In this document: piece after piece, positions 1 through 64,000 of the stretch
Numbering within the stretch: position 1 is the stretch's first letter
Layout: each line of letters opens with the position of its first letter
Assembly (NCBI GenBank): GCA_965199495.1
Contig: CBDASK010000003.1
Location: 3,872,001 to 3,936,000, forward strand
DNA length: 64,000 bases
DNA from: Abditibacterium sp.
GTDB lineage: Bacteria > Armatimonadota > Abditibacteriia > Abditibacteriales > Abditibacteriaceae
Direction: 5' to 3'
Notes under the pieces: model-generated
The model's input: the letters and a program-made list of their open reading frames with translations, nothing else
What the model was told of the DNA's origin: nothing
Database searches by the model: none
Position numbers and translations under genes: made by a program

Positions 1-1
1 G

Positions 2-862
2 TTGCCCAAAATTTTGGACGAACAAATTATTGACGAAGTGATATTGGAACGCGCGACGCTGGAAAAAACTCAAAAACTCAATCAGGGCGACGTTTTGGAA
101 CTCTGTTTGGAGCGCGGGCGCACCGTTTCTCTCGTGGACGACACGGCGCCGCCCGTCAACGCCAAAGTCGAGGCTTCGATGATGGGACAGATGCCGGTTT
201 TGGTGATGCACAACACGCCGCAAAACCCGCTCGCGCTGGCGATTAAGAACGTGATGGATCGGGTGTTGGCGGCGATGATGTTAGTTGTTTTGGCACCCTT
301 ATTTGCCGTTGTCGGGTTTCTCATCAAGATGCACGATGGTGGGCCGGTATTTTATTCGCAAAAGCGCGTTGGCTTGAACGGGCGCATTTTTAATTTCTAC
401 AAGTTCCGTTCGATGGACGTAAACGCCTCGGAGATTTTGGAGAAACTCCGCATCGAAGACCGCGCCTATTACGATTCGATCAACGTGATGGAAGAGCCGT
501 TTTTCAAGGCGCCCGACGACCAAGACCCGCGCATCACACCGATTGGCCGCTTCATTCGCAAGTATTCGATTGACGAGTTGCCGCAGTTTTGGAACGTCTT
601 CAAAGGCGATATGAGTCTGGTCGGCCCGCGCCCGCCGTTGCCCAAAGAAGTCGCCGAACTGGCGCCGTGGCAACGTCGCAAATTGTCGGTCAAAGGCGGT
701 TTAACTTGCATCTGGCAGGCGAGCGGGCGCAACGACATCAAAGAAACCGACGAATGGATGCGGATGGATTTGGAATATATCGACAACTGGAGTTTGTGGC
801 TGGACGTGAAATTATTGTTCAAAACGGTGAAAACCGTCGTTAGAGCCAAAGGCGCCAGCTAA
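2..862 (+). CDS. Undecaprenyl-phosphate sugar phosphotransferase (WcaJ/WbaP-like sugar transferase), 5' truncated by window edge
   Basis: Motifs FYSQKRVGLNG, YKFRSM, DPRITPIGRFIRKYSIDELPQFWNV, GDMSLVGPRP, MDLEYIDNWSLWLD. Confidence 0.95.
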   Translation: MPKILDEQIIDEVILERATLEKTQKLNQGDVLELCLERGRTVSLVDDTAPPVNAKVEASMMGQMPVLVMHNTPQNPLALAIKNVMDRVLAAMMLVVLAPLFAVVGFLIKMHDGGPVFYSQKRVGLNGRIFNFYKFRSMDVNASEILEKLRIEDRAYYDSINVMEEPFFKAPDDQDPRITPIGRFIRKYSIDELPQFWNVFKGDMSLVGPRPPLPKEVAELAPWQRRKLSVKGGLTCIWQASGRNDIKETDEWMRMDLEYIDNWSLWLDVKLLFKTVKTVVRAKGAS

Positions 863-877
863 TTTGGAGGTGAAATC

Positions 878-1144
878 ATGGTAACTTTAGAAATCGCGGC
901 TCCCGAATTTGTGCGTCGTTTTCAGGCGGGCGAAATTCCCGGCGACGCGCGCGTGACGGTCACCTACGAAGCCAACGAAAACGATGCGGCATTGGATATA
1001 ATTGAGCGCAGACTCGCCAAGGTGCCAACAGATGCAGCGGCAATCGAAGAAGCCGAAGATGAATTGCGCGAATTGTAATTAGCCCTCAACTCGACACGAC
1101 GCGCAGCGGGCGCGCGGATTTTATATCCCGATGTGATCGAATGA
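878..1144 (+). pseudogene. Putative antitoxin partner of the PIN toxin, interrupted by in-frame TAA at 1076-1078
   Basis: GGAGGT SD before ATG 878; frame continues after TAA (LALNSTRRAAGARILYPDVIE) to TGA 1142-1144, overlapping the PIN start as ATGA. Confidence 0.6.
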
Positions 1145-1608
1145 GCCTTTATATCGTGCTTGACACTGGGCCTTTAGGGATTGCCAGTAATCCTAAAGAG
1201 CCGCCGCTCACAGTCGAATTATTACAATGGGCCATGCGTCATATTCGTCAAGGTAATATATTTTTGGTGCCCGCAATGGCCGATTACGAAGTGCGGCGCG
1301 AGTTGACTCGTTTGGGGAAAACTGCGAGACTTCGCGAACTTGATCGGTGGAACGATATTCCCTCAGATCGCTATCTTCCGCTCTCGGATTCAGCCCTCAA
1401 GCGAGCCGCGACTTTGTGGGCACAGGTGCGTAATCAAGGATTGATAACCGCTGATCCCAAAGAACTCGATTGTGACGCGCTAATCGCGGCTCAGGCTTTG
1501 GAATATCAGGAGAGACATGGCCTTTCGGGTGACGAAATCGTTGTTGCGACCACGAACGTTGGCCATCTTTCGCGTTTCGTCAGAGCGGAATTGTGGTCGG
1601 ATATTTAA
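1141..1608 (+). CDS. PIN-domain (VapC-like) ribonuclease toxin
   Basis: N-terminal IVLDTGPLG, ADYEVRREL, LDCDALIAAQA, ATTNVGHLSRF acidic PIN motifs. Confidence 0.88.
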   Translation: MSLYIVLDTGPLGIASNPKEPPLTVELLQWAMRHIRQGNIFLVPAMADYEVRRELTRLGKTARLRELDRWNDIPSDRYLPLSDSALKRAATLWAQVRNQGLITADPKELDCDALIAAQALEYQERHGLSGDEIVVATTNVGHLSRFVRAELWSDI

Positions 1609-1684
1609 AGCGAAATCGCGAAAAAACGACGTTTTCGCTGGTCGTTTACACTCGTGTTCCCAAATAAATCACTGCACTGGCGCC

Positions 1685-1767
1685 AATTGGAACTTGTGGC
1701 TCGACGTAAACTTGATGTTCAAGACCATAAAAACCGTCGCTAAAGCCAAAGGCGCCAACTAATTTGG
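1685..1767 (+). repeat. Degenerate direct repeat of the sugar transferase 3' end (copy of 785-867)
   Basis: Encodes NWNLWLDVNLMFKTIKTVAKAKGAN* versus NWSLWLDVKLLFKTVKTVVRAKGAS*; both followed by TTTGG; offset exactly 900 bp. Confidence 0.9.
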
Positions 1768-1837
1768 TTTTTTAATTGTCCGCCGTCCGCGAATTTGGAG
1801 AAATGGCGCACTGCGCCAGCTCAATCATTTTTAACTC

Positions 1838-2896
1838 GTGAAATTAATTTCTCATCGCCCGCGCGTGGCCGTCATCGGCTACGGATTCTGGGGCCGCGCC
1901 GCGCATAGCCCTTTAATTCAAATGGCACCCGCTCTCGAACTGCGCGGAGTGGCTTCGTCCGACGCGGTCAAGCGCGCGCAAATCGAAAACGATTTGGATT
2001 GCCACGCCTATGCTTCGTTTGACGAAGTGATCGCCGACTCAAACGTTGATGTCGTCGTGTTAGCCACGCCGACGCACACTCATGCGCCGCTCGCGATTGC
2101 GGCTTTGAATGCGGGCAAGCACGTCGTGACCGATAAAGCGATGTGCCTGTCGCTCGCCGAATGCGACGCGATGATCGAGGCCGCGCGCACCAACGACAAA
2201 TTGCTGACGGTTTTTCAGAACCGGCGACGCGACGGCGATTTTCTGACAGTTCAAAAATTGATCGGCGACGGCGAGTTGGGCGAAGTCAACTGGATCGAAA
2301 TGGCGTGGCAGGGCTTTGGCCCGTGGGGCAGTTGGCGCGGCGAGCGCGCCAAAGGCGGCGGGCGCTTTTATGATTTGGGCGCGCACTTGATCGATCAATT
2401 GTTGGCGCTTTTTCCCGACCCAATTGAGAGCGTTTACTGCCGGATGCAACGCGATTTCGCCGATATGGACGTGGAAAGCGAGGCTTTGATTATCGTCAAC
2501 TTTGCCGGTGGCTCTACGGGGCGACCGCGCACCGGCATTTGCGATTTGTCGAGTTTGTGCGCGATTAGCAAACCGCGTTTTCTGGTGCATGGCAGCGCGG
2601 CGACGTTTTGCAAAAGCGGACTCGATCCGCAGGAAGACGCGCTCAAAGCGGGCGATATTGATGCGGCGGTCGAAGCGCCCGAAAATTATGGATTGCTGAA
2701 AAGCAACGCGGGCGAGCGCCGCGTGCCGACCCTACCGGGCCGTTGGCGCGATTTCTACGAAAATCTGGGCGCCGTCCTGACGCAGGGCGAGGCGCCGCTT
2801 GTGCCCATCGAAGATTCGCGCCGCGCCATGAGCGTGATTGACGCGGCGTTGCAAGCGGCCACAAGCGGCGAAGTCGTTCATTTTGATGTGCGATAG
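1838..2896 (+). CDS. Gfo/Idh/MocA family oxidoreductase (YdgJ/IolW-like)
   Basis: VIGYGFWG Rossmann motif, AGKHVVTDKA, VFQNRR, YDLGAHLIDQ. Confidence 0.92.
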   Translation: MKLISHRPRVAVIGYGFWGRAAHSPLIQMAPALELRGVASSDAVKRAQIENDLDCHAYASFDEVIADSNVDVVVLATPTHTHAPLAIAALNAGKHVVTDKAMCLSLAECDAMIEAARTNDKLLTVFQNRRRDGDFLTVQKLIGDGELGEVNWIEMAWQGFGPWGSWRGERAKGGGRFYDLGAHLIDQLLALFPDPIESVYCRMQRDFADMDVESEALIIVNFAGGSTGRPRTGICDLSSLCAISKPRFLVHGSAATFCKSGLDPQEDALKAGDIDAAVEAPENYGLLKSNAGERRVPTLPGRWRDFYENLGAVLTQGEAPLVPIEDSRRAMSVIDAALQAATSGEVVHFDVR

Positions 2897-2944
2897 AAAC
2901 TATCGCTCTCCATTGTGAAAGGCTGTATTACAAAACGCCCGCGA

Positions 2945-3451
2945 TTAACGACGAATCGCGGGTGTTCTTGGTTTGGGCACTTGGGCTTCCAGCAGTTCGA
3001 TAATGCGATCTTGTTGCTGCAACAGTTGTTGGTTTTGCTGCACCAAAATTTGGTTTTGTGCGGTCTGCAAAACCATGAAACGCAGCATCGCTTCCGAGAC
3101 CGCTTGCGTGGCCTGATCGGCGGTCTGGGCTTGATTGCGCAACTGATAATAATCGTTCAGCAATTGCCCGATGGCGGCGCGCGCCAGTTCAGGCGTAGTC
3201 ACGGCCTGCCCGTAAGTCAGCAGCAAATTATCGGCGTTCTGAGTGCGCTCGGAGTTTTGGATGGATTGCGCCAGCGAGCCAGCCGTCACGGCCTGACCCG
3301 TTTGAATCGTGGGCGTTTGCGCGGCCAAATTGGGGTTGCGCGGGCCAACCGGTTGAGCCGTGGCTGTCGCCGACAGAGCAGCCACGCCGCCGCAGAGGAG
3401 CAAAAGTGTGGTAAGGCGCGGCGCAGAAAAACAAGAACGAGGGGAAAACAT
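2945..3451 (-). CDS. Hypothetical secreted Gln-rich protein
   Basis: Signal-peptide-like N-terminus (LLLLCGGVAALSATATA-Q), Gln-rich coiled-coil-like C-terminus; fills gap between neighbouring genes. Confidence 0.7.
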   Translation of the reverse strand: MFSPRSCFSAPRLTTLLLLCGGVAALSATATAQPVGPRNPNLAAQTPTIQTGQAVTAGSLAQSIQNSERTQNADNLLLTYGQAVTTPELARAAIGQLLNDYYQLRNQAQTADQATQAVSEAMLRFMVLQTAQNQILVQQNQQLLQQQDRIIELLEAQVPKPRTPAIRR

Positions 3452-3598
3452 AGTTGGAGCAGTTTGACCGTTGATAACCGAGTTTGAGGCAGTTTTAGCG
3501 AAATGTCTAATGCAAATCGTCAGCGTTATTCAAATTGCGCCGAAAGGAAGTTTCTGTGCTGTGATTAACTCTGCGTTTCCCTGTTGCAAATTCCCCTT

Positions 3599-4588
3599 AT
3601 GAACTCCGAATTTTTTCGCGATAAAAAATGTTTAGTGACCGGCGGCCTCGGTTTTATCGGCTCCAATCTGGCGCACGCCCTGTTAAAGGCGGGCGCGCAT
3701 GTTACCTTAGTGGATTCGCTGATTCCCGAATATGGCGGCAACTTGTTCAACGTCGAGGACATCGAATCGCAAATCCGCATTAATATCTCCGATGTGCGCG
3801 ACCGTTTCTCGATGCGCGCTTTGGTCAAAGACCAGGATTTCCTGTTCAATCTGGCGGGCCAGACTTCGCATCTCGATTCGATGCACAATCCCTACGCCGA
3901 TTTGGAAATTAACTGTCACGCGCAAATTTCGATTTTGGAAGCGTGCCGCCATTACAATCCCGATTTGAAATTGATTTTCGCTTCGACGCGCCAACTTTAT
4001 GGCAAGCCCGATTATCTGCCGGTTGACGAACAGCATCTCAAGCGGCCCGTGGATGTCAATGGCATCAACAAAATGGCGGGCGAATGGTATCACATTCTTT
4101 ATAATAACGTTTACGGCATCCGCTCGTGCGCCTTGCGCCTGACCAACACTTACGGCCCGCGCATGAGAGTGATGGACGCGCGCCAGACTTTTCTGGGCAT
4201 CTGGGTCAAACAGGCGATTGCGGGCGCGCCGTTCGAGGTCTGGGGCGGCGACCAACTGCGCGATTTCACTTATGTTGACGATTGCATCAGCGCGATGCTG
4301 TTGGCCGCGTGTAATCCCGCCGCCGATGGCCAGATTTTCAATCTGGGTGGCCAAAAACCGCTCGCCCTGCGCACGATGGCTGAATTGTTGATCGAAGAAA
4401 ACGAGGGGCGCGGCAGTTTTGAAATCAAAGAGTTTCCCGCCGAACGCAAAAAAATCGACATCGGCGATTACTACTGCGATTGGACGCTCATCAAAGAAAA
4501 ATTGGGCTGGCAGCCAAAAGTAGATGAGCGCGAAGGTTTGCGCAAAACGCTCGATTTCTATCGCGAAAATATCGCGCAATATTTGTGA
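3599..4588 (+). CDS. NAD-dependent epimerase/dehydratase
   Basis: VTGGLGFIGS, LRLTNTYGPR, RDFTYVDD; start placed at ATG 3599. Confidence 0.93.
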   Translation: MNSEFFRDKKCLVTGGLGFIGSNLAHALLKAGAHVTLVDSLIPEYGGNLFNVEDIESQIRINISDVRDRFSMRALVKDQDFLFNLAGQTSHLDSMHNPYADLEINCHAQISILEACRHYNPDLKLIFASTRQLYGKPDYLPVDEQHLKRPVDVNGINKMAGEWYHILYNNVYGIRSCALRLTNTYGPRMRVMDARQTFLGIWVKQAIAGAPFEVWGGDQLRDFTYVDDCISAMLLAACNPAADGQIFNLGGQKPLALRTMAELLIEENEGRGSFEIKEFPAERKKIDIGDYYCDWTLIKEKLGWQPKVDEREGLRKTLDFYRENIAQYL

Positions 4589-4774
4589 GGCGCCGAAACC
4601 CCCTCTGTCCTTACGGACATCTCCCCCTTCGTAAAGGGGAGAAAAATTGCGTTAGTTTCTGGCGTTAGTCGCGATTTTGAAGTCTCGAATACCGCATTAA
4701 ACTATCGCTCAATTTCTCCCCTTTACGAAGGGGGAGATGTCCGTAAGGACAGAGGGGGTTTCGGCGCCTTACAA
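4583..4774. repeat. Long inverted-repeat (REPIN/MITE-like) element, about 60 bp arms
   Basis: aggcgccgaaaccccctctgtccttacggacatctcccccttcgtaaaggggaga and its reverse complement at about 4711-4769. Confidence 0.9.
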
Positions 4775-4792
4775 CTTCTAATTCTACTCCCC

Positions 4793-5938
4793 ATGATTCT
4801 TCAATCCAATCCGGGCGCGTCTTACTTCGCCCACAAAGTCGCCATTGATGCCGCCGTGCAAAGCTGTCTGGAAAGCCGCTGGTATATTCTGGGCGCGCAG
4901 GTCAAAACGTTCGAGGCCGAATTCTCGCAATTTCTGAACGGCGAGACCGAGGTTCAAACCGTCGGCGCTAATTCGGGCACTGACGCGCTCGAACTGGCAA
5001 TGCGCGCGCTCGAAATCGGGCCGGGCGACATCGTGTTCGCGCCCTCGCACACCGCCGTGGCGACTGTCACCGCCATTGATCTTGTGGGAGCCACGCCGCG
5101 TTACGTGGACATTGACCCGCGTTGTTATACAATGTCGGTTCACGATTTACGCGACGCGATCCAAGCCGCGCGCGCCGAAAATATCGGCGTTCCAAAAGCG
5201 ATTATCGCGGTTCATTTGTATGGGCAATCGGCGTATTTGTCGGAATTGACCCAAATCGCGCGCGAAAATAATCTTTATCTCATCGAAGATTGCGCGCAAT
5301 CGCATGGCGCGACGCATCACGGCCAAGTCACCGGAACCGTGGGCGAGGTCGCCGATTTTTCGTTTTATCCGACCAAAAATCTGGGCGCTTTGGGCGATGG
5401 TGGCGCCTTGGTTTCGCGCGACGCTGAAGTCGCTGAGCGCGCACGTTTGCTGCGCGAATACGGTTGGAAAGAGCGTTACGTTTCGCATTTGCGCGGCATG
5501 AACACGCGATTGGACGAACTGCAAGCCGCGATTTTGCGCGTCAAATTGCCGTATTTGGCGCGCGCCAACGCGCGGCGCGGCGAATTAGCGCAGATTTACA
5601 TGAATCAGTTAGGCGAAACCGGATTGGGTTTGCCGCACGTTTTTCCCGAAAACGGGCACGTCTGGCATCAATTCGTGGTGCGCGTGCCGCAAACATTTAA
5701 GGCGGGCAATCGCGACGATTTGCAAACACATCTCAAGGCGCAGAATATAGGCAGTCTGGTGCATTATCCCGTGCCGATTCATTTGCAACCGGCCTATGCC
5801 AACCACTTTACGCGTCCGTTGCCCCACACCGAAAGCGCCGCGCGCGAAGTTTTGAGTCTGCCGATTTATCCAGAACTCACCGACGACGAGGCCAGCCACG
5901 TCGCCCGCACGATTCGCGATTGGAGCGCGGGCGGTTGA
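4793..5938 (+). CDS. DegT/DnrJ/EryC1/StrS family PLP-dependent aminotransferase
   Basis: ANSGTDALELA, IEDCAQSHG, FSFYPTKNLGALGDGG, NTRLDELQAA. Confidence 0.95.
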   Translation: MILQSNPGASYFAHKVAIDAAVQSCLESRWYILGAQVKTFEAEFSQFLNGETEVQTVGANSGTDALELAMRALEIGPGDIVFAPSHTAVATVTAIDLVGATPRYVDIDPRCYTMSVHDLRDAIQAARAENIGVPKAIIAVHLYGQSAYLSELTQIARENNLYLIEDCAQSHGATHHGQVTGTVGEVADFSFYPTKNLGALGDGGALVSRDAEVAERARLLREYGWKERYVSHLRGMNTRLDELQAAILRVKLPYLARANARRGELAQIYMNQLGETGLGLPHVFPENGHVWHQFVVRVPQTFKAGNRDDLQTHLKAQNIGSLVHYPVPIHLQPAYANHFTRPLPHTESAAREVLSLPIYPELTDDEASHVARTIRDWSAGG

Positions 5939-6272
5939 TTTGATGCGTTCTTACTTTACCGCTTGCGGCTTGAAAAGGTAGCAAAGAAATCGGCGAAATG
6001 TCGCCCCGATTGCGCAACTGAATTTTCAGACCTTACCTGCGAGCGATGTCGCAAACCACGAGTTGGGCGCGCCAAAAGTTACTGCATCATTTGGGTTTTA
6101 ACGGTTACATACGGACTTATGACAAACGCATTCCGTTTTATAAACTCAACCATAAATATTTGGTGAGTTTTTGAAATCATTCTGCATTTCTTCTCATCCA
6201 CAAGGATAACTCCAAGATATAATATTTGAAGAACTTGTGCGTTGTCTTAACACTCGCTCGGAAACGTAGAAC

Positions 6273-7388
6273 ATGACAAAAATTCCCGACAAAACAACGC
6301 CAATCAAATCTATCAAGCATAGGTTAAGTCGGCGATTGTTGCCTCGGAAATGGCGGGAAAATGGCGCTCCCAATTTTAACCCCTTGCTGTTTGCCAAAAG
6401 GGCGATTCGAGTGGCAACCGTGCGAAAACTTTCTCCCGCCGGTTTCGTGCTGGAAACGCTGGAAGCTGGCGGCCCTGAACGTCTGAATGCGTGGATGGCC
6501 GACATTTCGGCGCGTTCGCGCGAATTGTCGGGCGTTGTCCCCTATGAGTTGAGCGTGGCGGCACAAATCATGGCGGCGGCGATGCCTTATCTTAAAAACG
6601 TGCCCCATTGCGCATTGCAAATGGGGTCGGGGCGTGTGCCCGGCTCCGACGTGGCTCTGTGTTTGGCGGGAGTAAAACAGGCGTGGAGCATTGAGCCTTA
6701 TCGCTCGTCGCGGCCCGACGTGTCCGCCATTCTGGCTGCTCTATGCGAACAGGTGCGCGCGGCCCATCCTTGGTATGCTTTGCGGGCGAGTTGTGGGGCT
6801 GTTTCGGTGCCCGCTTTGAACATCCCGGAATGCCGAGAATTAGATGAAAATCACTGGCAAATCGGTGAAAGCGAGTTGCGCCATTTCGCGGGTCGCACCG
6901 CAGAGGCGACGGGTTTGGCCGATGAATGCGCCGATTTCGTGTGGTCGTGCGCGGTATTTGAACATGTGGACGATCCTCAAGCGTGTTTGCGCGAAGCGTT
7001 TCGCCTGTTGCGGCCCGGTGGCGTGACGACGCACTTCATTGATCTACGGGATCACCGCGATTTCTCGCAGCCTTTGCGCTTTTTGCAGCAGTCGCACGAC
7101 GCCTGGCAAGAAACGCAACGCGTTCGCGCCACACCGCCGGGCGATTTTACCAATCGTTGGCGCGCTCCGCAGTGGGAGCGCGCGGCGCGCGAAGAAGGTT
7201 TTGAAATTCTGGAAGCACATTCACACGAATCGCTTTCTATCGAGCAGGTGCGTGCAGAACGCCCACGCTTAAGTCCGGAGTTCGAGAATTATAGCGATGA
7301 AGAACTTTCCGTGTTGACGCTTCATTTGACGCTACGCAAACCTGACAACTCATCTTTGGACTCACAACAAATTGAATTATCTCCATGA
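6273..7388 (+). CDS. Class I SAM-dependent methyltransferase (start uncertain)
   Basis: LQMGSG motif I-like, DFVWSCAVFEHV, RLLRPGG, IDLRDH. Confidence 0.8.
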   Translation: MTKIPDKTTPIKSIKHRLSRRLLPRKWRENGAPNFNPLLFAKRAIRVATVRKLSPAGFVLETLEAGGPERLNAWMADISARSRELSGVVPYELSVAAQIMAAAMPYLKNVPHCALQMGSGRVPGSDVALCLAGVKQAWSIEPYRSSRPDVSAILAALCEQVRAAHPWYALRASCGAVSVPALNIPECRELDENHWQIGESELRHFAGRTAEATGLADECADFVWSCAVFEHVDDPQACLREAFRLLRPGGVTTHFIDLRDHRDFSQPLRFLQQSHDAWQETQRVRATPPGDFTNRWRAPQWERAAREEGFEILEAHSHESLSIEQVRAERPRLSPEFENYSDEELSVLTLHLTLRKPDNSSLDSQQIELSP

Positions 7389-8572
7389 ACCAATCCGATG
7401 AAGAACTCTTGCCTTTTAACAAGGTCGCGTTGCTGTTGGGTTGGTTTCAACTCGGCGGCGCGGAACGGCAAGCGTTTTTGTTGGCGCGCGAATTATACGC
7501 GCGCGGCGTGGCCGTCGAGATGTGGGCTTTTGAAAGCGATGGCACGCGCGCTGGCGACGATGTGACCACGTTGTGCGATGCCGCCGGAATTGCGTGGCGC
7601 ACTTTGCCGCGACCGATGGGCAAAAGTTCGTTAGTCGCGAATTTGCTCAGTTTATGGCGCGTGTTTTGGGCCATGCGCAACGCGCGCGCCGACGTGATAT
7701 TGGGTTATACGTTGCTGCCCAATGTCATAGTTGGTCTGATGTGGCGCGCTTGCAATGCGCGCGCGTTTTTGTGGGGCCAACGTTCGGGCGATTACGAGTT
7801 CGTCGGGCATCGTTTAGAGCGTATAGCCGTTAGTCGCACGCGCGTTTTTACTTCTAACTCGCATCACGCCGCGCAGTTTTTGCAGCAGTCTTACGGCGTG
7901 GCTGCTGATGCCGTTCACGTCATTCCCAACGGATTGTATTTGAAAGCGCCTCTGCGGACGCGTTATGCTTGGCGGGGCGAATTGCAATCGAGCGAAACGC
8001 GCGTTATCACGTCAATGGTGGCGCATCTCTGCGGTTACAAAGACCACGCGATGCTGGTGCGGGCGTGGGCGCGCGTTGTCAATTGGGAGCGCGCCAATGG
8101 GCGCGCCGAAGACGAAATGCCGTTGCTGGTGTTGGCCGGGCGTTTTGAAGACGCAACCGACGAAGTTCGTCAACTGATTGATTCGTTTCATCTTGGGCGA
8201 TACGTCAAACTGTTGGGCGCCGTCGAAGATGTCACCGGCTTGCTGGAAGCGAGCGATTTATGCGCATTTTGCTCCCAAGTTGAGGGCGTGCCCAACGGCG
8301 TTTTGGAAGCGATGGCGTGTGGTTTAGCGGTTGTCGGCTCCGATATCCCCGGTGTGCGCGAGGCTGTTGGCGAAGAAAACGCGGCGTTTCTGGCGCCTTC
8401 GGGCGATGACGAGGCGCTCAGCCACTTGTTATTACGCTTCCTGAATGACGCCTCACTGCGCCAAAAAGTCGGCCAAGCCAACCGCCGCCGCACAGCCACG
8501 TCGCATTCGCCTTCCGCTTTGTGCGAGCGTTATCTGGCCCTTATCAACGCGGAATTGTCCGCAAGGAACTAA
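7385..8572 (+). CDS. Glycosyltransferase family 4
   Basis: GGAERQ, VIPNG, EGVPNGVLEAMACG. Confidence 0.92.
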   Translation: MNQSDEELLPFNKVALLLGWFQLGGAERQAFLLARELYARGVAVEMWAFESDGTRAGDDVTTLCDAAGIAWRTLPRPMGKSSLVANLLSLWRVFWAMRNARADVILGYTLLPNVIVGLMWRACNARAFLWGQRSGDYEFVGHRLERIAVSRTRVFTSNSHHAAQFLQQSYGVAADAVHVIPNGLYLKAPLRTRYAWRGELQSSETRVITSMVAHLCGYKDHAMLVRAWARVVNWERANGRAEDEMPLLVLAGRFEDATDEVRQLIDSFHLGRYVKLLGAVEDVTGLLEASDLCAFCSQVEGVPNGVLEAMACGLAVVGSDIPGVREAVGEENAAFLAPSGDDEALSHLLLRFLNDASLRQKVGQANRRRTATSHSPSALCERYLALINAELSARN

Positions 8573-8577
8573 ATTTT

Positions 8578-10500
8578 ATGTGCGGCATCGCAGGCATTCT
8601 TCAACTCGATAATCGTCCGGTCAACGAACGCGAAGTGCGCGCCCTGACGCGCGCGCTGGCGCATCGCGGGCCGGATGGCGAAGGCGTGCGTTGCGCGGGC
8701 AACGTAGGGTTGGGGCACCGGCGGCTTTCGATTATTGATTTGGAAGGCGGCGCGCAACCGCTTTGCAACGAAGATGGCACGGTTTGGGTCAGCTTCAACG
8801 GCGAAATTTATAATTACGTCGAGTTGCAGCGCGACTTGGAAGCGCGCGGTCACGTCTTCGCCACGCACTGCGATACCGAAACCATCGTTCACGCCTACGA
8901 AGAATGGGGCGCGGCGTGCGTCGAAAGGTTTCGCGGGATGTTCGCGTTTGCGATTCACGATGAGCGCCGCCGCCAACTGTTTCTGGCGCGCGACCGATTG
9001 GGCGTCAAACCGTTGGTTTATCGCGTCGAGCCGGAGCGCGTGGCGTGGGCCTCGGAATTGGGAGCGCTCGAAGCGTTGGAAAACGCGCGCTGGGAAATAG
9101 ATTATGGGGCGCTGGGCGCGTTTTTGCGCTTGCAATACATTCCCGCGCCGCTCACGATTTATCGCGATACCTACAAATTGCCGCCCGGCCACACGCTTAC
9201 GCTGTCGCTCGATGCCAAACGGTTCGAGGGCGATTTAAAGCCGCAGCGTTATTGGGATTTATCTTACGCGCCCGACGAAAGCCGCAACGAGAACGAGTGG
9301 ATTGAAGAACTGCATCACGAACTGCGCGAGGCTGTGCGTTTGCGTTTGCGCAGCGATGTTTCGTTTGGCGCGTTTCTGTCGGGCGGCGTGGATTCGAGCG
9401 TCGTCGTCGCGATTATGGCCGAGCAGATGAGCCAGCCGGTGCAAACTTTTAGCATCGCGTTTCCTCACGACGATTTTTCCGAGGCGCCCTATGCGCGCTT
9501 TGTGGCCGAGCAGTGCGGCGCCGTTCACCACGAGGAAATGGTCGAAATGGACGCTTTGAGCGTGCTGCCGCTTTTGATGCGCCATTACGGCGAGCCGTTT
9601 GGCGATTCGTCCGCCGTGCCGACGTATTACGTTTCGCGGCTCGCGCGCGGGCACGTCAAAATGGTTTTGACCGGCGACGGCGGCGACGAATCGTTTCTGG
9701 GCTACAACCATCACAAAGAAGCGTTGCGCCGCGTGCAACCGTTCGCGGGCACGGGCGGTTTGAGCGCGGGCGAATTGAAATTGCGCATGCGTCGTTTGGC
9801 GGGCGATGCTTTGCGTGGCGTGGGCGCTCTGCCCAAACTCGATTCGCCGCTCAAAGTGTGGCGCAACATGGTTTTGACGACCAACGACGAGGAATGGCAA
9901 GCGCTGGCGGCCCCTTCTTGGCGCGATTCGACCGCGTTTTCCCCCCTCGCGCCCGGCTTGCCGCCCGGCGTGGCTGATGTTTACGCGCCGATACAATCTG
10001 ACCGCAAAGACTGGGATTTCTTCGCATGGACGAGTTACCTCGATACGCGCCATTATTTAGGCTCGAACATTCTGGCGAAAGTGGACATCGCGACAATGGC
10101 CAACGGCTTGGAAGCGCGCGGGCCGTTGCTCGATTATAAAGTCATCGAACTGGCGGCCCAAATGCCATCGCGCCATAAACTGAGTTACGACGACGCCGGA
10201 CAGAGCGAAGGCAAACGCGTTTTGAAGCGCGTCGCCGAACGTTATTTTCCCACTGAGTTCGTGCGGCGCCCGAAGATGGGATTTTCCGTGCCCCTCCAAC
10301 ATTGGTTGCGCGGCGCGGAGTTGCGCGAAGTCGAAGCGCGCCTGACCGAATCGTCGTCGCGTTTGGGCGAACTCATCGCGCCCGATGGCGTGCGCGCCTT
10401 GGTGCGCGAACAGGATGTAAGCGGCGACCGTTGCACGCCCGTCTGGCAACTGCTCTGTTTGGACGAATGGTTGCGCCAACATCCGGGAGTTTCGCTATGA
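8578..10500 (+). CDS. asnB: Asparagine synthase (glutamine-hydrolysing) family amidotransferase
   Basis: Start MCGIAG at ATG 8578; HRGPD, GHRRLSIIDL, FNGEIYN, LSGGVDSS, GDGGDE, RPKMGF. Confidence 0.93.
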   Translation: MCGIAGILQLDNRPVNEREVRALTRALAHRGPDGEGVRCAGNVGLGHRRLSIIDLEGGAQPLCNEDGTVWVSFNGEIYNYVELQRDLEARGHVFATHCDTETIVHAYEEWGAACVERFRGMFAFAIHDERRRQLFLARDRLGVKPLVYRVEPERVAWASELGALEALENARWEIDYGALGAFLRLQYIPAPLTIYRDTYKLPPGHTLTLSLDAKRFEGDLKPQRYWDLSYAPDESRNENEWIEELHHELREAVRLRLRSDVSFGAFLSGGVDSSVVVAIMAEQMSQPVQTFSIAFPHDDFSEAPYARFVAEQCGAVHHEEMVEMDALSVLPLLMRHYGEPFGDSSAVPTYYVSRLARGHVKMVLTGDGGDESFLGYNHHKEALRRVQPFAGTGGLSAGELKLRMRRLAGDALRGVGALPKLDSPLKVWRNMVLTTNDEEWQALAAPSWRDSTAFSPLAPGLPPGVADVYAPIQSDRKDWDFFAWTSYLDTRHYLGSNILAKVDIATMANGLEARGPLLDYKVIELAAQMPSRHKLSYDDAGQSEGKRVLKRVAERYFPTEFVRRPKMGFSVPLQHWLRGAELREVEARLTESSSRLGELIAPDGVRALVREQDVSGDRCTPVWQLLCLDEWLRQHPGVSL

Positions 10501-11651
10501 ATCTGAAAAATAAGCGCATTATTTTCGTGTTGGGCGAATTTTCGTTGGGCGGCGCCGAGCGTCAGGCGCTGTTATTGGCGCGAATGTTTCAGCAAAAGTG
10601 TGGCGCTCACGTCGAAATTTGGAGTTTGCATCCCCAAGCGGGCCGCGTCTCGGAATTGTGTGATCAATTCGGTTTGCCGTGGCACACGCTGCCGTTGCAA
10701 TGGAATCCATCGAAGCCTGCTTTATTAAAAGATTTGGCGCGTCTGGCGTGGGCGCTACGTCGCGCGCGGCCCGATGTTTTGATGCCTTATATCACTTTTC
10801 AAAATGTCGCTTGCGGTTTGATTTGGCGCTTGACGGGCGCCAAATTGTGCGTTTGGAATCAGCGCGAAGAAGGTTTGATTCGTCTGGGCGCCAGCGCCGA
10901 AAACGCGGCGGTGGCGCGCACGCCGCTTTTTATCGCCAACTCGCGCGGCGGCGCCGAGTTCTTAACGCGCGATTTGAAAGCGCCCGCCGCCAAAGTTCAC
11001 ACGGTTTATAACGGCGTTGAACTGGCGCCGCCCGCGCGCGGGCGCGACCAATGGCGGCGCGAGTTGGACTTGGCGCCCGGCGATTTCGCGGCGTGTATGG
11101 TGGCGAACTTCAACGGTTACAAAGATCATCTGGGATTGTTGCGCGCGTGGAAACGTGCCGTCGCTTCATACAGCCACGGCGAGCGCGCGGTTTTACTGTT
11201 TGCCGGACGCACCGACGGTTCTTACGCCGAACCCTATCAAGCCGCGCGCGAACTGTGCGAACAATTGGACTTAAACGATCACGTCCGTTTCATGGGCGGC
11301 GTCAGCGATATTTCGGGTTTGCTCGGCGCCGTCGAATTGGGCGCGTTTTGTTCGCATTCGGAAGGCGTGCCCAACGGCGTTTTGGAATGTATGGCGAGCG
11401 GTCTGGCGATGGTCGGCTCCGATATTCCCGGCGTGCGCGAGGCCGTCGGCGAGAATTATCAATTTCTGTCGCCGCCCGGCGACGATGAAACTCTGGCCGC
11501 GACGATTATTCAAATGCAGCGCGACCCCGAATTGCGAGCGCGTCTGGGAAAAGCCAATAAAACGCGCATCGAAACGGCGTTTAGCCCCGAAACTTTGTTG
11601 GCGCGTTCCACCGAATTAATCGCGCGTTATTTACCGCAAACCCAAAAATGA
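10497..11651 (+). CDS. Glycosyltransferase family 4
   Basis: ATGA overlap with asnB stop; GGAERQ, VYNGV, EGVPNGVLECMASG; paralog of 7385-8572. Confidence 0.92.
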   Translation: MNLKNKRIIFVLGEFSLGGAERQALLLARMFQQKCGAHVEIWSLHPQAGRVSELCDQFGLPWHTLPLQWNPSKPALLKDLARLAWALRRARPDVLMPYITFQNVACGLIWRLTGAKLCVWNQREEGLIRLGASAENAAVARTPLFIANSRGGAEFLTRDLKAPAAKVHTVYNGVELAPPARGRDQWRRELDLAPGDFAACMVANFNGYKDHLGLLRAWKRAVASYSHGERAVLLFAGRTDGSYAEPYQAARELCEQLDLNDHVRFMGGVSDISGLLGAVELGAFCSHSEGVPNGVLECMASGLAMVGSDIPGVREAVGENYQFLSPPGDDETLAATIIQMQRDPELRARLGKANKTRIETAFSPETLLARSTELIARYLPQTQK

Positions 11652-12616
11652 AAACCGCCGAATTGACAAATGTGCGAGTATCGGTCGTCATCCCGACTTA
11701 TAATCGCGGCGCTTCCATCGCGCCGACGATTGAAAGCGTTCTCGCTCAAGATTTGCCGCCCGAAGCCTTCGAAATCATCATCGTCAACGATGGTTCGACC
11801 GACGAAACGGGCGCGTTTTTGGACGCGCGTTACGGACAAAATCCGCGCGTGCGCACCTTTCATATTCCAAATGGCGGCGTGGCGCGGGCGCGCAATTTCG
11901 GGTTGGAACAGGCGCGCGGCGAATTCATCGCGTTTCTCGATCACGACGATTTGTGGTTGCCTCGAAAATTGCGTTTGCAGTTGGATCGCATCGAAAACGA
12001 CAAGAAATTCGGCGTGGTTTATAGTTCGTGGGTCGCCGTTGACGAAGCTGGCGCGGAGATGCCGCCGATTATTCAGTTTCAGCGCCAATGGTGGTGGCGT
12101 CCGCGCAATGGCTGCGCCTATCCGTGGACGCTGCTGCCTCATCCGTTGCAATTTGTGCGCAATCCGATTGTTTCGATGAGCGTCCCGCTCATCCGCACGC
12201 AATTGCTGCGCGAAATCGGCGGTTTTGATGCGCGCACTGTGCCTTCGGACGATTGGGATTTGTGGATTCGATTGTCGAAAATCTGCGATTTCGCGGGTGT
12301 CAACGAAGAGTTGGTGCGTTACGTTCACCACGACGGACAGCAGCATAAGCAGATGAAAACCGCGTATGCCTCGGCCCTCGTCATTCTGCGCAAACATCGC
12401 GCGCGTTGGACGCGGCGCCCGTGGCTGCGTTTCAAGCAAGGGGCGTATCGGCGAACCTGCTTCGCCCTGACTTATCACGCGCAAGCCGAAATCGCCGCAG
12501 AGCAAAAGCAATTGGGGCGCCTGATTTGGCTGGCGATAAAAGCCACGATTCAACGTCCCGAAACGCCGTTAATGCGGCGCTGGCACCGGCTTTTTGCCAA
12601 GGCTTTGGGGCGCTAA
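11648..12616 (+). CDS. Glycosyltransferase family 2
   Basis: VSVVIPTYN, VNDGSTD, ARNFG, FLDHDD, DDWDLW. Confidence 0.93.
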   Translation: MKTAELTNVRVSVVIPTYNRGASIAPTIESVLAQDLPPEAFEIIIVNDGSTDETGAFLDARYGQNPRVRTFHIPNGGVARARNFGLEQARGEFIAFLDHDDLWLPRKLRLQLDRIENDKKFGVVYSSWVAVDEAGAEMPPIIQFQRQWWWRPRNGCAYPWTLLPHPLQFVRNPIVSMSVPLIRTQLLREIGGFDARTVPSDDWDLWIRLSKICDFAGVNEELVRYVHHDGQQHKQMKTAYASALVILRKHRARWTRRPWLRFKQGAYRRTCFALTYHAQAEIAAEQKQLGRLIWLAIKATIQRPETPLMRRWHRLFAKALGR

Positions 12617-12620
12617 AGTC

Positions 12621-13574
12621 ATGACATTCACCGATTCGTCACCAACGATTAGCGTCGTGATTCCGACTTATAATTCGGGCGCTTTGCTCAAACAAACGCT
12701 CGATTCGGCGTTGAATCAAACCCTCGCGCCGCTCGAAATACTCGTCGTTGACGACGGCTCGACCGATGGCACAGCCGACTGGATCGAGGCGAATTATGGC
12801 GCGCGCGTGCGCGTGATTCGGCAGCGCAACGGCGGCGTGGCTGCGGCACGCAATACGGGTTGGCGCGCGGCGCGCGGCGAGTGGATCGCGTTTTTAGATC
12901 ACGACGATGTCTGGCACTGCGACAAATTAGAACGCTTGCTCGATGCAGCCACGGCGACGAGGTCGGCGACGACGGCTTCGCCTGTGGGCGTGGTTTATGG
13001 GCGTTGGCGCGAAGTGGACGAACGCGGACAGCCGTTGCCCGCGTCGGCGCAATTGACGCGACAAAAACGGTGGCACGGCGCGAGCGGTTATGTTTTTGGT
13101 TGGCTCTTTGGCTGGCGTTGCCCGATAGTTTCGATGAGCGTGCCCATCGTGCGGCGCGATTTGTTGGAACAAATCGGCGGCTTCGATTCGCGTTGCGTGC
13201 CGTGCGACGATTGGGATTTGTGGTTGCGTCTGGCGCGCGTTTGTCAGTTTGGTTTTGTGGACGAAACTCTGGTGGATTATCGCTGTTACGCGACGCAACA
13301 AAGTCGCGACGAAACCAAAGCGTTACGCGCGGCGCGGCGCGTTTTGGGCAAGCATCGGTTCGATTTGGCGACGCGACCGTTGCTGTTTTGGTGGTGGCTG
13401 TGGCTGGGCGCGTTCGGCGCTTCGCTCCCGGCTTATAATGCGGCCAAACGCGCTGATTCATGGAGCGCGTTTGCTAAAGCGTTGGCGCGCGCGATGCGGG
13501 CGCATCCGCTCGCGTTGCTGGCGCCGCAATGGTTGGCTTTGATTGGTAAGTTTGGACTGAAACGTCGCGATTAA
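12621..13574 (+). CDS. Glycosyltransferase family 2
   Basis: ISVVIPTYN, VDDGSTD, ARNTG, FLDHDD, DDWDLW; paralog of upstream GT2. Confidence 0.93.
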   Translation: MTFTDSSPTISVVIPTYNSGALLKQTLDSALNQTLAPLEILVVDDGSTDGTADWIEANYGARVRVIRQRNGGVAAARNTGWRAARGEWIAFLDHDDVWHCDKLERLLDAATATRSATTASPVGVVYGRWREVDERGQPLPASAQLTRQKRWHGASGYVFGWLFGWRCPIVSMSVPIVRRDLLEQIGGFDSRCVPCDDWDLWLRLARVCQFGFVDETLVDYRCYATQQSRDETKALRAARRVLGKHRFDLATRPLLFWWWLWLGAFGASLPAYNAAKRADSWSAFAKALARAMRAHPLALLAPQWLALIGKFGLKRRD

Positions 13575-13583
13575 CGGTTTTGG

Positions 13584-15956
13584 TCAAGCGTCGGCTTTGA
13601 GCGCGCCCTGGGGCGCGATGACGCGGTAGACGCGCGTATCAGTGTCGTCGAAGGCGACGGGCAAATGTAGATGGTCGAGCAGTTTCATTTTCGAGGCGTC
13701 CAACTTTTTGTGAACCACGAAATAGCGCACGTCCAGTTTTTGAAGTTCGCGCAGCGCCGGGCCATAATCGAAACCGGGGCCGGGGACTTTGCCTATGGGT
13801 TCATTGGGCAGGAGGAAAATGTCGCTACTGAGCGCGCGCAGAAGCGGATTGTGCGCGGCGAGGGCGAACGCCTGCGGAGGACAACGCGAGACGATGCCAA
13901 CAATGGTGGCTTTTTCGTGCGTGACCTGCCAGCCTCCATAACGCTGGCTCAGAGCGACGGGCACATCCACGACGGCGTAATTTTGTGGGTCGTGCGCGAT
14001 GCGCTGGTAAAATGCGGGCACGCTGATGTCCGAAGTCGGAAACGGCCACGGCGCATACTCGAAAATCATCAGGCCCATCAGCCCCAGCGCCACAAGGGGT
14101 ACTATGGCGGCGCGGCGTTGGCGCACCGCACTTAAAAGTTGTTGCAATCCCACGGCGGCGAAGGGCGCACAACACATTAATACCAACACGCTCATACGCG
14201 GCGGCACGCGGAAGGCTTTGAAACCCGGCAGATAGGGCGTGAGCCAGTTGAACGGTAATTCGACGTTATGAATGCTCTCGAATGGCGACAGCGATAGCGC
14301 AAAGCGATTGGCCCAATCCAATATTTGTGTGGTGTTCCAGGGCGGATCGAGTCCGTTGCCGGGCGCGCCCAGAGCGGTCAGGTAAATCAGGGCGTTGTTT
14401 GCTCCACCATGAAGATAAATTGTGGGGCCAAAGGCGAAAACAAAGGCCGCAACGCCTGCGACGAACCACGGTAAAAACGCGCTTTGTTGTTCGCGCCCGC
14501 GACGCCAACAGAGCGGAAGCGCGCACAGCGCGAGAATACAAAAACCGGGCGTCACATTGGTTTCAACGCTATTGAACGGATTGTGCTTGCTCAATACCGG
14601 GTTCAATTTGCCGGGGGTAAGCCAACTGGACACGGCGATGGTGAACGTGCCCGACTCTGTCGAGCGTTTCATGTAAGACGCGCTACGACTTTCGCGCGCA
14701 AGGGGTATCAGCATCGGCGCCAGCAAAACCCCGCACACAGCCAACGCGCTCGCGGCGCTGGCGAGGCGTTGCCAGCGAAAGGCTTGCCCGGCCCGCCGCA
14801 GACTCCACTCGACGCCAATCCAGAGCGCGACGGCGACGAACGTGCCAAAGAGCAGATATTGCCAGTCGCACAAGCCCGCCAACGCCAGCGCCACGCCCGC
14901 TCCCAACACGGTGCGCGCGCGGCCATCGAGCAGGGCCGCATAAAAAAGGCCCGCGAAAACCGGCAGAAACTGCGCCGATGTCAGATTGGCGTGCCCCAAT
15001 CCGTGCATCATGAAATAAGGCGAAAACCCGAAAACCGGCGCGACCAAAAACGAGGCCAGACGCGCGCGCGTTAAGCCGCACGAAAGCCAGTAGGCCGCGA
15101 AAGCGCACAGCGCGGGCGTCAGTAAAAACAGCAGATTATAAGTTTCAACGGGCGAGAAAAAATGGAGCAACGGCCACGCCAGCGCGCAATCGAACCAGTT
15201 CATGGTGTGGAATAACAGCGGCACCGAAGACGGATAAAACAGGAGGTTGGTCGAAAGCAGCGGTGCGCCGGTTTGCAGCGCGTGCGAGAAATACCAGTTG
15301 TTCCACACGAAAACCCACGCATCGCCGCCATCACCCGCCAAAGCGCTGCTGAGTTGCTGCGCGACGGGCCACGTTAGCACAACCGAGAGCGCGAGGTAAG
15401 CCGCGAACACGAGGGGCCAGCCGCGCCACGCGACCGAAAAATCGGGTGCGACGGGCAACGGGCGCTCGCGTTTCGCTCTCGCTTCGCGCTCTGCGGCGGC
15501 GGCGTGGCTGCTCTTGAGAACAGCACTCGTTGGCAAAGGCTCGCGGTCGTCAACGACCAGCGTTTTGGCTAATCGGTCGTGCCAGCCACGGCGCAATGGA
15601 TCGGAGAGAATCGGCAGAAAACCGACTTTGAGCGGCAGGCACGCCAACGCGTAACCGCCAACGCGATAAAGCGCGCGACGGGCGTTCATCGGCTCGCCAT
15701 CGGCGGCGATGACGCGCACGCGCCACAACTGTTTGCCCGGCGTCTGCCCGCTCGACCAACCCCACCACAAATAACACCAGCACGCTATCGGACTCAGATA
15801 TTGCATCCGCGTTAGCCAGAGCAACGGGTCGGGCGAGAAGTAGGTCACGAAGCTGAGGGGGATCAGATGTGCCAACAACAAAAATAGGGCGTCGGTCGCC
15901 GAGGCCGCCCAACGCCGAAAGGGAGAGGCCAAGAAAACACCTTCAAAGGCAGACAT
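13584..15956 (-). CDS. RDD-domain protein fused to multi-TM (YfhO/GT-C-like) membrane protein
   Basis: N-terminal RRWAA..DA, GQTPGK..RVRV, RRGWHDRLAKTLVV (RDD); then many TM helices with GDGGDAWVFVWN and FRVPPR motifs. Confidence 0.75.
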   Translation of the reverse strand: MSAFEGVFLASPFRRWAASATDALFLLLAHLIPLSFVTYFSPDPLLWLTRMQYLSPIACWCYLWWGWSSGQTPGKQLWRVRVIAADGEPMNARRALYRVGGYALACLPLKVGFLPILSDPLRRGWHDRLAKTLVVDDREPLPTSAVLKSSHAAAAEREARAKRERPLPVAPDFSVAWRGWPLVFAAYLALSVVLTWPVAQQLSSALAGDGGDAWVFVWNNWYFSHALQTGAPLLSTNLLFYPSSVPLLFHTMNWFDCALAWPLLHFFSPVETYNLLFLLTPALCAFAAYWLSCGLTRARLASFLVAPVFGFSPYFMMHGLGHANLTSAQFLPVFAGLFYAALLDGRARTVLGAGVALALAGLCDWQYLLFGTFVAVALWIGVEWSLRRAGQAFRWQRLASAASALAVCGVLLAPMLIPLARESRSASYMKRSTESGTFTIAVSSWLTPGKLNPVLSKHNPFNSVETNVTPGFCILALCALPLCWRRGREQQSAFLPWFVAGVAAFVFAFGPTIYLHGGANNALIYLTALGAPGNGLDPPWNTTQILDWANRFALSLSPFESIHNVELPFNWLTPYLPGFKAFRVPPRMSVLVLMCCAPFAAVGLQQLLSAVRQRRAAIVPLVALGLMGLMIFEYAPWPFPTSDISVPAFYQRIAHDPQNYAVVDVPVALSQRYGGWQVTHEKATIVGIVSRCPPQAFALAAHNPLLRALSSDIFLLPNEPIGKVPGPGFDYGPALRELQKLDVRYFVVHKKLDASKMKLLDHLHLPVAFDDTDTRVYRVIAPQGALKADA

Positions 15957-16000
15957 AATTGGGTCGCCCTTCGCGCGTCGGAAAAGCGGCTCACAAAAGG

Positions 16001-17122
16001 TTACTTCAATGCCAACTCATACGCTTTCAATACGCCGCGCGCCTGCGCCTCGACGGTGAAACGCTGCGTCCAATTTTTGCCGCGTTGAATCAGTTCGTCG
16101 CGCAAATCGGCGTCGCGCATCATCAGTTCCAAACCATCGCGAATAGATTGCGTTTCGTAGGGATCAATTTTGACGGCGGCATCGCCCGCGACTTCGGGCA
16201 TCGAAGCGCGATTGCTCGTCAAAACCGGCGCGCCCGCCGCCATCGCTTCGATGATGGGCAAACCGAAACCCTCATACAAACTTGGATAAGCGAAAACCTG
16301 CGCGCCCGCGTAAAGCGCGGGCAGTTCCTCGTCCAAGACGTAGCCAGTGAAACGAATATCGGGATCGGTTTTTTGTAAGTCGTCGCCCCAGCCGGGTTTG
16401 CCGGTAATCACCAACTGTTGCAGCCACGTCGGGTTGGCGCGCTTGATTTGGCGAAACGCTTTGATCAAACGCGCCACGTTTTTGCGCGGCTGCAAAACGC
16501 CGACGCTCAAAACGTAGGGCGCGTCGGTCAAATCGTATTTGCGACGCAGTTCGGCGATTTGCGCGGGCGCAACCGGCGCACGAAAGCGGTCGTCGAGGCC
16601 AATCGTCGTCAGCGAAATTTTGTTGGGATTGACGCGCAGCGCCCGCGCGATTTCGTTTTTGCTGGAACGGCTTTCGGTTAGAATGCGCCGCGCGCGCCGG
16701 ACGGAAAGCGGCATCGCCAGATTCATAATCGCGCGATCTTTGGCGGGGAATGTTCGGGGTAAAGCGCGCCACACGACATCGTGAATCGTGGTCACGAACG
16801 GGCAGGGCAACGGCCCCGGCGCCAGATAATTAACGTGAACCAGCGCGGGCCGATTTTCCCATGCCCAGCGTGGCAAAGTCCACGCGCTCCACACGCGGCC
16901 ATTGCGCGCGGGCAAAACGTGCGTCGCAAAGCGCGATGGACTTGACGCCGTGGCTGCTACGATCAAACCGGCTTCGTCGGGCGCGTCGAGCAAAATATCG
17001 AATTCGTAGGGCGACGGCACGCGCGCCAGACCGCGCAGAAGTCCCAGCGTGTAAGTGCGGTCTCCGGTTTTGGGCTGGAGAATCGTGCGCGCGTCAATGG
17101 CGATGCGAGGAAGTGTTGGCAA
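16001..17122 (-). CDS. Glycosyltransferase family 4 (mannosyltransferase-like); start uncertain
   Basis: RIAIDAR, VTTIHD, VGVLQPRKN, PSLYEGFGLPIIEAMA. Confidence 0.92.
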   Translation of the reverse strand: MPTLPRIAIDARTILQPKTGDRTYTLGLLRGLARVPSPYEFDILLDAPDEAGLIVAATASSPSRFATHVLPARNGRVWSAWTLPRWAWENRPALVHVNYLAPGPLPCPFVTTIHDVVWRALPRTFPAKDRAIMNLAMPLSVRRARRILTESRSSKNEIARALRVNPNKISLTTIGLDDRFRAPVAPAQIAELRRKYDLTDAPYVLSVGVLQPRKNVARLIKAFRQIKRANPTWLQQLVITGKPGWGDDLQKTDPDIRFTGYVLDEELPALYAGAQVFAYPSLYEGFGLPIIEAMAAGAPVLTSNRASMPEVAGDAAVKIDPYETQSIRDGLELMMRDADLRDELIQRGKNWTQRFTVEAQARGVLKAYELALK

Positions 17123-17170
17123 GGCGTGTAGAGTATGGATGTTCGCGCGAATTTGTGGCGAGACCAACAA

Positions 17171-17206
17171 AAAAGCTCAAAAACGCGTTTACGTTCTTGA
17201 GCTTTT
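17171..17206. terminator. Terminator-like hairpin
   Basis: aaaagctcaa...ttgagctttt stem with A/T tails. Confidence 0.45.
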
Positions 17207-17211
17207 CTAAC

Positions 17212-17416
17212 TAACCCCGTGTGCAAGTTGTTTTTAGCTCCTCGCCTTGTCATTCTGAGCGCAGTGAGGCACGAACGAAGTCGAAGAATCCATCGGTCGC
17301 GAGTCAAATCGGCTTTCGTCGAAGCCGTTAAGTCATGGATTCTTCGACTTCGTTCGTGCCTCACTGCGCTCAGAATGACAAGGCGAGGAGCTAAAAACAA
17401 CTTGTACACCGGGTTA
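17212..17416. repeat. Long inverted-repeat element, GTCATTCTGAGC...GAAGAATC family (copy 1)
   Basis: About 80 bp near-perfect arms around a about 40 bp spacer. Confidence 0.92.
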
Positions 17417-17427
17417 ACTATAAAATC

Positions 17428-17913
17428 TCAGCGCCCCATCAACATCCATGCGACTAACACGATAAAGGCGCACACGGCGAAACCGATAACCGCGACATTG
17501 GGAATGCCCGTCGAACTTCGCGAGCGTGTGGCGACGCCACCTGCGGGATTTTTTCTGGTCATTCCATTGCCCGCAGATAGCGCTGGCGGAGCATAAACTT
17601 CTTCGGGCGCTTCGGCTTTGCGCGCGTGAATTTCGGCGCACTTGGCGCAACGGAAATAACCGGGGTTCTCGTCGGCGCCAAACCAATTATCGCAGTCAGG
17701 GCATTTGCGCAGATAATGATCGTCGCACAGCGGTTGGGGTGGAGTATCGAGGTTGAGGTAACGTTCGTCGTCGAAAACGGGAAACGCCGGACGCAGTTTT
17801 TGGTCGCAACGCGCGCACACAAACGGAAACAAATCGCCGCAGTGGGGACACTGGACGCGTCGTGCGTTAGAGGAAATGTTGCCTCCGCAGGATTTACAGT
17901 TCAACGTTGCCAT
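17428..17913 (-). CDS. Cys-rich multi zinc-ribbon protein with C-terminal TM anchor
   Basis: CKSC, CPHC, CARC, CDDH, CPDC, CAKC; hydrophobic C-terminus. Confidence 0.75.
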   Translation of the reverse strand: MATLNCKSCGGNISSNARRVQCPHCGDLFPFVCARCDQKLRPAFPVFDDERYLNLDTPPQPLCDDHYLRKCPDCDNWFGADENPGYFRCAKCAEIHARKAEAPEEVYAPPALSAGNGMTRKNPAGGVATRSRSSTGIPNVAVIGFAVCAFIVLVAWMLMGR

Positions 17914-17939
17914 GAACGAATGTTACCTCGATTTCAAAA

Positions 17940-18746
17940 CTATCCTACCTGAGCCGCCTTGACGATGGCCGCGAAACTATCGGCTTTGAGACTGGCACCG
18001 CCGACCAGAGCGCCGTCAACATGCTCCATGCTCAGCAGCTCTTTGGCCGATTCAGGTTTGACGCTGCCGCCATATTGAATGCGTACCGCCTCGCCGACCG
18101 CCGAGCCGAATTGGCTGGCAATCGTCGCGCGAATCACGCCACAAACGCGATTGGCTTCGGGCGCCTCGCAGGTCTCGCCGGTGCCGATGGCCCACACCGG
18201 CTCATAAGCCAAAACTAAACCGCTCACCTGCTGCGCGCTCAAACCATCGAGCGCGAGGGTGACCTGATTTTCTACTACGGCATCAGTATGGCCATTTTGC
18301 CGCTCGGTCAAGGATTCGCCAACGCACACAATTGGAACAAGTCCGCCCGCCAGCGCCGCCGCCGTCTTGAGATGAACTGAAGCATCAGAATCGCCAAACA
18401 CGTTTCCGGCTTGACCTTCCAAGTCGGGTTCGGGCACGCCAAAGCGCCCGCGCCGCTCGGAGTGGCCGACCAAAACGTAGGTCGCGCCCGCGTCGGTCAA
18501 AAGTGGCGCCGAAATTTCGCCGGTATAAGCGCCCGATTCTTTCCAGTAAATATCTTGTCCGCCGATTTGAATGGCGGAATTTTGCGCGCCCGCTTTGGCG
18601 GCGGCCAGAGCCGTAAAAGGCGGAAAGATCAGCACGTCAACGTCGTTGGTGTCGGCGAGGGCGCTGGTAAGTTCGGAGAAAAATGAAGAAGTTTCGGCAA
18701 TGGTTTTATTGAGTTTCCAGTTGCCAGCAATGATTGGTGTTCGCAT
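17940..18746 (-). CDS. tpiA: Triosephosphate isomerase
   Basis: AGNWK, GHSERR, AYEPVWAIGTG, YGGSVK, LVGGASL. Confidence 0.98.
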   Translation of the reverse strand: MRTPIIAGNWKLNKTIAETSSFFSELTSALADTNDVDVLIFPPFTALAAAKAGAQNSAIQIGGQDIYWKESGAYTGEISAPLLTDAGATYVLVGHSERRGRFGVPEPDLEGQAGNVFGDSDASVHLKTAAALAGGLVPIVCVGESLTERQNGHTDAVVENQVTLALDGLSAQQVSGLVLAYEPVWAIGTGETCEAPEANRVCGVIRATIASQFGSAVGEAVRIQYGGSVKPESAKELLSMEHVDGALVGGASLKADSFAAIVKAAQVG

Positions 18747-18792
18747 GATTTTAAGTTTTGTTTTCTGTGGGATACGTTAAATGTTGCGATGT

Positions 18793-18893
18793 TCCGTAGA
18801 GACACCGATTTATCGTGTCTAAAACGTTGGAATTGCCGCAAAATACGCGGGTTCATTTACATTTTAGACACGATAAATCGGTGTCTCTACGGA
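18793..18893. repeat. GTAG-type REP doublet (GTAGAGAC..CGATTTATCG.GTCT family, copy 1)
   Basis: ccgtagagacaccgatttatcgtgtctaaaa ... ttttagacacgataaatcggtgtctctacgg. Confidence 0.9.
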
Positions 18894-18906
18894 GGCATCA
18901 CAGAAA

Positions 18907-20118
18907 TTAGAACGCGTTGTCCAAGACAGCCACGCCGGGCAGGTCTACGCCTTCGAGAAATTCGAGACTGGCGCCGCCGCCCGTCGAGACGTGCGACATT
19001 TGATCCGAAAGTCCCATCTGTTTGGCTGCCGCCGCGCTGTCTCCGCCGCCGATGACCGTGAGCGCTCCCTTGACCGTCGCGCTCGCCAGCGCCGTGGCTA
19101 TAGCGCGCGTGCCGTTGGAAAACGGCGTGACTTCAAAGCGACCCATCGGGCCGTTCCACAACACGGTTTGCGCGTTTTCGATGACTTGCGAATAATCGGC
19201 GACGGTTTTGGGGCCGATGTCCATGCCCATCATGTCGTCGGGGATTTGTCCGGCGGGCACGACTTCGGTGCGCGCGTCTTCGGCATCGCGGTCGGCGACC
19301 ACGAAATCCTGCGGCAAACGGAAATCATAGCCTTTTTCACTCGCCAATTGCATCAGTTCGGCAGCAATCGGCGCGTCTTCCACCTTGAAATACGACGTGC
19401 CGACCGGACGATTGCGCGCGGCCTCGAACGCATAAGCCATCGCGCCGCCGACCAAAATCGTGTCCACTTGGCCCAATAAATTGCGAATCACACCGATTTT
19501 GTCGCTGACTTTGACGCCGCCTAAAATCGCCACGAACGGGCGTTTGGGATTGTCGAGCAACTGGCTCAAAAACTCCAGTTCGCGCGCCATTAATAATCCG
19601 GCCACGCAGGGTTTGCCCTGTGCTTTCATCACTTCGGCGACGCCGTGCGTCGAGGCGTGCGCGCGGTGCGCGGCGCCAAAGGCGTCGTTGACGTAAACGT
19701 CGCCGAACTGCGCCAATTGGCGCGCGAGTTCGGGATCGTTGGTCTCTTCGCCGGGATGGAAACGCGTGTTTTCCAGCAACAAAACGCCGCCGGGCGCGAC
19801 GTTTTTCACCATCGCCGTCGCTTCGAGGCCGGTGCTGTCGGTGGCATATTGCACGTCGCGTTCGAGCAGTTCTTGCAAACGCTGCGAAACGCCAATCAGA
19901 CGCATTTCGGGCACGACTTGGCCTTTGGGACGGCCATAGTGCGCCATCAAAACGACGCCCGCTCCGGCGTCGAAAAGGTATTGCAGCGTCGGCACGGTTT
20001 CGCGGATGCGCGCGTCGTCAGTGATGTGGCCGTTTTCGTCAACGGGCACGTTGTAGTCAACGCGCATCAAGACGGTCTTGCCGCCCAGTTCGATGTCGCG
20101 AATGGTTTTTTTGTTCAT
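18907..20118 (-). CDS. pgk: Phosphoglycerate kinase
   Basis: [45 protein letters not shown]. Confidence 0.98.
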
Positions 20119-20123
20119 GGCGT

Positions 20124-20218
20124 AGGAAAGGATAAAGGATAAAGGCGCAAGGATAAAGGTTTGAGGGCAAACATTTCGATTTTCCCTTTATGCCCCAGCC
20201 TTTATGCTTTATCCTTTT
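20124..20218. repeat. Inverted arrays of heptamer tandem repeats (GATAAAG / CTTTATC-type)
   Basis: gataaag gataaag gcgcaag gataaag ... ctttatg ccccagc ctttatg ctttatc. Confidence 0.75.
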
Positions 20219-20224
20219 CGGGAA

Positions 20225-20797
20225 ATGTTTTTGATCGTTGGTCTGGGCAATCCCGGTTTGCAATACGCGCGCACGCGCCACAACGCCGGTTGGTTCGTCA
20301 TTGACGAACTGGCGCGGCGTCACGAGGTTTCCCTCGTCAAAAAGAACGCCGATTATAAATTGGGACTTGGCTTCATGGGCGAACACAAAATTGGTTTAGT
20401 CAAGCCGCAAACTTACATGAACGATTCGGGGCGCGCGGTCGCGTCTCTCCAGCATTTTTATCGTCTGGAAATCGCGCAAATTTTAGTTTTGACCGACGAT
20501 TTAAATTTGCCCGTCGGCAAACTGCGTCTGCGCGGCAACGGCTCGGACGGCGGGCATAACGGCCTCAAATCCATCGCGCAAAGTTTGAACAGTCGCGATT
20601 ATGCGCGGTTGCGCATTGGCGTCGGCGAGCCACCGCGCGAGGAACGCGAACGCGCGGGCACCGCCAATTTCGTGTTGCGCCCGTTCAGCTCCGACGAATG
20701 GCCCCTTGTTGATGAAAACACCGCCCGCGCCGCCGACGCCGTGGCTGCATGGATCGAAGGCGGCGTCGAATACGCGATGAGCCGCTTTAACGGCTAA
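20225..20797 (+). CDS. pth: Peptidyl-tRNA hydrolase
   Basis: LIVGLGNPG, TRHNAG, KPQTYMN, GGHNGLKSI, RLRIGVG. Confidence 0.97.
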   Translation: MFLIVGLGNPGLQYARTRHNAGWFVIDELARRHEVSLVKKNADYKLGLGFMGEHKIGLVKPQTYMNDSGRAVASLQHFYRLEIAQILVLTDDLNLPVGKLRLRGNGSDGGHNGLKSIAQSLNSRDYARLRIGVGEPPREERERAGTANFVLRPFSSDEWPLVDENTARAADAVAAWIEGGVEYAMSRFNG

Positions 20798-20836
20798 TTG
20801 AACGCGCGACGCGTTTCAAACGTATAATAAAGACTT

Positions 20837-21289
20837 ATGAAAACTCTTAATTCTCTCGCATTGTTGAGCGCCCTACTGGCGCCGACTACCTTAGTTAGCG
20901 CGACGGCGCACGCCAAACCGGCGACCAAAGTCAATTGGCAGCCTTCGTATTTCGCGGCCATGAAAGAGGCCAAACGTTCGGGCAAGCCGTTATTCATTGA
21001 TTTTTATACCGATTGGTGCGGCCCCTGCAAATATCTGGAGCAGACGACGTATCAAGACTCCAAATTCATCGCCTATTCGCGCGGTTGGGTCATGGTCAAA
21101 GTCAATCCCGAAAAGAGCGCGTTCGGGCGCCAACTCTTCGATAAATACAAATTGAGCGGTTATCCCTCAATGGTTTTCACCGACGCCAGAGGCAAGAAAA
21201 ACGGCGAAGCCGTCGGCAGTTATCCCGCCGCTATGCTGATTCCCGAAATGAAGAAAGCCGCCAAAAAAGCGGGCGGCACGCGAGTTTAA
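20837..21289 (+). CDS. Secreted thioredoxin-family protein
   Basis: Signal peptide; DFYTDWCGPC. Confidence 0.88.
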   Translation: MKTLNSLALLSALLAPTTLVSATAHAKPATKVNWQPSYFAAMKEAKRSGKPLFIDFYTDWCGPCKYLEQTTYQDSKFIAYSRGWVMVKVNPEKSAFGRQLFDKYKLSGYPSMVFTDARGKKNGEAVGSYPAAMLIPEMKKAAKKAGGTRV

Positions 21290-21310
21290 AATTTCGCTTT
21301 TTCCCCACGT

Positions 21311-21440
21311 TGTCAGGAGTGCGCAGTGAGGGACGAACGAAGTCGAAGAATCCACAACTATAGACAAGACTAAAGCGAAGTCAATAGGCAACCGGTGGAT
21401 TCTTCGACTTCGTTCGTCCCTCACTGCGCTCAGAATGACA
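21311..21440. repeat. Inverted-repeat element, GTCATTCTGAGC...GAAGAATC family (copy 2)
   Basis: gcgcagtgagggacgaacgaagtcgaagaatcca ... tggattcttcgacttcgttcgtccctcactgcgctcagaatgaca; same arms as 17212-17416, different spacer. Confidence 0.9.
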
Positions 21441-21454
21441 GCGCGAGAATTCCT

Positions 21455-22084
21455 ATGTTTCTCAAAATCTGCGGCACGACTTCGATTAACGATGCGCAAT
21501 TATCGGCGCGCGCGGGCGCCGATGCGTTGGGCGTCATCGTGCGTCACGCGGCGTCGCCACGTTACGTCGTGGACGAAATGGCGCGCGAAATTTGCACAAA
21601 GGCGGGCGTGCCGATTGTGGCGGTTAGCGTCAATCAATCGCTCGAATCGTTGGAACAAATCGCGGCCCAATTGCAGCCCCTCGCGCTGCAACTGCATGGC
21701 GACGAATCGCCCGAATTGGTGCGCGAACTGGCCCGGCGTGGCACCGCCGTTTGGAAAGTGATTGCGGGCGCCAATTTGCTCAACGATGCGCAGATTTATA
21801 CCGACGCGGGCGCGTCGGCCTTAGTTGTGGATGCGCGCGAAATTGGTGCAAACGGCACGATTTACGGCGGCACCAGCCATCTCGCCGATTGGACGGCGGC
21901 GCGTGCGCTCGTTGACGCTGGGTTTCGCGTGATTTTGGCGGGCGGTTTGACGCCCGAAAACGTGGCGCGCGCCATCGAAACCGTCGAGCCGTGGGGCGTT
22001 GATGTGGTTTCGGGCGTCGAAGCGCGCAAAGGCACCAAAGACGCAGGCAAAATCAGCGAATTCGCGCGCTTGGTGAAAAGTTAA
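21455..22084 (+). CDS. trpF: Phosphoribosylanthranilate isomerase
   Basis: LKICG, LQLHGDES, ILAGGLTPENV, GVDVVSGVE; start at ATG 21455. Confidence 0.94.
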   Translation: MFLKICGTTSINDAQLSARAGADALGVIVRHAASPRYVVDEMAREICTKAGVPIVAVSVNQSLESLEQIAAQLQPLALQLHGDESPELVRELARRGTAVWKVIAGANLLNDAQIYTDAGASALVVDAREIGANGTIYGGTSHLADWTAARALVDAGFRVILAGGLTPENVARAIETVEPWGVDVVSGVEARKGTKDAGKISEFARLVKS

Positions 22085-22108
22085 TTTCGTCGAATCTGAA
22101 ACTCGCTG

Positions 22109-22660
22109 ATGCCTAAATCTTCCTTGAACTCGTCGGCCCGTTTCTGGCGTTTTCACTGGTTCGGGCGCGCGCTCCAATTGGCGGCGGCGAGTGCTTCAAG
22201 CGGCGCGTGGATTGGCGCGATAAACGGCTTCTACAACTGGTATGATTTGCGAGGTAATACGCTCGATCCGTGGTGGCATTGGACGGGAATGACGGCTCTT
22301 TACAACGCGATTTGGATGGGAATTTTCGGGCTTTGCGTGGGCGTCCCCTTGTTTTTGGGCGTCGCCGCGCTCGGCGCGCGTTGGAGTGCGCGTCGCCGAT
22401 GGCGTTACGCGCATAGTTTCAATCGTTATTTGTTGTTGCCTCTTATTGTGAGTTTGGTTCTAACCTCGGACATCGCAACTTTCGGTTGGCTCGTCGGCTT
22501 CATTCCGCGTGCCGCTGATTTGGGCGATATTCTGGTGCGCACCGAAATCGCGATTCTGGCGGCGAGCAGCTTAATTTTCGCTACGACGCTCGGCGTTTTG
22601 ACGCGCCGTCCGCGCAAACGCGTGATGCGTGTGACATCGCGGCTTTTACCCGTCCGATAA
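22109..22660 (+). CDS. Hypothetical membrane protein
   Basis: About 4 hydrophobic segments; directly follows trpF. Confidence 0.65.
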   Translation: MPKSSLNSSARFWRFHWFGRALQLAAASASSGAWIGAINGFYNWYDLRGNTLDPWWHWTGMTALYNAIWMGIFGLCVGVPLFLGVAALGARWSARRRWRYAHSFNRYLLLPLIVSLVLTSDIATFGWLVGFIPRAADLGDILVRTEIAILAASSLIFATTLGVLTRRPRKRVMRVTSRLLPVR

Positions 22661-22663
22661 AAG

Positions 22664-24130
22664 TTAAACCAAGCGCGCGCCAACTTGAACTTCAAAAGTG
22701 CGGCTCCACGGCAAATTGACCCGCAAATCGCGGACATTCGCGCCAAACTGTTCGCGCGCCAAATCGTGCGCGAATGTTTCCATGCTCGCGCGCGCCAACA
22801 CCTCGATTTGCTGGCCCTGACCGTTCATGCTGAGCGGCGAAAAGCCGCGTTGGCGCGCTTCGTGTTCCAATTCGGCGCGCAGGTTCGCCTGATAATACCA
22901 ATCGTCCAACAAACGCTCGAAAACGAATTGACGATTTAATTCGGCTTCGTTGCTGCGCACCAGAGCCGCGCACTGCGCCAGCACCGTTCCGGTTGTGTTG
23001 CCCGCCGTGTTCCAGCCGCCAAACGCGGCCAAACGGCCCAGAATGTCGCCGCTTGCGCGCAACTCGTCCATCAACAAATTATCGGCGCCATTGGGAAACG
23101 CGACATCGCACAGCGCGACGCGCGCGCCACTTTCGACGGCGCTTTTCAGGCGCGCGACCCAAGTTTTCAAGGCGCCAGTGCGCTCCAACTTTTCGGCGAC
23201 GCTTTCGTCTTTTTGCGAACCGGCAATCGGCGCGTTGACCCACAATTGAATGTCGGCCTCGTCGTCCTGCGTGATGCGCCCGCTCATCGCCGCGATATGA
23301 GAATGCAGCGCGTCTTCGTAGGGCACATCCTCGAAAACCGCGATGTTGCGCTTATTGGTCTGGCTCGACCAGTGAATCGAAAAGCCGACATCGCCGTTCC
23401 AGTGGCGCGCGAGCAACGTGAGCGCGGCCTCATCGGCGCCGGGATGCAACGCGAATTTCTTCGCGACGCCCTTGGCAGCCACGGCGGCGGTGATCTCGTC
23501 TTGTTCGGCGCGGTGCAGACCGAATTCGGTGCAATCTTCTTGGGTAATCAGCAGATAATCGAAAATTCCATCGGCCAGCCAATCCACCATTTGCAGGTTG
23601 ACCGCGTGATTGCGCGCGCGCGCGCCGCAATACTGCTCGATAATCGCGTCGGGAATTTGCGCGCGCACTTCGTTGCGCTCGGCCTCTTTGGCGGGCGAGG
23701 GAAACCGTTTGGCTTCGCCCATCAAACGCGCCCAGCGCATCACGTTGTAATAGTGCGGCACGGCGGCGTCCGAGTCCATCGTAATCGCCAGCCGCATCAA
23801 AATGTTGAACGCATAAACCGGCGTTTGCGGGCGCGACTTGCGCCACTTTTTCAGCGTTTGCAAACGATTCAACGCGGTTTCCAAATCGGTCGCGGTTTTA
23901 CGCGAGGCGACCAAACCGCCGTAGGCGAGCATATCAACCGAAACGATGAGCGCCTCGACGGGGGGCAACGCATCGAGCCACGCGCGCAAGGCGTCGCAGT
24001 CGCCGCGCTGATTGAATTGGCCGAGCAAGTTTGCGGGCGGCGCGAGGAGTTGCGCGTCGCCGATGGCGGCGATTTGCGCGGGAAATTGCAGGTTACAGGG
24101 ACGGTCGTCGAGCGGCAGAAGGGCGATCAT
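22664..24130 (-). CDS. DUF4127 family protein
   Basis: LLPLDDRPCN, SVDMLAYGGLVASR, HPGADE, GWNTAGNTTG, ERLLDDW. Confidence 0.85.
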   Translation of the reverse strand: MIALLPLDDRPCNLQFPAQIAAIGDAQLLAPPANLLGQFNQRGDCDALRAWLDALPPVEALIVSVDMLAYGGLVASRKTATDLETALNRLQTLKKWRKSRPQTPVYAFNILMRLAITMDSDAAVPHYYNVMRWARLMGEAKRFPSPAKEAERNEVRAQIPDAIIEQYCGARARNHAVNLQMVDWLADGIFDYLLITQEDCTEFGLHRAEQDEITAAVAAKGVAKKFALHPGADEAALTLLARHWNGDVGFSIHWSSQTNKRNIAVFEDVPYEDALHSHIAAMSGRITQDDEADIQLWVNAPIAGSQKDESVAEKLERTGALKTWVARLKSAVESGARVALCDVAFPNGADNLLMDELRASGDILGRLAAFGGWNTAGNTTGTVLAQCAALVRSNEAELNRQFVFERLLDDWYYQANLRAELEHEARQRGFSPLSMNGQGQQIEVLARASMETFAHDLAREQFGANVRDLRVNLPWSRTFEVQVGARLV

Positions 24131-24154
24131 GAATGGTGAAGTGAGCCGCGAATC

Positions 24155-24805
24155 TTACGATTGCGGTTCGCTCGTCGGCGGCGTGGCTGGTGTGGTCGCG
24201 TCGCTTGGAGCGTTGAGTTGTGAATTGAGTTCGTCCGAATGATTTTCGGTCGCAATTTTGTCTTTGTCTTTGGGACGCGGGATTTTCAGATGAATTTCGT
24301 TGAGCAGAGTGCGCGCGGCATCGTGTTTGGGATTGAGCGTCAGTTCGCGCCGCAAAGCCTGCGCGGCTTCGTCGCTACGGTCTTGCTTCATGTAACCGAC
24401 CGCTAAATTATAGTTGGCATCCACCCAGTTTGGCCGACCTTCGACCAAGGTTTCCAGCGTTTCAACCGAATGCTTGATGTCGCCCAATGCGTCGTAAGTC
24501 GCCGCCAAGTTTAATAGCGCGATGGTGTTATGCGGCTCCAGCGCCAGCACGTAGCGCAGATGGCCCAGCGCTTCTTCGGGCCGTTTGACCAGATAAAGCG
24601 CGGCGCCCAAGTTCAAACGGCCTTCCAAACGCGTTGGCTCGATGGCGTAGGCTTTCTCGAAACATTTGATGGCTTTTTCGGGTTGCCGCTTTTCCAGATA
24701 GCGCGTGCCCTGCGACCAAAAATGCTGGGCGCGCTCGAATTTATCGGCGCCCGCATTCTCGCCGGTTTCGGCGTCACTTTCTGACTTGGAACTAAACGGC
24801 CACAT
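24155..24805 (-). CDS. Tetratricopeptide repeat protein
   Basis: TPR-like repeats (AIKCFEKAYAIEP, LNLGAAL, YNLAVGY, ELTLNPKH); start at ATG 24805. Confidence 0.85.
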   Translation of the reverse strand: MWPFSSKSESDAETGENAGADKFERAQHFWSQGTRYLEKRQPEKAIKCFEKAYAIEPTRLEGRLNLGAALYLVKRPEEALGHLRYVLALEPHNTIALLNLAATYDALGDIKHSVETLETLVEGRPNWVDANYNLAVGYMKQDRSDEAAQALRRELTLNPKHDAARTLLNEIHLKIPRPKDKDKIATENHSDELNSQLNAPSDATTPATPPTSEPQS

Positions 24806-24932
24806 AAAACCGCAGTTTAATCGGATTTCGCGTTTTGCGATTTCATCGCTTTGTATTGCCCGGTAAATCCAGTGAATTTTACTCAACAAAAAACTCCATC
24901 GCGTAATTACAATGGAGTTGGAAAGCATGATT

Positions 24933-25006
24933 TAGCGGAAGAGGGATTCGAACCCCCGACACACGGATTATGATTCCGTTGCTCTAACCGACTGAGCTAT
25001 TCCGCC
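24933..25006 (-). tRNA. tRNA-Met (CAT), elongator-type; CCA not encoded
   Basis: GGCGGAATAGCTCAGTCGGTTAGAGCAACGGAATCATAATCCGTGTGTCGGGGGTTCGAATCCCTCTTCCGCTA cloverleaf; G1-U72 pair argues against initiator. Confidence 0.93.
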
Positions 25007-25013
25007 TTTTTTG

Positions 25014-25117
25014 AGTGGCAAGGATCAAGTGACAGGGAACAAGATCGGCAGGTAGAAATCACGCTGTAAAGTTTGAGTTCCCATCTCTTGTCACTTGTTC
25101 CCTGCTACTTGTCACTT
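25014..25117. repeat. Inverted arrays of heptamer tandem repeats (AGTGACA / TGTCACT-type)
   Basis: agtggca aggatca agtgaca gggaaca ... tgtcact tgttccc tgctact tgtcact. Confidence 0.75.
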
Positions 25118-25121
25118 AGGT

Positions 25122-25301
25122 TTAGTCGTCGTTATTGCGGCGACGTTTCTGTTTGCGCTTTTTGAGTTTGCGCTGTTTGCGCTCTTCGATTTTGCGACGG
25201 CGTTCGGTGTGCTCGTGGCGAATCGCGTCGCCAATCGCCTGGTCGAGCTGTTGCAGCGGCGTGGCGTCGTAGGATTGCAGGGTTGTCAGATCAATGGCCA
25301 T
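25122..25301 (-). CDS. Small hypothetical protein with highly basic C-terminus
   Basis: MAIDLTTLQSYDATPLQQLDQAIGDAIRHEHTERRRKIEERKQRKLKKRKQKRRRNNDD. Confidence 0.6.
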   Translation of the reverse strand: MAIDLTTLQSYDATPLQQLDQAIGDAIRHEHTERRRKIEERKQRKLKKRKQKRRRNNDD

Positions 25302-25465
25302 AATTTTTTCGCCGCATTTTTGGAATTTTCTAAAATCGCGCGCGTTGGAAACAAAGTTGCGCCTTAACTGGCGCAACTCCAAAGACGAAACGCACAAGGC
25401 CCGTAAAATATTAGCGTCTTACGCGTGCCGCGTCAACCCATATTCGCAAAAAAATTCCTTTTTCC

Positions 25466-26464
25466 ATGCAAAATTCTCTCAATTCTCCCGTTCACGTCGC
25501 CCTGACCGGCGCTGCCGGACAAATCGGTTACGCTCTGGCCTTTCGCATCGCGAGCGGCCAAATGTTTGGCCCGCAGACGCCGGTTTGTCTGCATCTCATC
25601 GAAATCGAACCGGCGTTGCCCGCACTTAAAGGCGTCGAAATGGAACTGCTCGATTGCGCGTTTCCGCTTCTGCAAAATATCGTTTGCACCGCCGATCTCA
25701 AACGCGGCTTTAACAACGTCAACTGGGCTTTGCTCATCGGTTCCGTTCCGCGCAAAGACGGCATGGAGCGCAGCGATTTGCTCAGCATCAACGGCAAAAT
25801 TTTCACCGGCCAAGGGCAGGCGATCCAAGACAACGCCAATTCCGACGCCCGCGTTTTGGTCGTTGGCAATCCGTGCAACACCAACTGTCTCATCGCGATG
25901 AACAACGCGCCCGAAGTGCCGCGTGACCGTTGGTTTGCCATGACGCGTTTGGACGAAAATCGCGCCAAACAGCAGTTGTCTCTCAAAGCCGAAGTCGGCG
26001 TGGCTGGGGTTGACCGCATGACGATTTGGGGCAATCACTCTTCGACGCAGTTTCCCGATTTTACCAACGCGCGCATCGGCGGCCAAAGTGCGACCGACGT
26101 GATTAACGACGAAAACTGGCTCAAATCAGAGTTCATTCCCATTGTGCAAAGTCGCGGCGGCGCCGTTATCAAGGCGCGCGGCGCGAGTTCGGCGGGTTCG
26201 GCGGCCAACGCCATTGTGGACAGCGTCGTCTCACTGACAACAGCCACGCCGGGCGACGACTGGCATTCGGTCGCGCTGTGCAGCGACGGCAGTTATGGCG
26301 TGCCCGAAGGTTTGATTTGCTCGTTTCCCACGCGCTGTGATGGAAATAATATTGAAATTGTGCCCGATGTGCCGCTCAACGATTTCGCGACGGATAAATT
26401 GGCGGCGTCGGTTGTCGAGTTGCAGGAAGAACAACGTCTGGTGGCCGATTTGTTGCCTGAGTGA
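25466..26464 (+). CDS. mdh: Malate dehydrogenase
   Basis: [45 protein letters not shown]. Confidence 0.97.
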
Positions 26465-26513
26465 AAATCGTGTTGTTCACGTTGTTCAAACGGCTGAAAA
26501 GTTGTTTTGAACC

Positions 26514-26547
26514 AAAAAAGCCCGCTCTGGGGGGAGCGGGCTTTTTT
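26514..26547. terminator. Bidirectional intrinsic terminator between convergent genes
   Basis: aaaaaagcccgctc..gagcgggctttttt. Confidence 0.85.
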
Positions 26548-26594
26548 ATTATCGTAAAAATGGCGCGAAAGCCATGACTTTACTTGAATTAGGC

Positions 26595-26762
26595 TCAGCC
26601 ACCTTCGTCTTTCGTTGAAGCGGCGGGGGCTGCCGATCCGACTCCGTTGCCAGCGGCATTGGTGTCCGTGTCATCAGATTTGCCACAGCCGACCAAGACG
26701 GCGCTCGACAGAATGGCGCCGACGACGGCGAAAATCGCGATACGATTGATCCAGTTGTTCAT
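26595..26762 (-). CDS. Small lipoprotein (55 aa), absent from ORF track
   Basis: MNNWINRIAIFAVVGAILSSAVLVGC-GKSDDTDTNAAGNGVGSAAPAASTKDEGG; lipobox LVGC; SD AAAGGAGG. Confidence 0.85.
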   Translation of the reverse strand: MNNWINRIAIFAVVGAILSSAVLVGCGKSDDTDTNAAGNGVGSAAPAASTKDEGG

Positions 26763-26948
26763 GTTGTTCCTCCTTTCCCTTTGATGTCGGGAGCAAAATT
26801 TAAGTCGGCGTTTGGCGATGCAATTAAGACACCAAAAAACGCGTTGCTACCAATTTACTCCGCCTCGCGTTTTTTGACAAGTCATAACACGAATAATTGT
26901 GTTGTTCAAATGGCAGCGAAAGCCCGCTTTATCCAGCATTAAAGAGGT

Positions 26949-29669
26949 CTAAAACGAGCGACCGATGGCCAGCGAGACAATCGAGTTTTTCAGCGTTGGG
27001 CCGGGTTTGGTGAAGTCCGGTTGATCGGTGGAGGTGCGCAGATAGCGCGCGGTCAACGAAAATTTGCTGCTCAGATCGTAAGTCGCCGCCGCACGCACCA
27101 CGCGTTGGCGTTGGAAGCCCTGCGGGCCAGGCACATCCTGATCTTGCGAGTTCAGATCGGCGTATTGCAGTCCACCGAACAAGGTCAGTTTGGGTAATAC
27201 GCGGATGTAACCATCGAAACGCAAGTTTTCCGCGCCACCGTAAAGCGAAGGGGCAACCGGAGCAATCGCGTATCCCAACGGCGCGCCACGGTAGTAGTAG
27301 GAGTAATCCTGAGCGAAGGCGGCGCCTTGGCCGCCGCGATAAAGATAGGAAAGCGCGGCGAAGCGGGCATATTCAAAGTCAACGCCCAGACGCGCCGGAT
27401 CGGTTGGGTCGTTGTAGTGTCCGCCCACGATGGAGCCAGCGCGGTTGGCAATTGCGTTTTTCTGGTTGAGGCCCAGATCATCCAAAATAACCTCGCCATA
27501 AACCCGCGCGCCGCGCGCCACCGATACTTCGCCATAAGCGCTGACGACGGCATTCGAGTTGGATGTCACCCGATCTTTGCGCACGTTATAAAGTGGATAT
27601 GGGCTAAAGGCCGCCAGAAAATCGCTCGAACTAAAGGCTCTGCCGGGCAAAATCACCGTGGTATTGAAGCCAAATTTGGCGTCTTTGCCCACGCGCACAT
27701 TGAAATCTTGACCGTAAAAAGAGCGGTCTCCCGTCAATCCTTTGCCCAGATTGGCATATACGCCGCGCAGTTCGTAGGAGCCGCGCTTGAACGAGGTCGT
27801 GAGCGAGTCCAAGCCACCCGACGCATCCGAAATGACGCCCGTGCCGTAATGGCCCGGCCCCCACCATAATTCCTGGCGTCCCACGCGAAGCGTTAGGCCG
27901 CGCAACAACGAATTGGCGTCGTAATCCACGTAGGCTTTGCGGAACGAGTTGCTGGCGATTTGGCCGAACGGTTCGCCGTTGCGCACGGCGGTGCCCGCGT
28001 CAACCGACGCGTAAAACGAAAGTTTGGGCGTGATGGTGCCAAACACGTTGGTGCGCGTGTCCAGACCGCTTTTGCGGCGCGTCTGCCCCCAGCGCCCGTC
28101 GTTGGGATCGCGCGAGTTGTCTCCGGTATCGCCGCCGACCGCCGTCAGGCGCGTGTAGCCCGAAACGCCCAGTTGAAAACCGTCTTTGTTAAAGGCATCG
28201 AGCGTTTCGGCGGGCACGTTCAAATCCTGCAAATCGCGGCGATATTGTTTCACCAAAATCGAGAGCGCTGCGCTGTTGCGGCCCTTTTCTCCGTCGAAAT
28301 TGGAGAGCGCTTCGGCGATAAACCCAGCGACCTGCGCGCGCGAAAAGTTGATGTCTTCGGAAACGCTGTGGCGACGCGCGCCGTCGTCTTGAAAGACGCG
28401 CGCGGGCTGCGATTTGATCAGGCCGCGCGCCGCCAGACTGGCCAGCAATTCGTAGGTCGCCTCGGCCTTGGGCACGACGATGTTGGAAGCGCCGCTCTCG
28501 AACTTGACGCGTACGCTGGGAATCGGCGCATTGGGCAAACCAATCGCGGGCAAAACAACCGGCGCCTGCATGCCGCTCGATGGCGCGATTAAGCCCGCCG
28601 CATCGCCCACGCGCAGCGAACCCTGCGCGGCATCGCTATAAACAACTGTGGCCAGCGAAGTATCGGAGGCGGCGCTTTCGATGCGCACCAAACCGATGAC
28701 AGCGCCGTCGCGCAAAATCGGCACGTTCTGGCCGACTTTTGCGCCCTGTGCGGTGCCGACATCCAAAGTCACGTTTTGCGCGTCAACCGCGAGGATCGAA
28801 GCGGTGCGCCCGGAGATTTCGCCCGAAGCCATCGCTGCCTGTTTGACCGACGGCCCCGTGGGCACCCCACTGTCCGGCACGGTCGTGTCGGGCACGATCA
28901 CGGTCGGTTGCGTGGGCGTGACGACCACTTCGGGTTCGGGCGGCGCGAGCAAATCGGCGGGGATAGTTTCGATGGCGTCGAAGCGCGCGTTCTCGCCGAC
29001 GACGGGCACGAAACCTTCATCCATGTTTTGCACGCGCGCGCGCGCCGAATCGCCATTGACTTCGACGACGATCATGCGCGCCTTGGCGTCGCCAGTGACG
29101 GGCATCACGTAAACCGCGCCCAACTTCATGCCCCGATTGGTGCCCGCTCCCAGCATGATGTCCTTTCCGTTCACGCTCGTTACCAAAACCAAAGTCGGAG
29201 GTCTTTCGCTGGTATTGGTCGAATTATCAAGCGTCGGCTGTTCGGGCGGTAGCGGCGTGGCTGGAGTTAAGGGCGTGGTCGGATTCGCCGGAGTTAGGGG
29301 CGTCGCGGGGGCGGCGCCGTCGTTCATGCCGATGAAAGTCGCGGTGTCGCCGACCGTGATGACGAGCGAGCGTCCGGCGCTTTCGACCGACGAAATGCGC
29401 GCCATGGATTGGGCGGCCTGAACTTCGGTGACTTGCAATTGTACGAACTGATTGTCGCGCGCGATTTGATAGATAGCGCCGACTTGCGTGCCCTTGTCAG
29501 CGCCCGTCGAAAGCGTGACCATGTCGCCGCGCACCGCGAGGACATACGCGACATCGGGGGTGGCGGGCGTTGTGGCGTTTTGTGCGAGCGCGGCGGGCGC
29601 GAGGGCAGCCACGCCGGGCGCACCCAGCAAAGCGCACAAAAGGGGCGCGGAAATTTTACGTTTTTTCAT
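26949..29669 (-). CDS. Outer-membrane protein: signal peptide, three repeated beta domains, SLH-like segment, Wzi (capsule assembly)-like beta-barrel
   Basis: GRQELWWGPGHYG Wzi-like motif; C-terminal Phe; SLH-like YELLASLAARGLI..FSRAQVA; repeats of G...G.K.G. Confidence 0.72.
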   Translation of the reverse strand: MKKRKISAPLLCALLGAPGVAALAPAALAQNATTPATPDVAYVLAVRGDMVTLSTGADKGTQVGAIYQIARDNQFVQLQVTEVQAAQSMARISSVESAGRSLVITVGDTATFIGMNDGAAPATPLTPANPTTPLTPATPLPPEQPTLDNSTNTSERPPTLVLVTSVNGKDIMLGAGTNRGMKLGAVYVMPVTGDAKARMIVVEVNGDSARARVQNMDEGFVPVVGENARFDAIETIPADLLAPPEPEVVVTPTQPTVIVPDTTVPDSGVPTGPSVKQAAMASGEISGRTASILAVDAQNVTLDVGTAQGAKVGQNVPILRDGAVIGLVRIESAASDTSLATVVYSDAAQGSLRVGDAAGLIAPSSGMQAPVVLPAIGLPNAPIPSVRVKFESGASNIVVPKAEATYELLASLAARGLIKSQPARVFQDDGARRHSVSEDINFSRAQVAGFIAEALSNFDGEKGRNSAALSILVKQYRRDLQDLNVPAETLDAFNKDGFQLGVSGYTRLTAVGGDTGDNSRDPNDGRWGQTRRKSGLDTRTNVFGTITPKLSFYASVDAGTAVRNGEPFGQIASNSFRKAYVDYDANSLLRGLTLRVGRQELWWGPGHYGTGVISDASGGLDSLTTSFKRGSYELRGVYANLGKGLTGDRSFYGQDFNVRVGKDAKFGFNTTVILPGRAFSSSDFLAAFSPYPLYNVRKDRVTSNSNAVVSAYGEVSVARGARVYGEVILDDLGLNQKNAIANRAGSIVGGHYNDPTDPARLGVDFEYARFAALSYLYRGGQGAAFAQDYSYYYRGAPLGYAIAPVAPSLYGGAENLRFDGYIRVLPKLTLFGGLQYADLNSQDQDVPGPQGFQRQRVVRAAATYDLSSKFSLTARYLRTSTDQPDFTKPGPTLKNSIVSLAIGRSF

Positions 29670-29763
29670 GGAGAATGATGCGGTGAAATTTGGAAATGAA
29701 GGCGCGGGAAAAGTGTCGCAAGTTTAGCCAATCGAATTTCGCGACGGCGGGAGGAAATATCAA

Positions 29764-30084
29764 TTAATCCGTTTTGGGCGCGCTGGACTCAGTTTTGGGC
29801 GCTTCCGTTTTGGTTGCGGACTGGCTTTCCGTTTTGCTCTGGCTGGGAGCCGCTTCGGTTTTTTCGGCCTTGTCCTCGCTTTTGGCTCCAGCTTTCTGGC
29901 CGCCGCTTTCGGCGCGTTTATCGGTCAGGTAAAAACCCGAACCTTTGAAAATGACGCGTGGCGGTTGGAAAACTTTTTTGGTGGGCGCGCCGCATTCGGG
30001 GCAGGGCGGGGCGGGCGAGCCGACTTCCTGCCAGAGGTCAAAGGTCGAGCCGTCGTTGGTACATTTGTATTCGTATGTGGGCAC
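29764..30084 (-). CDS. FmdB family zinc-ribbon protein
   Basis: MPTYEYKC, CPECG, VIFKGSGFYLTD. Confidence 0.92.
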   Translation of the reverse strand: MPTYEYKCTNDGSTFDLWQEVGSPAPPCPECGAPTKKVFQPPRVIFKGSGFYLTDKRAESGGQKAGAKSEDKAEKTEAAPSQSKTESQSATKTEAPKTESSAPKTD

Positions 30085-30122
30085 GTCGAAAAATTAACTC
30101 CTGCGAAAATGAAAATTTAACT

Positions 30123-30857
30123 TCAAGAATTCTCGCGGTTCCTCGTAATTATATCTGAGAACGGCGACTTTATGCTGCTTTTGGGCGCGCCATCCGTTTC
30201 CCCTGCGGGCGCGCCGTGGCTATGGCCGTGAAGCGGTTCATCGCGTTCGCCCAGCGCCGCGCGCAGTTCGCGCACCCTCGCCGTCACGTCGGGCGCGTCC
30301 CACACGCCCGAAATCAGCGCGACGCCCGCCGCGCCCGCCGCCAAACACTGCGGCGCATTGTCGGCGGTAACTCCGCCGACCGCGAAAATTGGCACGCTCA
30401 CCGATTGGCAAATCGTGGCTAATGCGTCCAAACCAGCGCCGCTCTGGCCCGGATGCGAAAAGGTTTTCCAGACCGCGCCAAACAGCAAATAATCGGCGCC
30501 CTCGGCGGCGGCGCGTTGGGCGCCTTCCAAATCGTGAACCGAGCGGCCCATCGGCGTGTGAAATCCCAACGATAAGCGCGCATCGGCGACGCTGATTTCG
30601 TCTTCGGGCAAATGCAAACCTTCGGCGTGAGAGGCGCGCGTCAAGTCGGCGCGTCCCGTCAGAAACAGGCGCGCGCGAAACGCTTCGGTGCGCCGCGCGG
30701 CACGCCGATACAAATCGAGTTGCTCGCGTGGCGGCGCATCTTTTTCGCGCAGACAAAACCAACGCGCGCCGCCCTGACACGCCGCCAGCAGCGCCAATTC
30801 CCAGCTCGGCTTCATGCGCGCGCGGTCGGTGATTATCAATAATTTGGGAAAATCCAT
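30123..30857 (-). CDS. Thiamine phosphate synthase (ThiE/TenI family)
   Basis: LLIITD, LREKD, GLHL, GRSVH, GADYLLFG, SHPG, AVGGV. Confidence 0.88.
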   Translation of the reverse strand: MDFPKLLIITDRARMKPSWELALLAACQGGARWFCLREKDAPPREQLDLYRRAARRTEAFRARLFLTGRADLTRASHAEGLHLPEDEISVADARLSLGFHTPMGRSVHDLEGAQRAAAEGADYLLFGAVWKTFSHPGQSGAGLDALATICQSVSVPIFAVGGVTADNAPQCLAAGAAGVALISGVWDAPDVTARVRELRAALGERDEPLHGHSHGAPAGETDGAPKSSIKSPFSDIITRNRENS

Positions 30858-30936
30858 CGCGCAGAGTATGGCGAAAAATCGGAATTTTCGGACGAAATCG
30901 AGAACTCAGTCTCCCAATTATGCGAAAATTAAATCA

Positions 30937-33900
30937 ATGAATTCTCAAAAAATATCAGCCGAACTCGCTAATTTGTCCGTCGCCGCGCGCATGCAGCGCC
31001 TGACCGAACTGGGCCGCGATGCGCGCGCCGCCGACGTGATACAAAAATGGGAAAATGGTGATGGTTTCGAGCGCCGTCTGGCCCTGCAAAGCTGTTACGG
31101 CTCGCGCGATGGCGCGCGCGTGGCGCGCATGGCGGCGGACAAATCGCGTTTGACGCGTAATTTGGCCCTCACGCTGTCGGTCGAAGTCTGCGATTTGTCG
31201 CAACTCGAAGCCATTTTTGCACCGCTCAACGACAAATCGCGGTGGCATTTGTTGGTTCTTTTAATTCGCAAAAAACGCCGCGCCGATGTTGACGCGCTCA
31301 TCGAAAGCGCGCGGGGGCGCAGCGAGAATTGGCAGGTTCTACTCTCGCTCGGCTCGCAAAATTTAGTCGAGCGCCATTTCGCTGAAGCCTTCGCCAATGC
31401 CAATGCCAACGATTGGACGCGTCTGGCGCGCGCCCATCCGCGTTGGGCGCTGGAAAAATTAACGGCGCGCGTAAATGCGCAAACCGCGCCCGATGAAACG
31501 ATTCGCGGCCACGCCAATGCGGCGATGCGCGTCGCCGCGCATCGCGCGCCCGACGAAGCGTTGCAACTGATTCACGCCCTGACGACGCACGAACCACTGG
31601 CGCGCATCGAAATCGCGCCGCTGCTCAACTATCGCCCGCAGCAAGTCGCGCAATTGGTTCTCGACAACGACGAAGCGCCCGAATCGCGCGCACCGGTTCA
31701 AACGCCGTGGGGTTACTTGCAAACGCCCAATCGCGCGCTCGATTTTTCGCGTTTGGTGCCGCGCTTGCCGCTCGCAATTACGCTCGCGCTCGCCGAATAT
31801 CGTCCGGCGAATCTCGGCACTTTAACTTCGCATTTGAAAGCCATTTCGCCCGCCGTGCGCGGCAGTTTGTTCGCGAAATTGGGACGCAGTTGGCGCAACT
31901 CCAACGGCGAAATCGCGGCGAACATCGTCGCGCTCTTGCCGCCACCGTTTCGCGAGGCCGAAGCGCGGCGCCATTTGAAGTTGCCCTCATTAGTAGCCAC
32001 GCCGGTTCAATGGTTGCCCTACGCCGCGTTTTTGCCGTTCGAAGAAATGCGCGCCCGCATCGAGCCACTTATCGGCGATCCCGACCCTGATAATCGGAGC
32101 GCGGCCTTGTCGGTTTTAATTCAATCGTTGCGTTATGATTTCAATCGCGCCGACGAAATTTTGAAACTGCTCGAAGCGCGCCGCAACGAGCAAGACCCCA
32201 TTCGCGCGGCGATTTTTTTAGCATTGTCGCAACTGCCGTCCTCGCGCTGGAATGCGCTGCAGTTGGAAGCGGTCGCGCGCCTCATCCAATACGGTTTGGA
32301 CGCGCGCGATTTATCGGCGACGACCGCCAGTTGGATGCAGCAATTCGTTGTTGGCGTTTTGCCGTTCGCGCCCGCTTGGGCCGCGAAACTTCTGGCATTA
32401 TTGGTCAAAGAACGCGGGCAAATCTCGATTATGCGCCTCGAAGACCGCTTGAGTGACGCGCAAATGCAGGTCGTCGGCGCGGCGTTGTTGCCGGTTTTGC
32501 GCGCCTGGCTCGACCGCGAGCGCAACCCGTTTACCAGCGCGTTTGCCGCGCTCGGTCGCCGTCTGCGTCATTGGGACGAAGGCGCCGCGTTGTTAATGCA
32601 GGCCGCGAAAAATGGCCCGACTTACCTCGCGTCGAGCGCCGCCATCTTGTTGGCTAAACATCGCCGCGATGACTTCGCGAAGTTGGTTCCGCAACTGCTC
32701 AAACTCGATAAGTCTTGGGGCACGCAAGCGCCGGTTTACAATTATGTTAGTCACAAAGCGCCCAATTTGCTGACGCAACCGATGCTGGGACGCGACAAAG
32801 TCAGAGGCAAATTTTGGACGGGCGGCACGCGTTTCGTTTTACCGATTTATGATAAGTTCGCGCATTGGACGCCCGCGCAGCAACAAGATTTCGCGCTCAC
32901 TTTGACCGAAGTAATTCGCGATGCGGGCCGCGACTTGCCCGCCGCGATTCGTTGCATCGGCACGCTCGCCAATTTGCCCGACATCGCGCCCAATGCGCTG
33001 ATTCAACTCGCTTCACTGGATAACGAAAAGCTGGCCCTCCGCGAAGCCGCATTGCGCAGCCTTTCGCATCTCGACGCGGGCGGCGGCGTGGCTGCTCTCA
33101 TCGAAGCCTTGGACGACGAACGCGCGCGCATCGCGATTTACGGATTGCGCCGCGCGCTCATCGAAATGCCCGCCGCGCGCGCCCTCGAAATTTTGCGCGA
33201 AGTGCCGCTCCAAAAAGTCACCGTCGCCAAAGAAGTCGTGCGACTTTTGGGCGATTTAAATTCGAGCGCCGCCTTCGATTGGCTGCTCGAACTGTCCGAG
33301 CGCGATTTGCATCGCGATGTGCGCGTCGCGATTGGGCGCGCGTTGTGGGAGCATTTGGACGACGCGCGCACCTGGCCGATTTTGCAAGACGCCGCGCGCT
33401 CTAACGATGCCGCCGTCGCGCAAATGGCCGCGCGCACGACGGCGCCGCGCCTAAGTCAAACCGCCAAAGCGCGATTGGCGGCGCTACTCGCTGAACTGAT
33501 GCGCTATCCCGAAGCGCGCGTGCGCCTGGAAGCGATGGCGAATCCGTCGCTCTCGCTATTGGAAACCAGGGGCGATTTGCGCGCGGGCTTGTTCGACTCT
33601 CTCGCATCCGAATTGCCCGACGAATATCGCGCCGCCGCCAACGCGATTTGCCAGAGCGCCGCCGCGCGCGATGCCGATTTAGCGGCCCAGGCGATTGCCC
33701 AACTGTTGCCGCGTCGCCGCGCTTTGAAAGAAGTGTTGGAAATGCTCGGTCACCAAATCACCTCGCGCCGCCATTTCGCCAATGTGACGCGCGCGATTTT
33801 GGATGAACTCGCGCGCGACCCTCTAACCACGCAAGCCACAATCGCGTTTGCCTACGCCGGATTATCGCGCGAAGATTGGGCGATTTGGATCGAAAACGCG

Positions 33901-34233
33901 CTCGATAATAGAACATTGCACGCCGACGCGCTGCATGCAGCCACGGCGGTGCTGTCGGACGAATCTAATGCCTCGCGTGATGGCGAATTGTTGAATCGTT
34001 GGCGCGATTCCAAAGCGCCCGAACTGCGCCGTCTGGCGCTGGCCAATTTAGTCGGCGCCGCGCAAAGCGGACGCGGCTGGGACGACGAACGATTGGCGCA
34101 ACTCGAACAGTTTCGCGCCGACGAATCGCTCTTGGTCGCCGCCGCCGCGCAATGGACTTTCGTGGGCGACGAAAATGTCGAAGACGATGATCCCGAAGTC
34201 ATGGAAAGCGATGACGATTTGGGATTGTTTTGA
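30937..34233 (+). CDS. Large HEAT/ARM-repeat-like hypothetical protein
   Basis: About 1098 aa Ala/Leu/Arg-rich helical protein with HEAT-like motifs (DPDPDNRSAAL, HRDVRVA); acidic tail. Confidence 0.75.
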   Translation: MNSQKISAELANLSVAARMQRLTELGRDARAADVIQKWENGDGFERRLALQSCYGSRDGARVARMAADKSRLTRNLALTLSVEVCDLSQLEAIFAPLNDKSRWHLLVLLIRKKRRADVDALIESARGRSENWQVLLSLGSQNLVERHFAEAFANANANDWTRLARAHPRWALEKLTARVNAQTAPDETIRGHANAAMRVAAHRAPDEALQLIHALTTHEPLARIEIAPLLNYRPQQVAQLVLDNDEAPESRAPVQTPWGYLQTPNRALDFSRLVPRLPLAITLALAEYRPANLGTLTSHLKAISPAVRGSLFAKLGRSWRNSNGEIAANIVALLPPPFREAEARRHLKLPSLVATPVQWLPYAAFLPFEEMRARIEPLIGDPDPDNRSAALSVLIQSLRYDFNRADEILKLLEARRNEQDPIRAAIFLALSQLPSSRWNALQLEAVARLIQYGLDARDLSATTASWMQQFVVGVLPFAPAWAAKLLALLVKERGQISIMRLEDRLSDAQMQVVGAALLPVLRAWLDRERNPFTSAFAALGRRLRHWDEGAALLMQAAKNGPTYLASSAAILLAKHRRDDFAKLVPQLLKLDKSWGTQAPVYNYVSHKAPNLLTQPMLGRDKVRGKFWTGGTRFVLPIYDKFAHWTPAQQQDFALTLTEVIRDAGRDLPAAIRCIGTLANLPDIAPNALIQLASLDNEKLALREAALRSLSHLDAGGGVAALIEALDDERARIAIYGLRRALIEMPAARALEILREVPLQKVTVAKEVVRLLGDLNSSAAFDWLLELSERDLHRDVRVAIGRALWEHLDDARTWPILQDAARSNDAAVAQMAARTTAPRLSQTAKARLAALLAELMRYPEARVRLEAMANPSLSLLETRGDLRAGLFDSLASELPDEYRAAANAICQSAAARDADLAAQAIAQLLPRRRALKEVLEMLGHQITSRRHFANVTRAILDELARDPLTTQATIAFAYAGLSREDWAIWIENALDNRTLHADALHAATAVLSDESNASRDGELLNRWRDSKAPELRRLALANLVGAAQSGRGWDDERLAQLEQFRADESLLVAAAAQWTFVGDENVEDDDPEVMESDDDLGLF

Positions 34234-34329
34234 TGCTAACTTCGCTACTCGTAGAATTAAAATATGTTTTGACCTCCAGAAACCACCATTTTTAGTGATT
34301 TGCGTTTTACTTTTGCTGGAATATAAGCG

Positions 34330-35974
34330 ATGCTTTCACTCGTCTCTCCCCTCATGCGCACTTTGATTCAGGTTCATTTCTGGCTACTTTCTTTCGGCTA
34401 TTTCTGGATGAGCATTCCTTCATCGCAGTTCATTCGGGGCGTTATGACGTATGGCATTCCGGTGCTGTCGTTAATCGAGATCGTTCGCGAAGCGTGCTTA
34501 CTGTGGATATTTCCCAAATGGGCGCGCCGTTTGGAGGCTTTGGGACGGCATGAAAAAGCCCTTGCGCTGATGAGGCGTTCGGTGCGGGCATTCACGCCGC
34601 TAAGTGGCAGACATACGCCCTCCAAATTGCATCTTTACGCGATGGGCTTGATGTGCGAAAACGCCGGGCGTCACGGCGAGGCGAGCGAAATTTGGAGCGA
34701 AATCGCGAGCCAAAGCGGTCTGGCGACCGGGTTCGAGGCTGGCGTGCGCGGTCGTTTGGCCAACTCTCTGGAACAGGAGGGCGATTTACAAGGCGCCATC
34801 CGCCAACGCGACATCGCGCGGCAAAAGTTGGAACGAGCCACGAATGCCGGACGGGAAAATTGGTCGGTTTTACTGCAAAAAGGCAAAAGGGCGCGCGAAG
34901 CCAACGATTTTTCGCAGGCCAGCGCGTTTTTCCAACGCGCCTTCGATGATCCCAAACCCAGACTGACAGAGGCGCAACGTCCCGTCATTCAAATCGAGAT
35001 AGCCAGTCAATTAGCGGTGGCGACTCAACTCAACGGCGAATATGCGCGTGCCGCAAGCGCCGCGCGTCAGGTGGCTGCATTGGCCACGACGCCAGCGATG
35101 CGCGCGCAGGGCTGGCGCTTGTTGAGTAACGCTCTTTTGGCGCAGAACTCTTTGGACGAGGCGCTTGAGGCCACGCGCGCGGCGCTTGCGGAAAGTCAAA
35201 AGCTGGGCAACCAACAAATGGTGGCACACACCCGCGCACAATGCGCTCATCTGCTGCTGATGATGGGGCATATCGAGGCGGCGCTGCGAGAATGCGAAAT
35301 CGCCATCGCGTTGGAGCCGGATTCTGCACGCTTCGCGTTTCATGCGGCGGCCAATTGTCATTCTTTGCAGGGCAACTATGGGAGCGCGCGCGAATATATT
35401 GAACGCGCGCCAAATCAAAACTCATTCCTCGCCCGCCGATGCACGGTTGATGCGCGGATCGCTTGACATCGAAAATATGGCCATTGAAATCAACGCTGCC
35501 CAATATGAAGACCCTGCGCGCGCGCAGGTCGCGTGGGATTTGTTGCAACGCGCCAAACAGAATCTGGTCGGGTTCGAGCGGTTATCGCTCTGGCTACGCG
35601 CCGCCGAAGTCGCGATTCGGACGAATTTAGGCGACTTGGAAGGCGCGCGTGAAGAATGCGAAGCCATCGCGCAGCAACTTCAGCCCTATCACGATGACAC
35701 GGCCACACTCAGCGTGATTTGGACTTATTTAGCCCACACTTATGTGCAACTTGGCGATTGGAAAGAAGCGGCGCGTTGGGGGCAACGCTATTTAGATTCG
35801 CCCTTTATCCGTCCGGTCTACCGCGCCGATACTTTGTGTGAATTGGGCGCGTGTCAACACCATTTGGGCAACGAACAAGCGGCTCGCGCGTGTTGGCAGC
35901 AAGTCTTGGATTTAAATATTCCCATCGCCGCCACCCAGCGCGCCCGCGACTCTCTTGCGGGCACGACAGGTTAA
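34330..35974 (+). pseudogene. Membrane-anchored TPR protein split by a frameshift near 35405
   Basis: ORFs 34330-35466 and 35342-35974 are both TPR-like; frames join at the gaacgcgcgccaaatc GC run. Confidence 0.7.
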
Positions 35975-35993
35975 GCTCGACTTACGAGCAGCG

Positions 35994-36527
35994 TCAAACC
36001 AGACCGCTACAAAGTTGTGCGGTTGTATGACTCATTCCTTTTTTCCACTCGAAATTGGCGAAAAACTCGATGCGATTGCGTTCTAATTCCTGCACCGTCA
36101 AATAGCCGGGAAAATAACCCGTCGGCTCCAAACCAAAGCGCGCGAAGGTGCCGCAGATGTTTTTGGCGCGTCGCGTTGGGTAACAAATCGCCAGTGGTTG
36201 CTCCCAATTATGATGCGACAACAGTCGAATCGCCGCGAACAATTGCGACAGCGAAACTTTCCAAAATGGCGGATCGCAAATGATCACGCCAAACGTTTCA
36301 TCGCGCCAGAGCGGGCGATACAAATCGAATTGGGCGTAATTTTCGTCTTCGCTAAATCGTTCGTCGAAATCTAAAACGCGATGCGGGATGTTGCGTTGGC
36401 ACAAAACGCGACCGAGCATCGGCGCGCACAGGGCACACGGGTTGGCGAAACGAGCAGCCACGTCGGCCAGTTCGTCCAAAGTTTGAGCGTCCCAGAAATA
36501 TTGTTCCCATTCGTGGCGTTCGAGCAT
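35994..36527 (-). CDS. Putative methyltransferase, N6-adenineMlase (EEF1AKMT1/Efm5-like) family
   Basis: EQYFWD..T, CALCAP, LDFDERF, FDLYRP, IICDPPF; start at ATG 36527. Confidence 0.7.
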   Translation of the reverse strand: MLERHEWEQYFWDAQTLDELADVAARFANPCALCAPMLGRVLCQRNIPHRVLDFDERFSEDENYAQFDLYRPLWRDETFGVIICDPPFWKVSLSQLFAAIRLLSHHNWEQPLAICYPTRRAKNICGTFARFGLEPTGYFPGYLTVQELERNRIEFFANFEWKKGMSHTTAQLCSGLV

Positions 36528-36573
36528 GATTGTAGGTCTTTCCTTAGAATTTGCCGTAAAATGACAATTTACT

Positions 36574-36676
36574 CTGTTCAGTTTTCCGTTCGTAGTCTCG
36601 CCGTAAGGCGAGTTCATAAGGCAAATATCTGAATAAACTCGCCTTACGGCGAGACTACGAACGGAAAACTGAACAG
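36574..36676. repeat. REPIN upstream of RAYT (REP GTAGTCTCGCCGTAAGGCGAG)
   Basis: Inverted GTAG-hairpin REPs around spacer ttcataaggcaaatatctgaataaa. Confidence 0.92.
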
Positions 36677-36790
36677 GGAAAGTTGGACATTTCGCTCGCC
36701 TGAATTTAAATATTGTTGATCTGCGCTCAGATTGAAACGTAAGTGTCGGAAGAACGCGACTTTGTAGAGCGAAGCGGTTCCAATTCGTTT

Positions 36791-37384
36791 ATGTATTCCT
36801 ACCGCAAATTATCGCTGGAACAGCAGCAAGAAGTTGTTGAGCAAAGGCGTTTGTGTAATTTTCCGTTGCACCAACCACCGCGTTCCGAATCGCTAACGGG
36901 ATTACATCTGCTAACTGCCGCTAATTTCGAGCATCAACACATAATGAGTTCTCAAACACGGCGCGAAGAGTGGGAAGATAAAATTTTGGCGCTTTTCGAT
37001 GATAACGCCGACTGGCAATTATTGGGTTGGTGCATTTTGCCAAACCATTATCATTTGGTGGCTCAAGTCAATTTAGATGTTTTTGCCGAAAAGATTGGAA
37101 GACTGCACAATGGAGTCTCGACTCAGTGGAATCGTGAAGACAAAATAGCGGGCAGGAAAGCCTGGTTCCGATTCGCCGAACGCGGCTTACGCAGCGAGCA
37201 ACATTCTGTTGTCGCGCTCAATTATGTGCATTTTAATGCTGTGAAACACGGTTACGTTTCCGATGCGCGTCAGTGGCCTACGTGCAGCATTCACGATTAT
37301 TTAGCACAATATGGCGCCAAAATCTTGAAGAGAAACTGGGTGAATTACCCTATCCTGGATTTTGGGAAAGGCTGGGATTGGTGA
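36791..37384 (+). CDS. REP-associated tyrosine transposase (RAYT, IS200-like Y1 HUH)
   Basis: WCILPNHYHLV (HUH), LNYVHFNAVKHG (catalytic Tyr region), QWPTCS; alternative GTG start 36743. Confidence 0.88.
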   Translation: MYSYRKLSLEQQQEVVEQRRLCNFPLHQPPRSESLTGLHLLTAANFEHQHIMSSQTRREEWEDKILALFDDNADWQLLGWCILPNHYHLVAQVNLDVFAEKIGRLHNGVSTQWNREDKIAGRKAWFRFAERGLRSEQHSVVALNYVHFNAVKHGYVSDARQWPTCSIHDYLAQYGAKILKRNWVNYPILDFGKGWDW

Positions 37385-37422
37385 ATTATCCTTAAAGTCC
37401 AAGTTCGCCCGCAATTGTATCT

Positions 37423-37512
37423 CGTTCGTAGTCTCGCCGTAAGGCGAGTTCATAAGGCAAATATCCGAATAAACTCGCCTTACGGCGAGACTACGAACGG
37501 AGGACTGAACAG
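37423..37512. repeat. REPIN downstream of RAYT
   Basis: Same REPs and same spacer (one change) as 36574-36676. Confidence 0.92.
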
Positions 37513-37545
37513 ATAAAATTGTCACTTTTCAGCAGTTACAACAAT

Positions 37546-37578
37546 AAACGCCGCGCACCCTAAAAGTGCGCGGCGTTT
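37546..37578 (-). terminator. Intrinsic terminator after gap
   Basis: aaacgccgcgcac..gtgcgcggcgttt. Confidence 0.75.
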
Positions 37579-37594
37579 CACCAATTAACCCAAT

Positions 37595-38608
37595 TTACAG
37601 ACCTTTGCTGGCCATGTAGTTGATCAAATCAGCCACGCGGTTGGAGTAGCCCCACTCGTTATCATACCAGCTCAACACTTTCAACATGTTGTCGCCCAAA
37701 ACCATCGTCGAAGGCGCGTCAATCACGCTGGAAAGCGGGTTGCCTTTGTAATCCACCGAAACCAACTCTTCCTGTTCGACGCCCAAAATGCCTTTCATCG
37801 CGCCATCGGCGGCGGCCTGAAACGCTTCGTTCATCGCCTGCGCGGTGACGGGTTTGGTGGTGTTGACGACCAAGTCCACAATCGAAACCGTCGGCGTCGG
37901 CACGCGCATCGAGCCGCCGTTGAGCTTGCCTTTGAGTTCGGGAATGACGAGGGAAATCGCTTTGGCGGCGCCGGTCGTCGTCGGGATGATCGACTGCGCG
38001 GCAGCGCGGCTGCGACGCAAATCCTCGTGAACCTGATCGGCGATGCGCTGATCGTTGGTATACGAGTGAATCGTGTTCATCAAACCATGTTCAATGCCAA
38101 AGGTATCCAAAATGACTTTCGCCATCGGCGCCAGACAGTTGGTGGTGCAGCTCGCATTCGAGACAACATTGTGTTTGCTCGGATCGTAAAGCTCGTTGTT
38201 GACGCCCATCACGAAAGTGGCGTCCTCGTTTTTGGCAGGAGCCGAAATCACGACTTTCTTGGCACCCGCTTCGATGTGCGCGGCGGCTTTGAGGGCGTCG
38301 GTGAAAAAGCCGGTGCTTTCGACGACGAAATCCACGCCGACATCGCCCCACGGAATCTGCGCCGGGTTGCGCTCGGCGAAAACGCGGACGTGCTCGCCGT
38401 CCACAATGAAGCCATTCTCTTCCAACTCGACTTTGTGCTTGAAGTGGCCGTAGTTCGAGTCGTGCTTGAGCAGATGCGCGTTGGTCTTGGGATCCGAAAG
38501 ATCGTTGATAGCCACGACATCAATGTCGTTGCCATAGCGCTCGGTCAGAGCGCGGAAAGTGATGCGGCCAATGCGACCGAAGCCGTTGATGCCTACTTTG
38601 ATTGCCAT
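37595..38608 (-). CDS. gap: Type I glyceraldehyde-3-phosphate dehydrogenase
   Basis: [31 protein letters not shown]. Confidence 0.98.
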
Positions 38609-38762
38609 AATGTGTGTTCCTAAAAACCGTTACCACGATAAAGGCGCGGGCGGTGAAAAATCGGGTTTTTCGCGCGAAGTATAACAAATGATGATTTCAT
38701 CGGACGGCAAACCCACAATAAGTTACCGCGAATTTCGCAATCAATCGCCGATTCCCATCAAC

Positions 38763-38801
38763 AAAAAAGCCGCAGGAACTTCAAAAGTTCCTGCGGCTTT
38801 T
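38763..38801 (-). terminator. Intrinsic terminator after ABC permease
   Basis: aaaaaagccgcaggaac..gttcctgcggctttt. Confidence 0.85.
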
Positions 38802-38823
38802 CTATTTCCACTTGAGGGCGAAA

Positions 38824-39852
38824 TTATTTTTTTGCGATGTCCACAACATCGGATTGTTGCGCGCCCATCACCGGAGTCAACGTGGCTGTTGCGCGTGGCT
38901 TGCGGTTCTTGAGCAGTTGATCCACCAAAACGCCGATGAGAATGACCGCGCCCATCACGGTGAAGTTGAGGCTCGACGGAATGCCCAACAGGTTGACCAG
39001 GTTTTGCAAAACCTGCAACAGTGCTGTGCCCAACAAAATGCCGATGACGCTGCCTTCACCGCCACGCAGCGAACAGCCGCCCAACACCGCTCCAGCGATA
39101 CCATACAACTCGTAGAAGTTGCCGTGCGTCGCGGGCGAAACCGAGTTGGTGTAGAACGCGATTAAAATGCCCGAAATCGCCGCCAGCAAACCGCCGATCA
39201 CATAAGTCATCGTGACCACGCGATTGGTGTTGATGCCGCTATAACGCGTGGCGGCCTCGTTGCGACCAACCGCATAAAGATAACGCCCGTAAACGCCGCG
39301 ATGCAAAAACAGCGCGACGATGGCCGCGATGATGATCATTAAAATGAACGATGTCGGCACGCCAAAGACTTTGCCCGTCATAAAGGCGCGCAAACCCTCG
39401 AAGCCTTCGGCTTGGCCAAAACCTTTGGTTTCGTCATTGGCGACGAAACGAGCCACGCCGCGATAGAACAGTAAGCCGCACAGCGTCACCACGAACGGTT
39501 GCAACTTGGCGCGCGTGATGAGCAGACCGTTAATCAAGCCGACGGCGACGCCCAAAATCAGAATCATCGCGATGGCGAGGGGCCAGGCGAATTTCTTTTC
39601 GGTCAGCATCATCGCCAGCAAAACGCCTTCGAGCGCGAACATCGAGCCGACGCTCAAATCAATGCCGCCGGTGATGATAATCAGGCCCGCGCCGATGGAA
39701 AAGATGCCATACATTCCAATCAGCAGCGCCAGATTGCTCAGGTTTTGCGGGAGCAAGAACGTGCGTCTCGGATCAATGACCGTTGTTACTACGCAAATGA
39801 GCAGTAGTAAAACGAAAATTCCAAACTCTTTTTTAGTAAAAATACTTTTCAT
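38824..39852 (-). CDS. Sugar ABC transporter permease (RbsC-like)
   Basis: ITGGIDLSVG, YAVGRNEAATRYSGI, ELYGIAGAVLGG. Confidence 0.94.
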   Translation of the reverse strand: MKSIFTKKEFGIFVLLLLICVVTTVIDPRRTFLLPQNLSNLALLIGMYGIFSIGAGLIIITGGIDLSVGSMFALEGVLLAMMLTEKKFAWPLAIAMILILGVAVGLINGLLITRAKLQPFVVTLCGLLFYRGVARFVANDETKGFGQAEGFEGLRAFMTGKVFGVPTSFILMIIIAAIVALFLHRGVYGRYLYAVGRNEAATRYSGINTNRVVTMTYVIGGLLAAISGILIAFYTNSVSPATHGNFYELYGIAGAVLGGCSLRGGEGSVIGILLGTALLQVLQNLVNLLGIPSSLNFTVMGAVILIGVLVDQLLKNRKPRATATLTPVMGAQQSDVVDIAKK

Positions 39853-39876
39853 GAGGAAAACAAAATTTAATAGTTC

Positions 39877-41403
39877 CTAAGCCGCGATGGCCTCGGTCGA
39901 GCGCGCCACGGCCAAGCGCATCACTTTTTCTTCGTCGGCCTCTTCGCGCGATAATGAGCCGGTGATCTGGCCTTCGCACATCACGATGATCCGATCCGAT
40001 ACGCTCAAAACTTCTTCCATATCGCTCGAAATCATCATCACGACCACGCCGCTTTGCGCCAAATTGCGCATGATTTTGTAAATTTCGGCTTTGGCGCCCA
40101 CGTCAATGCCGCGCGTCGGCTCATCGAAAATCAACATTCGCGGTTTGGACGAAAGCCACTTGCCCAGCACAACTTTCTGCTGGTTGCCGCCCGACAAATT
40201 GCCCGCGCGCGTCATCACGTCGGGCGTTTTGATGCCCAGCGATTCTTTTTGCTCCTGCGCGATGCGAGTTTCGCGCGCGGTGTTGACCAGTTGAAGCGGC
40301 CCGCCAACCGAATTGCGGCTCAGCATCGGCAAGGAGATGTTATCGCGAATCGGCCAATCGAGCAACAGGCCGGTCTCGCGGCGGTCTTCGGGCACCAGAT
40401 AAATGCCGTTATTAATTGCGGTTTGCGCCGAGCGAACGTGAATCGGTTCGCCGCCACCAATCGAAATTGTGCCTTCGAGACCCGGTTCAACGCCAAAGAG
40501 CGCCTGCGCGACTTCGCTGCGGCCCGCGCCGACCAATCCGGCGAAACCCAAAATTTCGCCGCGCCCGATGTCGAACGAGATTTTCTGCTTGGGATAGCGC
40601 GGTGTGCGCAGGTTGCGCACGTTGACGAAGCGATCCATGATGCCTTTGGTCGGCGCCGATTTTATCCGTTCCAAATCGCGCCCGACCATCAGCGAAACCA
40701 TGTTGTCGTGCGTGATTTTATCGCCCTCTAATTCGCCCGCGTTGGCGCCGTCGCGCAGAGCCACGACGCGGTCGGCGATCTGCGTGATTTCGCCCAGACG
40801 ATGCGAAATGTAAATCACCGAAACGCCCTCGGCGCGCAGTTCCTTAATGACGGCCAGCAGACGGTCGGTTTCCTGCAACGTCAAGCTCGAAGTCGGCTCG
40901 TCCATGATGACGACGCGCGCTTCCTGCGACAGCGCCTTGGCGATTTCGACCATCTGTTGTTGCGCCAACAGCAACTCCGATAAAGGCGTAGTCGAGCGAA
41001 AGTTGAGATGCAAACGATCCAGATATTTCTGCGAGTTCGCGTGAATTTTGCGTTTGTCAATCAGGTTGAGCGGCCCGCCAGTGCGCGGCTCGCGACCCAG
41101 ATAGATGTTGCCAGCCACGTCGATGTTATCGAGAACGTTGAGTTCCTGATGCACAAAACCGATGCCTTGATCAATCGAGTCATTGACGTTATTGATGACG
41201 ACTGGCTTTTCGTTCACGAAAATCTGGCCGCCGTCGGGCTGGTGAACGCCGCCCAACACCTTCATCAGCGTGGATTTTCCGGCGCCGTTTTCGCCGATAA
41301 TGGCGACGATTTCGCCCGCGCCAATCGAAAACGAAACGCCGCGCAGGGCGCGCACGCCGCCGAAATTTTTCTCGATATTCGCGACGCGTAAAAGAGGAGT
41401 CAT
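39877..41403 (-). CDS. Sugar ABC transporter ATP-binding protein (RbsA-like)
   Basis: GENGAGKST, MDEPT, LSGGNQQK, DEPTRGIDVGAK. Confidence 0.95.
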   Translation of the reverse strand: MTPLLRVANIEKNFGGVRALRGVSFSIGAGEIVAIIGENGAGKSTLMKVLGGVHQPDGGQIFVNEKPVVINNVNDSIDQGIGFVHQELNVLDNIDVAGNIYLGREPRTGGPLNLIDKRKIHANSQKYLDRLHLNFRSTTPLSELLLAQQQMVEIAKALSQEARVVIMDEPTSSLTLQETDRLLAVIKELRAEGVSVIYISHRLGEITQIADRVVALRDGANAGELEGDKITHDNMVSLMVGRDLERIKSAPTKGIMDRFVNVRNLRTPRYPKQKISFDIGRGEILGFAGLVGAGRSEVAQALFGVEPGLEGTISIGGGEPIHVRSAQTAINNGIYLVPEDRRETGLLLDWPIRDNISLPMLSRNSVGGPLQLVNTARETRIAQEQKESLGIKTPDVMTRAGNLSGGNQQKVVLGKWLSSKPRMLIFDEPTRGIDVGAKAEIYKIMRNLAQSGVVVMMISSDMEEVLSVSDRIIVMCEGQITGSLSREEADEEKVMRLAVARSTEAIAA

Positions 41404-41425
41404 AGGATGTAAAGAGAAGTGTAGC

Positions 41426-41461
41426 TGGCCCGTGGCTCTATAATTGGGAAACCACGGGCCA
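41426..41461. terminator. Intergenic hairpin
   Basis: tggcccgtgg...ccacgggcca. Confidence 0.45.
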
Positions 41462-41477
41462 AAGCCGCATAAAATTC

Positions 41478-42632
41478 CTAACGCGCCGAAAAACGGTAAA
41501 CCGTCGTCTGACGGTAAGTTTGTCCGGGACGCAGCGTTGTCGTCGGATACGCCGGATGGTTGGGCGAATCGGGATAGTGCTGCGCTTCCAACGCGAAGCC
41601 GCTACGCTTGGGATACAAACGCCCATATTTGCCATGCAGACCATCCAAGAAGTTACCGGTGTAAAGCTGCACGCCCGGTTCCGTCGTGTAAACGCGCAGT
41701 TCGCGCCCCGAAACTGGTTCGCGCACCGTCACGCCCAGTTTTAATTGACCGCTTTGATTGCGCAACACGAAGTTGTGATCGTAACCCGCGCCGTTTTTCA
41801 GTTGGGTGTTATCGTCGTTGATGCGCGCGCCAATGCGGTGGAAAGTGCGGAAATCGAACGGCGTTCCGGCCACGCGCGCCAATGGGCCAAGCGGAATCGA
41901 AGTCGGGTCAATCGGCGTATAGCGGTCAGCGTTGATTTTGACTTGATGATCCAAAATCGTTCCCAGACCGGCGCCGCGCAAGTTGAAATACGAGTGATTC
42001 GTCATGTTCAGAAGCGTGGGCGCGTCGGTGACGGCGCGATAATCAATGCGCAGTTCGTCGTCGTTTTGCCACGTATAACGCACGCGCACATTGACGTTGC
42101 CGGGATAGCTATTTTCACCCGCAGGCGAAAACAGCGTCAATTCCAGCGCCGGGCCGTTTTTGAGCATCATCGGCTTGGCGTTCCACAATTGTTTGTCGAA
42201 GCCCTTAATGCCGCCGTGCAGATGATTGACGCCGTTATTGACGGCCAATTTATAAGTTTTGCCATCGAGCGTGAAGCGGCCTTTGGCGATGCGATTGGCG
42301 TAGCGCCCGACGAGCGCGCCAAAATACGGACTTTTGTCCTCGTAACCTTTGAGCGTATCGAAGCCCAGAACGACGTCGCCGCGCACGCCATTTTTGTCGG
42401 GCACGCGGATCGCGGTCACGATGCCGCCGTAGTTGGTGATTTGCACCTGCGAGCCGCTCGCGTTGCGCAAGGTGTAAAGCGTGGCGACTTTGCCATCGGG
42501 CAACGCGCCAAAAGGCGCCTGAGTAATCGCGGCCTTTTCCATCATCGGCGCGGCATGGACGAATGAGGCGCCCAGTGCAGTGGCAGCCACGGCGACGGCG
42601 GGCATCGTGAATTTGGGGGAGAATCGAAGCAT
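41478..42632 (-). CDS. galM: Aldose 1-epimerase (galactose mutarotase) with signal peptide
   Basis: GRYANRIA, NHLHGG, NMTNHSYFNL, GYDHNF, EAQHYPDSPN. Confidence 0.94.
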   Translation of the reverse strand: MLRFSPKFTMPAVAVAATALGASFVHAAPMMEKAAITQAPFGALPDGKVATLYTLRNASGSQVQITNYGGIVTAIRVPDKNGVRGDVVLGFDTLKGYEDKSPYFGALVGRYANRIAKGRFTLDGKTYKLAVNNGVNHLHGGIKGFDKQLWNAKPMMLKNGPALELTLFSPAGENSYPGNVNVRVRYTWQNDDELRIDYRAVTDAPTLLNMTNHSYFNLRGAGLGTILDHQVKINADRYTPIDPTSIPLGPLARVAGTPFDFRTFHRIGARINDDNTQLKNGAGYDHNFVLRNQSGQLKLGVTVREPVSGRELRVYTTEPGVQLYTGNFLDGLHGKYGRLYPKRSGFALEAQHYPDSPNHPAYPTTTLRPGQTYRQTTVYRFSAR

Positions 42633-42661
42633 AAATTGGGGGATTTGAAACCGAATCAGAG

Positions 42662-42701
42662 AAATTGCGGTTCAGCCGAAAAGGGGCTAAACCGCAATTT
42701 T
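42662..42701. terminator. Hairpin after sugar-binding protein gene
   Basis: aaattgcggtt.agcc..ggct.aaccgcaattt. Confidence 0.6.
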
Positions 42702-42738
42702 CAACACCGTTTTATCGAACGCGTTGTGTCGCGCAAAT

Positions 42739-43788
42739 TTAGTGACCGCGCAGTTTGTCCAGGTTGGCCTTAAACGCATCCACCGTATCTTTGGTGATGG
42801 CCTTGGTCGGCACAATGATGACGCCTGAAGCGGGCACGACCGATTTGTCGCCGTTGAGATATTTGTTCATGTTGATAATGGACAAATAGCCGAATTCGTA
42901 GGGCTGCTGGACGACGGTGGCGTCAATGGCGCCCGATTTTACGCCCGCGAGCGTGTCGGGTTCTTCGTCGAAACAGACGATTTTAACTTTTCCAACTTTA
43001 TTAGCCGATTTGACCGCCGTCAGAATCGCCGGGCCGTTGTAGCTCCATAATCCAACGCACGCGGCGAGGTCGGGATATTTCACGAGGGCGTCCGAAACGT
43101 TGGAGACAGCGCGACCCCGGTCGGCGCTGTCGGTGCGCACGTCCAGAATCTGAACCTTGGAGTCAGCGATGGCTTCTTTCAAGCCTTTATAACGGTCGGC
43201 GGCATTTTGCGCGTCAATTTCGCCGACGAAGACCATGACTTTGCCGCCGTTGGGCAACGCTTTTTTCAACAGCTCGCCCGCCTGTTTGCCCGCCGCCACG
43301 TTGTCGGTGCCGATGTAACAGGTGCGCTTGCTTTTGGGCGCATCCGAGTCCTGCGTGAAGACCAGCGCCTGACCTGCGGCCTTGTCGAGCAGGGCGGTCT
43401 CGTTGGCCGGGTCAACCGGCGAAATCGCGATGCCGTCAATATTCTTGGAAAGCAAGTCGTTGACGAGCTGCGTCTGTTCGGCGGCGGTGCCCTGACCGGG
43501 CAACTGCACCTCGACCGAAACATTGGGCAATTCGGCGTCGGCTTTCTCGACACCTTTGCGCGCCACCGTCCAGTAATCGGAAGAGTTGTTGGTGACAAAC
43601 GCCAATTTGAGCTGTTTGCCGCCCGTCGAACCGCTTGCCACGTTGCCGGTGGCTGCATCGAGCGGGCCAGTGGCCGTGGCCGAGTTGGAAGTATCAGCCG
43701 CAGGAGTGCAACCGGACAACAGGCCAGCGAGCAGAAGCGGAGTTGCCAGCGTCAGACGCGTCAACTGGGGAGAAAAAGAATTTTTCAT
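42739..43788 (-). CDS. Sugar ABC transporter substrate-binding lipoprotein
   Basis: Lipobox LSGC; IDGIAISP, YIGTDN, VVQQPYEFG. Confidence 0.93.
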   Translation of the reverse strand: MKNSFSPQLTRLTLATPLLLAGLLSGCTPAADTSNSATATGPLDAATGNVASGSTGGKQLKLAFVTNNSSDYWTVARKGVEKADAELPNVSVEVQLPGQGTAAEQTQLVNDLLSKNIDGIAISPVDPANETALLDKAAGQALVFTQDSDAPKSKRTCYIGTDNVAAGKQAGELLKKALPNGGKVMVFVGEIDAQNAADRYKGLKEAIADSKVQILDVRTDSADRGRAVSNVSDALVKYPDLAACVGLWSYNGPAILTAVKSANKVGKVKIVCFDEEPDTLAGVKSGAIDATVVQQPYEFGYLSIINMNKYLNGDKSVVPASGVIIVPTKAITKDTVDAFKANLDKLRGH

Positions 43789-43933
43789 GGGAGTAGGATT
43801 TTATTATATGCGGACACTTATTGCAGCGAAATTTACGTTTTTCTGAGTTTGCTGCGCGAGAGGCACACGAAAAACAATTTTTTGATGAGGTTTTGCACCT
43901 ATTTTTCGGGGCGCAGCAACGTTTTTCTCTTGT

Positions 43934-46852
43934 TTACTTGCCCGCACTAATCGTCACCGCGCCGCTTTGCAACCCATCCGAACTCGCGCGCAATACAATC
44001 GGCCCACTCTCGCCTTTCTTGGCGCGCACGATGACCAACGCCAAGCCATTAAACGCGCGCCGCGAATGTGAGTGAAACGCGGTTAAATCGGTGGCATCGC
44101 CGTTGTCGGTTGCCACGATTTCGCCGGGGCCGCTGATGGTAAAGTTCAATTCGTTGTGCGAACGCGGCACCATCAATCCCTGCGCGTCGGCGACTTTGAC
44201 GGTGACAAACGATAAATCCTTACCATCGTTTTTGATTTTATCGCGGTCGGCGTTCATCGCGATACGAGCAGCCACGCCGGTTGTCTTCACGGTGTCGCTC
44301 GCCCACTGTTTGCCGTTTTTATAGGTCACGACGCGCAGTTCGCCCGGCTGATAAACCACGTCGTCCCAGCGCAAACGATATTGGAATTCGCCTTTTTTGC
44401 GGCGGCCCAGACTTTTGCCGTTGAGAAAGAGTTCGGCTTCGTCGCCCGATGTGTAAACAATCACCGGCGTGACCTGACCGATTCTGTCCGGCCAATTCCA
44501 GTGCGGCAGAATGTGCGCCATCGGAAAGTCGGGGCGCCAGTGCGCCTGATAAATATAGAAGCGGTCTTTGGGGAAACCGGCCAAATCCACGATGCCGAAA
44601 TACGAACTGCGGGAGGGACTTTTGATGCGGCCAAACTCGGCCAACTGCTTTTCGGCGCGGGTGCGCTCGGCGGGATCGGAATAGTTGAGCGCGTTGGTCG
44701 GGTCGGCACTATACGGCGTCGGCTCGCCCAGATAATCGAAGCCCGTCCACACGAACTCGCCCGCGACGGCGGGATTGCGGTCTTGCGCTTCAAATTCCTT
44801 GTCGGGCAACGAACCCCACGGCACGGCGTAGAGATCGTAGGAACTGACCTGAAAATCGACTTCGGAATCTTCGGCCTTGTTGGTGGCCGGGAAGAAATAC
44901 TCGCCGCGCGACGAAATCGCCGACGCGGTTTCGCTGCCGAAAAGCGGGATCGTCGGGTGATTTTTGAGAAAAGCGGGATAGTTCTGCGGCTTGTAGTTGA
45001 AACCGAAAATATCGGTCGTCTCTTCAAACCCGTTGTCCGCCGCCTGAAAATAGTTGTTGCCGCTGCCGACCGGGCGCGTTGCGTCTTCGGAATGAAAGAT
45101 GTCGGTCAGGCGCCGCGAGATCGCCGCGCCCGCCGTTGTGCCTTGTTCGGGCACTTCGTTGCCCGAACTCCACGCGATCACGCTCGGATGATTGCGGTCG
45201 CGCCTCACGTAAGCGCGAATGTCTTTTTCGGCCCACTTATCGAACAAAGTCGCGTAGCCAGTCGGTTTTTTGGGAATAGTCCAGGTATCGGAAAACTCGT
45301 CCAACACCAAAATCCCCATCTCGTCGCACAAATCCAACAGTTCGGGATCGGGCGGATTATGCGAAGTTCGCAGCGCGTTCACGCCCATACTTTGCAAAAT
45401 TTGCAGTTGCCGCTGCGCCGCGCGCCGGTTCCACGCCGAACCCAGCGCGCCCAGATCGTGGTGCATGCAAACGCCCTGAATTTGCACGACTTCGCCGTTG
45501 AGCAAAAAACCTTTATCGGCGACCCACGCGATGTCGCGCACGCCAAACGGCGTGCTATAACGATCCAAAACTTGCTTGCCGTCTTTGATTTGCGTCACGA
45601 GCGTATAGCGATACGGGTCTTTCAAATTCCACTTGCGCGCGCCAAAAAACATCAGCGCATTGCTAACGGTTTGCGAGGCGCCCGCTTTGAGCGAAACCGG
45701 CGAATCGGTTTGCGCGACGACTTTGAGATTGGCGTCCAGAACCGTCGAAACCAGCCGCACATCGCGCGCTTTGGCGCCCTCGTTTTGCAGCGTCGTCTTG
45801 ATGCCGATGCGCGCCGGGCCAGCCTTTTTGGTGTTGCCATCGCCCACGCTTTGCGCGTCAACCTGCGTGCCCCAGTGCGCGACGTGAACCGGATTTGTCA
45901 GCGTCAAATGAACGTCGCGATAAATGCCGCCGCCGGGATACCAACGCGCCGAATCGGGCAAATTATCCAGCCGAATCGCCAGTTTATTTGGCGCGCCGGG
46001 TTTGATAAACGGCGTTAAATCGAGCGCCCACGACGCGTAGCCATAAGGCCAGCCGCCGACGTATTGGCCGTTGCACCAGACGCGGGCGTTCGACATCGCG
46101 CCGTCCATTTCGAGCAAAACGCGCTTGTTCGCGTCGTTAGCAGCCACGGCGAAGGTCTTGCGATACCAACCGACACCCGACCACGGCAATTTGCCGGTTT
46201 CGCCGGGCAAATTAATATCGAAATCGCCTTCGATGCCCCAGTCGTGCGGCAAATCGAGCAGACGCCAACTGCTGTCGTCGTAGTTCGCGCCCGTCGCGGC
46301 GGATTCGATGGGCGCGCCGATTTGCACGCCGACATCGCCCATGATGCCGCCCGCGCCCGCCGTGTTCTCGACCAAAACCGCGATTTCGTTGGGCGCGTTG
46401 GGTTTCCACGCGATTCCAATCGGCGCCTCAAAAGGCGAACTCCAGCCTTCATTGGTGCGTATTTTCTGGCCGTTGAGGTAAACCGTGGCGTTATCGTCTA
46501 CGCTGGCAAAGTGCAACGATTTCGGCGTCGTGGCTGAGGGCGCCAGCGTCGCGCGAAACCAACCGAACCCTTTTTGGCCGTTGAAAACATCATCGCCCGT
46601 CGCGACCGTTTTCCACTCGGCCTCGGCGGTATCCGCGCGCAAATCCGCCCTATCGTTGCCGCTTTTGAAGCGCCAATTTTCGATTTTGTAGCCGGTGCCC
46701 AACGGTTTGGCATCGGAGAAATCGCCCAGATGAAAGCGCCAGTTGTCGTCGAAGTTCAAGCGCTGTCTTGAACTGTTTTGTGAATGCGCGCTGGTGGGAG
46801 TCAAAGCCGCGCAAGCCAAAGCCAACGCGAGCGAATTGTGGGACAGTCTCAT
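43934..46852 (-). CDS. Glycoside hydrolase family 2 (beta-galactosidase-like), secreted
   Basis: LPHDW, RWYPGGGIYRDV, GVCMHHDLG, RTSHNP, RDRNHPSVIAWSSGNE, WTGFDYLGEP; start placed at ATG 46852. Confidence 0.93.
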   Translation of the reverse strand: MRLSHNSLALALACAALTPTSAHSQNSSRQRLNFDDNWRFHLGDFSDAKPLGTGYKIENWRFKSGNDRADLRADTAEAEWKTVATGDDVFNGQKGFGWFRATLAPSATTPKSLHFASVDDNATVYLNGQKIRTNEGWSSPFEAPIGIAWKPNAPNEIAVLVENTAGAGGIMGDVGVQIGAPIESAATGANYDDSSWRLLDLPHDWGIEGDFDINLPGETGKLPWSGVGWYRKTFAVAANDANKRVLLEMDGAMSNARVWCNGQYVGGWPYGYASWALDLTPFIKPGAPNKLAIRLDNLPDSARWYPGGGIYRDVHLTLTNPVHVAHWGTQVDAQSVGDGNTKKAGPARIGIKTTLQNEGAKARDVRLVSTVLDANLKVVAQTDSPVSLKAGASQTVSNALMFFGARKWNLKDPYRYTLVTQIKDGKQVLDRYSTPFGVRDIAWVADKGFLLNGEVVQIQGVCMHHDLGALGSAWNRRAAQRQLQILQSMGVNALRTSHNPPDPELLDLCDEMGILVLDEFSDTWTIPKKPTGYATLFDKWAEKDIRAYVRRDRNHPSVIAWSSGNEVPEQGTTAGAAISRRLTDIFHSEDATRPVGSGNNYFQAADNGFEETTDIFGFNYKPQNYPAFLKNHPTIPLFGSETASAISSRGEYFFPATNKAEDSEVDFQVSSYDLYAVPWGSLPDKEFEAQDRNPAVAGEFVWTGFDYLGEPTPYSADPTNALNYSDPAERTRAEKQLAEFGRIKSPSRSSYFGIVDLAGFPKDRFYIYQAHWRPDFPMAHILPHWNWPDRIGQVTPVIVYTSGDEAELFLNGKSLGRRKKGEFQYRLRWDDVVYQPGELRVVTYKNGKQWASDTVKTTGVAARIAMNADRDKIKNDGKDLSFVTVKVADAQGLMVPRSHNELNFTISGPGEIVATDNGDATDLTAFHSHSRRAFNGLALVIVRAKKGESGPIVLRASSDGLQSGAVTISAGK

Positions 46853-47055
46853 GGGAAATTGGGTGGGTAAGCCGTTGAACAAAGAAAACGGCGGGAGTCA
46901 AACAGTCGTCTGGCGAATACGTTCGCCGATGGCCACGGAGAGTTTAATCAACAGAAGGCCATGCGAGGGCGCTTGTCCGCGCAGACGGTCGCTCCCTATT
47001 GCATCTTGACAATCTAATCCGACAATAGAGATTCGTTGCAAATTTCAATGTTCGG

Positions 47056-47121
47056 CGGGGCTTGCGCTCTCTTCCAATCGGGACTCGCCTTCGCACCCGA
47101 TTGGAAGGGAGCGCAAGACCG
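47056..47121. other. Long stable hairpin between divergent GH2 and GH51 genes
   Basis: cttgcgctctcttccaatcggg / cccgattggaagggagcgcaag 22 bp stem. Confidence 0.6.
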
Positions 47122-47215
47122 GCAAACGTTGCGCTTGGCGCGCAACTGTCCGCCTATAAAGTAAATTATGTCCATGCCTCAATCAGGTAAATCCGCGTTC
47201 AAACACCTTTGAATT

Positions 47216-48712
47216 ATGATCAACCAACTCACCATCAACGCCGACCAGCCCGGCGCGGTTATTTCGCGCCACATTTACGGGCATTTCGCCGAACATTTGG
47301 GCCGTTGCATCTACGAGGGTTTCTGGGTCGGCGAAGACTCGGAGATTCCCAATACGCGCGGCATTCGCAACGATACCGTTGCGGCACTGCGCCAACTCAA
47401 TATTCCCAATCTGCGCTGGCCCGGTGGCTGCTTCGCCGACGAGTATCATTGGATGGACGGCATCGGCCCGCGCGCGAACCGTAAGACCATCGTGAATACG
47501 CATTGGGGCAACGTGATCGAGAACAATAGTTTCGGCACCCACGAGTTTTTCGATTTGTGCGAAATGCTGGGCGCGCAGCCGTATATTTGCGGCAACGTCG
47601 GATCGGGAACGGTGCAGGAGATGGCCGATTGGATCGAATATATCACCCATCCCGGCGGCTCGGCTATGGCCGATTTGCGCAAACAGAACGGGCGCGCCGA
47701 GCCGTGGAAACTGCCGTTTTTCGGCGTCGGCAACGAAAACTGGGGCTGCGGCGGTCATATGCGCCCCGAATTTTATGCCGACCAATATCGGCGCTACCAA
47801 ACTTATGTGCGACAACATGGCGACGAGAAAATCACCAAAATCGCGGGTGGCGCCAACTCCCACGACACGAACTGGACGGAAGTTTTAATGGAGCGCTCCG
47901 CCAATTACATGGACGGGCTTTCGCTGCACTATTACACCATCGCGGGCAACTGGGAAAACAAGGGCAGCGCCACGCAGTTCGACGAAACCGAGTATTTCGC
48001 GACGCTGCGCAATTGCCTGAAAACCGACGAGTTGGTGAGGCGCCACAGCACGATCATGGACAAAACCGACCCCGCGAAACGCATCGGCCTGATCGTGGAC
48101 GAGTGGGGCGCTTGGTGGAACGTCGAGCCGAACACCAATCCCGGATTCTTGTATCAGCAAAACAGCCAGCGCGATGCCCTTGTCGCCGGGCTGAGCCTCA
48201 ACATTTTCAACAGCCACGCCGACCGCGTCAAAATGGCCAACATCGCCCAGACCATCAACGTTTTGCAGGCGATGATTCTGACCGATGGCGCCCAAATGTT
48301 GTTGACGCCGACCTATCACGTTTTCGAGATGTATAAAGTGCATCAGGACGCGCGATTGTTGCCGCATTTTTTACAGTCCGCCGATTACAGCCACGGCGAC
48401 GCGACGGTTCCCGCGCTCAACGCTTCGGCCTCGCGCGACGCCGATGGGCGCGTTCATATTTCGCTGTGCCACACCGATCCGACGCGCGAAGCGACGTTGC
48501 AAATTGACGTGCGCGGCCTCGAAATAAGCGGCGCAACGGGCCGCGTTTTGAACGCTGAAACCCTGCAAAGTCACAACACTTTCGAGCAACCCGACGCGTT
48601 AAAGCCGCGCGCTTTGACCGAGGCACAGTTGCGACATAGAGGCGAGCGTCTGAACGTAATTTTGCCGCCCGCCTGCGTCGCGGTTCTGACGCTGGAAAGC
48701 CGAGGGCGTTAG
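47216..48712 (+). CDS. Alpha-L-arabinofuranosidase, GH51
   Basis: [41 protein letters not shown]. Confidence 0.95.
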
Positions 48713-48753
48713 TCGCCAACAGAGATAAATTCTGCTATATTGTTCGTTTATCC

Positions 48754-49776
48754 ATGAAAAATTCTTTTCAACGCCCCGCATTGCTGGGCTTAGCGCTGTG
48801 CGGCGCCGTCACGCTTTCGGCGCTGGCGGGCTGCAACCGCGAAAGCGCCACGACGGCTTCCAACCCTAACGCCACGCCCGGCGCCAAGCGTTATAAAATC
48901 GGTTTCGCCAACCTAACCGAAGATATTCCCTTTGCCGTGCGCGTGCGCGAGGGCATACAAAAAGCCGCCAAAGATGCGGGCAACGTGGATTTGGTCATCG
49001 CCGACAACAAGCTCGACGGCGCCACGGCCCTCGCCAACGCCGATAACTTCCTCACGCAGGGCGTGCAGGGCGTCATCGAATTTCAGACCGACGAAAAATT
49101 CGGCAAAAGCATCATGGATAAGATGAACGCGAAGAAAATTCCGGTCATCGCCATTGATATTCCGATGCCGGGCGCCACGTTTTTCGGCGTCGATAATCCG
49201 GTCGCGGGCAACATGGCGGGCAAAGGTCTGGGCGAGTGGATCAAGAAAAATTGGAACGGCAAAGTGGATAATTTGATTATGCTCGAACTGCCGCAAAGTG
49301 GCCCCGTGCCCGCCGCCCGCCTGAAAGGCGAGCGCGATGGTTTGGAAGGCATCGTTGGCAAAATTCCCGAAGACAAAGTCAAACATCTGGACTCGAAAAA
49401 CACGCTGGAAGAGGCGCGCAAGTTGGTTTCGGACACGCTGACAACTTTGCCGGGTGTCAACCATATCGCTATTGTTTGCATCAACGACGACACCGCGCAG
49501 GGCGCCATCGTCGCGGCGCAGGCGGCGGGGCGCAGCAAAGACATCGCCGTCGTGGCTATTGATGCCAGCGACCGGGGCCGCGAAGAGATTATGAAACCCA
49601 ACAGCCCGCAAATCGGCTCGACGGCTTCGTTTCCCGAAAAATATGGCGAAAAGCTGATTCCCGCGATGATCAAGGCCATTGACGGCGCGAAGTTGCCCGA
49701 AAAGTTTTATACGACGCACGCGTTCATCACCAAAGAGAATATGGCGCAGTATTATCCAGAGAGCGTTAAAAAATAG
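48754..49776 (+). CDS. Sugar ABC transporter substrate-binding lipoprotein
   Basis: Lipobox LAGC; periplasmic binding fold motifs (PVIAID, FGVDN, INDDTAQG). Confidence 0.92.
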   Translation: MKNSFQRPALLGLALCGAVTLSALAGCNRESATTASNPNATPGAKRYKIGFANLTEDIPFAVRVREGIQKAAKDAGNVDLVIADNKLDGATALANADNFLTQGVQGVIEFQTDEKFGKSIMDKMNAKKIPVIAIDIPMPGATFFGVDNPVAGNMAGKGLGEWIKKNWNGKVDNLIMLELPQSGPVPAARLKGERDGLEGIVGKIPEDKVKHLDSKNTLEEARKLVSDTLTTLPGVNHIAIVCINDDTAQGAIVAAQAAGRSKDIAVVAIDASDRGREEIMKPNSPQIGSTASFPEKYGEKLIPAMIKAIDGAKLPEKFYTTHAFITKENMAQYYPESVKK

Positions 49777-49977
49777 TCGCCTGATTTTCTACGGCCACGC
49801 CGCAAGTCACGCCCTGTTGGGGCCGGACAGCATCCGCCAGTCAAAACTGCTAACCTTATCGTCGTATTCAAGCCGCCGTAGCGACCAAATCTATAACGTT
49901 ATGTATTAAAGGGTTGTGATGCGATAACGCGCGCTCCAAAAAAGGGCGACCGACAGTGACTTTGGGGGACTTTTCTT

Positions 49978-51471
49978 ATGAACCAAACTCCGCTTCTTTC
50001 GATGCGCGGCATCCGCAAAAGTTTTTCGGGTGTGGAAGTTTTGCATGGCGTTGATTTGACGCTCAATTCCGGCGAAGTGCTGGCTTTAATGGGCGAAAAC
50101 GGCGCGGGCAAGTCCACGTTGATGAAAATTCTCAATGGCGATTACACGCGCGACGGCGGCGAAATCGGAGTTGACGGGCAGATCGTCAACTTTGCTTCGC
50201 CGCGCGACGCCGAGGTCGCGGGCGTGCAGATGATTCATCAGGAATTGGCTTACGCGCCCGATCTGTCGGTCGCCGAAAATGTGTTGATGGGCCATCTGCC
50301 GCGCCGGGGCGGCTTCATGGTGGATTGGCCCGCCGCGCACGCAGCCACGGCGCAGGTGTTAAAGCGTCTCAAAGCTGATTTTAGTTCGCGCGACATCATG
50401 GGAAGTTTGAGCGTTGGGCAGCAACAGTTGGTCGAAATCGCCAAAGCGCTGTCGCGCGAGGCGCGCATTTTAGTCATGGACGAACCGACGGCGGCTTTAA
50501 CTTCGCGCGAAGTCAGTTTGCTTTTCGAGACGATTGCTGGTCTGCGCGCGCAGGGCGTGGGCATCGTTTATATTTCGCACCGCTTGGACGAAGTCGAGGA
50601 GATCGCTGACCGCGTGGCCGTCTTGCGCGACGGCGTGGCTGTGGGCGAGCAACCGATGAGCGCGGTTTCGCGCGCGCAAATCGTTCACATGATGGTCGGT
50701 CGCGAAGTCGAAAGCCACGCGAAGTCGCGCGGCGTGAACGAGCGCGAAATCGTGTTGCAGGTCGAAGGTTTGACGCGGCCCCATCGTTTCGAGGGCGTGA
50801 GTTTTTCCGTTCGTGCGGGCGAAATCGTCGGTTTATACGGACTTTTGGGCGCCGGACAAATGGACGTGATGCGCGCGTTGTTTGGTAGCCCCGCCGCCGC
50901 TGCGGGCGAAATTGTGATGAACGGGAATCGAGTTCGCGTGAACTCTGTGCCCGATGCGATTGGCGCGGGCATCGGTCTGGTTTCGGAAGATCGCAAGCGC
51001 GAAGGTTTGGTTTTGGGCATGAGCGTCTCGGACAATTTGACGCTGGGCAATTGGGATGTCGTGTCGAAAAACGGCATATTGAACCAGAAAGTTGAGATGG
51101 CTCGGACGGCGCACTGGACGCAACGCCTGGGCATTCGCGCGCGCGGGCCGTCGCAGCCCGTCGGCACGCTGAGCGGCGGCAACCAACAAAAAGTCGTTTT
51201 GGCGCGTTGGCTGGAGGCGGGCACTAAAGTGTTGCTGCTGGCCGAGCCGACGCGCGGCGTTGACGTGGGCGCACGCGCCGATATTTACGGCGTGTTGGAA
51301 GAACTGCGCGAGCAGGGCTTGGCCTTGGTAATGGTTTCGACCGACATGGAAGAAGTTTTGGCGCTGTCGGATCGGATTTTGGTGTTGGTACGCGGGCGCA
51401 TCGTGCGCGAGTTCGGGCGCGAAGAAGCGACGCAAGAACTGTTGCTGGCGAGCGCGGCGGGGCAGGAGTAG
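49978..51471 (+). CDS. Sugar ABC transporter ATP-binding protein
   Basis: GENGAGKST, MDEPT, LSGGNQQK, EPTRGVDVGA. Confidence 0.95.
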   Translation: MNQTPLLSMRGIRKSFSGVEVLHGVDLTLNSGEVLALMGENGAGKSTLMKILNGDYTRDGGEIGVDGQIVNFASPRDAEVAGVQMIHQELAYAPDLSVAENVLMGHLPRRGGFMVDWPAAHAATAQVLKRLKADFSSRDIMGSLSVGQQQLVEIAKALSREARILVMDEPTAALTSREVSLLFETIAGLRAQGVGIVYISHRLDEVEEIADRVAVLRDGVAVGEQPMSAVSRAQIVHMMVGREVESHAKSRGVNEREIVLQVEGLTRPHRFEGVSFSVRAGEIVGLYGLLGAGQMDVMRALFGSPAAAAGEIVMNGNRVRVNSVPDAIGAGIGLVSEDRKREGLVLGMSVSDNLTLGNWDVVSKNGILNQKVEMARTAHWTQRLGIRARGPSQPVGTLSGGNQQKVVLARWLEAGTKVLLLAEPTRGVDVGARADIYGVLEELREQGLALVMVSTDMEEVLALSDRILVLVRGRIVREFGREEATQELLLASAAGQE

Positions 51472-51489
51472 GGAATCGCAGTTCAATCT

Positions 51490-51588
51490 CCCGTAGAGAC
51501 GCCGATTTATCGCGTCTAAAACGTCAGAAATCCTGCGACGTTGATTTGCTTCAACGTTTTAGACGCGATAAATCGGCGTCTCTACGGG
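51490..51588. repeat. GTAG-type REP doublet (copy 2 of 18793 family)
   Basis: cccgtagagacgccgatttatcgcgtctaaaacgt ... acgttttagacgcgataaatcggcgtctctacggg. Confidence 0.9.
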
Positions 51589-51616
51589 CAGGAGACTTTA
51601 AAACGCAACCAACAAA

Positions 51617-52618
51617 ATGGAACAAACTCCTTTAAATTCGACCACGCTCGAACCAGCCACGGCGCCTGCCAAGCGCGGTTTCGCGCGCTTCAATCTGGGC
51701 GATTCGCTCGGTCTCGTCGGCATTTATCTGCTGCTGTGTCTGGCCCTTTTCATCGCCACGCCTTACTTTTTGACTCTCAGCAACTTCTCCAATATTTTTC
51801 GCGATTCCGCCGTCATCGGCATCATTGCCATCGCGATGACCGCCGTCATTGTGTCGGGCGGTATTGATTTGTCGGTCGGTTCAGTTGTGGCATTAATTGG
51901 CGTCACCATCGCGCAACTTTCGAGCAAAATGCCGATGGGCGGCGCCGTGGCTGTTGCGCTGTTGGTGGGTGTCATCTTCGGTTTGTTCAATGGTTTCGCG
52001 GTCACGCGCGTTGGCATCAATCCGCTCATTGCGACATTGGGCACTTTGTCCATCGGGCGCGGGTTGGCGCTGATTTTTTCGGGCGGATTGTCGCAGTCCA
52101 TCAACTCCGATGGCTTCGCTTTTCTGGGGCAGGGCCGACCGCTGGGCATTCCGTTTCCCGTGATTATCATGCTGGCGCTGTTCGCTCTGGCCGCTTGGAT
52201 TATGCGTGCCACAGTTTTCGGGCGCTCGATTTATGCGATTGGCGGCAATCCGAACGCGTCGCGATTGGCGGGTTTGCCGGTTTCTAATCTGCAATTGTCG
52301 GTCTATCTGTTGTGCGCGCTGGGCGCGACATTGGGCGGATTGATTCAGGCGTCGCAGTTGGGCGCGGGCGCGCCCGCCGCCGCGCAGGGCATCGAACTGA
52401 GCGTTATCGCCGCCGTCATTCTGGGCGGCACATCTCTGAGCGGCGGCAAAGGCACGATTTTCGGCACACTTTTGGGCGTCTTGATTCTGGGCACGCTTAA
52501 CAATGGTTTGACGCTTTTGAGCGTCAGTTCCTATTATCAGGACGTGGCGCGCGGCGTGGTTTTGTTATTGGCGGTCGGACTGGATCAGTTGCGTTTGCGT
52601 CTGGCGGCGCGCGACTGA
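51617..52618 (+). CDS. Sugar ABC transporter permease (RbsC-like)
   Basis: SGGIDLSVG, YAIGGN..ASRLAG, ELSVIAAVILGGTSL. Confidence 0.94.
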   Translation: MEQTPLNSTTLEPATAPAKRGFARFNLGDSLGLVGIYLLLCLALFIATPYFLTLSNFSNIFRDSAVIGIIAIAMTAVIVSGGIDLSVGSVVALIGVTIAQLSSKMPMGGAVAVALLVGVIFGLFNGFAVTRVGINPLIATLGTLSIGRGLALIFSGGLSQSINSDGFAFLGQGRPLGIPFPVIIMLALFALAAWIMRATVFGRSIYAIGGNPNASRLAGLPVSNLQLSVYLLCALGATLGGLIQASQLGAGAPAAAQGIELSVIAAVILGGTSLSGGKGTIFGTLLGVLILGTLNNGLTLLSVSSYYQDVARGVVLLLAVGLDQLRLRLAARD

Positions 52619-52886
52619 TGTGCGTTGTCCGGCTTTCGCAGCCAATTTTTATTAATCGCGGGTCATCGAGCCACATTTCGTTTCTGGAAACCACGATACA
52701 AACCACGGCAGAGCAGACCAGTTACGCGCCGGTGATACCGTTGAAAGCTGACGTGCAGATTACCCGGCGGCAAAAATCGCCGGTTACTAAAGTTTATGAA
52801 GTGAAAGCCGGGCGCCAAGTTTTCGCGGTGGCAAGCGCGAAATAAGTTTTCACGCCGCGCGCAAATTCGTTAAGCTAAAATAACCT

Positions 52887-53783
52887 ATGACAGCTCCTCA
52901 CGCCCCCTTTGGGCCGCTGATTACCGCGATGGTCACGCCGTTCGATCCAAGCGGCGCCGTGGATTACAATCGCGCGCAAGAACTCGCGACTCGACTTTTA
53001 GCCAATGGTTCGTCCGGTCTGGTCGTCACCGGCACGACCGGCGAAAGCCCAACACTCTCGCCCGACGAAAAACTTGAACTCTATCGTCGCGTGAAAGAGG
53101 TCGCGGGCAACGCGCCTGTTATCGCCAATTCGGGTGACAACGAAACCGCGTTTTCCGTCGAATTCTCCAAACGTGCGCAAGACACCGGCGTTGACGCGCT
53201 TTTATTGGTTGTGCCGTATTATTCCAAGCCGTCGCAGGAAGGTTTGTATCGTCATTTCAAAACTATCGCCGAAGCCGTGGATTTGCCGTGTCTGCTTTAT
53301 AACGTGCCGGGCCGCACCGCGCGCAATATGAGCGCGGCCACGCAGGCGCGTTTGAGCGAGATTCCCAACATCGTCGGCACCAAAGAGGCGTCGGGCGACT
53401 TGGTGCAAATCGCCACTTTGCGCGCGCACACGCCGCCCGATTGGGCGATTTATTCGGGCGACGACCCGGCGATGCTGCCGATGATGCCGCTGGGCGCGTG
53501 CGGCTGCATTTCGGTGTTGGCTCATATCGCGGGGAGGGAATTTCGCGCGATGATTGACGCGTTCTGGGCGGGCGAAATGGACAAAGCGCGCGAATTGCAT
53601 TTGCGCTTGCTGCCGGTCATCGCGGCGTTGTTTCCAGTTGACACGCCTTCGCCCGCGCCGGTTAAGGCGGCGCTGGAGTTGCAAGGTTTCGGTTGCGGCG
53701 GCTTGCGTTTGCCTTTGGTTGAATGCGACGAAAGTGAGCGCGCGAGTTTGAAGCGCGTGATGGAAACGGCGGGCTTGCTGTAA
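52887..53783 (+). CDS. dapA: 4-hydroxy-tetrahydrodipicolinate synthase
   Basis: TAMVTPF, GTTGESPTL, PYYSKP, YNVPGRT, KEASG, YSGDD. Confidence 0.95.
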   Translation: MTAPHAPFGPLITAMVTPFDPSGAVDYNRAQELATRLLANGSSGLVVTGTTGESPTLSPDEKLELYRRVKEVAGNAPVIANSGDNETAFSVEFSKRAQDTGVDALLLVVPYYSKPSQEGLYRHFKTIAEAVDLPCLLYNVPGRTARNMSAATQARLSEIPNIVGTKEASGDLVQIATLRAHTPPDWAIYSGDDPAMLPMMPLGACGCISVLAHIAGREFRAMIDAFWAGEMDKARELHLRLLPVIAALFPVDTPSPAPVKAALELQGFGCGGLRLPLVECDESERASLKRVMETAGLL

Positions 53784-53799
53784 CTGTAACGACTCACCA

Positions 53800-53900
53800 A
53801 TCGTAGGGGCGGGGTCACCCCGCCCCAATTATTCGCCTCGAATCGTAATGTTCATTCCGCCACATTGACTTTTTGGGCGGGGTGACCCCGCCCCTACGAT
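53800..53900. repeat. GTAG-type REP doublet (GTAGGGGCGGGGTCACCCCGCCC)
   Basis: atcgtaggggcggggtcaccccgccc ... gggcggggtgaccccgcccctacgat. Confidence 0.9.
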
Positions 53901-53918
53901 GAACAAGCCTATTACCAA

Positions 53919-54572
53919 ATGGACACAACCGAACTGCTCAACGCGCTCGCCGACGAAATCCGCATTTGCCCGCTCTGCCGTCTCGCGCAAACGCGCATTC
54001 ACGCCGTCCCCGGCGATGGCAATACCAAAGCGGAAATTATGTTTGTAGGCGAGGGGCCGGGCCAGCAGGAAGACGAGACTGGGCATCCGTTTGTCGGCAA
54101 GTCGGGTAAACTGCTGACAACTGAGTTACGCAAAATTGGAATTACGCGCGATCAGGTGTTCGTCACCAACATCGTGAAGTGTCGTCCGCCGGGCAATCGC
54201 AACCCGTTGGCCGACGAAATCGCCGCGTGCAACGATTGGCTGAGCGCGCAAATCGCTTTGGTCGAGCCAAAATTTATCGTGATCGTGGGTGGGCCGAGTT
54301 TGAACACGCTGGTTTCCAAAGATTTACGGATAACCAAAGCGCGTTCGCGCGTCTTTCGCAAAGAAGGCATTTTGTTCATTCCGATTTTGCATCCCGCCGC
54401 CGCCTTGCGCAGTCCCGATACGATGAAACTATTTCTCGAAGATTTAGCCAATCTGAAAGATTTGCTGGGCCGCGATATTGAGGAAAACGAAATCACCGAC
54501 ATCGTGGACAAGCCCGCCGCCAAAGCAGCCACGGCGAGCGAGGAAGAGGGCGGCACGCTCAGTTTGTTTTAG
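53919..54572 (+). CDS. Uracil-DNA glycosylase family 4
   Basis: CPLC, GEGPG, PFVG, TNIVKCRPP.NR, HPAA. Confidence 0.94.
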   Translation: MDTTELLNALADEIRICPLCRLAQTRIHAVPGDGNTKAEIMFVGEGPGQQEDETGHPFVGKSGKLLTTELRKIGITRDQVFVTNIVKCRPPGNRNPLADEIAACNDWLSAQIALVEPKFIVIVGGPSLNTLVSKDLRITKARSRVFRKEGILFIPILHPAAALRSPDTMKLFLEDLANLKDLLGRDIEENEITDIVDKPAAKAATASEEEGGTLSLF

Positions 54573-54576
54573 AAAG

Positions 54577-55362
54577 ATGAAGAGTTCATTCGTATTGTTG
54601 GCGTTAATTGCCGCGCCGTGGCTGGTATCGGCGCACGCGCAAACCGCGCCAGTTCGCATCGCCAAAACGCCCGCCGAGCCGTTGCCGCAAGCTCAGGAAT
54701 TGTTCGATAATCTCTTGGCGCCCTACGAAGCGGCCAAAACGTTTCGCGGTCAATTCGATATTGCCATCAAAGCCCAAGAAAACGCGATTGCCGAAATTGG
54801 GTTGGAAACGCGGTTTCGTTACGACGACCAAAACAATTTGCGTGGGCAGTGGAGCCGCATGAAAGTCGTCGGACGCGCCAAGCCAAAACAGCAACAGACG
54901 TTTCTTTTTGTGGATGATGGACAAACTCAAAAAGTCGTGTTGGTCGAGCAAAAAGTTTGGTGGAATGTGAATCAACGCAATAACTCCGCCGCGTTCTTTT
55001 CGGTTGTCAAACCGTTGATTGATCAAGTGACGCAAGCCTTGGAGAACAACGAAGATTTTGTGCCCGTCGTGAGCCAGTCAACTGACAATGGACGCGCGGT
55101 TTTGGTTTTGAAGTCCGACAAAAGCAAGGTTTTTCGCGCCACCATTGACGCGCAAACGCGCGCGTTGCTGTCGCTCGCGGTGAAAGACAATCTAACGATT
55201 GACGCGACCAAACCCGTTTTTAACGGGCCAATGGCCGACGCCGATTTCGCGTGGGTTGCGCCCGCCGATTATCGTCAAGTCGCGCCCGGCGAAGTCGCGC
55301 CGCCCGCCTCATTGGGCATCACGATTCCGGGGTTGGACGGCGGAAATCAAGTGCCGAATTGA
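54577..55362 (+). CDS. Secreted hypothetical protein, possibly LolA-like fold (paralog 1)
   Basis: Signal peptide; FLFVDDG and FN...ADADFAW..PAD motifs. Confidence 0.7.
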   Translation: MKSSFVLLALIAAPWLVSAHAQTAPVRIAKTPAEPLPQAQELFDNLLAPYEAAKTFRGQFDIAIKAQENAIAEIGLETRFRYDDQNNLRGQWSRMKVVGRAKPKQQQTFLFVDDGQTQKVVLVEQKVWWNVNQRNNSAAFFSVVKPLIDQVTQALENNEDFVPVVSQSTDNGRAVLVLKSDKSKVFRATIDAQTRALLSLAVKDNLTIDATKPVFNGPMADADFAWVAPADYRQVAPGEVAPPASLGITIPGLDGGNQVPN

Positions 55363-55376
55363 CGCGCGTTACTGCT

Positions 55377-56183
55377 ATGAAAAACATCAACATTATTCCT
55401 CTCGTTTTATCGGCACTCGTCGCGGCGCCGACGTTGGTTTCGGCGCAGACGGCGCCGGTTCGCATCGCGAAAGCGCCGCAAGAACCAATGCCCAAAGCGC
55501 AGGAGTTGTTCAATAATCTGTTCGCGCCTTATGCGGCGGCGAAGACGTTTAGCGGGAATTTCGATATTCTCATACGGGTCAATGAACAATCGCAGCCAAT
55601 TGAAGAGTATCGACTGCGGACGGCATTTCGCTTTGACGATAATGGCAACTTGGAGCGCCAAAATACGACGATGACGGTTGTGGGGCGTTCTGAACCTAAG
55701 GCGCGTCAAACCTTCCGATTTGTGGATGATGGGCGCACCAATACAGTTGTCTTTGTCGATCAGAAGTCGTGGGCGCATAAGGAGCCGCGCGATACTTCGC
55801 CTGCTCTCATCACTACGCTTAAGGCGGCTTTGGATGCATCGACGCTGGCTCTTCGTAATAGCCCCGGTTTCGTGCCCGTCATTTCCAGAGGTTTGGATGC
55901 GGGGCGTCCTGTTTGGATTCTGAAAGCGAAACGTAGCAACGCTGTGCGTATTGTGGTGGACGCGCAGACGCGTGCGCTTCGCTCTTTTGACATTTTGGAC
56001 GAAAATCAGAGAGTTTCGATTCGCGGTTCAGAACAAGTTTTCAACGAGCCGATTGCAGACGAGGCTTTCCTGTGGACGCCGCCCACCGATTTTAAAAATG
56101 TCGCAGCGGATGACATTCATTTGCCGCCGACTCTGGGCATCGTAGTCACTACGACTTCCGATGGAACAACATTAATCGACTAA
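55377..56183 (+). CDS. Secreted hypothetical protein, possibly LolA-like fold (paralog 2)
   Basis: Shares AQTAPVRIAK, AQELF.NL.APY.AAKTF, FVDDG, FN.P.AD..F.W with upstream gene. Confidence 0.7.
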   Translation: MKNINIIPLVLSALVAAPTLVSAQTAPVRIAKAPQEPMPKAQELFNNLFAPYAAAKTFSGNFDILIRVNEQSQPIEEYRLRTAFRFDDNGNLERQNTTMTVVGRSEPKARQTFRFVDDGRTNTVVFVDQKSWAHKEPRDTSPALITTLKAALDASTLALRNSPGFVPVISRGLDAGRPVWILKAKRSNAVRIVVDAQTRALRSFDILDENQRVSIRGSEQVFNEPIADEAFLWTPPTDFKNVAADDIHLPPTLGIVVTTTSDGTTLID

Positions 56184-56362
56184 AGATTTCGTCGGCCCAA
56201 GCCGCGCACTTTTGGCGCGGCTTTAATTGAGAAAACAACGGCTTTAATAACCGTTGACATTTTTAGCGCGCGAAACCGAGATTTAGTTCGCGCTCTGGAT
56301 AGAAATGCCCGAATTTGTCGGGTGTGAGAAAGCAAAAGTCTCGCTGAGACGACATACATAAC

Positions 56363-58024
56363 ATGAAAGACAAAATCAAAATCATTCCGCTTGGCGGGGT
56401 GGCCGAAATCGGCAAGAACATGATGGTTTACGAATACGACGAGAAAATTCTCATCGTGGACTGCGGAGTGATGTTTCCCGACGAAGAACATCCCGGCGTT
56501 GACCTCATCATCCCGGACTTTACCTATTTGCGTGAGAACCGCGACAAAATCGTCGGTATCTGCATCACGCACGGCCACGAAGATCACGTCGGCGCGATGG
56601 GTTATTTCGTTTCCGAATTCCCCGAAGTCAAGGTTTATTCGTCGCCGCTCACCCTCGGTATTATGATGGGCAAACTGCGCGAGGCGCCGGTCTCGCCCGA
56701 AGACGTGAAAACCCAACAGGTTTTGCCGGGCGACATCGTGCAAATCGGGCCGTTCAAAGTCGAATTCATGCGCGTTTCGCACTCGATTCCCGACGCCTGC
56801 GGTTTGGCGATTACGACCGAACTTGGCACGGTTGTGCAATCGGGCGACTTCAAATGGGACATGACGCCCGTTGACGGAAAACTGCCGATGCAGGGCCGCT
56901 TCGCCCAGCACGGCGACGAAGGCGTTCTGGCGCTTTTGAGCGACACCACCAACGCCGGACGCGCCGGAGTTTGCGAATCCGAATCGTCGGTTCGTCCAGC
57001 TCTCGAACGCATTTTCGCCGACGCGCCCGGTCGCATTTTCGTGGCGACTTTTGGCTCCAATATCCATCGCGTCCAGCAAATCCTCGACGTGGCTCATCTT
57101 TACGGGCGCACCGTCGCTTACACGGGCCGCTCGATGCTGACGATTTGCGGCGTCGCGACCGAACTGGGTTATCTCAAGCCGCCGGTTCCCGTCATTGATG
57201 TCGAGAAGATCGACGATTACGCCGACGAGAAAATCTGCGTTATCATGACCGGTTCGCAGGGCGAGCCGATGGCGGCGCTTTCCAAAATCGCGCGCGGCAA
57301 CAACCGGTTCATCTCGCTCAAAGAGAACGATATGGTCGTGTTTTCTTCGACGCCGATTCCCGGCAACGAAAGTTCGGTTTACAAAGTCGTCAACAATTTG
57401 TGTGTCGCGGGCGTTCACGTTCACCGTGCGCCGCACGATCACGTTCACGTTTCGGGTCACGGCAACGACGAAGATTTGCGGATTCTGCTCAACTTGACCA
57501 AGCCGAAATATGCCGTGCCCTATCACGGCGAACCGCGTCACGCTTTGGCCTACGCCGATTTGTGCGAGGCGATGGGTTATGACCGCAACAAAATTCCATT
57601 CTTGCAGGTCGGCGATGTTTTGGAAATCGGCAAAGATTCGATCAACATCACCGAGCAAGTTGCGGCGGGCGCGGTTCTGGTGGACGGTTTGACGATTGGC
57701 GATGTCGGCTATTCGGTGCTGCGCGACCGCAAGCATCTCAGCGAAGATGGCGTGGTCATCGCGACGCTGATTATGGACAAGAAAAAGGGCACCATTCTGG
57801 ACGGCCCCAACCTGACGCATCGCGGCTTTTTACACGCTCCGGCCAACACCGCGTTTTTGGACAGAGCCGAAGAGTTAGTTGAAGACAAGTTGGAGAAACT
57901 CAACGGCAAAGTCGGCGGCGACGTGGCTGGCGTTTCGCGCGTGGTGCGCGAAACGCTGAGTGACCATTTCTGGTCGCAAATGCGGAGACGTCCGTTGATT
58001 TTGCCGGTGATTATGGAAGTTTAG
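56363..58024 (+). CDS. rnj: Ribonuclease J
   Basis: PLGGVAEIGKNM, THGHEDH, HSIPD, GDFK, GSQGEP, HVSGH, RRPLILPVI. Confidence 0.97.
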   Translation: MKDKIKIIPLGGVAEIGKNMMVYEYDEKILIVDCGVMFPDEEHPGVDLIIPDFTYLRENRDKIVGICITHGHEDHVGAMGYFVSEFPEVKVYSSPLTLGIMMGKLREAPVSPEDVKTQQVLPGDIVQIGPFKVEFMRVSHSIPDACGLAITTELGTVVQSGDFKWDMTPVDGKLPMQGRFAQHGDEGVLALLSDTTNAGRAGVCESESSVRPALERIFADAPGRIFVATFGSNIHRVQQILDVAHLYGRTVAYTGRSMLTICGVATELGYLKPPVPVIDVEKIDDYADEKICVIMTGSQGEPMAALSKIARGNNRFISLKENDMVVFSSTPIPGNESSVYKVVNNLCVAGVHVHRAPHDHVHVSGHGNDEDLRILLNLTKPKYAVPYHGEPRHALAYADLCEAMGYDRNKIPFLQVGDVLEIGKDSINITEQVAAGAVLVDGLTIGDVGYSVLRDRKHLSEDGVVIATLIMDKKKGTILDGPNLTHRGFLHAPANTAFLDRAEELVEDKLEKLNGKVGGDVAGVSRVVRETLSDHFWSQMRRRPLILPVIMEV

Positions 58025-58038
58025 GTTCGACACATCAG

Positions 58039-58073
58039 AAAACGCCGCCCTTTTCGCGAGGGCGGCGTTTTTT
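58039..58073 (+). terminator. Intrinsic terminator after rnj
   Basis: aaaacgccgccct..agggcggcgtttttt. Confidence 0.85.
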
Positions 58074-58143
58074 GTCGGTAACCGGAAATAACACAATTGC
58101 CAACGCCGCTTTAAACTCTCGTAAATGTTAAAATAATTCTCCT

Positions 58144-59043
58144 ATGATGACGCTCGATTCTGTTGCGCTCAGCGACAAGCAAGCCGAGATCGCCGAATTT
58201 TATGCGCGTAACGGCTATTACGTTTTAGCAGACGGCTTTTCTGCCGACGAAATTCAGGCGTTGCGCGACGAAACCGTGCGTATTTGCGCGGGCGAAGTCG
58301 GCGCCGTGGCTGGCGCCGACGGGCGACGGCTCGGCGAAACTGACGACGAACTGTTGCGCCGCTATTTGTGCATTCATTTTCCTCACAAAATTTCGCCGCT
58401 CATGTTTGACGCGCTTTCGCAACCGAATATGGTCGAGGCGCTGACGGCGATGATTGGGCCGAACGTGAAATGTATGCAATCCATGTTGTTCGTTAAAGCG
58501 GCGGGCAAGCCCGGTCAGGCGTGGCATCAGGACGAAGATTACATCCCGACGCGCGACCGCAGTTTGTGCGGCGCGTGGATCGCGATGGACGACGCAACAA
58601 TCGAAAATGGCTGTCTGTGGATAATTCCCGGCAGCCATAAACCCGGCATTTTGTGGCAACAGGAATGGCACGCCGACCGGCGCTTCGACTGTTCATGGGA
58701 AAGTGTGGATTTTCCCTATTCGGATGAAGACGCAATTCCCGTCGAAGTCAAAGCGGGCACCATCGTGTTTTTCAACGGTTACACGCTGCACCGCAGCTTG
58801 CCCAACGTCGCCAAGTCGGGTTATCGGCGCGCTCTGGTTAATCATTACATGAGCGCGCAGTCGTTTTTGCCGTGGTTTGGGCCGCGCGAGGGCGAAAACG
58901 TCATGGCCCAACTCGACATGCGCGACATCGTGATGGTCGCGGGCGCTGATCCTTATGCGAATCGGGGCGTCGAAGAGCGCACAACGCCGCATGTGCGCGC
59001 GGCAGGCGATGGCGGTTGTGGCACGAGCGAATACCAAGATTAG
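58144..59043 (+). CDS. Phytanoyl-CoA dioxygenase family (Fe/2OG) protein
   Basis: WHQD, WIAMDDATIENGCL..IPGSH, LHRS. Confidence 0.92.
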   Translation: MMTLDSVALSDKQAEIAEFYARNGYYVLADGFSADEIQALRDETVRICAGEVGAVAGADGRRLGETDDELLRRYLCIHFPHKISPLMFDALSQPNMVEALTAMIGPNVKCMQSMLFVKAAGKPGQAWHQDEDYIPTRDRSLCGAWIAMDDATIENGCLWIIPGSHKPGILWQQEWHADRRFDCSWESVDFPYSDEDAIPVEVKAGTIVFFNGYTLHRSLPNVAKSGYRRALVNHYMSAQSFLPWFGPREGENVMAQLDMRDIVMVAGADPYANRGVEERTTPHVRAAGDGGCGTSEYQD

Positions 59044-59060
59044 AGGGCACGATGAGAGAA

Positions 59061-59214
59061 GGGGAATATTTTCCACAAAAACGCAAAAACCACAAAGGGC
59101 ACAAAAAATTCAAAAATACTTGGTCGAACTTTCTTCGTTGGAAAATTGTTCTTTAAACCCTTTTGAATTTTTTGTGCCCTTTGTGGTTTTTGCGTTTTTG
59201 TGGAAAATTTCCCC
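59061..59214. repeat. AT-rich inverted-repeat element (CCACAAA..CACAAA family)
   Basis: ttttccacaaaaacgcaaaaaccacaaagggcacaaaaaattcaaaa and its reverse complement at 59161-59208. Confidence 0.88.
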
Positions 59215-59244
59215 CTCAATTTGCTATCTACAACGATGCGTCCG

Positions 59245-59868
59245 CTAACTTTGATCTTCCGGCGTGGCTGCTGTTGGGCGCGGCCCGAATAATTGCGCCA
59301 TCGGCAATTTTAAACCTGCAAATAATTCGGGCGCGAACTCGCCCTCATCGGACAAACTCGCCTCGAAACGATATTCGCCTTCGACCAAATGAAACGCCTG
59401 AAATATCCAGTATTCGGGGTCAATCGTCCAGTAATATTTGACGCCAATTTCGGCGTAGACATCGAACTTGTAAAATCGGTCGGTGTTCTGGCTCGACGGC
59501 GAAACGATTTCGACGACTAAATCGGGCACGGCGCGCAGATATTTGCCGTTCTCGCTTTCGACAACCGCTTCGTCGTTGGTCGCATAATAAATCAAATCGG
59601 GAATCAGCGTGCGATAATTATCGATTTTCAAGTCCACGGGTTGCGGATAAAGCAAACCGTGTCCGCCGCCATCAATCCAAGCTTCGAGAAATTTGAGCAG
59701 ACGGCGGTAAAGTTTCTGGTGGCGAAGTGTAGGTGAGGGCATAAGAATGGGAATTCCGTCGTGCAGTTCGCGCAGTTTGTCGTCGGGCAGGGCGGCGATT
59801 TCGTCATACGTCCATTTTCTCTGGCCGTTAGCAGCCACGGCGGGCGGATGGGGCAATTCGGCAATCAT
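59245..59868 (-). CDS. Uma2 family (PD-(D/E)xK) endonuclease
   Basis: ELHDG, PSP...HQ, IPD, PDLVVEIVSPS, K..VYAEIGVKYYW; start at ATG 59868. Confidence 0.9.
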   Translation of the reverse strand: MIAELPHPPAVAANGQRKWTYDEIAALPDDKLRELHDGIPILMPSPTLRHQKLYRRLLKFLEAWIDGGGHGLLYPQPVDLKIDNYRTLIPDLIYYATNDEAVVESENGKYLRAVPDLVVEIVSPSSQNTDRFYKFDVYAEIGVKYYWTIDPEYWIFQAFHLVEGEYRFEASLSDEGEFAPELFAGLKLPMAQLFGPRPTAATPEDQS

Positions 59869-59943
59869 GATTTGGTTCTCCTCTGTCTGAGAGTTTAATT
59901 CGTTGGCGCGCTTGGCCCCAAAACGGCAACTCCAACCGCGCTC

Positions 59944-60759
59944 ATGTCCCCTCTTCAAACCGGTCTGGTCACCGCCAAGTTCAACGAAAAAATCAAACTC
60001 GCCGATATCAATACGCGCTCGACGGGCGATTACAACGATAAAGACGAAGCCAAAAAGCACTCGGCAGAACTCGTCAAACGCATCGCCAAACTGCAACGCG
60101 CGCTGTTCGCCGAACAAAAGCAAGCGCTTTTAATCGTGCTGCAAGCCACCGATACCGGCGGCAAAGACGGCACGATTCGTCATTTATTAACCGGCGTCAA
60201 TCCGCAGGGCGTGCGCGTGACCGGTTTTGGCGTGCCGACGCCGCTCGAAGCGGCCCACGATTTTCTGTGGCGCGTGCATATCGCGGCGCCCGCGCACGGC
60301 ATGATCGGCGTGTGGAATCGCTCGCACTACGAAGATGTTTTGGTGGTGCGCGTCCACGATTTAGTGCCCGAAAAAGTCTGGAAAGCGCGCTACGAAGCCA
60401 TCAACAACTTCGAGAAAATGTTAAGCCAGAGCGGCACGAAAATCCTCAAGTTCTATCTGCATTTGTCCAAAGATGAACAAAAAGAACGCCTGCAATCTCG
60501 TTTGGACGAGCCGGACAAAAACTGGAAGTTCAAGCCCGCCGATTTAAAAGAACGCGAATCGTGGGACGAATATCAAGCGGCCTATCAAGATATGATCAAC
60601 AAATGCTCGACCGATTGGGCGCCGTGGCACATCGTGCCTGCCGATCGCAAATGGGCGCGCAACGTCGCCATCGCCGAGAAAGTCGTGCAAACGTTGGAAG
60701 CGATGAACCCGCAATATCCGACGGCGGATTTCGACGCGAGCAAAATTGAGATTGATTAG
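59944..60759 (+). CDS. ppk2: Polyphosphate kinase 2 family protein
   Basis: QATDTGGKDG Walker A, HDFLWR, NRSHYEDV, APWHIVPADRKW. Confidence 0.93.
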   Translation: MSPLQTGLVTAKFNEKIKLADINTRSTGDYNDKDEAKKHSAELVKRIAKLQRALFAEQKQALLIVLQATDTGGKDGTIRHLLTGVNPQGVRVTGFGVPTPLEAAHDFLWRVHIAAPAHGMIGVWNRSHYEDVLVVRVHDLVPEKVWKARYEAINNFEKMLSQSGTKILKFYLHLSKDEQKERLQSRLDEPDKNWKFKPADLKERESWDEYQAAYQDMINKCSTDWAPWHIVPADRKWARNVAIAEKVVQTLEAMNPQYPTADFDASKIEID

Positions 60760-60764
60760 GCAGA

Positions 60765-60971
60765 GGTGCCAGCGAATAAATTCGCGGCTGGGGGGCTGAA
60801 GCCGGGCGTCCCCCTGCGGGGACGCGATTACATCTTGTCCGCGAAGGCGGACTTCCGGCTTTAGCCTCTCAGCCGCGAATTTATTCGCTGGCACCGGACG
60901 CAACTGCATCTTGTCCGCGCAGGCGGACTTCCGGCTTTAGCCTCTCAGCCGCGAATTTATTCGCTGGCACC
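60765..60971. repeat. Three-arm palindromic repeat cluster (GCCAGCGAATAAATTCGCGGCT family)
   Basis: Left arm 60765-60823 inverted to 60831-60895, which is directly duplicated at 60907-60971 (65 bp, one mismatch). Confidence 0.9.
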
Positions 60972-60990
60972 AACACGTCATACTTTACTT

Positions 60991-63900
60991 ATGTCGCAAT
61001 CCACCACTTTGCAAACGCCCGATGCCGACTTGCACATTAGAACCATTGATGGCGAGCCGACCACAGATGCCGAGATTTTGCCGCTGCAAAATGGTAAATT
61101 TCCCATTATCGGGTTGGGCGGTTCGGCGGGCGCTATCGAGCCGCTGCAAACCTTTTTTAGCAATATGCCGCCCAATCCCGGCATGGCGTTCGTGGTGATT
61201 ATGCACCTCTCGCCCGATTACGAAAGCAATCTCGATTCGATTTTGGCCAAGGTCACCAAAATGCCAGTGATTCAGGTCAACCAAAACCAGAAAATCGAAG
61301 CCAATCACGTTTACGTGATTCCGCCGACGCATTTGCTTTCGATGGAAGATACCCACATCGAGTTGGCGCAGTTGCAACGCGAAAACGGCAAGCGCGTCGC
61401 GGTTGACTTGTTCTTTCGCGCTCTGGCCGAATCGCAGGAAGCGCGCGCGATTTGTATCGTGTTATCGGGCACCGATTCCGATGGCTCGATTGGACTCAAG
61501 CGCGTCAAAGAGCGCGGCGGACTGACCATCGCGCAGGAACCCGACGAAGCGCAATACGACGAAATGCCGCGCAACGCCATCGAAACCGGCATGGTGGATT
61601 GGATTTTGCCGGTCGCGCAAATGCCCGCGCGTCTGCTCAAAATGTTGAGCAAAGAACCCTCGCTTCGGTTGCCGTCGGTGCATCCGCCGACCCAAGAAAG
61701 CGGAGGCGCCGACGCCGAAACCGCGTTGCGGCAAATTCTCGAATTTCTCGAAGCCAGCACCGGCCACAATTTTATTCATTACAAACGCGCCACGATTTTG
61801 CGGCGCCTCGCGCGCCGTTTGCAGGTCAACGGCTTGGAAGATTTGCCGTCGTATCTGGATTATATGCGCACCAACGCGGGCGAAAGCGTGGCGTTGTTGC
61901 AGGATTTGCTGATTAGCGTCACCAACTTTTTCCGCGATAAAACCGCGTTCGAGGCGCTCGAAATGATGTTGCCCTCGCTGTTGCGCGGCAAAAACGAGAA
62001 CGAGCAAATTCGGGTGTGGGTGTCCGGCTGCGCGACCGGCGAAGAAGCCTATTCGCTCGCGATGATTTTGGCCGAATACGTCGAGAATCACGCGCCCACG
62101 CTCAAAGTGCAGGTGTTTGCCACCGACATAGACACTGGCGCCATCGCCTTTGCGCGCGAGGGTTTGTATCCGACTTCGATTGTCGCCGACGTTTCGCCCG
62201 AACGATTGCGCCGCTTTTTCGTGCCCGAACAGGGCCGCTATCGCATTCGCAAAGACCTGCGCGAAACCGTGTTGTTCGCCGCGCACAACCTGCTGCGCGA
62301 CCCGCCGTTTTCGACGCTCGACTTGATTTCGTGCCGCAACCTGCTGATTTATTTCGGCAGCGAAGCGCAGGAACGCGTCTTCGATACTTTTCATTTCGCG
62401 CTGCGGCCCGGCGGCCATTTGATGTTGGGTTCGAGCGAAGCCGTCGGCGCTTCGCCGCTTTTTAGTCCCTTAGACAAACGCAACCGCATTTTCGAGCGCC
62501 GCGAAATGCCGCGCCCCGCGCTTCCGCTGCAAACTTTGCAAGTGCCAGCGTTGCCACGTCGCCGCAGCACGGCGATTTTGCCCGCGACTTTGCTGCCGCC
62601 CGCGACGCTTGGCGCCACGCCCGGCGACGCCGTGGCTGCACGCGCCGAGGTGCAGGAAGAACGCGGATTTTCTAATTTCGGCGAGCTGCATCTGCAACTT
62701 CTGGAAGAATACGCGCCGCCTTCGATTTTGGTCAACGAAGATTACGACATCGTTCATCTGTCCGACGGCGCCGGGCGATTTTTGCAGTGGGGCGGCGGCG
62801 AAGTCTCGATTAATCTGCTCAAAGTCGCGCCGCCCGAACTGCGTTTGGAACTGCAAACCGCGCTGTTTCAGGCGCTGCAAAGCGGCGAGCGCGTCGAAGT
62901 TCCGCAGTTGCCGGTGCGCACCGATGGCCAACTGCGTTCGGTTCGCCTGATGGTGCGCCCGCTCATGCGCGAGGGCGCGGGCCAGAGTTTTCTGCTGGTG
63001 ATTTTCGAGTTGCAAAGCGAAACGCCTCAACTCGCGCCCATCGCCGATGAGCCTGTCGCGCGCCGCCTCGAAACCGAGTTGCAGCACGTTCGCACCCAAC
63101 TCAAAGCGACTTCGCGGCAATACGAAGTTTCGACCGAAGAACTCAAAGCCTCCAACGAAGAGTTGCAGGCGATGAACGAAGAGTTGCGCAGCGCCACCGA
63201 AGAACTCGAAACCGGCAGGGAAGAGTTGCAATCGGTCAACGAAGAATTGATTACCGTCAACGCCGAGCTAAAACACAAAGTCGAGGAAGTCAGTCTGGCC
63301 AACAGCAACCTCAACAACTTGATGGCTTCGACCGAAATCGCCACGATTTTTCTGGATCGCGTGGGCCGCATCCGGCGCTACACGCCGCGCGCCATCGAAC
63401 TGTTTCACCTGATTCCGACCGACGTTGGCCGACCTCTGGCCGATTTGCGCCACAAATTTCGCTACGAAGATTGGGCCAGAGACGCGCAGAAAACCTTGGC
63501 CGATCTGTCGGTTATCGAACACGAAGTGCGCACGCAAGACGGCCAATGGTTTTTGTCGCGGATGCTGCCGTATCGCACCGTCGAAGACCACATTGATGGT
63601 GTGGTATTAACTTTCGTGGACATCACCGCGCGCAAGAACGCCGAGGAAGCCACGCGCTCCAGCGAAGAACGTTTTCGCCTGCTGGTCGGGGGCGTGCAGG
63701 ATTACGCGATTTTCCTGTTCGACGAAAACGGCACCATCACCAGTTGGAATTCGGGCGTCGAGCGCGTGTTGGGCTACCGACAATCGCAGTGGATCGGGCG
63801 CAACTGGAACATTTTGTTTCCGCCCGACGAGCGGTATAAATGCGCCGAAATTATGGAGCGGGCGCGCAATAACAACGGCGCGGTCAGCGAACGCTGGGAA

Positions 63901-64000
63901 TTGCGCGCCGACGGCTCGCAGTTTTGGGCGAGCAACGTCACCAACGCGCTTTTCGACGCCAACGACAATTTGCGCGGTTACGTGAAAATCGTGCGCGACA
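60991..64000 (+). CDS. CheB methylesterase-CheR methyltransferase-PAS fusion (probable sensor kinase), 3' truncated
   Basis: Translated from ATG 60991: GLGGSAG, IMHLSP, LSGTDSDG (CheB); ISVTNFFRD, GCATGEEAYS, SCRNLLIYF (CheR); SNEELQAMNEE coil; PAS; open to window end, so missing from ORF track. Confidence 0.92.
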   Translation, partial: MSQSTTLQTPDADLHIRTIDGEPTTDAEILPLQNGKFPIIGLGGSAGAIEPLQTFFSNMPPNPGMAFVVIMHLSPDYESNLDSILAKVTKMPVIQVNQNQKIEANHVYVIPPTHLLSMEDTHIELAQLQRENGKRVAVDLFFRALAESQEARAICIVLSGTDSDGSIGLKRVKERGGLTIAQEPDEAQYDEMPRNAIETGMVDWILPVAQMPARLLKMLSKEPSLRLPSVHPPTQESGGADAETALRQILEFLEASTGHNFIHYKRATILRRLARRLQVNGLEDLPSYLDYMRTNAGESVALLQDLLISVTNFFRDKTAFEALEMMLPSLLRGKNENEQIRVWVSGCATGEEAYSLAMILAEYVENHAPTLKVQVFATDIDTGAIAFAREGLYPTSIVADVSPERLRRFFVPEQGRYRIRKDLRETVLFAAHNLLRDPPFSTLDLISCRNLLIYFGSEAQERVFDTFHFALRPGGHLMLGSSEAVGASPLFSPLDKRNRIFERREMPRPALPLQTLQVPALPRRRSTAILPATLLPPATLGATPGDAVAARAEVQEERGFSNFGELHLQLLEEYAPPSILVNEDYDIVHLSDGAGRFLQWGGGEVSINLLKVAPPELRLELQTALFQALQSGERVEVPQLPVRTDGQLRSVRLMVRPLMREGAGQSFLLVIFELQSETPQLAPIADEPVARRLETELQHVRTQLKATSRQYEVSTEELKASNEELQAMNEELRSATEELETGREELQSVNEELITVNAELKHKVEEVSLANSNLNNLMASTEIATIFLDRVGRIRRYTPRAIELFHLIPTDVGRPLADLRHKFRYEDWARDAQKTLADLSVIEHEVRTQDGQWFLSRMLPYRTVEDHIDGVVLTFVDITARKNAEEATRSSEERFRLLVGGVQDYAIFLFDENGTITSWNSGVERVLGYRQSQWIGRNWNILFPPDERYKCAEIMERARNNNGAVSERWELRADGSQFWASNVTNALFDANDNLRGYVKIVRD

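Follow-up and report, generated by a model that had tools for sequence, protein, structure and literature searches.

The Abditibacterium chromosome carries a DNA-level, clade-specific word that is strand-symmetric; its core (AGCCAC, then G, C, G) hardly varies, and its flanks are graded. We favour, at a probability of roughly 55%, the reading that this word is a putative USS/DUS-like uptake sequence for natural transformation, independently evolved and involving a strand-directional step.

A DNA-level word written into genes through rare codons

In the window, the whole 64,000-nucleotide stretch that was analysed, a preliminary description had counted 64 copies of AGCCACG/CGTGGCT (35 forward, 29 reverse). 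We obtained the same count, against a chance level of 8.77 ± 2.94 copies, and at most 17. All 11 exact copies of the 12-mer GCAGCCACGGCG that it had listed were recovered with their positions and strands (0.04 on average, and never more than 1, across 100 dinucleotide shuffles), as were the eight further copies of GCAGCCACGCC. Its background estimates ran slightly high, since the GC content is 56.5% rather than 58% and the chance level of the 7-mer is about 9 rather than 12 copies. By the gene calls made for this analysis, 63 of the 64 cores lie within genes, in line with its "almost all". The copies are, as it had said, read in different frames: all six are used, though two dominate (antisense frame 2, 28; sense frame 2, 22; the others 7, 4, 1 and 1), and its Ser-His-Gly readings at 11172 and 48389 and Pro-Trp-Leu readings at 12420 and 54617 are correct. 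The features are as follows.

2062..63654, both strands (35 +, 29 -): span with 64 dispersed AGCCACG/CGTGGCT cores
12945..12956, +: full 12-mer GCAGCCACGGCG; core reads Ala-Ala-Thr in a glycosyltransferase gene
16946..16957, -: full 12-mer GCAGCCACGGCG
20737..20748, -: full 12-mer GCAGCCACGGCG, within pth
23475..23486, +: full 12-mer GCAGCCACGGCG
33937..33948, +: full 12-mer GCAGCCACGGCG
42583..42594, +: full 12-mer GCAGCCACGGCG
46140..46151, +: full 12-mer GCAGCCACGGCG
50341..50352, +: full 12-mer GCAGCCACGGCG
54525..54536, +: full 12-mer GCAGCCACGGCG
59831..59842, +: full 12-mer GCAGCCACGGCG
62628..62639, -: full 12-mer GCAGCCACGGCG
3359..3388: close inverted pair, intragenic (- core at 3359, + GCAGCCACGCC at 3378)
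29605..29615, +: GCAGCCACGCC variant
44268..44278, +: GCAGCCACGCC variant
7895..7905, -: GCAGCCACGCC variant
12834..12844, -: GCAGCCACGCC variant
15501..15511, -: GCAGCCACGCC variant
33085..33095, -: GCAGCCACGCC variant
59261..59271, -: GCAGCCACGCC variant
41431..41437, -: sole window core outside called genes

The source genome (G000) is 95% complete, with the chromosome in one contig; the bacterium is of a soil-crust type. AGCCACG occurs 4,533 times on the chromosome, and the motif is the top 10-, 11- and 12-mer genome-wide, the 12-mer having 690 copies where an order-3 Markov model predicts 3.9. The consensus is (a)gCAGCCACG(G/C/T)CG, with no AT-rich flanks of the USS type around it.

The preliminary description had placed the pressure on the DNA rather than on the protein, and had proposed codon shuffling as a way to refute this. 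The enrichment persisted in G000 genes after both 10 within-gene synonymous shuffles and 5 dicodon-conditional simulations: 4,107 copies of the 7-mer versus 734 and 1,701, respectively, 1,988 of the 11-mer CAGCCACGNCG versus 56 and 154, and 622 of the 12-mer versus 7 and 26. Rare codons are the means by which the word is written into genes, with 551 of 1,394 Ala-Ala-Thr codon triplets spelled GCAGCCACG (11.5 expected) and 646 of 1,548 Ala-Val-Ala triplets carrying the word spelling (18.0 expected). Sites in G000 are 91% intragenic, with a density of 1.05/kb in coding and 0.53/kb in non-coding DNA, and the same consensus is present at 352 intergenic sites. The dominance of two reading frames would suit an artefact in which codon, codon-pair or peptide usage creates the word and deletion between close direct repeats creates its spacing. 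We consider the chance of this negligible, and rejected the codon and peptide part because the excess goes beyond the codon and dicodon controls and the consensus recurs between genes. About 28 genome-maintenance and housekeeping genes, located by motif, showed no clear excess of the word (uvrA 6 versus 3.4 expected, gyrA 0 versus 2.8, polA 3 versus 2.8).

Same-orientation copies avoid one another

The preliminary description had found no strand bias and held that strong replichore polarity would instead indicate a Chi/KOPS-like site; no such polarity was found, the replichore split being 2,231:2,302 (p = 0.30). The leading-strand share is 49.2%, compared with 78.7% (299:81) for GGGNAGGG, which we took as a KOPS-like control. 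Among 43 similarly frequent 7-mers (median CV 1.10), the word is the most evenly spaced (CV 0.89), and its spacing depends on orientation. Among pairs 60–600 bp apart in G000, 587 were in the same orientation and 1,137 in opposite orientation, with 1,175 expected for each (observed/expected 0.50 and 0.97). Copies in the same orientation thus avoid one another over about 0.6–1 kb, while opposite copies do not; this dependence on orientation is a new observation. Four control 7-mers gave same-orientation ratios of 1.07–1.22. The effect was not clearly reproduced in the small samples from the related genomes G004 and G011. Deletion between direct repeats was rejected as its source, as avoidance is equal whether the strong variants are identical (0.19) or not (0.21), and direct repeats of other 9- and 11-mers at close range show an excess instead of a deficit.

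We found the same pattern in 400 kb of Pasteurellaceae USS control (same 32, opposite 58, expected 57.8; p = 0.008; ratios 0.55/1.00), and 36 metagenome USS loci showed the same direction of effect. The word is thus spaced like the tags with which Haemophilus recognises and imports its own DNA. With Neisseria DUS as control, the two orientations could not be told apart (81 versus 96, p = 0.29), and E. coli Chi showed no deficit (8 versus 10.1 expected pairs), at the low power of 100 forward sites only. These spacings suggest that USS reading is directional, a statement not found in one targeted literature search and the passages available from it. Orientation-specific spacing offers an inexpensive genomic check on any candidate word, and here it told USS apart from the control words.

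Even spacing and conservation at silent sites would also be expected if the word were a site for an abundant chromosome-organising or nucleoid protein, with the spacing kept by selection; periodic spacing of HIP1 has been read as a chromosome-organising signal in the available text of one study (PMC5861425). Such a role is improbable here, since a dsDNA-binding protein is normally blind to the orientation of neighbours at 60–600 bp, whereas only same-orientation copies avoid one another. Self-recognition also better accommodates the species-level dialects and the presence of unrelated words in sister genera.

Close inverted pairs include 333 of the 4,533 G000 sites; 53 of 426 intergenic and 219 of 4,107 coding sites are in pairs, and the intergenic stems are longer.

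Relatives, dialects and the loss of AddAB

The preliminary description had proposed a check for depletion in acquired DNA; the word is scarce there, with few copies in island-like stretches or on the two small contigs. CAGCCACGBCG occurs 0 and 1 times on contigs C1 and C2 (11.0 and 28.9 expected), and in low-density stretches, picked for that density, a scan of 36 of the 114 genes turned up prophage, RM, CRISPR-Cas and recombinase genes. The word is also present in relatives, but among 401 genomes of the phylum searched it is enriched only in G000 and its two closest relatives, G011 and G004. These three form one clade (support 100/100 in a ComEC tree of 13) that appears to sit within a genus of Abditibacteriaceae. 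The word is preserved at silent sites of G011, the nearest relative, where 57 of 68 cores are unchanged at amino-acid-identical sites (28.6 expected). In G004, 25 of 67 sites are conserved (24.3 expected), which is no excess; this genome has another dialect, GACA(C/G)CAGCCACGTCC, around the same core. Amino-acid identity to outgroups is 0.50–0.54 at word sites versus 0.62–0.65 overall, and DUS sites are likewise reported in less conserved protein stretches in the available passages of PMC2397512.

Inverted pairs account for 61 of 168 sampled sites in G004, many of them intergenic with CTAC...GTAG between the arms. These pairs, and a RAYT encoded in the window, would accord with decayed remains of a REP/MITE-type mobile repeat. 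We judge this very improbable, and for G000 it is already largely refuted: sites are 91% intragenic, in all frames and with unrelated flanks, no insertion is seen against orthologues (0–5 gapped sites per comparison), and decayed insertions are not expected to be conserved at silent sites. Unlike REP/REPIN elements, the word is not an extragenic hairpin tied to a RAYT. A REP origin from the window's own RAYT was rejected, the repeats flanking that gene being a different sequence.

Seven other Abditibacteriaceae genomes each carry their own dense word, palindromic in six, such as aTCGAGTACTCGAt in G066 and GCAAGTACTTGC in G014, both in sister genera. A non-palindromic word is found in four genomes (G000, G004, G011 and G017). 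Words of the family include the asymmetric CAGCCACG and TCGACCGTACT and the palindromic TCGAGTACTCGA and GCAAGTACTTGC, all near 1 per kb. No word was seen in G002, G007, G010, G013, G015, G016 and G268, a soft result because a word this strong barely stands out in samples of 12–27 kb (z about 6, against noise of about 5); G053 and G241 were outside this search.

The palindromic words in G066 and G014 resemble HIPs, and G000 has many methyltransferases. A methylation-linked word, created by HIP1-type repair or serving as a Campylobacter-type mark, part of it marked by a conserved methyltransferase, is a further reading to which we give little credence. In the Campylobacter type the methylation mark serves for uptake, and usual methyltransferase sites are shorter than a graded 12-base consensus. 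The G000 word is not palindromic, and when 17 methyltransferase-like loci of G000 were compared with fetched loci of four relatives (one without an ORF), none was common to all three clade genomes and absent from both outgroups. Locus g1056 matched at 77% in G006, and g2770 and g366 matched at 54% and 56% in G009. A DpnA-like gene was rejected as a clade-specific methyltransferase on a 77% match in G006. In the available passages, the HIP1 and alternate HIPs of cyanobacteria share with the word hyper-abundance, conservation in all frames and regular spacing. HIP1 differs in being a palindrome, and it is two sister genera, g3 and g6, whose palindromic words look HIP-like. Excerpts from two studies link HIPs to methyltransferases (PMC4390886) and propose HIP1 as an uptake sequence (PMC13756078).

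AddAB loss coincides with the word in the genus, which the uptake model does not predict. This would fit an unlikely alternative, a directional, Chi-like signal for DNA-break processing in a lineage without AddAB/RecBCD, read by a Dna2-like nuclease-helicase (G000 C3:4111365-4115630) or a RecQ/RecJ-type path. Such a signal could lack replichore polarity because breaks from desiccation or UV are two-ended, each strand needing its own copy, and a translocating reader would suit the orientation-specific spacing. AddB occurs in 10/10 word-free genomes of the genus and 0/3 word-bearing ones, an AddB-sized PF12705 protein in 0/10 word-bearing genomes of the family, and RecC in 0/5 genomes searched (the control matched in E. 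coli); in G000, AddB was not found and AddA matched at 22% only. The Dna2-like gene is present in 4/4 genomes with a non-palindromic word and in 0/10 word-free genomes of the genus. However, independent evolutionary events are few, the G011 copy of the gene, recovered only in part, has a frameshift, yet the word is kept there, and the gene is missing in the six genomes with palindromic words. G016 has two Dna2-like homologues and no word seen in 27 kb, and G013, G016 and G268 are without AddB, yet showed no word in samples of 12–27 kb. E. coli Chi, at low power, is without a spacing deficit, whereas USS has one. The word resembles Chi and KOPS in being non-palindromic, orientation-dependent and over-represented, and differs in lacking replichore polarity, with RecC and AddB not found in G000. 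Available passages on the bacterial Dna2-like enzyme Bad describe recognition of ss-dsDNA junctions and name no sequence (PMC7430649).

A putative uptake sequence and its possible reader

In our preferred reading, a protein of the uptake path would prefer word-bearing DNA, and preferred fragments would recombine more often, driving the word up to about 1 per kb. The reading step would be directional or single-strand-specific, so that each strand saturates separately, with about one copy per 2.1 kb on each; both strands would be served at once by inverted pairs and by the palindromes of sister genera.

The preliminary description had judged DUS/USS the best fit. This held for the genomic predictions checked, but the preference of DUS and USS for non-coding DNA, as described in available passages of PMC1939737, is absent, the word being denser in coding DNA, and competence genes occur equally in word-free relatives. 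In the available parts of PMC7811141 and PMC1939737, USS are non-palindromic, occur about once per kb on both strands without orientation bias, are mostly intragenic, have a core with graded flanks and are scarce in acquired DNA. The G000 word shares all these traits and the same orientation-specific spacing (0.55/1.00 for USS, 0.50/0.97 here). It differs in being unrelated in sequence and phylum, GC-rich and without AT-tract flanks, with 7% of sites in inverted pairs versus 19% in the USS sample. The DUS of Neisseriaceae, in available passages (PMC3630211, PMC2397512), are likewise restricted to a clade; species have their own dialects and keep the core, inverted pairs lie between genes (as often in G004), and conserved sites occupy permissive protein regions. 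In contrast, 46% of the DUS sample lies in inverted pairs, that sample shows no orientation difference, and sites in G000 are not conserved in the other dialect, that of G004.

Sequence-specific DNA uptake is described in two proteobacterial families in the available passages of PMC7811141 and PMC1939737. A literature search covering few subscription papers and no supplements found neither the exact word nor an Abditibacterium uptake sequence, and, within the same limits, no uptake sequence outside Pasteurellaceae and Neisseriaceae. We tentatively raise the possibility, itself doubtful, that Abditibacteriaceae add a third family to those that take up self-DNA by sequence, with unrelated words per genus near 1/kb, confined to genomes missing AddAB, and with strand-directional reading, as in Pasteurellaceae too. 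Given such reading, DUS/USS with their inverted pairs and the HIP-type palindromes would all answer a single need, that of tagging each strand. If the word is an uptake sequence, it would represent an Abditibacteriota case in which a single genus shows gain and loss and a single family has several unrelated words. Contrasts within Abditibacteriaceae may help find a new receptor and test the spread of words by drive versus selection.

Of the competence genes that the preliminary description had proposed to seek, ComEC (over the NCBIfam cut-off) and ComEA are present, together with DprA, a type IV pilus (PilB/PilT/PilC-like) and secretins. Word-free relatives also carry ComEC (13/13), ComEA (12/13), and DprA, PilB/PilT and secretins (5/5). 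A difference in ComEA was rejected as a clue, the architecture being the same in the 7 genomes, of 11, from which the protein was extracted, and the PF16732 profile for the receptor ComP gave no match, with its control giving none anywhere either. The best lead for a reader would be a pilus-tip or minor pilin at C3:861-881 kb. A PilX-like tip gene of ~1,300 aa is duplicated in tandem across the three clade genomes, and G006 and G009 have one copy at that locus; it is no more than a lead, since G017, G131 and G226 have tandem pairs too, and G226 has only a weak word. Thermus ComZ was not among the structural matches listed for the tip protein, whose model (pLDDT 80) has a predicted N-terminal pilin fold with middling Z (7o5y 6.8, 6qvf 6.0). 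Its atlas matches offer further leads, with PilX_N in 31% and DUF4900 in 20–58% of members.

A clade-specific word carried in the DNA

In the window, AGCCACG/CGTGGCT occurs 64 times (35 forward, 29 reverse; 8.8 expected by chance) and its 12-mer form 11 times (0.04 expected); the counts and the 12-mer positions in the preliminary description were correct. As it had also stated, nearly all copies are intragenic (63 of 64 by our own gene calls), among genes for ordinary metabolism and sugar transport. The window corresponds to C3:3,872,001-3,936,000. The 4.81 Mb genome (G000) comprises a chromosome of 4.72 Mb plus two small contigs (25 and 65 kb), and its commonest 10-, 11- and 12-mers all come from the word. 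The 12-mer is present in 690 copies versus 3.9 expected under an order-3 model, and the chromosome carries 2,256 forward and 2,277 reverse copies of the 7-mer. Single changes are rare at 12-mer positions 3–9, 11 and 12, whereas position 10 accepts G, C or T and position 1 is weakly constrained; 352 intergenic sites gave the same consensus.

Within genes, the 7-mer excess persisted against synonymous-codon shuffles (4,107 versus 734) and a dicodon control (1,701), as did that of CAGCCACGNCG (1,988 versus 56 and 154, respectively). Of 1,394 Ala-Ala-Thr triplets, 551 are spelled exactly GCAGCCACG, with 11.5 expected. The signal resides in the DNA rather than the protein, as had been proposed.

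Among 401 genomes of the phylum, CAGCCACGBCG (strong sites) is enriched only in G000 (2,113), G011 (1,776) and G004 (720), which group as a single clade when ComEC sequences from the 13 genus genomes are compared in a tree; the other 10 are without this word. G011 shares the G000 consensus, and the G004 form is GACA(C/G)CAGCCACGTCC; in samples from G004, 61 of 168 sites belong to inverted pairs, many of them between genes. One G004 locus (L017:1-160) repeats a 21-bp unit at least eight times in tandem, and every unit contains this dialect. No comparable word was found in 120–140 kb samples of G006, G009 and G012. In G011 orthologues, 64 of 93 G000 sites are unchanged versus 33% in same-peptide controls, and among amino-acid-identical sites 57 of 68 are unchanged versus 28.6 expected; the same comparison with G004 showed no excess conservation (25 of 67 versus 24.3). 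The word is a real, genome-wide and clade-specific pattern.

The preliminary description had suggested checking for depletion in acquired DNA; the small contigs C1 and C2 hold 0 and 1 strong sites versus 11 and 29 expected. Low-density chromosomal stretches, selected for that low density and with 36 of 114 genes scanned, carry type I RM, serine recombinase, Cas1/Cas3, capsid and portal, ParB and metal-efflux genes, along with some biosynthetic genes. A set of loci (L163, L157, L161) includes a prophage near 4.24 Mb with capsid, portal and QueC/QueF-like genes, a helicase-methyltransferase-SNF2 defence-like cluster near 1.18 Mb, and Cas3/Cas1 near 2.76 Mb.

Orientation-specific spacing

The main new result is that spacing of the word is orientation-specific. 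Among 43 words of similar count, none is spaced more evenly than the 7-mer, and this evenness depends on orientation: at 60–600 bp, same-orientation pairs number 587 and opposite pairs 1,137, with 1,175 of each expected (0.50 and 0.97). Restricting the count to strong sites gives 0.21 and 1.09; the deficit has faded by 1–1.5 kb. Within single genes, same-orientation ratios were 0.44 and 0.51 versus 0.83 and 0.93 for opposite pairs, and the window alone holds 8 same-orientation and 22 opposite pairs (17 expected). Four abundant control 7-mers gave 1.07–1.22. Loss of direct repeats was rejected as the cause, because avoidance is as strong between identical variants as between non-identical ones, and direct repeats of other sequences at close range are over-represented. 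Samples of 210–290 kb from G011 and G004, too small or confounded, did not clearly reproduce the effect.

The Pasteurellaceae uptake signal sequence (USS) shares the orientation effect (0.55 versus 1.00; 32 versus 58 pairs, p = 0.008; 400 kb from two genomes). In these loci (L481–L500, G440 and G442) same-orientation copies avoid each other and opposite ones do not, and 36 metagenome USS loci agree in direction. Our literature search found no earlier description of orientation-specific USS spacing. The Neisseria polysaccharea DNA uptake sequence (DUS) gave 0.59 versus 0.70 (p = 0.29), a test blurred because 208 of 451 sites lie in inverted pairs. Escherichia coli Chi gave 8 pairs versus 10.1 expected, at low power. 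In its genomic pattern the word behaves most like USS, and it is a candidate uptake sequence of that kind. The exact word was found in none of the papers of the library searched. The comparison literature comprised PMC1939737, PMC3630211, PMC2397512, PMC7811141, PMC6561018, PMC5861425, bioRxiv 10.1101/2025.10.24.684340, PMC7430649, PMC13756078 and PMC4390886.

The genomes display the pattern directly; from it we infer, with a probability of about 55%, that the word is recognised in the course of natural transformation and becomes more common since tagged fragments recombine more often. The spacing suggests that one copy would render another superfluous only when both are on one strand and less than about 1 kb apart; the step that reads the word would then be directional or single-stranded.

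Polarity, competence and repair genes

A word that we take to be KOPS-like flips strand at 2.02 and 4.34 Mb of the chromosome, and a gene with a DnaA motif lies at 2.027 Mb. Its polarisation is 79%, an optimistic value with boundaries derived from the same word, versus 49% for the motif, which thus has no replichore bias. RecC was found in none of five genomes searched and AddB was not found in G000. A Chi or KOPS identity was rejected.

Competence genes, which the preliminary description had suggested seeking, are present: ComEC, ComEA, DprA, PilB/PilT/PilC-like proteins, several secretins, and a pilin cluster whose last two genes, arranged in tandem, are PilX-like and encode ~1,300 aa each. 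The locus at C3:861-881 kb encodes four pilins and two PilX-like proteins. Because word-free relatives have everything but the PilX-like duplication, this machinery is necessary rather than diagnostic. Named homologues of one pilin (43–52% identity) come from Abditibacterium utsteinense, Abditibacteriota and Abditibacteriaceae, which suggests that the lineage is Abditibacteriaceae. A 600-aa minor pilin (L066:7595-9448), a hypervariable pilus component, is 49% identical between G000 and G011, where orthologues average 90%, and ~45 DUF1559-type prepilin-like genes are scattered along the chromosome.

The word could instead signal DNA-break processing, a reading that we consider unlikely. Two contrasts in gene content favour it. 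Within the genus, all 10 word-free genomes have AddB and the 3 word-bearing ones lack it, as do all 10 word-bearing genomes of the family; it is also absent from several genomes without a detected word. A Dna2-like nuclease-helicase is carried by the four genomes with asymmetric words, broken in one of them (G011), and by G016, whereas the other 22 have none. Both contrasts rest on few evolutionary events. The G000 gene (L177:9365-13630; C3:4111365-4115630) encodes 1,421 aa with PD-(D/E)XK nuclease and SF1 helicase domains. Within the genus the gene occurs where AddAB is lost, and in G011 it is frameshifted and partial.

Other dense words, repeats and avoided palindromes

Words at roughly one per kb occur in 10 of 27 family genomes. 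G017 has 1,425 + 1,387 matches to a pattern covering CGACCGTACT, often in close inverted pairs. The palindrome RAGTACTY reaches 2,695–4,371 copies each in G066, G131, G164, G249, G014 and G018, versus at most 396 in the remaining 25 of 31 class genomes; its consensus is aTCGAGTACTCGAt in G066 and GCAAGTACTTGC in G014. G226 has a weak excess of AAGTACTT. Hyper-abundant words differ among Abditibacteriaceae genera (L501–L504, L508, L510; G066, G017, G014, G131), being palindromic (TCGAGTACTCGA, GCAAGTACTTGC) or asymmetric (TCGACCGTACT).

The window also holds repeats unrelated to the motif:
36586-36670, REPIN-like inverted doublet, starting GTAGTCTCGCC
36743-37384, RAYT (REP-associated tyrosine transposase-like), scoring below the NCBIfam cut-off
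37426-37510, REPIN-like inverted doublet, near-identical to the first, starting GTAGTCTCGCC

The doublets flank the RAYT on both sides. A second family in the chromosomal k-mer scan, containing GTAGAGACACCGA (about 155–160 copies), is probably a REP.

G000 very strongly avoids many palindromes, including TTCGAA (176 versus 7,515 expected), CGGCCG (32 versus 4,780), CTCGAG (40 versus 4,165), GGWCC, GTAC and CTAG; such avoidance was also observed in relatives. It has many RM methyltransferases; a DpnA-like one (L113–L115) is 85% conserved in the clade, with partner genes that differ between G000 and G011/G004.
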